From contig CM119267.1 in NCBI GenBank assembly GCA_051294375.1, positions 239,409-303,408 of the forward strand: a stretch of 64,000 nucleotides of DNA. Direction: 5' to 3'. Under the pieces are notes generated by a model. The model saw only the letters and a program-made list of their open reading frames with translations, searched no databases and was not told the DNA's origin. A program made the position numbers and the translations under genes. Positions 1-64,000 of the stretch are shown here, piece by piece; positions within the stretch are counted from its first letter, which is position 1; each line of letters opens with the position of its first letter. The stretch comes from Paraspadella gotoi (lineage: Eukaryota > Animalia > Chaetognatha).

Positions 1-560
1 GAAGGCGATTAGGGTTAGGGTTGAGGTAACGCGGAGATGTACGGGAGGCCGGGCCTGGGTTAGGGTTAGGGGAGAGGCATAGGAGTTGAACAGGAAGGCT
101 TGTTTAGGGTTTAGGGTTGGGGAGGGACCCATGGTTTGATGCATCGAAGGCGGTTAGGGTTAGGGTTGAGGTACCGGAGAATGTACGGGAGGCCGGGCCT
201 GGGTTAGGGTTAGGGGAGAGGCAAGGAGTTGAACGGGAGGCTTGGTTTGGGTTAGGGTTGGGGAGGGACCCATGGTTGATGCATCGAAGGCGTTAGTTAG
301 GGTTGAAGGCAGGGAGATGTACGGGGAGGCCGGGCCTCGGTTAGGGTTAGGGGGAGAGGGCAATGGAGTTGAAACGGAAGGCTTGGTTTAGGTTAGGGTT
401 GGGGGAAGGGGCCCGTGGTTTGATCATCGAAGGGCGGTTTAGGTTTAGGGTTGAAGGCATGGAGACATTGTCGGGGAGGGCGCCAGGCCCGGGTTAGGGT
501 TAGGGGAGAGGCAAGGAGTTGAACGGGAGGCTTGGTTTAGGGTTAGGGTTTGGGAGAGAG
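1..560 (+). repeat. Tandem satellite, ~140-bp unit x4, with embedded TTAGGG doublets
   Basis: Unit gaaggcggttagggttagggttgagg...gatgtacgggaggccgggcctgggttagggttaggggagaggcaaggagttgaacgggaggcttggtttagggttagggttggggagggacccatggttgatgcatc restarts near 1, 147, 286 and 429, with indels between copies. Confidence 0.85.
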
Positions 561-774
561 CCTGTAAGGTGATGTTCACCCCGTGTTAGCTGCGCTTTTC
601 ATTATATCGCGTACTTTTATCCCTGCGAGGTCGCCAGTGGGGGGACTGGCGGACATCCGCCAAATGCCCTGGCGATATCGGCCATGGGCGAAGTCGCCAA
701 CCAACTAGAACCACACCTGCAACTCGTGCGTGAATCGCCGGCGACATCCGCTATTTGAAATGAACTACAACTTA

Positions 775-3570
775 GGATCGAAAAGGGCAATTTGGGGATC
801 GAAAAGGCCGAAATGCGCGGATAGAAACTTTCGTCATTTGGGAACGAAAATTGTGAAGAATGATGGGAGGAAGTTGAGTTTCATTTTGAAGAAATTTTCG
901 TAGTGACGATCATTATGATGTCGGAGGTTGTGAAAAGAAAAGAAAAGAAAAGAAAAGAAAAAAAAGAAAAGAAAAAGAAAAGAAAAGAATGGAAGATAAG
1001 AGAAGAAAGAAAAGAAAATAGAAAGGAAAGAAAAAGGAAAGGAAAGGAAAGGAAAAGAAAAGAAGAAAAGAAAGAGAAAGGAAATGAAAGGAAGGAAAGG
1101 AAAGGAAAGGAAGGAAAGAAAGGAAAGGAAAGGAAAGAAAAGGAACGGAACGGAGAACGGAACGGACGGAACTGAAAAAAGAAAAATGGAAATATAAGAG
1201 AAGAAAAGAAAAGAAAAGACAAAGAAAAAGAAAAGAAAAGAAAAGAAAGAAGAAAAAATGGAAAATAAAGAATATAAGAAAGAAAGAAAGAAGAAGAAAG
1301 AAAGGAAGAGAGAAAGAAAAGAAAAGAAAAGGAGAAGAAGAACAAAGAAAAAGAAAAGAGAAAGAAGAGAAAATGGAAATAAAAGAAAGAAAGTAACGAA
1401 AAAAAGATGAACGAGAACCACAAATCTTTTGTTTCTTGTTCTTATTTCTCGTTTTTAATATCACAATTTGTGTCGTAAAGATAAAGGAAAAACATCATAA
1501 GGAGAGACAAAAAAAGTCGTAAAAAGAAATTGTGAACGCTAGAACTTGTAGACGAAAACATTGGCGTCAAAACATCGTTTCCGAGAAAAGCTGAATATAA
1601 AACAGTAAATTAATTCGCGGAATATGTTTACTGTTCTGCAATGTGTCGCTGAAGATACAGAGTTAAATAACTGCTCTATTTTTCCAAAAAGCGCCACATT
1701 TCTGTTCGCCATAGTTTTGTCTTTATTATTTTATTCCTAATACTATTATCGAATTGGAAAGATGAAATAATAGTAATAGTAGATAAAGTAATAATTAATA
1801 GTAATAGTAATAGGTAAAAAAAATAATTAAAAAAAAATGAATATGCCCCCTTTGGCAAAAAGAAATTCAAATGTTGCTAAAAAAAAGAGATTGCTCCAAA
1901 CTTCGGTCGTAAAAAGCTCGCAACTTATTGTGAAATCCTGTTTAATGTAATTTAATGTAATGTTTTCTTAACAAACACTATTACAAGTTTTTATAAAATT
2001 TCCTCTGCCAAAGAAAATAANNNNNNNNNNNNNNNNNNNNNNNNNTCATCTTTTTTTCTTCTTATCTTTTTTTCTTCTTATCTTTTCTTCTCTTATCTTT
2101 CCATTTTCTTTCCTTTCCTTTCCTTTCCTTTCCTTTCCTTTAAAAGAAAAAAAGAAATAAGAAAGAAAAAGAGAAGAAAAAAGGAGAAAAGGAAATGGAG
2201 GAGGGAAGAAGGAAAGATAAGAGAAGAGGGGAAAGAAAAAGAAAAGAAAAAAAGAAGAGAAGGGAAAGGATAAAGGAAAGGAAAGGAAAGGAAAGCGAAG
2301 GAAAGAAAAGAAAAGAAAAGAAAAGAAAAGTAAAAAAGAAAAGAAAGGAAAGGAAAGGAAAGGAAAAATTGAAGGAAATAGGAAATGGACTAAGGGGAAA
2401 GGAAATGAAAGAAAAGGAACGGAACGGAACAGGAACGGAACGGAACCCTGAAAAGAAAGAGAGAAAATGGAAATTAAGAGAAAGAAAGAAAAGAAAAGGA
2501 AAAGAATAAGAAAAGAAAAGAAAGAAAAGAAAAGAAAAAAAAAAAAAGGAAATATAAGGAAAAGGAAAAGAACAAGAAAAGAAAAAAGGAAAAGGAAAGA
2601 AAAGAAAAGAAAAGAAAAGAAAAAGAAAAGAAAAGAAAAGAAAAGAAAAAGAAATGGAAAGATAGAAGAAAAAAAGAATAAGAAGGAAAAAGATGAGATG
2701 AGAACCACAAGATCTTTGTTTCTTGTTTCTTATTTTCTCGTTTTTATCAACAAATTTGGTGTCGGTAGAAGATAAAGGAAAAAACTCAGTAACGAGAGGA
2801 CAAAAAAAAAAGTCGTAAAAAAGAAATTGTTAACCTAAACTGTGACGAACAGTTGGCGTTTCAACATCGTTTCCGAGACAAAGCTGAATATACAACAGTA
2901 AATTATTCCGCGGCGGAATTGTTTTACTGTTCTGCCAATTGGTGGTTGAGATACAGAGTAATATAACTGCTCTACTTTTCAAAAGCGCCCACATTTCTGT
3001 TTCGCCCATAGTTTTGTCTTTATTATTTTATTCTATTCTATTAATTCGAATTGAAGATGAAAATAATAGTAATAGGTTTAGTAAAAGTAATAATAATAGT
3101 AATAGTAATAAAAGTAAAAAAAATTAAATTAAAAAAAATAAACTATGCCCTTTGGCAAAAGAAATTCCAATGTTTGGCTAAAAAAGCAGATTGTTCAACT
3201 TCGGTCGTAAAAGCCTTCAACTTATTTGTGAAATTCTGTTTAATGTAATGTAATGTAATGTTTTCTTAACCAAACCTATTTAAGTTTTATAAATTTCTCT
3301 GCAAAGAAATAACACTCGTATTGTACAATTAATATTTTAAATTAAATAAAAGCCATCTCTCCTTTTTNNNNNNNNNNNNNNNNNNNNNNNNNTTCTTTTC
3401 TTTTCTTTTCTTTTCTTTTCTTTTTTTTTCAACAACCTCCGAAACATAATGATCGTCACTACGAAAATTCTTCAAATGAAAACTCAACTTCCTCCATCAT
3501 TCTTCACAATTTCGTTCCCCAAATGACGAAAGTTTTTATCCCGCATTCGGCCTTTTCGATCCCCAAATTG
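775..3570. repeat. Purine-rich low-complexity block duplicated across N gaps
   Basis: ~950-2020 is repeated at ~2140-3310 with many single-base indels; 3393-3570 is the reverse complement of ~780-960. Breaks coincide with 25-N gaps. Confidence 0.8.
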
Positions 3571-3723
3571 CCCTTTTCGATCCTCTAATGTGAACCCATC
3601 CCCGAAGACCCCAATTGCCCTTTTTGATCCCCAAACGGGGATCACTTTTATTCCCATAGAAAAGGAAGAAGCCTAAATTCTTTTCCATTAAACCTTTCGT
3701 CGGAATTCGCTCCTGGGTTCCTT

Positions 3724-3757
<34 letters not shown>

Positions 3758-4475
3758 TCCCTCTCTCTCTCCCTCAAACAAAGCCAGGTGTTTCCTCCCC
3801 AATAATTGATATTAAGCGAATCTCCTCTCACCGACATTAACAACAACAACAACTTCCTTCTGCCCTCAACTATTTGCCTTTTGTTTTTCTTCTCCCGCGT
3901 CATCGCGCCTCTATCGTCTTTAAAGAAAATTACCAGGCAGATCATCACCGTCTCGCCTGTCACGTCAGTTCTCTCGCCTGTTAAGTCAGTCATAATCCAT
4001 ATTTTTTGATTTATTTCGTTGTTGTTGTCTTATCTGTCCCTTTGGTCTCCCCTCTTTCCTTTGACGTATTTTTGCCGAGATTCAAAGGGACATTTTCCGT
4101 TTTGGTTCCTGACGCGACCATTAAAACCGAGGACAATAAAAAGGCACCAGAGAAAGAGAAAGAGTTTAGGAGGGAAAGGACGGAATAAAAGGGGCTTAGA
4201 CGCGACAGCAGTTGCAAATTCGCAATGGTAAGACGAAATATGTAATACATTGTACAATGTATATTATACAACGTCACGGAAAAATCAATGCCGTACAACC
4301 ATTATGCAATGCAATGCAATATGCATTGATACAAAACTAATCTCGCAGAATAAATAGAAATTGTCACCTGCATCAATGCGCCATGGGAGAACCAACGTCC
4401 GGGGTAACATCCGAAAAAGGGATCTATATCCGCTGGTGTCTCATGAAAAGGAAACTGACACCATATAAGCCAAAG

Positions 4476-4637
4476 CCATAGAAGCCAACACCATAGAAGC
4501 CAACACCATAAAAGCCAACACCATAGAAGCCAACACCATAGAAGCCAACACATAGAAAGGCCCAAACACCTTAAGCAGGCCAACACCATAGAAGCCAACA
4601 CCATAGAAGCCAACACCTTAGAAGCCAACACCATAGA
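4476..4637 (+). repeat. 15-bp minisatellite (ccatagaagccaaca)n, ~10 copies
   Basis: Periodicity is directly visible. Confidence 0.85.
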
Positions 4638-7172
4638 AAAAAGATGAGATTTGATGCCAACGACATGAATTCTCCTCTCGCCGTCCCGCGATGGAACCAG
4701 GTTTAAATATGAAAAGCAAAATGGGAATATTTATGACACGGATATGACATAGATGGGAGAGATGAGAAAATATTTATGACACGGATATGACATAGATGGC
4801 AGAGATGGAAGCATACGACCTTGAGATAAGCAATAAGCAATAAGCAAAATCCAACGCAGAGATGGTAAATATGAGGCGAAAAAATGGCAAATGTTTTACG
4901 GACGTAAAGTGGCGTGAATGGTGACCCGATGTGGCGTAGCTGACGTTAACGACGGTGGTGGCGTGATTAGAGTGGCGTGGATGACGGGAGTCGAGTCTGA
5001 AGCCTTCATATCTGTTCACAGGAACAAAAATCAAAAAATGACATATCATTTTTCTTTCTGTCCTGTTGGGGCAAATAATTATTGCTGCTATTTCTTTCTT
5101 TTTATATCTACCGGGACATCATTTTTTTTAATTTATCTTTTAATTTATCTTTTGGTAATCTTTTTCGCTATCTTTCTATCTTTCTTTTTTGTGTCTCTCT
5201 CCTTTTTTTCTTTCCTTACTTCTTTCTTCACATCTTTTGTACTTTTTTAAATATTTTTTTAATATTTTTTAATTATCACTGTTAAATTATCACTGTTTAA
5301 TTGTCACTGTTTTTCATTATATTAAATTATTAATACTGTTTTTGGTATTAATAAAAAAAATATTTCGTTCTTTTTTTATTTAAATATATTTATGATTATT
5401 ATTATTTTCTTAACACGTTTCTTCTCATCTTTATTTCTACCCTTCTTTCCTTTCTTTCCATCTTTCTTTCTATCCCTTCTTTCCATTTTAGTTCCGCGAC
5501 TTCATCAAGACTCAGCTTTTTTTTCCTTGTTGAGGAAAAGTTTAACCTTTGGTGACCGAATGATTCGAAGTCGTCGTCGTCGTCGTCATCGTCGTCGTTG
5601 TCGTCATCATCATCGTCGTCATCGTCGTCGTTGTCGTCGTCATCACCGTTGTCGTCGTTTTCGTTGTCGTCGTCGTCTATCCCTCCAAAAAAGTTTTTGG
5701 TTTTGTGGTTTAAATCTTCTGATGAGGGAAACGATTAAGTTGAGTTGAAATCTTTTTGGTCGAACAAAAGATTCGAAACTTAGAGCGAAAAAAGTGGAAA
5801 AAAGTCACTTTGGAAGTGAAAAGTGAAAATGAGATGTGGAAAGGGAAAAAATAAAGTTGAAAAAAGAAATAAGAAGTGGAAATGTAAAAATTAAATGTGG
5901 AAAGAGAAAATAGAGAGTGGAAAAAAGAAATAAGAATTGGAAAAGCGGAAATGAGATGTGGAAAGGGAAAAAATAAAGTTTAAAAGTAAAAAATAAGTGG
6001 AAAAGTGGAAATTAGATATGGAAAGAGAAAATAGAAAGTGGAAAAAAGAAATAGGTAGTNNNNNNNNNNNNNNNNNNNNNNNNNAGGGAACGAGTTAAGT
6101 TTGAGTTGTTTTTAAATCTTTTTGGTCGAACAAAAAGAATTTCGAAACTTAGACGAAAAAAAAAAGCTTGCGAAAAAAGTCACTTTGGAAGCTGAAAAAG
6201 TGAAAAAATGAGATGTGGGAAGGAAAAAATAAAGCTTGAAAAAAGAAAATAAGAAGTGGAACATGTAAAAATTAAATGTGGCGATGGGGAGGGGGAAAGG
6301 AAGGACAATAGAGAGTGGGGAAAAAAAGAAATAAAGAATTTGGAAAAAAAAAACAAGCGTGGCGGGATCGAGATGTGGAAAGTGGAAAGTGAAAATAAAG
6401 TTTAAAAACCTGTAAAAAATAAGTGAAAAAAGAAAAAAACAAGGAAAAAAGAAAAAAGGGAAGAAGGAAAAAAAAACAGGAAAAAAACGAAACAAAACGA
6501 AGAAAAGAAAAAAAGTAAAAGAAAAAAAAAAGTGACATGAAAAAAAGTGGGAAATATTAGATATGGGGGGGAGGGGCTGGAAAGAAAGAAATCAGAAAAG
6601 TGAAAAAAGAAATAGGTAGTTTGGAAACAGCAAATTATCAAGTTAAAATAAAAGGCAAAAATAGGTATAAATTGGAAGTGGAAAATAAGAAGCCGCGTAA
6701 AAATAATGCAAAAGTGAAAATGATAAAAGGAAAGCTAGTGGAAAATAAAATTTAGTAAGTAGAAATTAGAAGTGGAAAGTGGAATCAAAAGGTAGAAAAA
6801 TGTGGAAAAACATAAATAAAAATTTAATAAATGAACCTGGAAAATAAGTGAATGAAAAAGAGAAATTCAAATATATTCATTTCCAAAATCGACGCGAAAT
6901 GAGGCAGAATTTTGGAAAATCAAATTCAAATCTAATCGGCTGAAAAAATTGAACATCGATTGGCCAAGAATCTTAGTGACATTGGCCTATTGGGAAAGAA
7001 GAACAAAATTGAGCCGAGTGAGATAAAAAAACGAAAGACCGAAATGAGCCGATTGGGATGCAAACTTTGTCTCTCCCTCCCAATAATTTGCTGTTGTTCC
7101 CGATCGGCTGACAAAATTGGCCAAGATCGAAGAATATCTCTGAGATGCCATCAACGTTAGTGTTGAAGATGG

Positions 7173-7231
<59 letters not shown>

Positions 7232-8204
7232 TTCTCGTCTCACTTTATCCAAGGTGATTTGTAGTCTGGGCGTTGTGGTCGTCATCGTCATTGTTGTCGT
7301 CGTCGTTGTTGTCGTTGTTGTTGTTGTAAGAAGAATGAAAAAAAAAATTGGCGCCCGGAGAGAAAAAGGCGCCCTAAGGATGATTTGGCTTTGGGCGCCA
7401 AACTCGTAAATCTCTCTGTCTCTCTCTCTGTCTCTCTCTCTGTCTCTCTCTCGGTCGATAATCTCGATTCTTTTATCTCCTTCCTTCCGCATTAACTAAA
7501 AAAAATCACAATACAATGCAATTATTAATACATTGTATTATTAATACATTATCGAAACATAAAATTTTCTTTTTCAAACGTCGATACTCGATAGAAACCA
7601 CCCTCTAATAAAAAATCTTTTATTTTGATAAAAAAAAAATCGATATTAGTTTTTTCGATAATAATTTTTTTTAGTCTTTTGTCTTTTTGTTTTAAATCAA
7701 CATTTGGTGTCACCACCGTCGCTTCGGAGAAAATATCGGAAGGTTGTCGTCCTCGTTTTCGTCGTCGACGTCGTCGTCGTTCACATGACACCCCTCCGTT
7801 GCTGTCAAATTGACATAAAATCTACGAGAAGATAAGAATAATTAAGAATATTACAATAAGGTTGTAATAATTAAAAATATTATAAGAATATTATTAAAAT
7901 GTAATTTCAAAATGGTCCATAACTATTCTCATCTCTTTCCCGTTCGTTCAGTGAGAGGAAACACTGATTGCTACATAAAAAAATATATAAAAGAAAGGAA
8001 AGGCAAGCTGCTTGATAAATAATCAATCAGCCTCATCTATTAATCAATTTCTTACTACGAAAACAAAAAATTTAAGAGAATTTTTAAAAAAATGTTAAAT
8101 TTTTAAATAATTAAATCCTGGATCTTAACTCAACTTTAGCTAAGTAATGAATAATAAAACTTCTCCGAAGTCAACGATTCCCTACTTTTGGAAGAGAAAA
8201 GAAT

Positions 8205-8252
<48 letters not shown>

Positions 8253-8397
8253 TGAACTAAAATCAATATTATTGTTATAAGGAATGAACTACATTGAATT
8301 ATTTTTGGTCATGCGCAGAAAAATCTCTGGCGTCTATGACAAGACAAAGAAAACCTTAACAAAAGACTAACGTTTATTATTCCCCGGAATTCGGGGC

Positions 8398-8433
<36 letters not shown>

Positions 8434-8570
8434 TTTTTCTCATTTAAAAAGTTGGTGTTCACTGGATACCAATTTTTAACTCAGATAACCTTTTTTTGCC
8501 AGAAAGAAATACCGGCCCATATCCATATGATTATTATCTCTCTTCTCTCTCTCTTCTTTCTCTCTCTCTC

Positions 8571-8604
<34 letters not shown>

Positions 8605-9587
8605 CCGTCTCTCTCTCTCTCTCTCTCTCTCCCTCTCCCTCTCTCTCACCGCACAATAGACCTCATGGTTTCTCTGGAATTGTCTGGTTCTGTCGCCTAG
8701 AAATACAACTAATTGAATTTATTTCCTCAAAGTTCATAAACTCAAACGATTCTCTTCTGCAGATACGACGGGGGGGGGAGAATTCTTTATTGGCGATTTC
8801 CTTATTGACGGTTTCATTATTAGCGGGAAGCCCCTCGTTTGNNNNNNNNNNNNNNNNNNNNNNNNNNNNNNNNNNNNNNNNNNNNNNNNNNNNNNNNNNN
8901 NNNNNNNNNNNNNNNNNNNNNNNNNNNNNNNNNNNNNNNNNNNNNNNNNNNNNNNNNNNNNNNNNNNNNNNNNNNNNNNNNNNNNNNNNNNNNNNNNNNN
9001 NNNNNNNNNNNNNNNNNNNNNNNNNNNNNNNNNNNNNNNNNNNNNNNNNNNNNNNNNNNNNNNNNNNNNNNNNNNNNNNNNNNNNNNNNNNNNNNNNNNN
9101 NNNNNNNNNNNNNNNNNNNNNNNNNNNNNNNNNNNNNNNNNNNNNNNNNNNNNNNNNNNNNNNNNNNNNNNNNNNNNNNNNNNNNNNNNNNNNNNNNNNN
9201 NNNNNNNNNNNNNNNNNNNNNNNNNNNNNNNNNNNNNNNNNNNNNNNNNNNNNNNNNNNNNNNNNNNNNNNNNNNNNNNNNNNNNNNNNNNNNNNNNNNN
9301 NNNNNNNNNNNNNNNNNNNNNNNNNNNNNNNNNNNNNNNNNNNNNNNNNNNNNNNNNNNNNNNNNNNNNNNNNNNNNNNNNNNNNNNNNNNNNNNNNNNN
9401 NNNNNNNNNNNNNNNNNNNNNNNNNNNNNNNNNNNNNNNNNNNNNNNNNNNNNNNNNNNNNNNNNNNNNNNNNNNNNNNNNNNNNNNNNNNNNNNNNNNN
9501 NNNNNNNNNNNNNNNNNNNNNNNNNNNNNNNNNNNNNNNNNNNNNNNNNNNNNNNNNNNNNNNTTGAAGAGACGCCAAGTCTTTTTC

Positions 9588-9655
9588 CTGGGTGGCGTTA
9601 CCGGTAGGGAGACTGGTTCGCGCCGATAAAGGTCCGGGGTTCGAGTCCGCGGATT
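9588..9655 (+). mobile_element. tRNA-like (Pol III A/B box) segment, probable SINE head or pseudo-tRNA
   Basis: tggcgttaccggtag (A-box-like) followed by ggttcgagtcc (B box); no clean cloverleaf seen. Confidence 0.35.
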
Positions 9656-9749
9656 ACAACATGTTTTTATGATACTTAGGCTATTTTGGGTTCAGGCTTG
9701 AGCAATAAAGCGCAGAGATTATTGAAGGAGTAAGTGTCAGAGTCTGCTT

Positions 9750-12700
9750 GTCCAAAGTCGAGGACAGGATAGCTTATTTATTAGCTTTTATATTAGTAGT
9801 ACAAATTTCTTAATAGTCAGCTTCTAGCATTCTGATTCTAGTGCGGTCCGCACTGCGGAGTATAATAAAGTTTTCCCCGATCTAATGGTTTAGTGAGTCG
9901 TCCTTTTACGCAATTGAAACATTCTTTGAAACATTATATCTTGTGATGGACCAAAGCCTGTCCAAAGTTAGGGGCAAGATTGCTTATTTATAAAATGATA
10001 ATTTTTATATTTATTGTACTAATTTCATATAAATATTATTCTTAATTTGAACTTTATGAATATTAATAACAACAACGACCACAATATCACCAACGACAAC
10101 AACAACAACAACACAGTTCCGACGCGGCGCGATTCGAAGGCAAAATCCGTTGGGGATTTCCCAAGGATGACGCCGAGATTTCCCGCGACGCCGGAAAATC
10201 CGCCGACGCAGAGAACGCCGGAATTTCCGGCGCGAAAAGGGGAGGGGAGGTAGGGAAGGGAGAAAAAAAGGGGAAAAAAGGAAAAAGGAGAGAAAGAAAG
10301 GAAAAACTTTATTAAAGAGATTAGGCGTTTATGAGTAAACCAGGAGCCTTAAAAGGATTTGAAAAAGGATTGAAAAGGAAAGGAAGGAACTTTGAAAAGG
10401 AAAGGAAGGAACTTTGAAAAGGAAAAGAAGGAACTTTGAAAAGGAAAGGAAGGAACTTTGAAAAGGAAAGGAAGGAACTTTGAAAAGGAAAGAAAGGAAC
10501 TTTGAAAAGGAAAGGAAGGAACTTCGGGTGCCTAAAAATAAATAAAAAGGCTTTAAAAGTATGGGCACCTTGAAAGGAAAATAAATCTTAAAAGTTTAGG
10601 CGCCTTGAACGAAAAATAAATTTTAAAAGTTTAGGCGCCTTAAAAGGAAAATAAATCTTAAAAGTTTAGGCGCCTTAAAATAGGGGTAGCCCCACTCAAT
10701 GGAGTGAATCAAAAATTTAGTCTTCAAAGTTATTGAGTTTTCCTGAGACAAAAAGCATTATGAGAGAGATTTGGCGTTTTTTTTTCGTCGGCGAGCTTTG
10801 AGACCACAGATCGAAGAAATTTTTTTTTTTTTTTAGCCCGTCTCAATTGCGAGCCTTAGAATTTCTAACAAGTTTCTGCTCTTAGAAATCTCGGCCGCGC
10901 TTTGAAAATTTCGAGATCGGTTCTTACCTTTTTCGTCGCAGTGATCGGGAAAATCGCCGATTCGGTTTCCAAACTTTCGGAGCAGTTTCCGAGTGCTCCG
11001 AGAGTTGCTCTCCTTGACTTTTCGGCGCGGATCAAAAATCACGGGCAGAAACCGTATTTCAGTCGACTTCGGAGACTTCCCTTACTACTGCTCGCCGTCC
11101 GTTGGTCCGCCCCCCCAATAATTGGTCAGACCAATCTAATTATGATAAATTATGCAAAAAACACATGATGTCCGTCCGTCTCTCGTCTGTCCCGTTCCCG
11201 TCCATCCCACCTTAAGCAAAAAACACCCAATTACTCGTGATTTGATGGCATGGATTGGAATGAAATTTAGTGTGTGCTGTAGGAAAGTTATATGATTCCA
11301 AGTGGGAAATGAGTTAAAATGCGAAAATTGAACAAAAAAAATCCTGATTTCACTATTTGATTATGCTTTTCTTTCATTTTTATTATTAAAATATAAATTT
11401 CAGAAGCTGCATTAATTTAATTATGAATAAATACAGTAATTAATTCTGTGAATTCAAGATTGTTTGTTTCTGTGATTTGAGAGGCGCAACCAATTGTGGC
11501 AAACAACTATTTTTTGACACAAAAAAATTAATATTAACTTAATTTTATTAATTAATTGATTTTCTTAATTAATTACTCGCTGGGACAGATCCGGGCATTG
11601 TTTAGCGCTCCAAACTTGTTTTAAGTAGAAAAAAGAATTTGGATAGGTTAATTTAAATACAAAGAGATAAAACAGGATATGTTTCATTATTGAACAAATC
11701 ATAGTAAATTTACCACAAAGTATCAGAACTCAAATTCATGCAGTATTGTACTATAATAGATAATACTTTAATCCTCCTTTATCACTATGGCGTATTGTGC
11801 TTACTAACGACTGTCGTATAATAGGGTTAATTGAATGAAAGTTTTCTTTAAAAACCAGGCATTTTGAATAGAAAATAAGCTTATTTATAATGCTAGTTAT
11901 AAAAGTGTAATTATTGCTATTTAAGAGTCCAGTACAAAACAAACAGAAACGAGCATGCATTAATTTTTATATGTAAAATTCAGATTACAAGAAACTGTTG
12001 TGTTGTATTTTTTCCCTTTGTTTACGCAGCTTGGTTCACCTACCAAAATAGCGTTTATAATAGTAAGGTAGCTCTGCAACTGTAGGAATTTTAGTTATAG
12101 GATAGTTCGTTTGAGCTATACTTAATGCCCTTCGGAGATAGCAAAGAAAATGGCCCTAATTTTTCAGGTTGTTTCGAGCATTATTTTTGAAAAGTTGCCA
12201 ATGCTATTTCCCGATAATTATTTTTTAAAAAGAGATATTGGTAAAAATTCGCCGCCCGCATGCTATGAAAAGCTCATTTTGAACCCTACTACTAAGGTGG
12301 ATTCACACAACATCAAAAATTTTCTGCAAGGTCTAGTACTCATTCAGTCTTTTGCATTTCGCCGATAAATTTGGAAAATATTCACTTTTACTCACGCAAA
12401 TTATTAAAAATTTTCTGTTTTTAATTTTTTCCAACAAAGTCAGTTATTTAAGCTCTTAACTGATACAAGAAGCTATTCTATTCAAGTGTTCAAGTTTGTA
12501 GAGAGAGAAAAATTGCAAAAAACAGAAACGAGAGAGAGAGAGAAAATTAAAGGCGGCAGTGATTAGTAGAGAGCAGCAGAGCGTACGGCGGCCAAAGCCA
12601 GCCAAAGCGAATGTAAAATTGCGGGTTGCGTCAGTCCGAGAGTCAAAGAGCAATACGCCCACAAATGTAGAGAGACCCACCGTCACGACCGTCGGACAGC

Positions 12701-15700
12701 GAAACGAGTTCGACGAATTTCGACCACGAAAACCAAACATTGTTAGACCGACAACGCGGAAGGTGCAAGTCGGTTTTTTTTGAGGAAATTCGGGCCTGTA
12801 ACAGAAAAATCCTAATTATTACATTGAAATTAAATAATGTATTAACTAATAAATGAAACACTTTGGATCGGCATCAAGGAATATGGCCGCGACAGAAACG
12901 GCACCGAACAAGAAGCCAGCAACAAATCGGCCATGCTGTTTATCGTGCGTTGGTTTGTCAAACAAAAAAAAATCCTCAGAAAAATCAAGCAACATGCTCA
13001 CTGACGTTTATTTTTTAATCTGCGCACGCTCTCTCTCTCCTCCTTCACCCATCCTAGCCTAAGCATCAACCAATGATCTGTCTAATCTGGCAGATTGTCT
13101 TTGAATCAAATTTTTTTTTTATTAATTAACTTCAATTATAATCGTCTTGTCTCTTTCGCACGACAACGATGTCTCCTCTCTCTCTCTCTCCTCTCTCTCC
13201 TCCCTCAATGTAAACTCATCTCTCGTCGAGCATCACCAACGATCTGTGAGATATCGCGATTTGCTTCTTTGAATAAAAAATTTTTTTTATTAATAATCTA
13301 ATTAATTATAATCGTTTTTCTCTCTTTCCGACGATCGAACGATTCCTCTCCTCTCTCGTTCTCCTCTCCCTTCCCCACTCTCTTCATCAACTATTATTTT
13401 TTTTCGTCCTACCTTTTCTATCTCTTTTCTTCACGTGTCTTGCCTTCTTTTAATTTCTCTCTCGTCTCTCTCCCTTCTCGCTCCTCTCCTACCGCTCCTC
13501 ATCCTAGTCACGTTCGCCGCGATCCGAAATCGCATTAGTCGTGTTTCAGCGAAATTCTTTTGCTTGAAAAACAAAAATAAAATGGTAAAACAGAAAATAA
13601 AAATGTAAAGCAACAAAACTCTGTCCTTATATTTCATGATTTTCTAAGTTAGTTTGATTGAAGGTTAAATGATTGTGATTTGTGATGAAGATATCGATTG
13701 GATCCAGCTATGCATTAGCTTTCCTTTTTTTGCGCTCAACGATCGATCGCTGGAGGCTGTTTTTAGTTTTTATAAATCTCTCTTTCTGGTCTTTCTATTT
13801 ATGATGTTCTTCTATCTTTCTTCCTATCTTTCGCTCTTTTTCCTCCCTTCCTACGTTCTTACTTACGCTCGTCTGTCTTCTCTCCTGTCCTTCCACTCCT
13901 CCCTCCTCTCCTCTCCCTCTCGTCTCCCCCTCCCCTCCCCCTCTCACTGCCTCCCTCTTAACCCTCCTCCTCGTCTCACCTCCCTCTCCCTCCTTTCCGT
14001 CTCTCTCCTCTCCTCTTCCCTCCTCTTTCCTCCTCCCTTCCCTCTCTTCCATTTTCCCTCCTCTCCTCCCGCTCTTCCTCCTCTGCTCTTCCTTCTCCCT
14101 CTTCTCCCTCTCACTCCTCCCGTCTCTCTCCTTCCCTCTCCTCTTCCTCTCTCCTCTCTCTTCCTTCCCTCCCTCTTCCTTTGATCTCTCCACCTTGACG
14201 TGAAAAAAGTACAAACAAAAACATTATTATTGTTTCCATCTTCCGCGAATCTTTTGTAATAATCCCTCTCTCTCTCTGTCTCCTTATGGCCGTTTTTTAC
14301 GCTGTTCCCTTCTATCTTCGATAGTCATTGCGACGCAAACAAAAATGACGCCAGAAAACGACGAACGAACGACGGACGAGATATATATCAAACAAATGAC
14401 CACGGTACGTCAAATGTCCCATAAAATGGTAATCTAAAATCTATATTTTTAAATTCCTTTGAAGAAAACCAAGCAGTTCTTTATCATGTTTCTCAAATAA
14501 ATAGTTTTTTTATTTTACGTTATTAAAAAAAGCATGTCTTCTCCATCATTTTAACTTTTCTTAGTCAGATGCTTAAAGATATTGTTATGTAAGATGTTCT
14601 ATTGTTGTAATAACTGACGACCGACAACGTAAACCGCAAAAGAACGACTGACGAGACGACGACGACGACGACGAACGAAGTTGATGATTGAGATCCTCGT
14701 TCTCTTTTTGTTGTCAATTTTCTGAACTGACACGAGTCGTCGCTCGCGTTCGTGTCGTGGTTCTTCGTTTTCAAATTTTTCCGGTCATCCAGAACATGTC
14801 CTTTCCGCTCCATTCCTTTATCAGGTCCTTCCCTTGTAAGGCGCCTAAACTTTTGAAGCATTATTTCTTAGCTACAATTTCTTTAAGGCGCCATAAACAA
14901 ATTTTTTAAGGAATACTGAAGATTTTCCTTTTAAGGCGCCAAACTGTAAAACTATTTCTTTTAGCGTTTCTTGGATTTTTCCTTAAGCGCTAACTTAAGA
15001 TTATCTTCAGGCGCTGATTAAAACTTATTTTCATTTCAAGGCTGCTAAACTTTTAAAGATTTTTTCCTTTAAGTAGGACAACTCTAGAGATAATATAAAA
15101 TTTCGACATAGAAAAGATTTTAGCTTGTCTTGACTAAATATTAAACCAATCATTTTCAAGAAAAATTTATTATTATTACGTCTTGATTAATACATTAACT
15201 ATTCAATTGTCTTTTAACATTATGAAATTTTTTTTTTTGAAATCTGAATAAATTTGATGGATTTGCGATAAAGCGTTAATAAGTTAAATAAGAAAGTATA
15301 ATAAGCTTTGAAAAATCTTTACGTTCTTCTATGTGTAAAATAAAAAAACTGATAAATCATGAAAGATGATGTATGATGATGTTACGCGTCTTTCTTTATT
15401 TGGACTCACATCATGAAATATTTAAAAAAGAATTATCACATTGTATAGACAACTTTTTGTATTAAGCTATCTGAATCGCGTCTTAAATTAAAACATTAGT
15501 TAAAAAAATTTGCCTTTCTATTTATAATATAAATATTAAGAATATAATTATGGGTATAGGAGCCACATCAGAAATGTCTATGTCCATGAAAGTATACTTA
15601 AAAAGTATAAATTTTCGTTTGCAGCCATTATAATCATTCTAAATTCNNNNNNNNNNNNNNNNNNNNNNNNNTTTTTAAAAGCTGTAATTATATTTCTTAT

Positions 15701-18134
15701 TTAACTTTTAACGCTTTATCAGAATCCATCAAAAATTTTCAGATTTCAAAAAAAAAAATTTATAATGTTAAAAAAGACAAGTGATATTTAATGTATTAAT
15801 CAAGACGTATAATATAAATTTTTTTTGAAAATGATTGTTTAAATATTTAGTCAAGACAACTAAAAATACTTTTCTAATAGTCGAAATTTTATATTATCTC
15901 TAGAGTTGGTCCCTACTTAAAAGGAAAATAAATCTTAAAAGTTTAGGCACCTTGAATGAAAAATAAATTTTAAAAGTTTAGGCGCCTGAAAAGGAAAATA
16001 AATCTTCAAAGTTTAGGCGCCTTAAAAGTCCATTCCTTTCACAGGTGCCTTTTCCTTCTTTAAGGCGCCATAAACTTTTTGAAGATTTATTTTCCTTTTT
16101 TAAGGCGCCCTAAACTTTTTAAAATTTATTTTCCTTTTTAAGGCGCCTAAACTTTTAAAAAATTTATTTTCCTTTTTAAGGCGTTCTAAACTTTGAAGAT
16201 TTATTTTCCTTTTCAAGGCGCCTAAACTTTTGAAGATTTATTTTTCCTTTTCAGGCGCCTAAACTTTTAAAATTTATTTTTCATTTCAAGGTGCCTAAAC
16301 TTTTAAGATTTTTTTCCTTTTAAGTAGGGACCAACTCTAGAGATAATATAAAAATTTCGACTATTTAGAAAAGTTATTTTTAGTTGTCTTGACTAAATAT
16401 TTAACAATCATTTTCAAAAAAATTTATTATTATACTGTCTTGATTAATACATTAAATATCACTTGTCTTTTTAACATTATTAAATTTTTTTTTTTTGAAA
16501 TCTGAATAAATTTTTGATGGATTCTGATAAAGCGTTAAAAGTTAAATAAGAAAATATAATTACAGCTTTTAAAAATTCTTTACGTTTTCTATGTGTAAAT
16601 ATAAAAAAACTGATAAAATCATCGAAAGATGATGTGATTGATGATTTACGTTTTTCTTATTTTTGACTCACTTATCATGAAATATTTAAAAAAGAATTAT
16701 ACTTTGTATTAGACAACTTTTTGTATAAGCTATCTGAATCTGCGTTCTTAAATTTAAAACATTATTTAAAAAAAATTTTTTGGCCTTTTCTATTTATAAA
16801 TAAATATTAAAAAATTAATATTTGGGGTATAGAGCCACATCAGAAATGTTTTGTCCATTGAAGTATACCTTAAAAATGTATAAATTTCGTTTGAGCATAT
16901 AATCATTCTAAAATTTTTGATTCACTCCATTGAGTGGGGCTACCCCTATTTTAAGGCGCCTAAACTTTTAAGATTTATTTTCCTTTTAAGCCGCCTAAAC
17001 TTTTTATAAAATTTATTTTTCGTTCAAGGCGCCTACACCTATTTTAAGATTTATTTTCCCTTTCAAGGTGCCCATACTTTTAAAGCCTTTTATTTATTTT
17101 TAGGCCACCCGAAGTTTCCTTCCTTTTTCCTTTTCAAAAGTTCCTTCTTTCCTTTTCAAAGTTCCTTCCTTTCCTTTGTTCAAATTTTCCTTCCTTTCCT
17201 TTTCCAAAGTTCCTTCTTTTCCTTTTCAAAGTTCCTTCCTTTCCTTTTCAAAGTTCCTTCCTTTCCTTTTCAATCCTTTTTCAAATCCTTTTAAGGCTCC
17301 TGGTTTACTCATAAACGCTTAATCTCTTTAATAAAGTTTTTCTTCTTTTTCTCCTTTCCTTTTTTTCCATTTTTCTCCCTTCCCTACCTCCCCTCCCCTT
17401 TTCGCCGCGGAAAATCCCGGCTCGTTTCTCTGCGTCGGCCGGATTTTCCGGCGTCGCGGGAAATCTCGGCGTCATCCTTGAGAAATCCCCCAACGGATTT
17501 TGCCTTCGAATCGCGCCGCGTCGGAACTGTGTTGTTTTTGTTGTTGTTCGTTGGGATTGATTTTGGTCGTTGTTGATATTTAATATTCATAAATGTTCAA
17601 GATTAAGAATCAAGTGATTTATATGAAAATTAGTTACCAGTAAATATATAAAATTATGCATTTTAATAAATAAGTGCTAATCTTGCCCTAACTTTGGACA
17701 GGCTTTAAGTTATGTGCGCGATGGACAAAGAACTGAGAGAGTTGGACTGTGAAGGTGTTCTTCTAAAGATATGTTCGAGATGCGTATGAAGGAGACCTCA
17801 CTCTTAGAACCACTTCAGACTCGGGAAACTTTATTTACTCCGCAGTTGCGGACCGCACTAGAATCAGAATGCATGAAGGTGGACTAATTAAGAATTGTAC
17901 TACTAATATAAAAGCTAATAAATAAGCTATCCTTCCTCGACTTATGGAACAAAGGATCTCTCTCTATTTTTNNNNNNNNNNNNNNNNNNNNNNNNNGGCG
18001 GAAAAGGACAATGTTCTGATGGAACCGGAAAATTGAGAAACGACGACGACGACAACGACGACGACGACGACGACGACCTCGTGTCAGTCAGAAAATGACA
18101 GACAAAAAAAGGAGACGAGGATCTCATATCAACT

Positions 18135-18169
<35 letters not shown>

Positions 18170-19422
18170 TTTTGCGTTTACGTTGTCGTCGTCAGTTTAT
18201 TACTAACAAAAACAATATTAACAATAACAATATCGTTAAAGCATCTGACAAGAAAGGTTAAATGATGAGAAGAACATCTTTTTTTAATAACGGTAAAAAT
18301 AAAAAAAAACGATATTTATTTAGAAACCATGAATAAAGAACTCTTGGTTTTCTCTCAAAGGAATTTAAAAATATAATTATTAGATTACCATTTTAAATCG
18401 GACATTTGACGATACCTGGTCATTTGAATATGAAATTTATATCGTCGTCGTCGTCGTCGTCGTTTTCCTGGCGTCATTTTTGTTATGCGTCGCCTCAATG
18501 GACTATCGAAAGGAATAAAGGAGAAAAACAGCGTAAACAAAAGGCCATATAGCGAGACAGAGAGAGAGATAATACAGAAAAGATTGCGGGGAGATGGAAA
18601 AACATAATAATGTTTTTGTTGTGATACTTTTTACGGTCCAAAAGGTGTGAGAAGAGCAAATAAAAAAGAGGACGGTGGAATGAAAGTAGAATTAGGGATG
18701 AGGAGAAGCGGAGAGATGGGAAGAGGACGAGGGAGGGATCGTAGAGAGAGAAAGGGAAAACGAACGGAAGGGACTGAGGAAGATAGAGGAGAGGAGGGGA
18801 GAGGGAGGAGAGAAGGAAAAAAGCAGAGGGAGGAGAGAGGGGGCGGAGGAGAGGGAGGAAAGAGGAAGGGAGGGAAAGAGAGAAGGGAGGGAAAGGGAGA
18901 GGGAGAGAGGAAGAGGAGAGGGAGGAGAAGGAGGAGAAGGAGGGAGAAGAGGGAGGGAGGGGAAAGAGGGAGGGAGAGAGGGAGGGGAGAGGTGAGAGAG
19001 AGAGACGGGAGGAGGAGAGGGAAGGTGCGAGAGGAGGGAAGGAAGAGAAGAGAAGGAAGACGAGACGTAAGAAAGAAAGGAAGGGAGGGAAAAAGAGGAG
19101 AAAGATAGGAAGAAAGATAGAAGAGAACATCGAAAGATAGAAAGACAGAAAAGAGAAGTTTAAAAGAAAATAAAAACAGTAGCGATTAGAATAGTTGAGC
19201 AAAAAAAGGAAAGCTAATGCATGTGGGATCCACTTGATATCTTCATAAAATCTAATATTTAAACTTAATTAAACTAACTTAGTAAATCATGAAAAATATA
19301 AGGACGAGTTTTTTTGTTTACATTTTTATTTTTGTTTACATTTTTATTTTTGTTTTCAAAGCAAAAGAATTTCGCTGAAGACACGACTAATTGATTTTCG
19401 ATGCGCGCCGAACGTGACTAGG

Positions 19423-19478
<56 letters not shown>

Positions 19479-19726
19479 TAAAAGGAGGAAGGAACACAGT
19501 GAAGAAGAGAATAGAAAAGGTAGGACGAAAAAAAAATAATAGTGATTGAGAAAGAGATGGGGAAGGGAGAGCGAGAGAGACAGAGAGAGAGAGAATCGTT
19601 CGTCGTCGGAAAGAGAGAAAAACGATTAATAATTAATTAATTAATTAATAAAAAAAATTTATTTTATTCAAAGAGCAAAATCGCGATTCTCACAGATCGT
19701 TGGTGATGCTGAGGAGGATGGGTGTC

Positions 19727-19772
<46 letters not shown>

Positions 19773-21975
19773 CGTTCGTCGTCGGAAAGAGACAAAAACG
19801 ATTAATAATTAATTAATTAATAAAAAAAAATTTGATTCAAAGAACAAAATCGCGATTCTGACAGATCGTTGGTGATGCTTAGGAGTATGGGTGAAGAGAG
19901 AGAGAGAGAGTGCGCGTATTTAAAAAAATAAACGTCAAGGTGACATTTGCTTGATTTTTCCTGAAGGATTTTGTTTTGTTTTGACAAACCAACGCACGAA
20001 TAAACACATGGCCGATTTGTTGCTGGCTTCTTGTTGGTGCCTTTCTGGTCGCGCCATATCCTTGATGCCGATCCAAAGGTGTTTATTTATTTTAATAATT
20101 ATTTATTTCAATGTAATAATTAGGATTTTTCTGTTACACCCGATTTCCTAAAAAACCGACTTGACTTCGCGTTGTGGTCAAAATGTTTGGTTTTGTGGTC
20201 GAAATTCGTGAACTCGTTCCGTGGTCGAGTCGTGACGTGGTCTTTAATTTGTGGGCGATTCTCTTTGACTCTCGGACTGAGAAGAATTTATTCCTTGGTG
20301 GTTGGGGTCAACGTCTCTCTCTCTATATCACTGCCCCTTTAAATCTCTCTCTCTCTCTCGCTTTCTGTTTTTCAATTTTTCTCTCTCCTACAAACTTACA
20401 CTTGAATAAATAGCTTCTTGTATCAGTTAAGAGCTAAATAACTGACTTTTTGAAAATTAAAACAAAAATTTTTAATATTTCGTGAGTAAAAGTGATATTT
20501 TCAATTTATCGCGAATGCAAAAGACTGAATGAGTAATAGACCTTGCCAGAAAATTTGATGTTTGTGATCCACCTTAGTAGTAGGGTTCAAAATGAGCTTC
20601 ATACATGCGCGGATGTTTTACAATATTCCTTTTTAAAAAATAATTATGGGAAATGCTGGCAACTTTTCAAAAAATAATGCTGAAAAACTGAAAAATTAGG
20701 GCATTTCTTTCTATCTCGAAGGGCATTAAGTATACTCAAACGAAACTATCCTTAACTAAAATTCCTACAGTTGCAGAAGTACTTACTATTAGAAAACGCT
20801 ATTTTGGTAGTGAACCAAGCTCGAAAACAAAGGAAAAAAATACAAAAAAGTTTTTGTAATTGAATTTTACATTAAAAATTAATATGTTTTGTTTGTTTTG
20901 TACTGGACTTTAAATAAATATTAAATTTTAATACATTTATAAATAAGTTATTTTCTATTCAAAATGCCTGGTTTAAAAAATTTATTATACCTATTATAAC
21001 AGTGTTAGTAAGAAAAGCATAGTGATAAAGGAGGATTAATATTATCTATTATATACAAACTGCATAATTTGAGTTCTGATACTTGTGGTACAATTACTGA
21101 TTTGTTCAATAATGAATATCCTGTTTATCTCTTTGTATTAATTAACATCCAAATTCTTTTTATTAAAACAAGTTTGAGCTAACAATGCCGGATCTGTCCA
21201 CGATAATTAATTAAGAAATCAATTAATTAATAAATTAATTAATATTAATTTTTTTGTGTCAAAATAGTTTTCCACATTGGTTCGCCTCTCAATCACAAAA
21301 CAACAATCTTGATCACAAAATTAATTACTTATTTATTCATAATTAATTAATGCAGCTTGAATTTATATTTAATATAAAAATAAAGAAAGCATAATCAAAT
21401 AGTGAAATAGATTGTTCAATTTTTCCATTTTAACTCATTTCCACTTGGAATCATATACTTTCCTACACACACACTAAATTTCATTCCAATCCATCCATCA
21501 AATCACGAGTAATTGGTGTTTTTTGCTAAGGTGGGATGGACGGATGGACAGACAGAGACGGACGGACATCATTTTTTTTGCATAATTTATCATAATTAGA
21601 TGTTCTGACAATTATTTGGGGGGCGGACCAACGGACCGACAGTAGTAAGGGAAGTCTCGAAGTCGACTGAAATAGGTCTGCGTGATTTCGATCGCGCCGA
21701 AAAGTAAGAGAGAATCTCGGAGCTCGAAACTGCTCCGAAAAGTTGAACCGAATCGCGATTTCCCGATCACTCGAAAAAGTAGAACCGAATCTCGAAATTT
21801 TCAAGCGCCGAGATTCGTAAGACAAAACTTGGAGAAATTTAAGGCTCGATTGAGACGGGCAAAAAAAAAAATTTCTTCGATCTGTGGTCTCAAAGCTCCC
21901 GACGAAAAAAAAACCCAAATCTCTCTCAATGTTTTTTGTCTCAGAGAAAACTCAATAACTTTGAGACTTTTAGTT
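9750..21975. repeat. Complex inverted/direct duplication, probably an assembly artefact
   Basis: 9750-10720 is inverted at 16910-17945; 10720-14800 is inverted at 18000-21975; 14810-15646 is repeated directly at 16030-16915; 15672-16030 is inverted against 16230-16575. Copies differ mostly by indels. Confidence 0.8.
21641..21800 (+). repeat. Left TIR of outer Polinton-like element
   Basis: Inverted match to 61928-62087; first ~70 bp identical. Confidence 0.9.
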
Positions 21976-22259
21976 CAAAATTAACTTTTTTCACTGTTAA
22001 ACGTCAAAAGTTTAATCAGATAATCCTTATTCAAAAATTTATATATGACCAATGCATTTTAAATAAAAGATTTTCGAATGAAATGTTTTGCATTTGTTTT
22101 TATTTAGAGAGAGTAGTATATAGTGGGATTTTAATATTGTATAGTTTATATAGGAGATTTTTGACCATTAAGAGAGAGAGAGAGAGTGGGCAGGGGGAAA
22201 TTTTGTAGGAAAAATTTAAAATGCAATTTGGACCGGATTTTTTAAAGTCAAAGAGTCCT

Positions 22260-22535
22260 AGTAGTTTCTTTATATAATTTAATATTTTTACGGTCCACAC
22301 TTTGGTACATAAAGAATTAACTGTGAAATTTTGCCGGTCATAATAGTAATAAACTTAGTATTTTGAAAATTTTTACGGTCCACTTTAAAGTACATAAAGA
22401 ATTAACTATGAAATTTTGTAGGAAAAATATTAAATGCAAGTTTGACTGGAAATTCTCCAGTCCTAGTTATTTCTTTATATAATTTAATATTTTTACGGTC
22501 CACACTTTGTACATAAAGAATTAACTATGAAATTT
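22260..22535 (+). repeat. Three degenerate direct repeats (tttttacggtccacactttgtacataaagaattaactatgaaatttt)
   Basis: Core recurs near 22285, 22370 and 22490. Confidence 0.75.
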
Positions 22536-22839
22536 TTCCTCAGCATTTTCTAGCTATATTATTTTTTTTCCCGATGCTTTTAAATTTTTCCCGACGCTTT
22601 TAAATTTTTCCCGATGTTTTTTAATTTTTATTTCCTATTTTTTTATTAAATTATTACTAGGCGTGAGGAGGAGGAGGCGACGCGAAGATCTTCTTCCCCC
22701 TCCCATTTCGCTTCCTTCTCCTTTTCGATCGGGGGCTTCGCGCAGCCACGAGATTTTTCCATTCTAGTTTCACTTCCCACTTTTTCCCTCTCCCGTTAAG
22801 ACCTATTTCACGCTCCTCTGTAATTGTTATTATTTTCGT

Positions 22840-23856
22840 GTTCGTTTTTTTCATTATATACGCTTCACCACTACCTCTCGTGTTTACTTTAGCCATAGTC
22901 TTATTTCAGGGTGGCGCCCAATGTGGAGACTTGTTCTCCAACCACGATCCGCCCTGGATCTCTTTATACTATTCTAATTTCAACAAAAATTCCTTTTTTC
23001 CTCGAAATTTCAACTTCGTAGCTTTTTTCTCTCTTTGTTTCGACTCCAAAACTTTTTTTCTCCTCCAAAATTTCCAAATTTCAATATTTTTCAAAATCCT
23101 TTTTTTTCCCTCGCTTTTTTTTCCTTCGACTTTCGAATTTTTTCTCTCTCTCCCGCCCTTTCCCGTCGACTTCCTAATTTCTCTCTTCTTTCTCTCTTCC
23201 CTTCCTCTTTCTCCTCCCCTCTACGCCTCCTATACCAAAATAAACCGAAAGAATAGAAAGCGGGTAGCCGTTAGGAAGAGGGACCTTAACCGAAACCTTC
23301 CTCCCTGAGTACCAGAAATCCCTGCAACAAAGGAGAGAGGACTCTCCTTTCGGAGATGGCCCAGGAGACGTGGAGGCTGACCGGAAACGGTCTAAGCAGA
23401 CGTGGAGACCGTCCGGAGACGGTCCAGGAGGACGTGGAGGCCGACCAGAAACGGTCTAAGGAGACGTGGAGGCCGTCCGGAGACGGTCTAAGGAGACGTG
23501 GAGGCCGTCCGGAGACGGTCCAAGGAGACGTGGAGGCCGACCGGAAACGGTCTAAGGAGACGTGGAGGCCGTCCGGAGACGGTCTAAGGAGACGTGGAGG
23601 CCGTCCGGAAACGGTCTAAGGAGACGTGGAGGCCGTCCGGAAACGGTCTAAGGAGACGGAGACCGGCCGGAAACGATCCGGAGTGACGAGGAGACTGACT
23701 AGGAGTTGGCAAAGTAAAAAAATAACGTAGGAAAAAATTTTAAATTTAGGAAAAATTTAAAAATCCTAAAAAAGGCCCCCCCCCCGCTGAAATAAGACTC
23801 TGGCTAAAGTAAACACGAGAGGTAGTGGTGAAGCGTATATAATGAAAAAAACGAAC
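22840..23856. mobile_element. MITE-like unit with ~70-bp inverted repeats enclosing a 32-bp minisatellite
   Basis: 22840-22909 is inverted at 23787-23856; no TSD identified. Confidence 0.6.
23362..23670 (+). repeat. 32-bp GC-rich minisatellite (ggagacgtggaggccgtccggagacggtctaa)n, ~9-10 copies
   Basis: Direct tandem periodicity with no spacers. Confidence 0.9.
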
Positions 23857-24800
23857 GGCATCACCTCAGGCAAAATGGGTTTATACCTCGTCAAACGCTT
23901 TTCGAATGACTNNNNNNNNNNNNNNNNNNNNNNNNNNNNNNNNNNNNNNNNNNNNNNNNNNNNNNNNNNNNNNNNNNNNNNNNNNNNNNNNNNNNNNNNN
24001 NNNNNNNNNNNNNNNNNNNNNNNNNNNNNNNNNNNNNNNNNNNNNNNNNNNNNNNNNNNNNNNNNNNNNNNNNNNNNNNNNNNNNNNNNNNNNNNNNNNN
24101 NNNNNNNNNNNNNNNNNNNNNNNNNNNNNNNNNNNNNNNNNNNNNNNNNNNNNNNNNNNNNNNNNNNNNNNNNNNNNNNNNNNNNNNNNNNNNNNNNNNN
24201 NNNNNNNNNNNNNNNNNNNNNNNNNNNNNNNNNNNNNNNNNNNNNNNNNNNNNNNNNNNNNNNNNNNNNNNNNNNNNNNNNNNNNNNNNNNNNNNNNNNN
24301 NNNNNNNNNNNNNNNNNNNNNNNNNNNNNNNNNNNNNNNNNNNNNNNNNNNNNNNNNNNNNNNNNNNNNNNNNNNNNNNNNNNNNNNNNNNNNNNNNNNN
24401 NNNNNNNNNNNNNNNNNNNNNNNNNNNNNNNNNNNNNNNNNNNNNNNNNNNNNNNNNNNNNNNNNNNNNNNNNNNNNNNNNNNNNNNNNNNNNNNNNNNN
24501 NNNNNNNNNNNNNNNNNNNNNNNNNNNNNNNNNNNNNNNNNNNNNNNNNNNNNNNNNNNNNNNNNNNNNNNNNNNNNNNNNNNNNNNNNNNNNNNNNNNN
24601 NNNNNNNNNNNNNNNNNNNNNNNNNNNNNNNNNNNNNNNNNNNNNNNNNNNNNNNNNNNNNNNNNNNNNNNNNNNNNNNNNNNNNNNNNNNNNNNNNNNN
24701 NNNNNNNNNNNNNNNNNNNNNNNNNNNNNNNNNNNNNNNNNNNNNNNNNNNNNNNNNNNNNNNNNNNNNNNNNNNNNNNNNNNNNNNNNNNNNNNNNNNN

Positions 24801-25260
24801 GGGCGAAAGCGGGCGGCGGGAGATCGTATGATACCATCGGTCAGTTCGACGTCAAAGGACTCGTCAAAGCCTCTCCGGGAGAGGCTCGCGTCCGGCATCG
24901 GGCAAGCGGGAACGGATATAGTCGCCTATTGCCGTTGGATTTCCTGTCTCGACGGCGGCACTGACGGGGTCAGGTTTTTCGGCGACGGGGGAAAGTAGAC
25001 GGCGCCGGGCCCTTGGAGACGATCGAGATTTTACCTTTCTTGTTGGCAAAGCGGTGGGTAAGTCGCTTGTCACCGGAATTAAAAACGTCTAAGACGACGA
25101 CGACCCTGTAGGCCGTGTCGTTGGGGACGCCGATATTGCTGTCGTGGAACTCTAGAGTCGCCGTCTGCGTCGTCTTAGCGTCTTCGTCCGCGACGGGCGG
25201 GTCGACGAGCCAGGCGTCAAATACCTCTTTTAGCTGCTGGCGAGCGCGGTCGTCTCCCAT
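24801..25260 (-). pseudogene. GC-rich frameshifted coding-like segment, unknown product
   Basis: ORF 24970-25260 (MGDDRARQQLKEVFDAWLVDPP...) has globular-like composition and continues in other frames to the N gap. Confidence 0.35.
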
Positions 25261-25377
25261 TCCAGCGTCATCAGGACCTCGTTATATTCGACTCGGCCTC
25301 TGTGGGCTATTTCCGGCCGGCCTCCCGTCTAACCGGGTCGCTCTCGGTCGGCCCTCTGCGTCTCCCTAGATCTGATT

Positions 25378-25487
25378 AATATTTAAAACCATTGTCAAAA
25401 TATTAAAATCATTGTCAAAATATTAAAACCATCGTCAAAATATTAAAATCATCGTCAAAATATTAAAATCGTCAAAATATTAAAACC
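25378..25487 (+). repeat. 21-bp tandem repeat (aatattaaaaccattgtcaa-like) x5
   Basis: Directly visible. Confidence 0.8.
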
Positions 25488-25634
25488 AATCACGTGAAGG
25501 AAGAAGAAAAAAGAGGAAGAGTAAAAGGATTTATTTTATTAATCGTCGCTTTTATAAAATTTCATTTTTTTATTACTAATTTATATTTATTTTAAAAATA
25601 TTTTTTATAATTTAAAATGTCCGATATTAGCGAC

Positions 25635-26300
25635 ATGGAAGACCATGAGTCTTACTTAAGGCACCCTAAAATAAAGAATGGTTCTTTTTGTTGCCTTTTT
25701 GGTGCATCTCAGTGTGGTAAATCAACCTTTATTAAAAGGAACCTATTGTCTCTATATAATAATAAAAATTGAATTATAAAATAAAACCATCTTTATTGTT
25801 TTGAATTTTCATTTAGATTTACTATTAGAAAAGGATCTTCAATTTGAAGACAAAGTCACGAAGCTAGTGTACAATTCATAGCAGAGAGGATGATAACATA
25901 AAGGAGCTGAAGAAAGCGTTTCCCACTTCTAATTTTTTGACGGAATTTCCACCAGACCTTGTCTCACTCGTGATTCCAGAGAAAAGGAATTATTAGCTAT
26001 AGTCAGAAACTTAGCAACAATAGATGCCCACCACAGAAAAATATCAGCAGTGTTTTTAACATTACAAAACTATGATGCTTTGTATAAATCTCACCCTTTA
26101 AACTCAGATCTTTAAATCACTTATCAAACTTGAAACATTTCATGAAAAAATTCTCTCTTAATTTAAAAAAAGACCAATCCCTGTTTGACATATATTCAAG
26201 TCATATCCAAAAAGAACCATTTTCGTATCTTGTACTTCATTTATAACCTTCGTGGGACAGACCAGAAGTATACTGTAACATTCTATTTTGTGATGTCGAT
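25635..26300 (+). pseudogene. Polinton-type (A32/FtsK-HerA-like) DNA packaging ATPase, degraded, one probable intron
   Basis: Walker A GSFCCLFGASQCGKSTFIK at ~25680-25737; after an AT-rich intron-like gap LLLEKDLQFEDKVTKLVYN; LATIDAHHRKISAVFLTLQNY resembles Polinton HHRNISVIFLTQN; KEPFSYLVLHL resembles PYGYLLIDL. Stops and frameshifts present; Walker B region appears deleted. Confidence 0.8.
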
Positions 26301-26362
26301 AGCCCGCCCCACTTTAAAAAGTTATCACAAGCGGGACGATTTAGATTGAGACGGAATAAAAG

Positions 26363-26580
26363 ATGAAATATTGTCAAAACTCAAAAATCTTGAAAGCATT
26401 GCATAAAGCATTTACCAATAAGGCTATTTTTATTGACTCAGTAAAAAATTAAAATTATAAAATCATTGCTTGAAATTTTAAAAAACATATATAACAAAGG
26501 TTCATTTTTTTTCACTTGAGGTTTTTTATACGTTCAATTTTTTTAGTGCCATATTATTCTCAAAGAAATTTTTTGGACTC
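26363..26580 (+). pseudogene. Small basic protein resembling the conserved gene downstream of the Polinton ATPase
   Basis: MKYCQNSKILKALHKAFTNKAIFIDSVKN/KIIKSLLEILKNIYNKG resembles the LLKLLSKA...AILxSA..LIxAICEIxLNxLKG pattern recalled for animal Polintons; synteny with the ATPase fits. Confidence 0.45.
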
Positions 26581-26631
26581 TCTCTCTCTGTCTCACTCAC
26601 TCAGTGTCTCTCTCTCTCTCTCTCTCTTGAA

Positions 26632-28210
26632 ATGGCGACGGCGACTACAATGGTAGTCTTTTTCTTTCTCTCTATCTCTACGCGGGGTATGGGGCACGTG
26701 ACCCCCTTCCCAATCCGTCTCCAAAGGAAACGGAATTATTTACGGTATTGATTTTTAAATAATTTTTTTAAATGGAATTTAAAATAATCCAGTTTTTTTT
26801 TACATTTTTTTGGTTTTTAGAATTGTACAAAACTTCAGCAAAGTGCCGAAGAACCCGAAAAGTATAAAAGTTTTTTTTATTTAAAATATTATTACTCAAA
26901 AAATGTGGATTTTAATTTTTTTCCTTTTTCTCTTTTTTACCCTTTTCTCCTGTCCCCTTTTTTTATTAATGCTCGGTCGTGATTAGGGATTGTAATGGCG
27001 AGGTGCCACCATTTATCGGTGGAGGGCATAGCCCTGATTTTGTCTAGGATGTAAGTGTAATTATTTTTTTAATATAAAATGTTTTTTAAAATTAATTTAA
27101 ACATTTTTTCCTATCAGAATTCGTTACAACATGACGCTGCCGGGGATGACGCCACCAACCTTCGTCAGGCCCCGGCTGGCAGAGCTGATGGGGTGGTCGC
27201 TGCCCCCAATCCACAGCAGCAGCAGCAACAGCCACAGCAGCAACAACATCCACAGCAGCACCCACAACGGTGGCAGCAGTGGGAGCAGGAGTGGCAGCGA
27301 CAGCAGCACCAGCGATGGCAGCAGGTTGGAGGGCAAGATCTCCAACTTTTCAAATTTATTACTTTCTAGACATTTGATAGAAACAATACAATTACAGGAA
27401 CTGTACCTCCAATACTATCCACCGCACATGCATGAATATATCAGATCGTATCCAAACTTCCCGTATCAACTTTTCCAACCACAATCACAACAAACGCAAC
27501 CGCAACAGACTCAACCACAACCTCAACCACAACACAAATTATTCACACCACACCCAGACTCCCCAAAGAGAAATAAGGGGTTATATGCGGAGGTGGACGG
27601 CGTGGGTGGAAGAATTATTGGATGCAAGAGAGGGCGAACGGTTCGTACCTTTCGTCAATCTCACCTGTGAAATTAACGGAAACGTTACGAACCACATTCA
27701 AGTGGAGCAATACGCCCACTTGGATGCAGACTCGTGTCAGGGTCCTTCGACCTTGAAGGAGAACGACACCAATAACTCCCCCTCCGCGACGTCCAAGCAA
27801 AAGCGGAGACCATCTCAGGTTAAACATCAAAGTTAAAATTTTTTTTTTTTAATTTTTCTATAATAATTAAAATCGTTTTTTTCTCTCTCTTCAGAATTCC
27901 TCCGACTTCTCCGATCATATTCAGGGTGCGCGTTTTAAGCGCCAAATGACAGACGTCACGAGAGACGTGTAAAACCGCCCACGACGAGTGCGGCAGATTT
28001 CCTGTATGAACCCATAATATATAGAGAATTAAAAAACATTTTTTAGTTTTGTGTTTTCAATCGTTTTTATTTTTTTCTCAGATGGATCAAATTGCCAAGC
28101 AAGTGTGTCGGCGGGCAGGCAACCCCACCATAGACGATGACGCCGAAGGCGCCAATGACGCCGAAGACGCCATGGGCAACGGCGACGACAAAACAACACC
28201 AAAAAGTAAG
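26632..28210 (+). pseudogene. Multi-exon gene remnant, unknown product (Gln/Ser-rich)
   Basis: GC-richer blocks bounded by AG/GT at ~26821-26862, 27119-27832, 27895-28003 and 28082-28205, separated by AT-rich intron-like gaps. Confidence 0.4.
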
Positions 28211-28412
28211 TTCAAACATTATTATTGTTATATAATTATACCCAGTTTTATAAAATAAAAAAATGAAATACCAAAAAATGTTTTTTTTCTTATCATAAAA
28301 AAAACAAGATGAAAGTCTCTTTTCATTGTTTTTATTTTGTCTTCCTCTTCCTCGTTTTCACTTTTCTGTTATTTCATTTTTCTAAACTTAAAAATTTTTC
28401 ATAACCTTCAAC

Positions 28413-29580
28413 ATGGATTCAGACTCCGATTCCGCTTATGAATCCAATGACGAGATTCAAAATCCAATTCCCAATAACATAACCCGGGCAATAATTATTT
28501 TTAACCAAAGATCCTATATCGTGCGTCTAAACAATACAGCCTACCATTTTAAATTACTCGTCCCCTCAATCTATCATATTAACCTTCCACCCCACCTAGT
28601 CCATCTTAACCCTCATTTATTGCCTGTTAACATTGCTAACCAAATTCCCCTCCCAGTATACGCCGTTGTCGTCATCAACTCCGACGCCGTTGAGCACGTC
28701 AACCACTTCGGCGTCGCCAAGTTCGTCTACTACTACGTCAAGCGCTCCGGCGCCGTTAAGCACAACCGCTCCGGCGTCGCCAAGTTCATCTAGTACGTCA
28801 AGCGCTCCGGCGCCGTTGAGCACAACCGCTCCGGCGTCGCCAAGTTCATCTACTACAACGTCAAGGGCTCCGGCGCCGTTGAGCACAACCGCTCCGGCGT
28901 CGCCAAGTTCATCTACTACAGCGTCAAGGGCTTCGGCGCCTTCGTCTACTACAACGTCAAGGGCTCTGGCGCCGTTGAGCACAACCGCTCCGGCGCCGAG
29001 CTCTTTATCTAATCTAATCTAACGTGGTCAATCACTCCGGCGCCGTTGAGCACAAGCGCTCCGGCGCCATTGAGCACAACCGCTCCAGCGCCGAGCTCCT
29101 TATCTACATCCTCAGCACCCTCGGCGTCGTCCTTGAGGGTGCAAAAGGATAAAAGTACTCCGGTGACATCAAGGACCCGTTTTCCTTGAACAATGACGTC
29201 ACCAAAATCTTCCATCCCATCTCGTCCGGGCCGCCGACGTTTATGACGTCGCCAGTAAACAAAACAATCTCAATAACATCGACCCCGGCGACGTCATCAG
29301 CGTCAAAGGCGACCTCAAAGGCGAGTTCCTCCTCCTTCTCCTCATCTACCCCGTCCCCAGCGTCCAATTCTACTTCAAATTGGATAATAGTAACTCTTTG
29401 TCTAGGTAATTTGATGATTTTAATTGTTATTTTAAGTTTTATTATTATTATTTTTAAAATGGTAAAGAAAAATGTATAAGAAATAAAACAATTAAAATCA
29501 TCAAATATTGTAATTGAAGACGAAGACGAAGAAGAACCGGAGGAGATAGTTTCCCTACCCCTAGCGTCCCATAATAAAAA
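28413..29580 (+). pseudogene. Mucin-like single-pass membrane protein, frameshifted
   Basis: ~60-bp repeats encode SSAPAPLSTTAPASPSSSTT; then a hydrophobic segment WIIVTLCLGNLMILIVILSFIIIIF, basic KMVKK and acidic tail EDEDEEEPEE. Confidence 0.6.
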
Positions 29581-29584
29581 AATG

Positions 29585-32058
29585 ACTGAACTTGAAATTC
29601 ACGAAAGCCTAGTCCAAATATTCGGGGGGGAGGCAGCCCAACTTGCCAATTTTGTCCTTCGCTATCACGCTAAAATAATTGAAAACGATTATCCTCCTGA
29701 GGTTATCTTAGCTATGTTTATTAAATTTTACGTTGATGACTATTTAGATAGTGTTGACAATGTTAAAGTCGGTAAAAGAATGAAAAAATATCTAACCGAA
29801 GCTCTTAAATTGGGGGGGTTTGAATTGTTGAAGTGGAAGTCAGCTCACCCTGAAGTTTTACTTTTCCTGAGATGAATATCCAACGGAAAAACAGAACGGA
29901 AACCGGGTCCGACGAAATCTGATTTCGAGCGAGCAAAGCCAAAGTCACACATGATATTCTCAAGGTGAGGATTTAAATGATGATCTAAATTCTGTTTTGC
30001 GAAAATGCTTTGCCTGAAGACCCAAATTTAAATGAACATGATGATAAAATTTTAGGTGTCGGATATAATTTTTAAAAAGAGATATATTTTTCATTCTAGA
30101 ATAACTGAACGCGCTAAAATAGAAGCAAAAACCCATCGTCAAATGTTAAAAATTAGTAATAATATTTCAGAATGGCATCACGTTCCCGGTCACGAAAACC
30201 CAGCGGATCTTGCAAGTTCGTGGCATTGAAGCCAACGACACAGAAAATTAGAAACTATTTCACTTGGGCCCAGATTGGTTAAAATTGCCTGAAGCTGATT
30301 GCCAACAAACATACTCAATATCTCAGATATTTCTAACGTTAGTGAAAAACGAATCACAACCTCACCCAAAAAAGGCGGGAAAATATCGTCTTCTCATTCG
30401 TCACACTCTCCTACCAAACCTTGTGAAACCTCAAGCATCGCTGCAATACTTTCAATCCCGAATGACGCGACAAAGATGCAATCCGAAAATCTGGCTCCTG
30501 ATTGGCCCTCCGACCCCGCGACATTGGAAGAAGACATTTCCTCCTGCCCTGACCTGCAAGAAGAACTCATTACAGGTTGTGACTTTTATTGCGCAACAAC
30601 GAAAAATAATTCATCTTCTAATCCAAATTTAAATTCTTTACATTTTCACAGCATTTATTCTCCAGTTGAATTAATATATCTGGGAGCAACAAAAGAAATA
30701 TCCAACTTGGATGTTGAAATAAACTCCGAAATGAATTGGTGCTTAAAAATGACGGAAAAAGTTAAAAACTTTTCCTTAAAGCTTAATGTTTTTTGAAGCA
30801 ATTATTCAATTTTCAAATTATTTGAAACAAACGGAATAACCCCCCACTTAAATATAAAATAAAATTAACAGCTGAAAACTTAAAATCAGCCAAACTTAAA
30901 TTAATTAAATCTGTTCAATTAAAACATTTTTCAATAGAAATGATGGAACTCTTGAAACTTGGAGTCTTTTCTCCTTACTCCCACATGAATTAAGAACAAG
31001 AAATTCTAATATTGTTTCTTAAACCCATTTCTTGACAAATTTGGCTGTTTAAGAACAGGAGGAAGACTAAGAAATTGTAATACTCTTGATTATGAATCTA
31101 AATTCCCCCTCATACTTCCTAAAAAGGATGAAGTTGTACAATCTTTAATACGTTAGGAACATTTATCATTATTTCATACTGGCACTGCAGCCACCTTTCA
31201 TTCTTTAAAAAAAGAATTTTCTCTTTTGAGGACGATCCTGTTGTGGACAATGTTATTCATAAATGTCTTATCTGTCAAAAGACATTTAAGAAGCCACAAT
31301 TCCAAAAGATGGCTGATTATCCATCGTCGCGACTTGATCCGACTATTCCTTTCTACACTAGCGACCTGGACGTGTTTGGACCGTACAAAGTAAAACACGC
31401 AGGTAGAGGCTACAATTCATAATATATTTTACTCTTTACATGTTTTACAACGAGGGCTATTGCATTTGAAATTTTACGTGATATGTCCACGCCCGCTGTA
31501 ATCAATGCTATCTGGGAACGCGCCGTAGGAATGACAAAAAAGCATCTCAAAGCAGTTTTACCAAGTGAGTTAGATATTGATACATTTTCTACTATCTTGG
31601 CCGAAATATCAGGCATTCTTAATCGCCGTCCTCTCACTTATGTTTCAAATGATAATGAACCAGAGGTTCTTTCTCCTTTAAACCTATTATACCCCTATTT
31701 ACATACTTCATCTGCAGTTAGTATAATTCCTTATTCCCCTTCTGAAGGTGACAAACTACGTGCCTCTTGGAAATGCGTAAAGGAAATCATTGAAAATTTC
31801 TGGCGTCGCTGGTCGTCCGAATACATAACTTCATTGCAGAAGCGATGCAAATGGTTTTCTTCTCAAGACTCCTTATACCCTGGACGCGTTGTACTTCTTA
31901 TGGACCCCATTATGCCTCGCGAGGGTTGGAAATTAGGTGTTATAACAGAGGTCTGGGGCGATGGACCTCACCCGCGGGAAGCAACCGTAAGACTTGCTAG
32001 CAAAAAAACTTTATGCCGTCACCTAAAATCACTAATTCCTCTGGAACTTGATCCATAA
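29585..32058 (+). mobile_element. pol: BEL/Pao LTR-retrotransposon pol remnant (RT, RNase H, integrase, DUF5641-like tail)
   Basis: RT QIFGG..ANFVLR..FYVDDYLDS..GGFELLKWKS; RNase H WHHVPGHENPADLAS..GPDWL; integrase zinc region LRTGGRL..FPLILP..H..H..CLIC; core DVFGP..FTCFTTRAIAFE and WERAVG..EISGILNRRPL; tail FWRRWSSEYITSLQKRCKW..WKLG. Internal deletions and stops. Confidence 0.92.
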
Positions 32059-33330
32059 TTCCTGTTTCAAATCCCTCATTGTTAATGTAGTAGTTGATAA
32101 TTTAATTTATTGCATGCTTTTACTTATATACAGATATTCCAGGGTATTATATTTCAAAATTTCTAGCTACAAAAGGCAAGAGTACGTTGTTGATGAGTCT
32201 GAAGTTCCGCTTGTTATTTGGAAAAAGAATCCGACGACCATTTCCAAATCAACCAGGGCTACACCAAAGGCTCCCCCTGTCAAACCTATTTTCAAGCTTC
32301 CTCAAACAAGTTCTCCCATACCGGCGCCGAACATTTTGATGCCGCCATTAACTCCGGTTTTCTCTTCAACATGCGCTCCGCATTTCCCGATATCCTCATC
32401 TCTGGTATTCGTCGTCCCTCGTCTTAGATGGAATTTTGATGCGGTTTACCATAATGCTTCTATACAAACAAACGCAAACAGATCTCCTGAGGTGAGATTC
32501 AAAATTGCCTTCAATCATTGACAACTTAAGTCCAATTCTTTTTTTTTTAACTAAGCCTGACGCACAAACATTTTCCTACAATCACATTGATTGAAAACCT
32601 AGCTCTGGCAAAAGAGTAACTTTTGAAGCCAACGTCAGAACATGCACATGCGAGAAGCAAGTGTATGAGCGGAACTATGATCTGCGCGAAAGGAACGTCG
32701 CGGATCAATTTGGCGATAAACCAGGTTATCTATCCTTAAATAAATTATTTCTCTTAACTGAATAAAATTTAAACAAAGTAATCTTGTCCCAGAGAAAAGT
32801 GTGCATGAGAGACGCCGCGAAGAAAAAGGCTTTGCAAATGCGACGCCAGACCGATCCAGCGATGTCGAGAGGCTCGTCGGCGGAAGATCATCTATCAATC
32901 GTCACGGGCGCGAATCTTTTGGACAAGAAAGATGCCCTTCTCCCGTCACGCGTTTCGGAAGAGGACGCGCAGCTTCCCGCAAGGACTAATGTATAAAAAC
33001 TGAATGTTTACATTTTTCAGTTATTTCTGAACATCTTTCCTCTACAAAACCATTTCCAGGCTCAAATTTTCATTCAACAAAGCACAGACAGTGCCACTTT
33101 ATTATTTGATTGTTTTTCACGACTCAACCATGAAGTTCAACTTTAAATTTCATTGTTCTGCATCATTACCGCGGTGCTTAAAATTTTCCTTATGACAGCA
33201 AAATTTTTTTTGCTTTAATTTCGCTGATAGCATTATAAAGTCAGCTACTCGCCGTTCATTCGAATCTATCTGACCTGTGATACATTTTCATTAAATTCTT
33301 CCAGTTCTTTAATCCTATAATAAATACACA

Positions 33331-34663
33331 ATGGATGACATTGATATGATCGAGTGTTTAGACTATATTTGGCAAAACGAAGAGCCACTCATAATCGATG
33401 AGTTGCTAAAATCTCCCGAATCTCCTGACGCCGAAACTTTTGAGGATCCTGTAAAGCTTGGCCTCAATGTCAACACAAACGTCCGAGACCCATGGATAAT
33501 TGGAGATGAAAATATTCTCTCTCGCAATGAAGGGGCCGTGCTGGTAGATGCGATGTCACCCACAAACATATTCCCCGACACGTCTTCTTTAGCAATGCCA
33601 CCCGCCGCAGCGATGACCCCTGAAAAGACACCTCTACTACCAGAGACCAAAGATCACATCATGCAAGAAGTCTTCTGCTCAGAGACGTCGGTGAAGTCTG
33701 CCCACAAATACAACTGCACACCAACAAGAATCACGATGGTCGCAACAGAGGCTTCAGATTTCCCTTCAAAATTGCAATAGAAGATGATTCAATCCCATTA
33801 ATTGTCGGAACACCAGATGAGATCTATTTCAAACCGGGTGTACAGTTTTCTCCTGCTCAGAAAAAAATTGGACGCGCGGCTTATCGAGGTTAGAAAAAAG
33901 TCGCACTCAAACACGGAATGTCTCCGGACGAATTTGATAAGTTTGTTTGACACATTCGGGTGGAAGAAGGGCGAAACAACGCCTAGGTTCAAGAAAACCG
34001 TCGCAAATCCAGCACTTCCCGATGGGTCCGCCAACCTCGTCTCGCTACGTACCGCACCCAGGATCCAAAAAGAATCAAAGCAACATAATAACAAAAGATA
34101 TCGTCAATCAAATTTCCGTTGAGAATCGTGCTCACATGGAAATCGGAAAATATGGAGAGCAAAGAGACTCAATGAGAATAGAGAACGAAAACCTAAGAAA
34201 AGAAAAGAAAGAGCTTGAAGTTTCACTCTGGAAGAAAAATGAAAAAGAGAAGGTAAAGCTTTTAAAAGAACACGAATACGAAAGGAATAAGCTAAATTTG
34301 AAACATGAGCAAGAGATGACGGAATTGAGGAAGAAACTTGAACAAGCGAATGAAATCGCAAAAAAATCGCCACTGAAATCCTACTCAACGCGACGCGAGA
34401 CAGCACCACCAACTCGGTTAATCCCCCCAAACCCAATGGAGCCTCTTTCACCAAGCCTCACAAACCAGTTGCTGACATCAATGCACACAAATGCGACTGG
34501 ATACGGTGAAATCCTTCCCAGCAACAACGTTCCACCTCTTTTCAACCCGATGCGGGGAGCTCGGGAGAAAGCCTGCCGGATGTACGGGCAACGTGAACAA
34601 TTTATTTCTTTCAAACTGCTCCAATGGCAGGAAGTTTTAATGATGTTTCCTGGGTTTGCCTGA
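33331..34663 (+). pseudogene. Broken ORF chain (acidic, then coiled-coil), unknown product
   Basis: ORFs 33331-33780, 33802-34122 and 33947-34663 abut or overlap on the same strand; coiled-coil-like ENENLRKEKKELEVSL. Confidence 0.4.
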
Positions 34664-35238
34664 ATTGTTCCTTTTGAATTTTATAAAATATTTTTACGCG
34701 ACCTCGGTTGCATGATTTAATTCTATGACGTCATCAGCATCAATTTTTTTATCTTGGACAAGTGTGAATCTCACACGCAAAAGGTATCTTTGCCACTCGG
34801 GCAATGAATTATATTTGTTAATTCTCACGTTTACCCTTTGCTTCTAATTAAAAAATGTTACCAAATAAAAATTGAATAAGACACCCGAGTCTTCCTTAAT
34901 ATATTCTTGTGAAATTATAATTTAATCGAATCTTCAACGAGTGAATACAAATTGTCAGCATCAACTTGTTTGGATAGTACTGTAAAGCTTCAAAAAGAAC
35001 CCAACAAAAAATTCCAGTAGTTCCAGATGCAGACCTCAGTTGCTGAGTCAAGATTCCGGACAAATGCGTACCTATGAAGTGAAATAGCTAGCTGTTAGTT
35101 AAGATGTTCACTGGTCTAGTTAGTCAGCTGATAAATAAATATTGATACTGTGCTATTATTTTTACTGTTGCAAATTATTTATTTCGGGAAGCCCCTCAGA
35201 AGGTTTCACTAGATAATTTGAGGGTCGAATGGGCGGGG

Positions 35239-35708
35239 TGTTAAAAACCTTTTACGGCGCTTCCCAAAACCTCATTAACGATGTTAAGTTATTGGTATTA
35301 TTCTCAATTTCCCCTCAATCTCCTCTACGTTATAAATATGATTCTCAAAATTCCTCCGCGCTCCTTCGATCGCGCCTCGCGTGCCTCTTCCTCTTCTTCC
35401 TCCTTTCCTCCGCGGACGCTGCTCGTGCCTCCATGGCATTCAGTTTTCTGCTTTCCTCTCGATCGCACCTCCGTTCCTCTGATTATTATTTTTAGTGTTT
35501 ATTGGTTACCTTAGAGATCCGAGGGTCATACAAGTAGGTTATTAAATAGTAAGTATTTAATCGAATTCTTACTGTTTATATTAAATAGCTTAGCTAATTG
35601 TTATAAATTGCTCGATTGCTAGTTATTGATTTAATCGTTTTTCCTTCAGGCTTTTCAACCTACTCCTCGCTTTTTTGTACTTTTACTCTACTACATTAAT
35701 ACAATACA
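35239..35708 (+). mobile_element. Putative 3' LTR of the BEL/Pao element
   Basis: Purine tract gggcgggg is immediately followed by TGTT; possible end ...aatacaataca. No partner LTR in the window, so the boundary is uncertain. Confidence 0.35.
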
Positions 35709-36383
35709 ATGGTTAAAAGCATTCCCTCGACTTCATTCCCTTAGATATTATTCACTTAGCACTCGAAAAGTCTCCACCTCACGGTATTTTCGTGACAGTA
35801 TTTGTAAGTATGTCATTCTCTTTAGAGTTGAAAGGGCTTTCAGAAGATAATAATATTAATATTATTTTATTTCAAATTTCTTCAGAAAACTTCCTGAAAG
35901 TAAGAGAAAAAAATTGAATCTATAAAAAGTGAGTTGGAAAATGAAACCCAATTTTACAAGCTAACTTTCTTCACTCATTGTCAAGGCATATCTTAACTGA
36001 TCAATATAAAATTTGAACACATAAATGACTTTAATAGTTTCTACTCAACTAATTTTTAAAATCAATGAAATAACCACTGGTTTGCAAATGACAGCGTATT
36101 TCTACCGGCGCTTGTAAAATTGTCACCATGTAAATGAAAAGCAAACAAAATGCAAACGCAAATGAAAAGCTTGCAAAATGTATAACCAATTAGAGAGCGG
36201 AAAAATTGAAAGAGTTAAAATTTTTTCACGTGTCAGTATTTAAACGCTTGTAAATTTATTTTTTTATTCATTTCAATAGAATCTCTTTTATGCGCTAAAA
36301 GAAATTTATGGTAAAAAAAAAACAAAAAAGCCAAATGCTCTCTTTATTGCTTAACTTTTAAATTTTTAAATTAATAAACTGTT

Positions 36384-37049
36384 TTGTATCAGCCAAATGG
36401 TATGGGTGAACCGCCAAAGGGAGATGAATCTTCTGGTCAAAATGGGGAGTCATCTGTACATCAAGGTATTAGTGGTATGCCTGATGCATCACCTCATGCC
36501 ACGACTAGTAAAAAAGCTAAGGGAAAACGTATCAAACGTCGGCTGGATATGGAATCAGACGACTCTAGCGCCGAATCTTCCGCTCCGCCAGACTCGCCAC
36601 CAAAACCGTCGTCTACGTCATCAGACTATCCCGCCCTCTCTCCGCCACTGAGAGGGAAGGTGAAAGGAAACGAAGCTTCAATTTCTGTTCTGTGCCTTAA
36701 GGTCATGTCTTTGGAAAAGACGATCGCCAACTTGAAACCCAGCGCCTTTTTGTCGGAGGGGAATCAAGGCTACCGTCAATACAAAACCTAGACAGACATC
36801 GTTGCGGCGATTATATCGGCGGTGAGGATGGGCGGGAGAGAAGTAGGCGTCTCTTGTAAATTCATACAAGAGCACGCTGCGGCGCAACTCGGTATGAACT
36901 CAACGGCCGTTTACAAGCGAAAAAAGATCAACGTCATCCTAGCCGGACTTGTAGCCGAAGGATGCCCATCTGTAAACGCCATCATGGGGCTCTACATGGA
37001 AAGCGTTGGTCTAAAAGCGTCTATGCGCGATGGAGTTGACGGAGTCTAA
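36384..37049 (+). pseudogene. Protein with C-terminal linker-histone H1/H5 (H15)-like winged-helix domain; one in-frame stop
   Basis: ORFs 36384-36791 and 36822-37049 are in the same frame, split by TAG at 36789. YKT*TDIVAAIISAVRMGGREVGVSCKFIQEH...KKINVILAGLVAEG resembles H15 Y.DMIVAAI.AL.ER.GSS..AIKKYI...IK.ALK.LVA.G. Confidence 0.55.
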
Positions 37050-37563
37050 ATAAAAAAAAGAATTATAAAAAATAACTATTATTTGTCATTACTTTTTAAA
37101 TATCATTTTAAATGTCATGTTAGTCATTAATATTGAAGTAATAAAGCATATTTATTTTTGGTTTTAGTTCTTTTATTATTTTTTTTGTGTGGTTTTAAAT
37201 AATTTGTTAGTGATTTTAAATTAATACTAATCAATAACTTTATTTATTTTTTTTTTAACTATTATTTGTCGTTATTTTTTAATATTATTTTAGAGAAAAA
37301 CAAAGTTTATCTGTTTATATACAACAATTTTTTATTTTTTTTACATAGGACAAATAAACTTTGTCTTTCTCTAAATCAATAAAAACAACGAAACGAAAGG
37401 AAATTAACAAAATATTATTTTCAAAATTATGTTAGTAATTAATTTTAAAATTAAAAAGCATATTTATAATTTGTGTTTATTTCTTTTATTTTTTCATATG
37501 GTTTTTAAATAATTTGTTAGTTATTTTAAATTAATACTAATCAATAAATATTTTTATGTTCAG

Positions 37564-38633
37564 ATTAATTTGCGAAGATGTATCAGCCAGCCAACCAACG
37601 GACAACCAATCACCGCTTTTAAATGCTTACGAAGCATCGAGACAAAACTAGATAAGGTGTTGGGGGCCCTATTGCCCCCAACATCTATGGAATCTAACTG
37701 TGCGACGCCGTGTCATGACGATGCATTTGGTGGTCGAGTTCAATATCAGCCGCCATCCATCAGCACATTCTTTGCGGTCCCAACGTCGCAACCATTGTAT
37801 CCAACGACGCAGCCCTACCCAACAACGCAAGGAAAACTCATTCTTTGCGGTCCCAACGTCGCAATCTTACCCAACGACGTAGCCCTACCCAACGATGCAA
37901 AGAAACAACTCGTTCTTTGCCGTCCCAACGTCGCAACCATCGTACCCAACGACGCAAGAAAGCAATGCCACCATGTTAGCCTTATCAACTTCTCAGCCAT
38001 TGCCTTACCCAGCGAAGCAAGTAAACAACACATATTGGCTGGGCGAAAACGCCATCTGAGTTGAGACAACATCTATTCCCTCTATCGAGATGGGACAACA
38101 GTATAGCGGACTAGACGAAGTAGATAGGAGGGTGAGCCAATTGGTTCAAAATCGTGAGCCGCCACCCTACCCAACTCAAGGAAACTGCCTGGGCGAAAAT
38201 TATGGAGGAGATGAACACAGCAAATCTCAGGACGGTGACAAAGGTGAAACTGCTAAAAGATGTGGGGCTGGCGAAGGAGGTAATTTGATAAGGGGTAGGA
38301 GGCACAATTGCTCCAGAAAAGAGCAATTGAGCTAAATGACAAACTAGTAAAACTTAAGGGAATTAGAACCAAAAACTGTTTCCCTGTCGAATCCTCCACC
38401 AGACAGTGTGTAGGTATTACTTCGAAAGTAAAAAGGTGTTGGCTGTTGCTTGGCCAACTATCTTCCAAATGGTGCGATTCAGCCTTCTGAGTAAAAAATC
38501 GTGCAAGACCGCCAAAGACGCAATTGACAAGGCGGAAGGCCTTTTTCAGCACATGGAAGACATCATCGACGCCAAAAAACATTTAAAATGTGTGGCTAAT
38601 CAAAGGTGTGTTTTTTTTGCACCAAAAAAATGA
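37564..38633 (+). pseudogene. Degraded coding-like segment with internal ~60-bp repeats, unknown product
   Basis: Follows a cag acceptor at 37563; repeated ttctttgcggtcccaacgtcgcaacc; several broken ORFs. Confidence 0.35.
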
Positions 38634-39848
38634 ATTGCACCATGCGTTGTGTGTTATTAAATGTTTCATTTCATGTAAAGTCTAAAATAAATAAGCAGAT
38701 GATTATTTTTCGTTTTAATATAAACTTTAGTTTAATTTGTTTGATATCTGTATTTAACCTGTTTGTATACATCAATTGTTAGTATTATCACTTTTGAATT
38801 GTTAAAAATTTTTTATGCTTTTTTAATACTCTTTATATACTCTTTATTAAATACATCTAGGTAAGTTATTAAAATTTCATATTAACTAAACGGTTTTTGC
38901 TCGAGAAGGTTTTTTTTTCTTTCTTCTTTAAAAATATTTTTTATTATGATGAGAAATTTTTTTTTGTAGAAATAAAAATGCACATAAATCGAAAAAATTT
39001 TAAAAAACGACGATGACGACAACAAAGAAAAAGAACGACATTTCAAAAAAGTAAAGAAAAAAATTGAGAATAAATGAGAAGGCGCCGCCGACCGTTGGGA
39101 CAGCTTCCCGTTTCAAAACAGGACTCCCTCCCTTAAAAATTTCTAACAATCAGGAGCCAAGGTCTCGATTTCCCTTTCGAGAGAGGACCCCCTCCCTTAA
39201 AATCTCTACCAATCGCGAGTCAAAGTCCTGAGGCCACTGAGAAATTTTTAACCAATCGGAGATGAGGAAAAATTTAATTTTCTGTTAAAGCACGTGGGCA
39301 GGTGCATAGAAATAAAAATTCACAAACCTATTATTACGTTTTAAATACTTATGTTTTTCAGGCAATTTGTCTTTTATCTTTATTTAGTTTGAGTTTTTCA
39401 TAATTTGTCTATTAGGTCACAAAAAAAAATTGTCCACAATAGATGTAACCTGCAATCTCATTATGGGGGCATTTAATTATTTTAATTATTATTTTATTCA
39501 ATTTTTTTTTTTCGCCCCGTTTCCCTCTCTGACAATCTTTGTCTTTAAGTGTTATTTTTTACTTTTTTTATGTTTCAATGTTCCTCTCACTATTAATCAT
39601 TTTTTTTACAATTTAGGTGTTGAAGGGTTTAAAGTTACCAATAAAAAAAATTAACCTTTTTCGTGGGGCGCTGATAACTCTTTTTTTCTAGAGTCTGTTC
39701 AAGTTTTGAATCCTCATTCTCATTCTCTCTAGTAAAACCGTTTTATTTTCTTCGTCTCTTTTATTTCATTTTTTTTTCGCGCGTTTCTGTTGCGGTTTTA
39801 TTTTAAATATTAACATTGATTACAAAATTTTACTTTTATTTTTATAAG

Positions 39849-41500
39849 ATGGCGGACGAATTAGGAAATTCCAACTTGGTCAAAGTGATAGAGATCAACG
39901 TGATATACAACAGCATCGCCCATCGCACAAGAAATGACGAGTTGATGAAGGAGTTAAATAGAGACAAAAAGAATGAACTAAAATTTAACGAATCAACAAA
40001 GATCGAGTTTCAAGGTCACCAATGACTGATTAAAGAATGTGAAAACAAATTGGTCGCCATCGCAGACGAGAATGCTTCCCTATGACTCACACCACACCCT
40101 GAGACACCTGAAACCATTAAAATGATCACAGATTGTGACTTAACTACAAGTGAGACAGAAAAAAAACAAGCATTGCAACTTAAGTTGCAATCGCTTCGCG
40201 AGCATGAGGAATTATCTCTCGAAGCAGAAAAAAAAGACTGCAATCCAAGTATGAGGATACGCAAAGACGCATAGGCGAGTTGGAGGAACAATTTGCTCTT
40301 TTTCCCGCCTCCGCTTTCAATGTCACCTTTACAGACGACGAACAAACTTCGTTACAAAATGCGCGATCGAAAATCGCTAATAAAATTGATGCGCATATTG
40401 CGAAACCTACCGCGCGTTCGTTGCTAACCAAAATTTTAAAAATTTGCGATACAGACGACGAAACTTTGACGAAACGACCCTAGGAGAGGAGACGCGAGTT
40501 AGGTTTTAACAATTTCGACTAATGTTATTCCGCACTACATTAACGACGGCAATGCTTGTACCGTTACCGACAACGCTACTTGTAACGGTACCACTAACAA
40601 TGACATTCTAGACGCGCCCTCCTCTGAGAGCAGAAAGGAGCCAATTACTGTTTTCGACGACGTCGATTACCACGTAAACAACAACCTGGCGGTGTCGTCT
40701 TTCGCCGAAATCAAAACTAATGCCTTATACAACGTTGACCAACATGAAAATGAACCAAACCCGTTTTTCAACGTGTCACCAATATATCCAACGTCACCAA
40801 CATTCTGTGACATGCTAATATCTGGTGATTTGTACAACAAAGATGAGGCTAAATTCTTTTCGCCGCCAGTCAAATCAAAAACGGAAAACTTAATTACACC
40901 GCCAATAAACATTAAAGTGAAATCGGACTAAATGCCTTGTGACGTTGATGACGCTCCCGCTGATGATTTTGGGGATGTTTTATACCCATCAGACATTTTG
41001 ACGAGATTCGTGGACAACCCGGTCCAGGTTATCTCCGAACCTCATAATTTTGTTCACAACATCAAAGCATCGACGTCGTTGAATACCTTCCAAGGCATCT
41101 CAACCATCAACGATTGGCAAAATGCAGGAATGGGATCAACGCCCCCGATGACGTCATCTGTTGAGACAACAAACAAGATACCACTACAAACTCCTATTCC
41201 TTCCACCCCAACCCCCAACCCTGATGTATCACCAACACGATTGGAAAAGGGAAAGGGGTTGGGTAAGTCATCGTTGCTCCCTATGACGCTCCCTCGTGGC
41301 AAGCCTAAATCCTTCGCGGCCCTTAATACTCCTCAACGGACCCCTAGAAACAAAAGACTTTTCGTCAAAATTCTTTCGGCGGTTCCCAAGTCGGAATAAA
41401 ACCCAACAAAGGCCAAGAAATTGATGAGTTCGACAAATATAAACTCTGTCCTTAATGGTATTCAAGAGCCAATTTCAGAATATCGAGGTGCAACCGAATC
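39849..41500 (+). pseudogene. Long degraded ORF (coiled-coil N-terminus, Pro/Thr-rich C-terminus), unknown product
   Basis: MADELGNSNLVKV... continues through successive same-strand ORF fragments to ~41400, with isolated stops. Confidence 0.5.
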
Positions 41501-42599
41501 AAATATTGGTCCTGTATTTTTCTTTTCTACCTTTTAGCCAATTGTAAAACGTAAACAAATTGTTAATTGTAAACAAAATTGTACTTTGCTGATTCTGTCG
41601 TGAAAACTTGGTAATTTTAGCCGTGGCTCCGAAGGAAACGTTTCTCCTTATTGTATTATTTTGTATTTATTGCCCTTAAATATATATTACAATAGATATC
41701 ATAAACCCCTGTGTTTTTATAGGCCAAGAGAATTCGTCAGAAACTATATCGTAGCTAGAGTATAGTGACATGGTGGCATCGGCTTTGTTCGGTCCCCACG
41801 TTTCTGTGCGCTACCGCTACTTAAGTGGGGTGGGGTGAGTGGTATATAAATATATACTTAAGTGATAATTATAAGTATTTAAGTGGGTATTCCCCGGGTA
41901 AATCCTCACATCTGCGCGTGTAGATGTTAAACTCTACTTCGCTTCACGCGAGGCGACGTCGACGATAAACCGTATGAACTATAATTGGGTTAGAGGATAA
42001 ACCTGATTCCCCTGCATATCGACGAGAATGCGCTATATAAATTTTCTTTTCGTCGCTATATATGACGATTGTCGAATGAAGGGACAGAACTACAATTTTT
42101 TATATTTTTTTTGTCCCTCGGGGATAGGACATAAATAAATAATGACCTTTCATGAATCTTAAAAAATTATTCCTGCTTTACGCATTTCCAGAAGGTCCGA
42201 AGGCCTCCAAAATATTTTTAAAACGGGCTGTCTTGATTTGTTAATGGATGTCGTCATCCGTCACTCCGAGATGGAATATTTTCTGGAATTTTGTATCATC
42301 TGGAGATTTTGAATTTTACGTTCTTCTTGCCGGCGATCGCTACGTTTTGGATTAATTCTCATTTCGTCTTACGTTTTCGTTTTTTTTTCGTTTTCGTTTT
42401 TTTTTCGTTTGCTTATTTTTGCGTTTTGGTTATGTTTGTGCTTTGGAGCTCTGCTTAACCTCGTTTTATTTTTTTAGTTTCATTCACGGAATTGCGCTTC
42501 CGTCTTCTTCTTACGCCGAGCTCTATGAATTCGATAGTCGTTTTATTCGTCGCGGGAGGTATACGCGCAGTTTATTCAGATTTTTTTTGATGGCAGGCC

Positions 42600-43275
42600 G
42601 ACGCATGTTCGGTGCCATGGGTTCCAGATTCCTAGACTCATGGACTCGATGTTGACCATGGAGTCTGCTATTGACATTGCCAGGATGAGGATTACTCCTG
42701 GATTCCATTGGGAGCGCATGTACGACCTGCGCCTCTGCGACGACACGTCGATGAAGAGGTACTTCTAGTCGTGGCCGAGTAATGCTCTCGGCGTCGTGTT
42801 ACTGGACGATGGGCGTCGCACGGAGATGGCGACGCTCCGCGGTGGACTGGGTCCCTCTTGGGACGACATGGCCGTAGGCGGTCCCAGGGTCAGGATTACA
42901 TCCCTGGGCTTCTGGGATGGTATACAACCCGACGGTCAAGTCTACCAGAACATTCGTGATGTGCGATCTTACGACCCTCACCCTGACTTTTTGTTAGATA
43001 TGGACTATTTTTCGCGCATAATGGTTGAGAGGATGTACGTTCCCTCTGTTGGGGATGTAATGTCTTCGCTACTTTATGTGCGTCCGGAAATGTTCTTCCT
43101 CATGGGTGCGACGCCATTTGAACTTAGATTCTGGCATGCCCATAATGCGGGCTCGGATTGGGTCAACCATTTGTTTGGCCCTCCAGTCGGGCGCCGTCTT
43201 GTTTGGGACGATGAGACTGCACAGTCATCGAAATATTTTTTTTACTCGGAAAAAGGGTGGTATATCATATGCTAA
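42600..43275 (+). pseudogene. GC-rich orphan ORF
   Basis: ORF 42796-43275 has globular composition and extends upstream past an in-frame TAG near 42766. Confidence 0.45.
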
Positions 43276-45767
43276 TAATTTTTCATTTAATCAGTCCAGG
43301 TGTATCACAAGAACACTGTCTTATGATATCGGTTTGTAAAATTATTCATATCGGAGATATAAGGCTTTTCTTTTTTTGGAGCTCACTTTGTTTTGTTATT
43401 TGTAGACATTTTAACGATAAAAACCTAATTTTTTTTTACTCATTGTCAATAACTGGGTAGTTTGCATGGACTGAATTATAAATTGCTTGAACAGCATTTT
43501 ACTGTATATAAGTTTTCAAATACTAGCCTAAAGTCTATATGGAAGCACGCGGAAGCACGGCCATTTCCACTGCATTTAATGATTCATCATATCAGGAAGC
43601 TACCATATTTGACTTTTTGTCCGCCGTGTCCGGCATGGTTAGTTATAACCAAATGATTTTTGAAATAATTTTTTTTACAAAAAATTCGATACAACTAATT
43701 TATTTTGTACAATACTCTTTTAAAGGAAATTTTTAATTTAAAAAAAGAAAAACTTAGTTCTTAACTAGGACAATTATAACTTGGAGAAAAAAAAAAGCAA
43801 AAAATGACAAAAGAAGAAAATGAAGCCACCAGATTGAGGACGCAGACGTTTTTTCCCCGTTTTAAATCAAACTGCCTTTATTTACTTTAAATACTTTTAT
43901 TCGAATTATCCCTTTTTCCGTAAATAACAAAAACACATTTTTTCTTTATTTTTAGAGATTCTTTGAGCTGCTCTCGTTAAGGTTCGATCCTTCGGATCTC
44001 CTCCTTATAACGAATTACATATTTTGTCGCTCGCTCTCTTGTTTAATCTCGCGCGAATTAAATTCTTTCAAAGAAGATTCCTACTTTTTGATGTTAGTAT
44101 AGACTCAAGAAAAGGTAACGCTTCAAAAGAAACATAATTGAATCCAATTATCATTAGGATGTGGAGATTAGAGGCAAGTTGTTTGTCAATGTTTTCATTT
44201 GAAAAGGAGATTTTTCAAATTTAAATTTTTTTTCGTTAATGTGATAATTATTCGTTAGAATTTTTGCCTAAGGTATATTGCTAAGGTATATTTAGGTATA
44301 TCTAAGGTATATGGACTTTGACATCATTGTCTTATTCTGAATCATTCTTATATCATATTTCTTATCATCAATTCCATAATCCTCTTTATTGGCATTGTTT
44401 TTATGATTTCACCTAATTTTTGGGCCATGAAAAATTTTTGTGGAAGGAAATTTAAAATAATATTAAATCTAGAAAGCTGTGATGGAAACAAAAAAAATTT
44501 AGATACTTGATTAATTCAATACAAAATTTAGTGTTTAGAATTGTCTCTTACTGTTTTTACTAAAAAAAATTCAGGAAACGATCTAAGAAAACCATGATAG
44601 AATTATTTTCTCTTTTACCAAATTTAAAACATCTTACAAACATATTTACCATTTTATAAGGTAACGAATAAAGTTTTTTAAATATAACTACTTACAATAT
44701 AACAACCTACTAAAAACCAACTAATTGCACTATCGGCATAGTTTTTCCGAGAAAAAACCTCTTTTCGATGACTGTGGACTGGGGAAAGTATGTTGTGAAC
44801 ATTTTAACACACCCGCTGATTTTGTGTGCGACCTTCGCGATTATCGTCGAATCAACTGTTACTTCGGAGTTATCTTCATTCTCATATTTTTTTTTTACTC
44901 TATATAAAATAATTGAAATAGTAGATTATGGTTGTTATAGCATATTAATCATGGTAGATGTTATAAAGTTTTGTTTCTTTTTGTTTTGTTCTGATTCGCT
45001 TTTTTTTTTGTAATTTTTTTTTTCTTTTCTTTCGTTTTGCTTTGATTTTACCGCGTTGTTCTTTTGTCTTTTATTTTCTCCCGACGTAATACATCTGGCG
45101 GGATTGTTCGAATATATTTTCGCATCAGTCTTATTTGGACAAAAGAGCATCGCGTGTTTTATGTTATATTTTTTTTGATAGAAATACTGATTTATTTATT
45201 TGTTTATTTTCCTCTACTCACATATACCATTTTCTTTCTTAAGATTTTTCTTTACTTTTGCGAGTTCGTGGATTTAGACTTTCTTAAATAAATAAACTTT
45301 GCGTCACATGGTTGAGGCGTTCTCGTATCTCCTCGCCAACTACTGCGGACATCCTTTTGGACGCCGGTTTCGGCCCTGACCTTTTCGTCCTTGGTGACCC
45401 AGTTGATTCGACCGCTATCCCGGATCTACCTTCCGCACAAATAACAAAGTCAGTTACAGATTTTATGTATTTAATTGATTGTTTGGGTGTCATTAAGGCA
45501 GATGTTTGCATTTGTTGTGGCTCGAACTACGAATGCATTCATCCACCCTGGTCTTGTTTATGTTTGTTTTACATGAGGGGTGTTTGTTGGGGGTACATAA
45601 TGCCAAATTGTAACTAAAACAAACATATAGAATGAACGATAATTAGTTGACAAATTTTGATAAACTAACAGCCGTGCGTTTACGACGATCTCGAAACCAT
45701 GGGCTTAATTGATAATAAGGAATTTCATAAGATTTAATTATAGTTGAATAAATGAAGAAACAGAAAA

Positions 45768-48280
45768 GTGTTGCTAATGAGCAAATAAACTAGAATAATG
45801 GGTATAAAAGGAAGGCTGTTCAATGTATTGATGTGTTCGTCTCCCTTGCGTCCCCAGCGACAAACTCAAAGAGTACCACGTTTATAATCATGAAGTCGAG
45901 GACTGCTCAGAGTATATCGCGAAGTTAAAAAAAGAGAAAGATTTGAGGTAATTAAAAAAAATGTTATATAATTGATATGTTAAATATTTTTTTAAAATTA
46001 ATTTTTTAAAAGAGAAAAATTGGAAAAGATTCTTCATCGACAAAAAGAAAAAAGAATCGTTTGAAAAACGCTATCGCCGCTACCGCCAAGAAAAAAAAGG
46101 AAATTGGCAACTCAAAATTCTAACAAAAGGTGAGAAAAAAGTTATATGAAAATGTTACGGTTAAAACTTTAAAATATCTTTTTGTTTTATTCTATTTATC
46201 TATTTATTAATATTAAAAAATAGCGATGAATATTATTAAAATATTTTTTTTAAAAAAAGACGGGCTGAAGACTTGGAGGAAGACGAGTTCGAAATCGTTC
46301 AAATGGGTTCGTCTTCTCAATCTGTTGGAGGTCAACAACAACAACAACAGCATCAGCTTCGTCAGAGAGGTCAAATCACATCGTTAATGAAGTAAGATGG
46401 GGTTTAAGGGTTTTTTTTTAAAAATATGCAAATAAGATGGGTTTTTATGTGTCTTTTAAAAAAACAGATATGACAATGCATTCGTTGGGGAAATGAGTGA
46501 TGATTTCTTACAAGCGTGAGGAATCGGGTATAATTTAAAAATGATATTGGTTAAAATTAGTCATACGATAAGATAAGCTTTTTTTTGTTTTTGAATTTTT
46601 AGCTCGGTGATAAAACCATTATCACAATATTGCTTTGTCCATTACAAAAAAAGCGAGGGATATTTCAAAGTTACCAAGAAACGTTTTGTGGGGGCTGGTT
46701 CGTCTGAGCGCATGCAAAAAGCTTCTGGTCCGCTTAAGCTTTTGCTCTCTCCCGGAGATGACGAGGCCCTTTATCATCACGCAAAAAAAAATGTATTTTT
46801 TCACGTTTTTCTATCGGCGAGAGAATCACGATATCGTGTCACTCTAATTTGGAATCAAACTGTTCAAATCAAAGAAACGAATAAACGGGAACGAACTCTT
46901 GAGCATTTGGTTCAAAACGAGCGAATGGCGCTCCCTCGTTGATGCCCTGCCGTTCGCCGATGAAGAACTCTCTTACCTGGAAAACCGATTGATTCGAGAG
47001 GGAAATCAGAGATTTTGCGGGGTCGATCCGCGCTTTAAAATAATAAGCGATCGATGGGCTATAGTGGTGGCCCTTTTCGAGGACAAACACGGGCGAATAT
47101 TACCGAGAGTGGCCATAAAAAGCTTTTGCTTCGTGGACGCGAACGACGGCAAGGGACGTTTCCCCCAATTTTCGGGGAATTATGGAACGCTTTGGAAATC
47201 TGGTGCTGGAGCCCGAAAATTTCCGCACCTTGGGGCTAGTTTCTATATTTTTTTAAAAAACTTTTTTTTTACTCACCGTTATCTTATCGTCTATTTTTTT
47301 TTTCGTTTCAGATTCATTTCTTCTAACGTGACGGCCTCTCTTGAGAAACTCAACTCGATGTTTGACGAAGAACCCAGAGTCGCGGGAGAGAGTCACCAGG
47401 TCTGTGGGGGAGATCGTCTTGGCGTTTTGCCGGGCTTCGGGATTCGGAGAGAGGCTGAACCTCTCTGATAAACGCGGATCAATCCAACGTCTCGGCATCC
47501 CTCAATGCCGCCGCACAGAGGCTCGAATTATAAGCACCACCCTGCAAAATTCCCTAACTCCTCATTCGCCCTGCCAATCAAGTATATATCGTCATCGGTT
47601 AGGTAATTTTGCGGAATCATCCGGGAAACGGCATGCCTTGAGGGCCTCCAAGATGAGGAGCGACTTGGCAATGCCTGCGACGTAAGCAAAAAAAAAAAAT
47701 GTTGCTTGATAGGACAAAGATATTTTATAATTTTATATTTAGAAATTCTTGGTCCCACGCACAAGAATCGGCGACTCGTCTTACGCAATGGAGATTCTAT
47801 ACGAGGAGGAAAAAAATATTCCTCAGGTAGCGAAAGAGTTATCTGAAACATTTATGCAATAGGTTTAAATACACTAATTTTAATTTTAGGCAGGGTGAGT
47901 CCCTCGAGGATATTTCGCCCAAATCCACATTCTCCCCTCACCGACTGGTGACGTGGTATACGTCAATCAATTCGATCAATCCAGCCCTAGCATGAAGGCT
48001 CAAGTACATGTTTGGGGGAAAATTTATCATGCTCTCTTCTGCCTTCCCTACAAAGGGAGAGAGGGCGATGCCAACGTTTGTCAGCTTGAAGAGGTAAAAT
48101 ATTCAATCCCTTTTTCATTTATTCATCTTGATAAACTAATTGAATTAACAATATATATATTTTTAATTCACATGAGGAATGTGAGCAAGCCGTGGAGAGC
48201 CCCGCAGATTGGTTCAGATTGACTAGACAGCCACACAAGACGGAAGATGACTATCTTCCTCCAGCGTATAAAAAAACTTT
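45768..48280 (+). pseudogene. Multi-exon gene with two PC4/Sub1-like ssDNA-binding segments
   Basis: SIWFKTSEWRSLVDALPFADEEL resembles PC4 [51 protein letters not shown] resembles [23 protein letters not shown]..QW. Short intron-like gaps, e.g. 47682-47742 and 47827-47890. Confidence 0.4.
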
Positions 48281-49569
48281 TTTCAAGGTTCATTAATTAG
48301 ACAAAATTCATAAATTAAACACAGGATAGTAACCTGACAATTTTCTTTTCCACCTCCCCAAAACCAAGAACTGCTGACAATCTCAATCGAAAACCATAAG
48401 GCAGAGTGCCTATGACCCCACACGTGTGGCACATGTCTTTCCTTAAAGAATTTCTCAACGAGGAAATAGGACGAGTAAGTACTTTCTTTTAACATCTTGA
48501 TTATACTCTCTATTAACTGGTTTCGTTTCTTAAATTAATTTCATTCTTAGATTTATTATTAGTAATTTTTTTCTCAGGACTCACCGTGGAAAGAACCTCA
48601 ACAAATTTGAGGGCACGTCCGTCCTCGAAATTCTACATAACAGTGGACCATGAGAAGCGCCGTTAGCAAATCGGGTATGAAAAATTCTGTTTTATTTTTA
48701 AGAAAGAACAAAATACAAACCATATTTGGTAAGACATTTCTTCTTTCACAAACAGCCACGATCACCAACCGATCACCATCGCTCAGGGGCCCATTCAAGA
48801 CACCCTTGGAGAGAATGCGAGTCAGACAATCGAGGAAATGTAGCGGAGACGCCGGCAACAGTAATAAGGAAAAGTGCCAAAACAGACAATTTTCGATTTT
48901 TTAAGAAAAAGTTTTTAAAGAGAGATCGAGTGAAAATCGAGTTTTTCGAAGTCTAACAAGATTAGGTTTGCCTTGAGGTCGAGTGTAATTATTTCTGAAC
49001 TTTAAATCGTTTTTCTAAGCCTAACCAACTCTTGAACTCATTTTTTAATTTCAGTTTCTCAATTTCTTATGACGAATATTTAAACATTTCATTTCGATAA
49101 AAAAGCATGAAAGATCGGAAAAGAGCGGTAAAGATGAAAGGATTTTTTTTTTTGCCGCTGTCGTAGCCTCTGTGATGCAAAGAGAGAGAGAGAGATAAGA
49201 GATTGTGGTTTTTTAAGATAGAGAGTTTTCGATGCAGGTGAAGTAGCATGAAGAAAAGTTTGCATAGTTTGTTTGCACTCTTGAAATCATACGCATTTCT
49301 CTTATCTTAAACGTGACAAAATAAATAACATGGCACTTGTACCCACATCCCAGTGCGTCGCCTACGCTGTCTCGTGCGGTGTGGAGTTGAAAGACGCAGA
49401 GATGCAATGCATCTTTTTAAAATTCCGTGATAGTAAGTAAAAAAACTACAACGCGCGTGTAGAGAATAGGTGAGTAAAAAAAATCAGTGTTATCTTTCCA
49501 CACGATTTGAATCGAGATTAAACAAAGCTATTTATAAGCAAAATATTTTTCCCAGAAAAAACAAAATAC

Positions 49570-49939
49570 TGTCAGTAATATTTTAATTAGCCTCCATTTA
49601 GTAATTAACTTTTATTTTCAAATTTTGTCTCTCTAAATATTCTTAGTCTCAAAGTTTAATATCCTGTAGATTCTCAGAGCTCGGCTCCTATTTTGTAAAC
49701 ATTTAGTGAATTAGATAAACAAAGGAAGAGAGACGGGAAGGAGGCAGATAATTAAGTGCATTCCATTTTTTGGTTTCACGGGATTAAGTCGATTTATTAA
49801 CATGGTTTAAATTACAATTTACAATTTGGACAAATCAACAATTATTTCAGGTAACTTCAAAAAATTAAGACTAGTCAATTATGTATCACCTAGCTCTCTA
49901 TCCGTCATCTTTTGAGGGCCACAAGTCACGTTACCAACA
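49570..49939 (+). mobile_element. LTR-like repeat, copy 1 (probable solo LTR)
   Basis: TGTCAGTAAT...ACCAACA, ~370 bp; direct repeat of 54887-55252. Confidence 0.65.
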
Positions 49940-50359
49940 AAACAATACTAATAATCCTGTCAACAAAACAAAAGTAAATGTGAACATGTAAACTTCAAAA
50001 AAAATACAATCGTCAACACTAAAATAATTATCCAGTTACGTGATCGATAGAATAATTGTTCCCGAAATTCAAAATAAAAAAACTATTTACAAGCAAATAC
50101 ATTTTTCAGAAAAACAAAATACAAAAGTAAGTAAATGGGGACCTGTGATATGAAAAAAAACTTTAATGCGTACGGTTGTAACCTGTTGGAAATGTACTTA
50201 GAGTTGGAGATAAGGAAAAAGTGACTTCAGCTTGTTATGACTTTTAAACATGACAAAAAAATCCATTTTAAAAAAAAAGGGGAAAGAATATGAAACTAAA
50301 TCGTATTAAGTATGATAATAATTGTTGTATTATTTTCTCTCTTTTCGTTGCTAAGTGAA

Positions 50360-51237
50360 TATTAGGAATTGTTTATTGTTTGCCAATACAACGATTTTTA
50401 TTTACATAGTACATGTTTCGACTCTGTTGATTCGAGTCTTCATCAGCTTTGAAAAACATTATCAAAAATGCTCTACACATTAAGTTAGAGAGAGAAAGAG
50501 AGTGAGAGAGATTGAGGGAGAGTTTCCAACAAAGGGCTGAGTAAAGGACAGTGGCCAGATGAGAGGACAGGTGAAGGTAAGAGCAGAGAAGAAGATAATT
50601 TTGAAATGGTGAAAAGTGAAGAGAAGAGAGAGAGAGAGAGAGAGAGAAATAATTACATTTGACAATGTACAACAAAGATAAATTTAGAAAAACTTAGAAA
50701 ATAGCTGAGATTTTGAATTAACAAAAGTTAAATAAGTAATAATGATGAAAAATGAAATGGAGGAATAGGTGGTGAGGGATAGATAAGTTAATAGTTAAGT
50801 GAAATATATATAGAGAAGAAAGAGCTCAAAATGAGATCATCTGTCTATGACAAGCCAATGACCCGATCATATCGTCAGCGTCCCACCTTTGTCCACCCGG
50901 GGGGGGCCAGCTCATTTTGAGCTCTTTCTTCTCTTATATATATTTCACTTAACTATTAACTTATCTATCCCTCACCACCTATTCCTCCATTTCATTTTTC
51001 ATCATTATTACTTATTTAACTTTTGTTAATTCAAAATCTCAGCTTATTTCTAAGTTTTTCTAAATTTATCTTTGTTGTACATTGTCAAATGTAATTATTT
51101 CTCTCTCTCTCTCTCTCTCTCTCTTTCACTTTTCACCATTTCAAAATTATCTTCTTCTCTGCTCTTACCTTCACCTGTCCTCTCATCTGGCCACTGTCCT
51201 TTACTCAGCCCTTTGTTGAACTCTCCCTCAATCTCTC

Positions 51238-51268
<31 letters not shown>

Positions 51269-51395
51269 AACTTAATGTGTAGAGCATTTTGATAATGTTT
51301 TTTCAAAGCTGATGAAGACTCGAATCAACAGAGTCGAAACATGTACTATGTAAATAAAAATCGTTGTATTGGCAAACAATAAACAATTCCTGATA
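50360..51395. mobile_element. Foldback/MITE-like near-perfect palindrome, ~470-bp arms, ~75-bp spacer
   Basis: 50360-50835 is the reverse complement of 50910-51395. Confidence 0.85.
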
Positions 51396-51439
51396 ATAAT
51401 TGTATAATAAAAATAAACGACAATCGATATACGGGACTT

Positions 51440-53860
51440 AAGTCATCAGATGCAGGACAATTGGCCGCACAGTGATTTATCGACTGATCATAACTCGCCC
51501 CGTAACTGATCCCGGTTTTGTGTGGAAATCCGACCCTGATTCAGCCTCTCTAATAGACAAAAGAGCTCGTCTACCGAGCATGTTCACGATGCACGTTCTT
51601 GGAGAACTAGGTAAATATTATAATATATATATTTGGTTTGTTTACAAGATCGTATATGTAAACAAAATATTGACGTATTTCCAGCCTTACGTCACCACGA
51701 CGACGAAGCCAGCAAAGAACGTCTCACTCAGAGAGTGATCGACGAGTGTGCGGCGGAACTCTACAGCGATGCTTATAAAAGAAGATTTTGGATTGAGCAA
51801 GAGAGAAGATTCATTGAAAACAACAACAACCACATTTCCCCCCAACCCAGCGAGTGGTATTCGCAAAGAGTTGCTTCTCCTCCAAATACTCCAAGTACAT
51901 GGAATGGTTCTTAACACCTAAGCCCGAAGTGGTGACGCAACTGCGAAAGGATTTTAAGAGAATGCTGGGCTAGTCACCGAAAAGCTCGTCAAAAGGACAG
52001 CTTACATAACTAACTGGTGAGAGATAAAAAATTAAAATATAAATAAATAAATAAATAAATAAATAACAAACTTAAATCAGGATGGATCTTGACGCCTCAG
52101 TCAACTGGTCGGGTAATTTCTCGGAAAGACTTTGGTTCGATCGCTGGTCCAACCCCTCCAACTTCGAAAACAAATACGATATATACGTTACCCGCGGCGG
52201 CAACGAAACACCACCGGAGTATGAGCGGGATGTCGATATCGTAGATCATAACACCACTTTTTTCTCCGAGGGAATAGGTACAATATATATATATATTTTG
52301 TTATTACTTAATTCTTACTTTTGTAATTATTTCACTTCTTACCTCATCTTTTAAAAAAAAAAAAAAAAAAGTCAACAGATCGATGCGTCAACGAGGAATT
52401 GCTCACGAGTCTACAGCAATTGGATTCTTGAGATCCTGAGGGGCATATTTATGTAGCAGGTACATCATTTTAAAATTATATATATATATATGTATGTTTA
52501 GCCTCTCTCTCTCTCTCTATCTCTCTCTCTTCTTTATTCTTTAAATTTATTTATTTATTCAGAATCCCTGGTTGTAAAAAAAGTTGGAAATTTTACAGCG
52601 ATCGCTTGTCAGATTGCTTAACGAAAACCCCGATGACGATAGATGCTCACCATGCTCAAAGTATTACATTGATTAATTGATCGATAGATCGATTGATTGT
52701 TTTATACTATTTTTATTTATTTTCTCTCTCTCTCTCTTTCTCTCTCTCTCCCTTTTTTTTCAAGATTCGCCAAACGTAATTCAGATCTCCAACATCTGAA
52801 CTCGGAACCGAAGAATAACATAATCAACGAAAGCGAATTGGATCAATGGTGGAAGGCCTACTCAATAAGCTCTGATCGAGAAACGGTTAAATCAATTTTG
52901 GCCATTGCATCCGCGACTACTATTAATTCAAACGATCTAACAAACTTTTCGTTTATTATTGATCCAAATCGCGGTAATTGCGACGTAGGTTTTTAGTCCA
53001 AAAATCCTTGTCAAAATAAATTTTATTGGCAAAGTGTTTTTAGACGTGAGGGAGGTTTTAGGTCACAACCAGACGATGATTTTAGAATGTATGTGAATTT
53101 TAGCAGCCCAGGGGTCGGTTTGACTGTTAAATTCACACGCATGGGGTCTATTCTTGTTCTGCCCGATCTCGATTCGCTTAATTCAAGACTTCCCATTCTT
53201 TATTTAAACTTTGTAGATACGAGATCTTAAAAGCTGTCCGCAAAAATGACGTCCCTATAGATAAATATAGATCGTTTTTCATGTGTTTTAAGGATTATTT
53301 TCCCACTCATGCTATGCATCAATTACATTTCAACTCATAATTAAATCTTTGTTTGTTTAAAAATTGTAACAATTGAAAAATGATGATAAAAATTTTTCTC
53401 TCTTTCTCTCTTTATTTAATAGTAATTAAAGTGATTTTACTGCTAATGATAATGATTTCAGGACGGAATTTAGAACGTCTTAAACTGTTTAAAATCAGAC
53501 CTTCAAAAATCTTCTTTAAAAAACCTGGCTCATTAATTTCACCTTCTCCTTATGTCTACAGGTAATTTAAATATTAATTCTTTTCTCTCTCTCTCTCTAT
53601 CTCTCTCTTTTCTTTCTCTTTTTTTTCTTTTCTTTCTTATCAATAAAAGATACAAATATCTTTAACAAATATTTTCTTTTTATTTCTTAGGCACTTTATA
53701 ATCAACGAATTTGACTTTCTTCATATATTGACATTACTGTTGAGACTCTTGGATGAACAGAATAAAAAATCTTCATCTTCTAAACAAGACCAAGACTCTG
53801 CTGAACAAAACTTACCTATGGATAATGACGCCAGTGACATTACTTCGATCAAAGATCTGT
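51440..53860 (+). pseudogene. Large multi-exon gene remnant of the inner element, unknown product
   Basis: Phase-consistent GT-AG joins: HVLGEL|ALRHHDD, AYITNW|MDLDASVNW, SEGI|DRCVNEE, HIYVA|ESLVVKK. Scattered stops. Confidence 0.6.
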
Positions 53861-54085
53861 AATTAAAATGTTTCATTTATGATTTACTGCAGAATGCAAA
53901 ATTTAAACCAAAACCTATCAACGTTCATAAACAGAATTAAAATTTTTTTCTGGAAAACACTTATCTCCATAGCCCTTGTCAGTCTGGTGATTTCAAATTG
54001 GTTTTCACAAAAACAACGGATTCCAACGTCACCGACTTAAAAAAAGATAAATGGAATCCAAAATTTTTTGTTTTAGACTGAAAAC

Positions 54086-54196
54086 ATGTTCACTTCAAAG
54101 AATATAGATCTGGCTACGCTGCAACGTGAACTTGCAGCAAAACGAAAGCAGAAAGGCACACGTCGCCGAGGGAGAAGGGGGCAAAAGAAAAGAAAA
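54086..54196 (+). pseudogene. Exon encoding an Arg/Lys-rich peptide
   Basis: MFTSKNIDLATLQRELAAKRKQKGTRRRGRRGQKKRK followed by gtaag. Confidence 0.4.
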
Positions 54197-54886
54197 GTAA
54201 GACAATAATGACTAAAAAAAAAAAGTGTAAAAAAATAACACTTTTATTTACTTTTTTTAGAAAAAATAAAAAGAAAATATAAAAAACTTAATCATCAAAA
54301 TGAAAAAATCGCAAATCCAGCACGTCACTTTGTTTTTTCTCTTAAAATACTAATATTTATTATGATTGATGCCTTGGAATATTTCTTGTAAATACAGTTC
54401 AAAATTTATAATCGATAAATATACTTACTATTCTTTTATAAATCTACTACCTAATTTGACAATGATTGATGAGGAAGAGATAAACCTCAAGAACGTATAG
54501 CTATTTAGCTTAATGACTTAATTATTTCAAAGAATTTCTCTTTAGCACATCTGCTTTGATTACTCGGTGAAAAAAAGCCCAAAAAAAAATGAGAAAAGAG
54601 AGAGAGAGAAGAAAACTAGTGAAATCACAATTACACTTAAGAAATAGGAAATTAATTAAGAAGTGACAAATTTACCCACATTCTTTTATATATTCTTTTA
54701 TTCTTTTATCTGATATATTTTATTCTTGGGTAATTTGTTAAAAAAAAAATAAAAACTGGGGTGGGAAAAAAACACTTAATCATTTATGGAAAAGATAAGG
54801 GTTTTTTTTTAAACCTTAGCCATTGTTACACAAACACAAAAACGATAATATTTCCCTCATCTGAGTTTTAAATTCAAAATGGAAAC

Positions 54887-55265
54887 TGTCAGTAATATTT
54901 TAATTAGCCTCCATTTAGTAATTAACTTTTTAATTTCAAATTTTGTCTCTCTAAATATTCTTAGTCTCAAAGTTTAATATCCTGTAGATTCTCAGAGCTC
55001 GGCTCCTATTTTGTAAACATTTAGTGAATTAGATAAACAAAGGAAGAGAGACGGGAAGGAGGCAGAGAATTAAGTGCATTCCATTTTTGTTCCAAGGGAT
55101 TAAGACGTAACATTTATCATGGTTTAATTACAATTTACAACTTGGGCAATCTACAATTATTTCAGGTAACTTCAAATACTAATTAGACAGATTATGCATA
55201 ATCCAGCTCTCTATCCGTCATCTTTTGAGGGCCACAGACCACGTTACCAACATGGTGGCCAGCGT
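54887..55265 (+). mobile_element. LTR-like repeat, copy 2, followed by a PBS-like sequence
   Basis: TG...CA at 54887-55252, then TGGTGGCCAGCG, similar to the tRNA-Leu PBS TGGTGGCAGCG of Gypsy elements. Confidence 0.65.
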
Positions 55266-55729
55266 TGTTCGCTTATCGGACAGCCTCGAAGTTATCTGTA
55301 CGTACGAATATTTGCTTTTGTCCGAGTTGATAAGAGGGAAATAAAATTATTTTTCTTTTCCCAATGATACGATATGCATTGTGAAGTGATGAAAATTTTT
55401 CTTAAAACGTTTAGTATATTTTTTTTGTTTTTTGTTTTAGCCTCTCTGACATTAGATGATATATTATTGTGGTTGTTGACATTTTCGGGATGTTTGGGGA
55501 TTTTTGCGATAACCAAAACATAAATCCAGAGCCGAATACATAGATCACGGATATTTTTTTTGACAGTTATTTTTCGGGTTTGGACGATTTCGATTTTTCT
55601 CTCCACAATCGATTCGGATTACTTCACGTTAAGACGATTGCGAATTTTTCTTCGAAAAGTTGGATTATTGCGTTTTTGCGCGTGTCTCGATCTTTGCAAA
55701 TTTTAACGACAAGTAAAAAAAGAAACGGA

Positions 55730-57032
55730 ATGGATAACGACAAGTGGGTCGAGGAGATGGAATCGATGGACGAACGGGTTGGGAACCTGTCCGTCGGGGA
55801 CGATTCCTCTGCGTCAGATCGAGAGCGCCTGGGCACTGTTGGGGGCGCCGGAAGATCTGGTGTTCCCGCGGGTTACTTTTCGGATGGAGATGATGATGAT
55901 GACTGGAGATATGAAGTGGACGCTAACGGATATGGTTTTGGCTGTCACGCATTCGAGAGAGAGAGAGGTGCGAGGAATGTGGAGGTTTTCCTCCTGGATA
56001 GAGAGATGTTGGCGGTGACGCCGCCCGGCACGATTGACGGGTTCGGAATGGACCTACTGGTTGAGGGGCCGGGAACCGCGCTGGGACACCCGCGGTTTAT
56101 GCGTCTATTTCCGGCGGGGGAAGATGCATGGGCGGCGAAGATGCCGCTTAGGTTTTATAAATGGACTGCCACGCTCTCGATTTGTCCCAGAGTTTTGGGT
56201 GAGGAGCGAGTGGCAAGGCCTCCGAGTCCCGTTACGGACTCCGACTCGGAGGGAGAAATGCCGCCTCTGGAAAAGGTGGGTGACGACCGATCGGAGCCGG
56301 TGGTGGACCGGGATGTCGAAGTGATGCCACTCCTTCAGAGGGTGTGGTACGACCTCGTGAGGAGAATTAATATCCTACCGGCGGTTCCGGCTCAAATGGC
56401 GATTGATGGCCGGCTAATCAAAACCACGTCGACAATGGTTTACTTAAAAAAAAAAATTCGAATGGCCGTTTATGCTGGAGGGCGAGCTGCCCAGGTTCTT
56501 GGAAATGAGAAAAAGTGGGATCAAGACATGCGATTCTTTTTTTGAAGACAACTTGTATCCCGTGATGGATTTCATGGATAGGCATCCTCGTAAGATTTTT
56601 CAAATTCAGACGCGCCCGTTTTTTTGTAGAAAAAACGAGGTTGTGCTGATTCGGCGACGGGGAATGCCATGGCACTGGGACGACAGCGCCATAGATCGAT
56701 ATGATGGAACACATAGAAGCGCGGGCCGCCAGATGAGACGGCAGGTGCACCAACAGGACCCTCCGAGAGAAAAGGCCCGTCGTAGACAACCGTTGAGATC
56801 ACACAGGACGGTGGTGAATCTTGAATTATTGCTGGAGGAGTGGGACGGTATGCTCCGCTCCAGATTTGCTGGGGACTTGGTATCTTCGGCCTGGTTGCAT
56901 CCGCGGATGCTGTTGGTGCCATCTTTTACGGTGGTACAGGCTAAGGAGAACAGCAAGCATGGGCACTATCTAAGGCAGCTCCGATGGTGCAGGAGCAAGA
57001 TTCCGGGACACCTACGACAGATCTGGTTTTAA
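55730..57032 (+). CDS. Orphan ~430-aa protein split by one frameshift in an A11 run
   Basis: MDNDKWVEEM... to ...LRQIWF; removing one A at 56446-56456 joins ORFs 55580-56545 and 56472-57032 (YLKKKFEWPFMLEGE). Confidence 0.6.
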
Positions 57033-57373
57033 AATACGGAACGATTGACGAATAACGGTGAGATTCGATGTGATCTATGTATTTTATTGCTTCTAATGCT
57101 ATTAGTTTCGACGTTTTGGTTATTTGTCGATAATCTCGATTCCTGTTTTCTGCCTGAAATTTTTCTTATTTGCATGCTATAAACACGATTGAAACGAACA
57201 GTATATTTAGTAATATTAAATAAAGGCACGAGGTGTTACGTTATATTTTGTTGGCGATTCGAATAACATAAATTAGTTTATACTGCGATTTTTCCTTCCT
57301 TTGGGTGGGAGGGGTAGTATACCGAAAGAAATGAAAATTCAGCCGAATAAACGAATTTATACTATTTAACAGG

Positions 57374-58831
57374 AATACGGGCAAACAAGGCCGGAAACGA
57401 TAAATTGGACACGGTGTTGAGAAAATTTTTCGATAAACAAAAGAGCAACGAAAGTGAACTAAAAATTGTATTAAAATTGCAAGGACGAAATGTTACTTTA
57501 CGATATTTAAAAGCTTTCAAATCTAATTTGAAGACTATCGAAAATGATTGTGTTTTAAATCATTTAAAGGATTTCTCTTCAAACTCAGAAACTATTTTGA
57601 AATCATCAAAAGTCGAGTCTTTTAATTCTCCGCAAGTCCTAGTTACTCAATCTCCAACTAATTACTCAACAGAAAAAGATGTTTCCCCTTTCTCACTCTC
57701 TATGATAACAAAGCGATTGTCTCAACCGCAACTCCTTTCATCAATGCTATAATAAACAAAAATCATGCGCTTCCTTCGACCGTTTCATCTCCCACTCTCA
57801 CCTCTCGTTTCTCTCCGATGGTCGAAAGTATCGCAAGAGAATGCAACAGTCGAGAAAATATTCCCCACACATTTGTCACCAACGGCGGAAGTTACAACGG
57901 AAGTTAAGGCAACGTTCGCGAAACTCCCCCCTCCAGCTTTCTCTCCGACGATCAAAAATGTAACAAGTGACCCGATGAACAGTGCAACAATCACTGGACT
58001 GTCAATCAGTTTGCCACTATTTCTACTGTTCTCGGTAACCTTTGGATTGGTTTTCAAAAAGCTTCGTCAACAATCGGTATGTTTATTTATATAATCACTC
58101 TAAAATTAAATACAAAACATATAATAAAAATTCCGATTTTTTTTTTTCAGCTGAATGAAAGGGTCATGGTTTGGCGAAACAAGCGTTTCTACGACGGAAT
58201 AAGGAGACAAGAATTAAAACTGCGACGTATTCCATTCACCCTCGAAAATCCCAACTTCGTTAGGGTAGCCGCCACCTCACTACAAGATCATCTCGTTTTC
58301 TTCAACCGCTCAAAGTAATTTTTTTCCATTTCTCTCTCTCTCTCTCTCTTTATGTATTTTATTAATATTACTACTAATTATAACGATATTTACAGTCAAC
58401 ACACCTGACTCCGGCAGCGTTCAAGAAAATGACTATGAAGAAATCGAGAGTTTGGAGTGGGATGGTTTCATTGAACCGATCAGGTAAAAAAAATGAATGT
58501 GTAATAATACAAAGATGGTTTGATTAATATTTAAATATTCCACAATGCCAACAGCAACAATGACAACAGCAGTGACAATATATCAGCAGAAGGACAAGCT
58601 GTAACAGCAAAGGAAGAGGAAGAGTATCTCGAGCCCATCAGGTAAACAAAAATATTTTTTGTTTAATAAATCATCATTTAAAAACTAAAACCGTTCTTTT
58701 ATTTATTTACTAGCGTATTGCAACGACCAAGAAGCAATTCTGTTAAACTACCATTACCATCAAAAAATACAAAAATAAAAAAAAGACGTTTCTTAACTCT
58801 TCAGAGACTAAATCGAAGTGACAGCATCTGA
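57374..58831 (+). pseudogene. Spliced single-pass membrane protein with tyrosine-motif cytoplasmic tail
   Basis: S/T-rich ectodomain with NxT/S sites; TM ITGLSISLPLFLLFSVTFGLVF followed by KKLR. Exons 58151-58314, 58396-58482, ~58545-58641 and 58714-58831 give ENPNF, ENDYEEI and EEEEYLEP; the last joins are phase-consistent, one frameshift needed near 58265. Confidence 0.65.
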
Positions 58832-58844
58832 TTCGTTAAATGTC

Positions 58845-59395
58845 ACCATCAACCTAAAATGTTTCTTTCATAATAACAGTCTCAAACAAACATTCTTTGT
58901 TTTACCTTTCGTCTCCAAATTCTTCGAGTTCGAATCCATTTAGCTGTCCTGTATTAACTGTCGTTCGTTTTTCTGAAATACGATTAAACAAGTTCTAGGC
59001 GAATTATATAAAAGAAAACAAAAGGTCACAACTTACTAGTTTATGACAAAATTTCCATAATGCTATAAAACCAATAAGCACAATGAATAAAATGACCGCA
59101 ATGACTGTTCCAATTAAAATGTTATTAGTCGACGTTGCAAGAGGTGTTGAAGTAATTTCAGAATTAATTGTATAATTCCTTTGTAAATTAAAGTTCTTTA
59201 ATAAGCACGTATTGTGTTTGTTTACTTCGTTACAAACTTTGTAAGATTTGAAAATAGTAAAATTACATTTTTCTCTTGCGATTTTTATACATTTAAAAAA
59301 AATTCTTCCATTTTAAAGTTTTATATCAAAGTGAAAGTAATATCTGACAACTCCACAAGGAAATCTAATCAAAACTGTTTTAACTAGGTTCGTAC
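58845..59395 (-). pseudogene. Spliced single-pass membrane protein remnant
   Basis: Minus strand: ...CNFTIFKSYKVCNEVNKHNTCLLKNFNLQRNYTINSEITSTPLATSTNNILIGTVIAVILFIVLIGFIALWKFCHKL then gtaagt; short downstream exons. Confidence 0.55.
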
Positions 59396-59803
59396 TTGAG
59401 ATCGATCCGATGTTTTTTACTTTAAAACTTTTTTACTTTTTTCTTTTCTAACCTCTAAATAAGACTCAGTGAATTTAGCCTTGATGAACCTAAAACTTTT
59501 TAAAATTCGAAAAATTTTTTTTTTTTTTTTAACTCAGAGCTCAAACTCTCTTTAAGGCCAGGGATCACTCAACCTAAAATTATAGAAATCTTAATTTACT
59601 GTATCTTAATCATTTTCTCATATCTTGTAAGAGGTTTTCTATTGAAAAATAATTGAAAACTTTTAAAAATCTACATAAAATGTTCATAAATATTTAAACA
59701 AAATTTTTTTTTCGGTAAAACTAGATTTTCAGGAGAAAAATATTTTTTTATATGTAAGCNNNNNNNNNNAATTTAACTTTCTTGATAAAGTGAAGTTAAA
59801 AAC

Positions 59804-60085
59804 GAAGAGTTGCAGCTCAAACTGTTGGACTCTTCATGAAGAAAAAAATATATTGGGCAAGAAAGGAAAGGAGGGGGAGAATCTATGAGCGCATTTTTGA
59901 AAAATTGTTTTTCCTTTCAAAGATATCAAGGAATTAATCCCAAAAATTGATTAAAATAATCAAATTTTATATGAAGGAAGACAAATTTTGAAAGTATCTT
60001 TTCATAGAATTGGAGTTCGTGACCGAAAGGTAATTCATGCCAAATTTAATGAGAAACCGCCTTACCGTTTGGGCTGCAACTCTTC
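59804..60085. mobile_element. Small MITE-like unit with ~21-bp inverted ends
   Basis: gaagagttgcagctcaaactg versus ccgtttgggctgcaactcttc. Confidence 0.5.
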
Positions 60086-60331
60086 AAATAGGTTTCTTTT
60101 ATTTTATATAGTACAAAAAAAATCGAAAAAACGATGACGCCTTTGAAAAAATAGTTAAGTGAATACATTTTCGGAATCGTCAGGAGCTCTCCTTTCGAAA
60201 TCCGAGCTCGGTTTTAGCCTAATTATAATTTGAATTGAGTGATCCCGGACCTTAAAAATCGAAAGTTGTCTGTTTTGGCACTTTTCCTTACTACTAGCAA
60301 CGGCAGTGCCAACGAGAGCGCTTCGACTTAG

Positions 60332-61035
60332 TCAAAGAAGGCAGCGATGGACGAATTTCCAGAAGAAGGGGTTTTTACACAGAAGAGGTGGCAGGACCGG
60401 TGCTGCCACCACCGCCGCCGCCGCCACCTTTGGGACCGTCGTCCCCTCCACCACTCCATGCGCCGCCCCAGCGCGAGCCGCCGCCGTCTGGAGAGTGGCG
60501 AGGCGGTCGGCCGCGAGGCTCGCCGAAAAAGGAAGACGAGGCTGGGGAGGAGCCCGCCTCAAACGCCTCCAAACGCGACGAATAACCGCAGACTGGAACA
60601 GAATACATTTAAAATATCAAAACTAGAATTTTTAAAGAAATAATAAAGGAATAGTAACTCACGAAAAGAGCGGAAAGAAAGGCGCTTATGAAGAAAAGCG
60701 CCACGACGACGACCCACTCGAGAGGCGACCATCCAGCGTCCAGAGGGGCGAGAGATGAGGATGCCGATGGGGAAGGCGAAGGCGGCGAGGATGAGGATGA
60801 TGGCGTCGACACCGACGTGGATGAAGATGGGTCACTTGGCTGGATGGGATCCATCCCGAAAATCAAAAAAAAAAAATCAAAGTTAGATAATTAATATAAA
60901 TAGGAATATTTTGTCGTCACTTTTTCAACAATTCTTACCGTCGTAAACTTCCAAGGCGTGGCAGCTCCACAACGCCTGGGCGCGGCTTTGCCCGCAACGA
61001 AGCGCCGCTCTATAACAGGCGTCGTAGGTCGCCAT
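60332..61035 (-). pseudogene. Spliced single-pass membrane protein of the outer element
   Basis: Ser/Pro-rich stalk, then WVVVVALFFISAFLSALF|SAVIRRVWRRLRR across a gtgagt...ttccag intron (phase 0). Upstream exon MATYDACYRAALRCG. Confidence 0.55.
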
Positions 61036-61456
61036 GAACGAAAAAGAGAGAGTGAGAGACGAACGAAGAGAGAGAGACGAAAATAGAGAAAGAGAAACCT
61101 TAAAAAAATGTTTTTGCGAATTTTTTTTTATCGAACAAGCAACGCGAAGAAGAGATCTAAACGAACTGCACATTTTTCCGGGCAGGTGTCCCGAAGCTCG
61201 TTAAAAATATGACAGATATTATCATTATTTTTGTTTATCTATTCTAATTGGTCAGTTTTATCTTTTTTTCCCGTTATTGGTCGGATTCTCAGTCGCATCG
61301 CATGGGCAAGTTGTCACCAAGATTCCCGGTAATACCCGCGACTCTTTTCTCTCTCTCTCTCTCCCCTTTATCTCATCTTTTATATTTTACATGTCTCTCT
61401 CTCTCTCTCTCGCGAATTTTCAAGTCACCAAGATTCGCCGGTAATACCCGCGGCGA

Positions 61457-61496
<40 letters not shown>

Positions 61497-61927
61497 TTTT
61501 CTTTCTCTACGAGTTATTGATTACTTCAAATAGCAAATTAAATTATTAGTTTTTCAAACGATCTCAAAAGAATTAGAAGGTCTAAGAATAGTTGACAGTT
61601 TCAATCTTGAGAAAAGTATTTTAAGAATTTTAGTCACCTAAAAATTTTTCTTTTCTAGCAATCCATAGCTCCGAGTTAGAGTCTTTCGATTCTCAGCCTT
61701 CTTTTCAGAAAATTTCTAGCTCCGAGATTTGACTTTACTTTTCGGAGAACTTTCGAGTTCCGAGATTCGATCTTACTTTCCCGGGCGATCGAAACAAATT
61801 TACTCGGAGCTCCGAGTCTTTCGGTTTTCGATCTTTTTTTCAGAAAATTTTGAGTTTCGAGATTCGGTTCTTTTTTTTCGGAGCAGTTTCGATTTCCCAG
61901 ATTCTCTCTTACTTTTCTGGGCGATCG

Positions 61928-62087
61928 AAATTTCGAGAGTCCATTCTATTTTTTCGAACGATCGGGAAATCCCGATTCGGTTTTACTTTTCGGAGCAGTT
62001 TCGAGTTCCGAGATTCGCTCTTACTTTTCGGCGCGATCGAAATCACGCAGACCTATTTCAGTCGACTTCGAGACTTCCCTTACTACT
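61928..62087 (-). repeat. Right TIR of outer Polinton-like element
   Basis: Ends ...GACTTCCCTTACTACT, followed by TSD ACCGAC. Confidence 0.9.
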
Positions 62088-62774
62088 ACCGACAAAGTGA
62101 ATTATAGAGCCGGAATTTGCTGTAAGCAGATCCGGCTAAAAAAATGCTTCAATAAGTTTCAATATATTGATTGCTGCAGCTTATATAGTTTATCTTTAAA
62201 AAATCATAAACCGATAAGAATTTAAAAAAAATATTGCTATCAAGAATTAGTCAATTATCTGTTTATAAAGAGTTACCTAAATTTATAAAGCAAGCTTTTT
62301 AAAAAATATTAAAAAATAACCCTTTTTAAAAAGGAATATTGTAAAACATCCGCGCATGTATGAAGCTCGTTTTGAGCCCTACTACTAAGCTGGATCACGA
62401 ACTTCAAATTTTCTGGCAAGGTCTACTGAGTAATAGTAATCGTGAAAAGAAATAATAAAAATGCAAACATTTGAAAGCGGAGGGTAAAAAAAAACGGGGA
62501 AAAAATAATAAACAAACAAAACAAATAAAATAAGACAAGAAAAACATAAAATAAAATAAAACTTAAACATAAAATAAAACAAAAACAATGAGAGAAAAAA
62601 AATTACTGAAAATAAGTCAAAAACTAAAAAAGAAAAAAAGTTAAATCAAACAAAAATTAAACAATAACAATATATAATAATATAAATAATAAAAACAAAC
62701 CGACTAATAAACTAAAATGATTAAAATAATAAAGATAAAATAGAAATTTAAAAAACAATCCCAAGCCCGTTTCC

Positions 62775-63395
62775 TCATAATTTCGGATAAATCTTCGTCT
62801 CTCCCTTTCTCTCTCCCGCAACGCCATCTCTTTCTTCCCGCGACGTCAATTCTAACGCGTGACTCACGGCGCCGTGAGTCGGCGTCGGCGCCAACTCTAA
62901 CAACGCCTCCACCTCGGCGTCGGTGAATTGAGCGTGGCGTTGTCGGCCAGCGCTGTCGGTCGACGAGGTCGACGTCGGTAGAGACGTCGGTCTCGCCGGC
63001 GGTTGGCGAGACGACGCCGCCGCCAACGGCGACCTCGACCTCTCCGGACTCGGTGCTGTCAAACCGGCGCCTCGACCGCGCCCCAAAGTCGGCGTCGCTT
63101 CTGGAGCGTCGCAGAGAACGTAGCGTCCATCGGAGTCGACGTCGACCCTCAAGTCTCTCGTCTCTACGCCTCCTCCTCCTCCTCCTCCTCCTCCTACCGC
63201 CTCCTTTGCCAACTCCTTCCCCGTCTTCTTCACCATCTTCTTCGCAAAAGTCTTCTTGCTCAATCCGATGCCCATCGCAGCGTCGGCCGTGTCCACCAAA
63301 TTCCCGAAGGCGTCAGAGGCAACGCCAGCGACGACAGCCGCTTCAGAGCCGTACTTGTAGTCGACGATTTGGACCGTGGAGGATTTGACGCTGGA
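62775..63395 (-). CDS. SPART: Spartin (SPG20) homolog, last coding exon (end of senescence domain)
   Basis: ttcag acceptor, then SSVKSSTVQIVDYKYGSEAAVVAGVASDAFGNLVDTA..GIGLSKKTFAKKMVKKTGKEL, resembling spartin TVQTVRYKYGYNAGEAT..GIKAMVKKTATQTG. Confidence 0.8.
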   Translation of the reverse strand, partial: SSVKSSTVQIVDYKYGSEAAVVAGVASDAFGNLVDTADAAMGIGLSKKTFAKKMVKKTGKELAKEAVGGGGGGGGGVETRDLRVDVDSDGRYVLCDAPEATPTLGRGRGAGLTAPSPERSRSPLAAASSRQPPARPTSLPTSTSSTDSAGRQRHAQFTDAEVEALLELAPTPTHGAVSHALELTSREERDGVAGERKGETKIYPKL

Positions 63396-63689
63396 CTGAA
63401 GGGGAGGGAGGAGAGAGGGAGGGAGGGGGAGAGAGAAAGGGGGTGAGGGAGTTTGAGGGAGAGGGGGAGGGAGTGAGGGAGGAGAGGGAGGTACAAGAGG
63501 GGGAGGAGGGAAGGAGGAAAAAAGGGGAGGAGGTAGGGAGGAGAGGGGGAGGGAAGGAGAGGAAGAGAGAGAGGAAGAAGAAGAGAGAAGTTTATTAAAG
63601 ACTAATTTTTTTACTTTAAAATATAAAACGTCGCTGTGTAATGACGTAATATCACTACAAGGTGAAAATGACTCTCCCTCCATATGATA

Positions 63690-63800
63690 TCGCACTGGGC
63701 TTACGCTTGATATCTGAAACCAATGGTCACGGGTTCAAGCCCTGGTCTTGGTTAAACCACCGGTAGCAAGCTTACCTATCTCGCGTGGCAACCAATAACC
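63690..63800 (+). mobile_element. tRNA-derived SINE-like fragment in the spartin intron
   Basis: B-box-like ggtcacgggttcaagccc at ~63726-63742. Confidence 0.3.
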
Positions 63801-63843
63801 TACCTACTGACTAAAAATCCATTCCTTTCTCTTTCTTCTTCAC

Positions 63844-64000
63844 CTTTAAAATCTCTTTAGCCTCGTCCAATCCGGTGAAGACGACTCCGAGTCCCTCCAG
63901 ACTCAACTTGACGATCCACTTGATCTGCGCCATGGTTCCGCCGCCGCCACCGCCGCCGCCGCCGACCCCGCCGTCTCCTTTCCCGAAGACCAGATGGGCC
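63844..64000 (-). CDS. SPART: Spartin homolog, penultimate exon (runs off the window)
   Basis: AQIKWIVKLSLEGLGVVFTGLDEAKEILK then GT donor at 63843; joins the last exon in phase 0; resembles spartin SSVQGFSTVWQGLECAAKCI. Confidence 0.8.

Follow-up and report, generated by a model that had tools for sequence, protein, structure and literature searches.

A 40-kb insertion in the chaetognath Paraspadella gotoi is probably a decayed Polinton derivative enlarged by nested insertions

Introduction

Polintons, or Mavericks (Polintoviricetes), have been described from vertebrates (PMC8097293) and nematodes (PMC10748475) among other hosts, with a size of about 13-25 kb (PMC10748475), or 12.7-24.6 kb for intact vertebrate copies, and terminal inverted repeats (TIRs) of 46-1,447 bp (PMC8097293, PMC10748475). 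Their commonest end motif is (AGT)2//(ACT)2 with a 6-bp target-site duplication (TSD), according to the vertebrate survey (PMC8097293). The core genes of intact vertebrate and C. plicata elements are described as intronless (PMC8097293, PMC10748475), which is relevant to the site and mode of Polinton transcription, still an open question, and to whether Polintons form virions. Intron-containing non-core genes and nested transposons have already been described, in cargo Mavericks of nematodes (10.1101/2022.07.12.499685) and in insect polintons with transposable-element cargo (10.1101/2025.02.07.637071); these elements retain canonical core genes, and their cargo amounts to about 2-5 kb and 3.2 kb, respectively.

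Here we analyse a window of 64,000 nt (the whole stretch of DNA under study) from P. gotoi, in which an earlier note had proposed a Polinton-like element of a divergent, virus-like family with its own gene set. The insertion shares with the described Mavericks its ends, TSD, TIR length range and an FtsK/A32-type ATPase. It differs from them in its length of 40.4 kb, in that pPolB, integrase, capsid and protease were undetected, in the intron-like interruption of the ATPase gene, and in the divergence of the ATPase family, all of whose database members found are unnamed. Unlike cargo Mavericks, it retains hardly any core genes and consists almost entirely of non-core DNA.

Results

The element starts with AGTAGTAAGG at 21641 and ends with CCTTACTACT at 62087, that is, with (AGT)2//(ACT)2 termini (Table 1). 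Its TIR arms are identical over the outermost 70 nt, 93% identical across 160 nt and 88% across about 198 nt, and an exact 6-mer TSD would be expected by chance, given the composition of the window, at about 1.3e-4 to 3.5e-4. We verified both arms and both flanks, so that the AGT-type termini, ~160-bp TIRs and perfect 6-bp TSD previously noted hold, and both the (AG)n/(AGT)n ends and the 6-bp TSD by which Polintons/Mavericks are recognised are present. A 589-nt contig of run X1, possibly the source sample, bridges the left junction without a single difference, a joint specific to the right arm was found in all four runs, and neither a loose end at the TIR nor a helper copy or second insertion site was seen among the run-contig matches listed. 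A diverged related terminus is present in three of the four runs. A 25-nt TIR pattern had no match in viral_contigs. We also considered a third TIR copy, at 11089, as a separate insertion and rejected it, since its flank is the same and its error pattern is rich in indels: the left end and its flank have an inverted, indel-rich duplicate at 10.7-13.3 kb (gap and substitution counts of 67 to 13 and 179 to 31).

Table 1. Features of the insertion and its target site (window coordinates)
Feature	Position	Strand	Basis or remarks
Left TSD copy, ACCGAC	21635..21640	.	exact
Whole element	21641-62087		40,447 bp; ends and TSD, excluding the TSD copies
Left TIR, starting with (AGT)2	21641..21838	+
LTR-retroelement-type repeat, likely nested	22660..25372	+	boundaries approximate
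Broken packaging-type ATPase gene	25617..26330	+	phmmer, family profile, predicted fold of family
Remnant of relatives' small post-ATPase gene	26364..26500	+	profile search; PM-like by position only
Orphan Q-rich and S/T/P-rich coding blocks, probably spliced	26630..29480	+	sequence, intron candidates
5'-truncated BEL/Pao retrotransposon	29615..35710	+	DUF5641, E 4.6e-20 (Pfam); limits approximate
Orphan ORF, one internal stop (earlier called H15-like)	36390..37049	+
Two broken orphan coding regions	37513..41550	+
Likely LTR-type piece	41560..43300	+	inferred; ...CA, PBS-like motif at 41771, broken G/D/R-rich ORF
Large orphan gene, probably multi-exon, with exon earlier called PC4-like	45800..48859	+	interrupted by the 11.4-kb element
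Nested second AGT-ended element	48860-60295	.	11,436 bp, 46-nt TIRs
Proline-rich coding-like continuation of interrupted gene, and GC-rich blocks	60296..61100	+
Right TIR, ending in (ACT)2, with subterminal repeats	61679..62087	-
Right TSD copy, ACCGAC	62088..62093	.	exact

Nested DNA amounts to about 22 kb, more than half of the element's length. The nested 11.4-kb element that had been proposed was located with its own TIRs and a near-TSD (GGCAAC/AGCAAC, a 5/6 match). It contains LTR-like copies at 49570-49939 and 54887-55252, the latter with a PBS-like motif and an ORF behind it, as well as a 1-kb foldback at 50360-51395, and it holds orphan genes that are probably spliced. Profiles of the relatives' genes detected no Polinton gene in this element, and tblastx between outer and nested elements yielded no credible protein-level paralogy. 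The ~6-kb BEL element of the same proposal is confirmed by the DUF5641 match as a fragment at about 29.6-35.7 kb. This piece, and only this piece, resembles BEL/Pao, with integrase pieces, DUF5641 placed after the integrase and, by eye, the putative end of a reverse transcriptase and putative RNase H motifs; unlike BEL/Pao, it is without 5' LTR, gag and protease, is internally deleted, and has about 3 kb of orphan ORFs ahead of a 3' LTR-like stretch that starts at about 35239. The LTR-retroelement-type repeat near the left end comprises an LTR-like end at about 22909, a presumed PBS, a 32-bp tandem array, an 889-nt N gap and a GC-rich orphan ORF, and its contig depth is far above that of the TIR region.

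The remainder of ~23 kb, previously taken as near the usual Polinton size, is arithmetically right (22,915 bp) but overlooks two more LTR/PBS-type pieces, with which about 18-18.5 kb is left. With about 18 kb non-nested, the argument from usual size carries no weight: the full length lies outside the Polinton range, and subtracting the four nested pieces gives about 18.5 kb.

The packaging-ATPase remnant is supported both by phmmer relatives and by a family profile. Queried with the window ATPase, phmmer returned 12 matches at E<=0.001 (best 2.6e-9), 11 of which belong to one ATPase family; the other, P0002 (1659 aa, 25 stretches), was dropped as spurious, having aligned to the query's off-frame middle. 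A word-indexed search with one ATPase frame had found nothing, whereas the full phmmer succeeded. The family profile in turn matched three frames of the window at 25.8-26.3 kb (best E 1.4e-21). The relatives are 35-45% identical in the ATPase, and for the family model (pLDDT 88.9) fold comparison picked out ATPases of the A32-like, adenovirus IVa2 and virophage kinds, as well as the STIV2 packaging NTPase B204 (Z 14.1, rmsd 3.5, 181 aligned), with VirB4 ranked top (Z 15.9). On this model, the family is a divergent one with a predicted fold like that of A32/IVa2/FtsK packaging ATPases. The FtsK/HerA-type packaging ATPase of Polintons/Mavericks is hence present here as a broken gene, in which Walker A is intact, the Walker B stretch is absent, and frameshifts and stops occur. 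ATPases of this family barely touch Pfam Pox_A32; PDB sequence searches with the profile gave no significant match, and PHROGs gave weak, scattered matches only. Queries with the ATPase and the integrase found nothing in viral_contigs, genome_contigs or phages, and therefore no full-length relative was obtained; for relatives P0016, P0010, P0038, P0028 and P0049, the contigs recorded measure 14-18 kb.

In three metagenome contigs with relatives (L002, L004 and L007), the ATPase gene is followed by genes for ~115 aa, ~270-330 aa, ~385 aa and ~280-315 aa. Two of the three ~385-aa proteins match Pfam rve weakly, below the cut-off (E 2e-5 and 4e-5), and the relatives' integrase profile had no significant match among PDB sequences. 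These contigs have a Polinton-type order of ATPase, two core genes (by position), rve integrase and a next ORF, which resembles the Polinton atp-pm-pz and int-mcp; the last ORF had no PDB match and is minor-capsid-like by position only. Of this block, just two genes have left traces in the window: the ATPase and, from the gene after it, the first ~46 of ~115 codons, in two frames (a search targeted at 450 nt gave E 2e-4 and 0.01 for this remnant; window-wide, E was 0.17).

Searching all six frames of the window with a profile of four relatives' integrases gave a best iE of 0.47, and no rve integrase of Polinton type was found; profiles of the relatives' ~280-aa and ~290-aa genes reached 0.073 and 0.87, and their post-integrase ORF was not found in the window. 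The only integrase there is BEL-type, and we rejected the idea that it serves the element, as it is truncated and internally deleted. Pfam recognised no PolB, capsid, protease or transposase family among 286 ORFs of at least 52 aa and 150 of the 241 shorter ORFs, and a scan of the window for catalytic PolB motifs gave one unconvincing match; for PolB, capsid and protease, absence from Pfam and motif searches is weak evidence in so divergent a family. Part of a gene might lie within the 889-nt gap, which is shorter than the relatives' ~1.16-kb integrase gene. The HMM check proposed for pPolB, RVE integrase, capsid and adenain (Pfam and the relatives' integrase profile) detected none for the element, nor was any replication, integration or capsid gene of its own detected in the window.

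The window ATPase contains a ~78-nt AT-rich, intron-like insertion with a T-rich tract ending in AG and no canonical donor. Five of six informative relatives, whose ATPase genes contain GT/GC-AG stretches, are interrupted in an intron-like manner at one Walker A site, and from these sequences the core ATPase gene of the lineage is predicted to carry introns. A crude scan of the window listed 19 plus-strand and 10 minus-strand intron candidates, some clearly false, and is suggestive of splicing. The introns previously proposed thus gain support from the relatives' Walker A-site breaks, the window scan itself being crude. Introns in a core gene would be unusual against the intronless description of Maverick core genes, and the literature searched (main texts, partial coverage) contained no intron-bearing Polinton core genes.

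The orphan blocks downstream of the ATPase end in a hydrophobic (predicted membrane) segment and had no Pfam hit at the cut-off; where orphan blocks can be read, many are of low complexity (Q-, S/T- or P-rich). Two labels of the earlier note are unsupported: the "H15-like" ORF at 36.8-37.0 kb had no Pfam, PDB or Atlas match, and the "PC4-like" stretch at 46.6-47.2 kb had no family or fold match, its single-sequence model, at a pLDDT of 38.8, being too poor to judge. PDB sequence searches with three orphan ORFs gave no significant match, Atlas output for two was set aside for low recognition, and the literature searched (main texts, partial coverage) held nothing on PC4/H15 cargo in Polintons.

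Since the assembly is noisy, some of the gene breaks may be errors. Run X7 is without cover at 21901-22050, and run X9 at 24751-25350.

Discussion

Taken together, the 40.4-kb insertion is probably a decayed, non-autonomous Polinton derivative, enlarged by nested insertions. Its ends, TSD, ATPase family and conserved order of ATPase and next gene argue for Polinton ancestry, and the lineage, judged by its sequences, is little known and divergent. That part of the proposed divergent family stands, while a gene set of its own is not borne out for this copy, in which the searches detected no gene for replication, integration or capsid, nested DNA exceeds half of the length and the cargo labels lack support. 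A retroviral-type integrase supplied in trans by a relative may have inserted the element through its (AGT)2 ends; most core genes would have been deleted or have given way to spliced orphan genes, with replication and integration provided by helper copies. The same kind of helper could have placed the 11.4-kb element in an exon of the outer one, and the BEL and two LTR-type pieces would have arrived later and then been truncated. We consider it doubtful that the locus is, beyond this, the remains of an animal Polinton lineage not yet described, with spliceosomal introns at more than one site of its core packaging gene and 11-30-kb satellites with Polinton ends that carry conserved spliced orphan genes (DNA-binding, membrane) and rely on helpers.

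We find it rather improbable that the insertion is instead a copy of a virus-like family that is autonomous and very divergent and that encodes replication and capsid in spliced orphan genes, diverged and fragmented beyond recognition. The non-nested DNA does include several coding-like, probably spliced genes, the ATPase family itself is almost invisible to Pfam, and the relatives appear to have introns in a core gene; yet the relatives' profiles, which detect the ATPase and the short next-gene remnant, do not detect the integrase or two other neighbours, and the orphan blocks, besides their frequent low complexity, show no PolB catalytic motifs. Just about 0.9 kb of the 40 kb has Polinton homology, as would be expected if a Polinton fragment (ATPase and next gene) had been picked up as a passenger by another large DNA transposon that has AG..CT ends and makes a 6-bp TSD, and no Polinton gene was detected in the 11.4-kb element, whose ends are of the same type. 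The chance of this is slim, as no transposase family was found, the end motif with its 6-bp TSD is the one given as commonest for Mavericks in the vertebrate survey, and two independent Polinton features coincide.

A very slim chance attaches to an assembly chimera, in which the ends of two copies were scaffolded together around an interior from different loci. Two N gaps (889 and 10 nt) lie within the element, the left end and flank have their inverted, indel-rich duplicate, a 1.67-kb block at 23707-25372 is in the opposite orientation in contigs of three of the four runs, and the best runs cover 79% of the words of 24801-34800, all of which would fit such an error. However, an exact TSD across 40 kb is improbable by chance, a run contig bridges the left junction, and the 11.4-kb element has its own 5/6 TSD and coding-like sequence on each side.

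If the insertion is the Polinton derivative that we favour, Polinton ends here carry 40 kb, with one AGT-ended element inside another, and the copy illustrates a way in which genes and retroelements could be carried about by such elements. A conserved ATPase intron, if true, implies nuclear, spliceosome-dependent expression, and an intron-bearing lineage would explain why ORF-based surveys have missed such elements. Because the assembly is noisy and there is just one copy, a dead one, the locus itself is moderately interesting; the testable lead is the intron-bearing relatives.

Ends and interior of the element

The intact Polinton-type ends, with ~160-bp TIRs and a perfect 6-bp TSD, that the earlier note had recognized held up: both arms start with AGTAGTAAGG, are identical over their first 70 nt and 93% identical across 160 nt, and ACCGAC lies exactly on either side (chance 1.3e-4 for that word, 3.5e-4 for any exact 6-mer pair). 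The element contains two N gaps, of 889 nt and 10 nt. Beyond both ends lies a 103-nt inverted repeat pair (95%; window 20537-20639 and 62323-62425), probably an interspersed repeat, and the left flank (21449-21610) is a highly abundant short repeat with GGAC/AGAC units.

Four nested pieces, together about 22 kb, include the 11.4-kb element and the ~6-kb BEL noted earlier, both of which were recovered (Table). The nested element has coding-like sequence on either side, has merely 11 of 13 terminal bases in common with the outer ends, and contains an LTR/PBS piece comparable to the other two. It also carries a ~1-kb near-perfect foldback (50360-51395, spacer 122 nt), and ~3 kb of orphan ORFs (32060-35230) lie between the BEL integrase and the 3' LTR-like stretch. 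To our knowledge, BEL/Pao retrotransposons are an animal-specific group, and the BEL fragment, together with the Senescence-domain exon and the TTAGGG-type repeats described below, points to an animal host.

The remaining ~18.5 kb consists mainly of orphan coding blocks that are themselves broken and set apart by intron-like gaps of AT-rich sequence; some of the blocks have hydrophobic segments. When 286 ORFs (≥52 aa) were searched with Pfam, DUF5641 of the BEL integrase was the sole match above the curated cut-off, with none to a PolB, capsid or protease family; 150 of 241 shorter ORFs gave zero matches, and a PolB catalytic motif scan found only one unconvincing match. The labels H15-like and PC4-like, by-eye resemblances in the earlier note, received no search support, in tests that are weak for lone, broken sequences, and its claim of atypical cargo is unproven.

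Positions and marks of features in the window and in metagenome loci (L) encoding ATPase relatives
Feature	Location	Length	Marks
Polinton/Maverick-like element	21641-62087	40,447 bp	
ATPase	25617-26330		
Nested element	48860-60295	11,436 bp	AGTA(A/G)TAAGG ends, 46-nt TIRs, TSD 5/6
BEL, 5'-truncated	~29615-35710	about 6.1 kb	DUF5641
Nested piece	22.9 kb (limits approximate)		LTR-like end, then what we take to be a PBS-like motif
Nested piece	41.8 kb (limits approximate)		LTR-like end, then what we take to be a PBS-like motif
Intron-like stretch, shared Walker A point	L002:357-447		GT-AG
Intron-like stretch, shared Walker A point	L004:848-977		GT-AG
Intron-like stretch, shared Walker A point	L007:284-506		GC-AG
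Second intron-like stretch	L007:671-818		GT-AG

A packaging-type ATPase and its relatives

Searching 1.84 billion proteins (E≤0.001) with one window frame of the ATPase, stops read as X, returned 12 proteins, 11 of which form one family. The profile of this family matches three window frames (best E 1.4e-21), bearing out the packaging-ATPase remnant as a broken gene: Walker A is intact, frameshifts and stops are present, the Walker B stretch (residues 91-105 of the family member P0001) is absent, and the pieces share about 30-55% identity with family members. Pfam barely detects the family, and the ten clusters checked all lack a name; member contigs reach 17.8 kb. Compared with a viral structure library, the family model (pLDDT 88.9) matches ATPases of virophages and adintoviruses as well as IVa2 and A32-like ones, and its PDB matches are FtsK/HerA proteins (VirB4, Z 15.9; STIV2 packaging NTPase, Z 14.1).

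In metagenomes, members of the family are encoded at seven loci. The three longest carry, on one strand, the ATPase followed by proteins of ~115, ~270-330, ~385 and ~280-315 aa, the ~385-aa protein giving a weak rve match in two of three. By position this order resembles atp-pm-pz plus int-mcp of vertebrate Mavericks, as laid out in the available part of PMC8097293, the names pm, pz and mcp being inferred. Directly after its ATPase, the window retains a remnant of the ~115-aa gene, namely its first ~46 codons (E 2e-4 and 0.01 in a targeted search, 0.17 window-wide); profile searches of the window did not detect the other three neighbors, including the ~385-aa rve-type gene.

At one Walker A point, an AT-rich stretch splits the ATPase in five of six informative loci, and the relatives' intron-like stretches are predicted to be spliced (Table). 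The stretch is complete in L002, L004 and L007, while L001 and L003 have a matching acceptor near their ATPase starts, and the L006 gene is uninterrupted; L005, which begins downstream of this point, is uninformative. The window ATPase carries an AT-rich insertion of about 78 nt, ending 3' in a T-rich tract and AG, ~eight codons past the relatives' shared break. A run of GGAC/AGAC-like units also occurs within the second intron-like stretch of L007. Core genes are described as intronless in vertebrate (PMC8097293) and nematode (10.1101/2022.07.12.499685) Mavericks in the available text of these sources, and the titles and abstract openings from the partial literature collection searched mention no intron-bearing Polinton core genes. 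What merits follow-up here is this divergent ATPase lineage with its apparent introns.

Public contigs and assembly quality

At least nine public runs, from one organism and three studies, contain part of window 24801-34800, the best with 79% of its words. Contigs of four runs (X1, X5, X7 and X9) were compared over 21001-25500. A 589-nt contig of X1, which may be the source sample, spans the left junction with zero differences, and a right-arm-specific joint is present in all four runs; three contain a related but diverged terminus, which differs at 20 substitutions and 10 gaps in 147 nt. Among the contig matches listed there was no second insertion site. Summed contig depth is low at 21.75-21.9 kb and several- to many-fold higher at 22.2-23.7 kb (X5, X7), merely a hint that the latter is a separate, commoner repeat, because depth is no copy number.

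The window assembly is imperfect. Block 23707-25372 is in reverse orientation in three runs (X1, X5, X7), reflecting either a local inversion or a misassembly, and 9564-15650 is an indel-rich inverted duplicate of 16240-21968, including the left TIR and flank, that looks like a long-read foldback artefact. The left-end copy within it (10.7-13.3 kb) was ruled out as a second insertion because its flank is identical and its pattern indel-rich.

Origin of the element

The element is real and likely a decayed and enlarged Polinton derivative, with Polinton-type ends, a TSD, nested insertions, and an ATPase of Polinton lineage beside which the syntenic neighbor persists in part. It differs from an intact Polinton in having no detected integrase of its own and a size outside the range (13-25 kb, with TSDs of 5-8 bp, in PMC10748475), and would act like a non-autonomous Maverick. 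We think it likely that it was mobilised in trans by a helper and later enlarged. An ancestral Polinton would have shed most of its core module and retained its ends, and the gutted form would have been copied and integrated by the helper's polymerase and integrase, the 6-bp TSD being the mark expected from the latter; the 11.4-kb nested element would have arrived later, likely by the same route. The TIRs have decayed only modestly, which suggests that the ATPase was ruined before the insertion took place, an order that fits mobilisation in trans, although assembly errors could inflate the ruin.

An autonomous element with spliced, unrecognisable core genes, favored by the relatives' predicted introns and disfavored by profiles that pick up the ATPase and its neighbor's remnant yet not the other three neighbors, is unlikely. 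Quite improbable is another transposon with a Polinton scrap aboard, a reading that can draw on the small share of Polinton homology (about 0.9 kb of 40 kb) and has to face the Polinton-type ends and TSD. An assembly chimera, set between the reversed block and foldback-like duplicate and the exactly spanned left junction, we regard as very improbable. Published accounts already record nematode Mavericks whose cargo contains introns (10.1101/2022.07.12.499685), insect polintons that carry transposons as cargo (10.1101/2025.02.07.637071) and degradation of 96% of vertebrate Maverick loci (PMC8097293), with general background in PMC8502044, PMC6431247 and PMC11131425.

In the surrounding host sequence, a minus-strand exon at 62778-63410, ~0.7 kb from the right end, encodes a Senescence (spartin-like) domain, and window 1-560 is a composite ~140-bp repeat with TTAGGG units, subtelomere-like in appearance.
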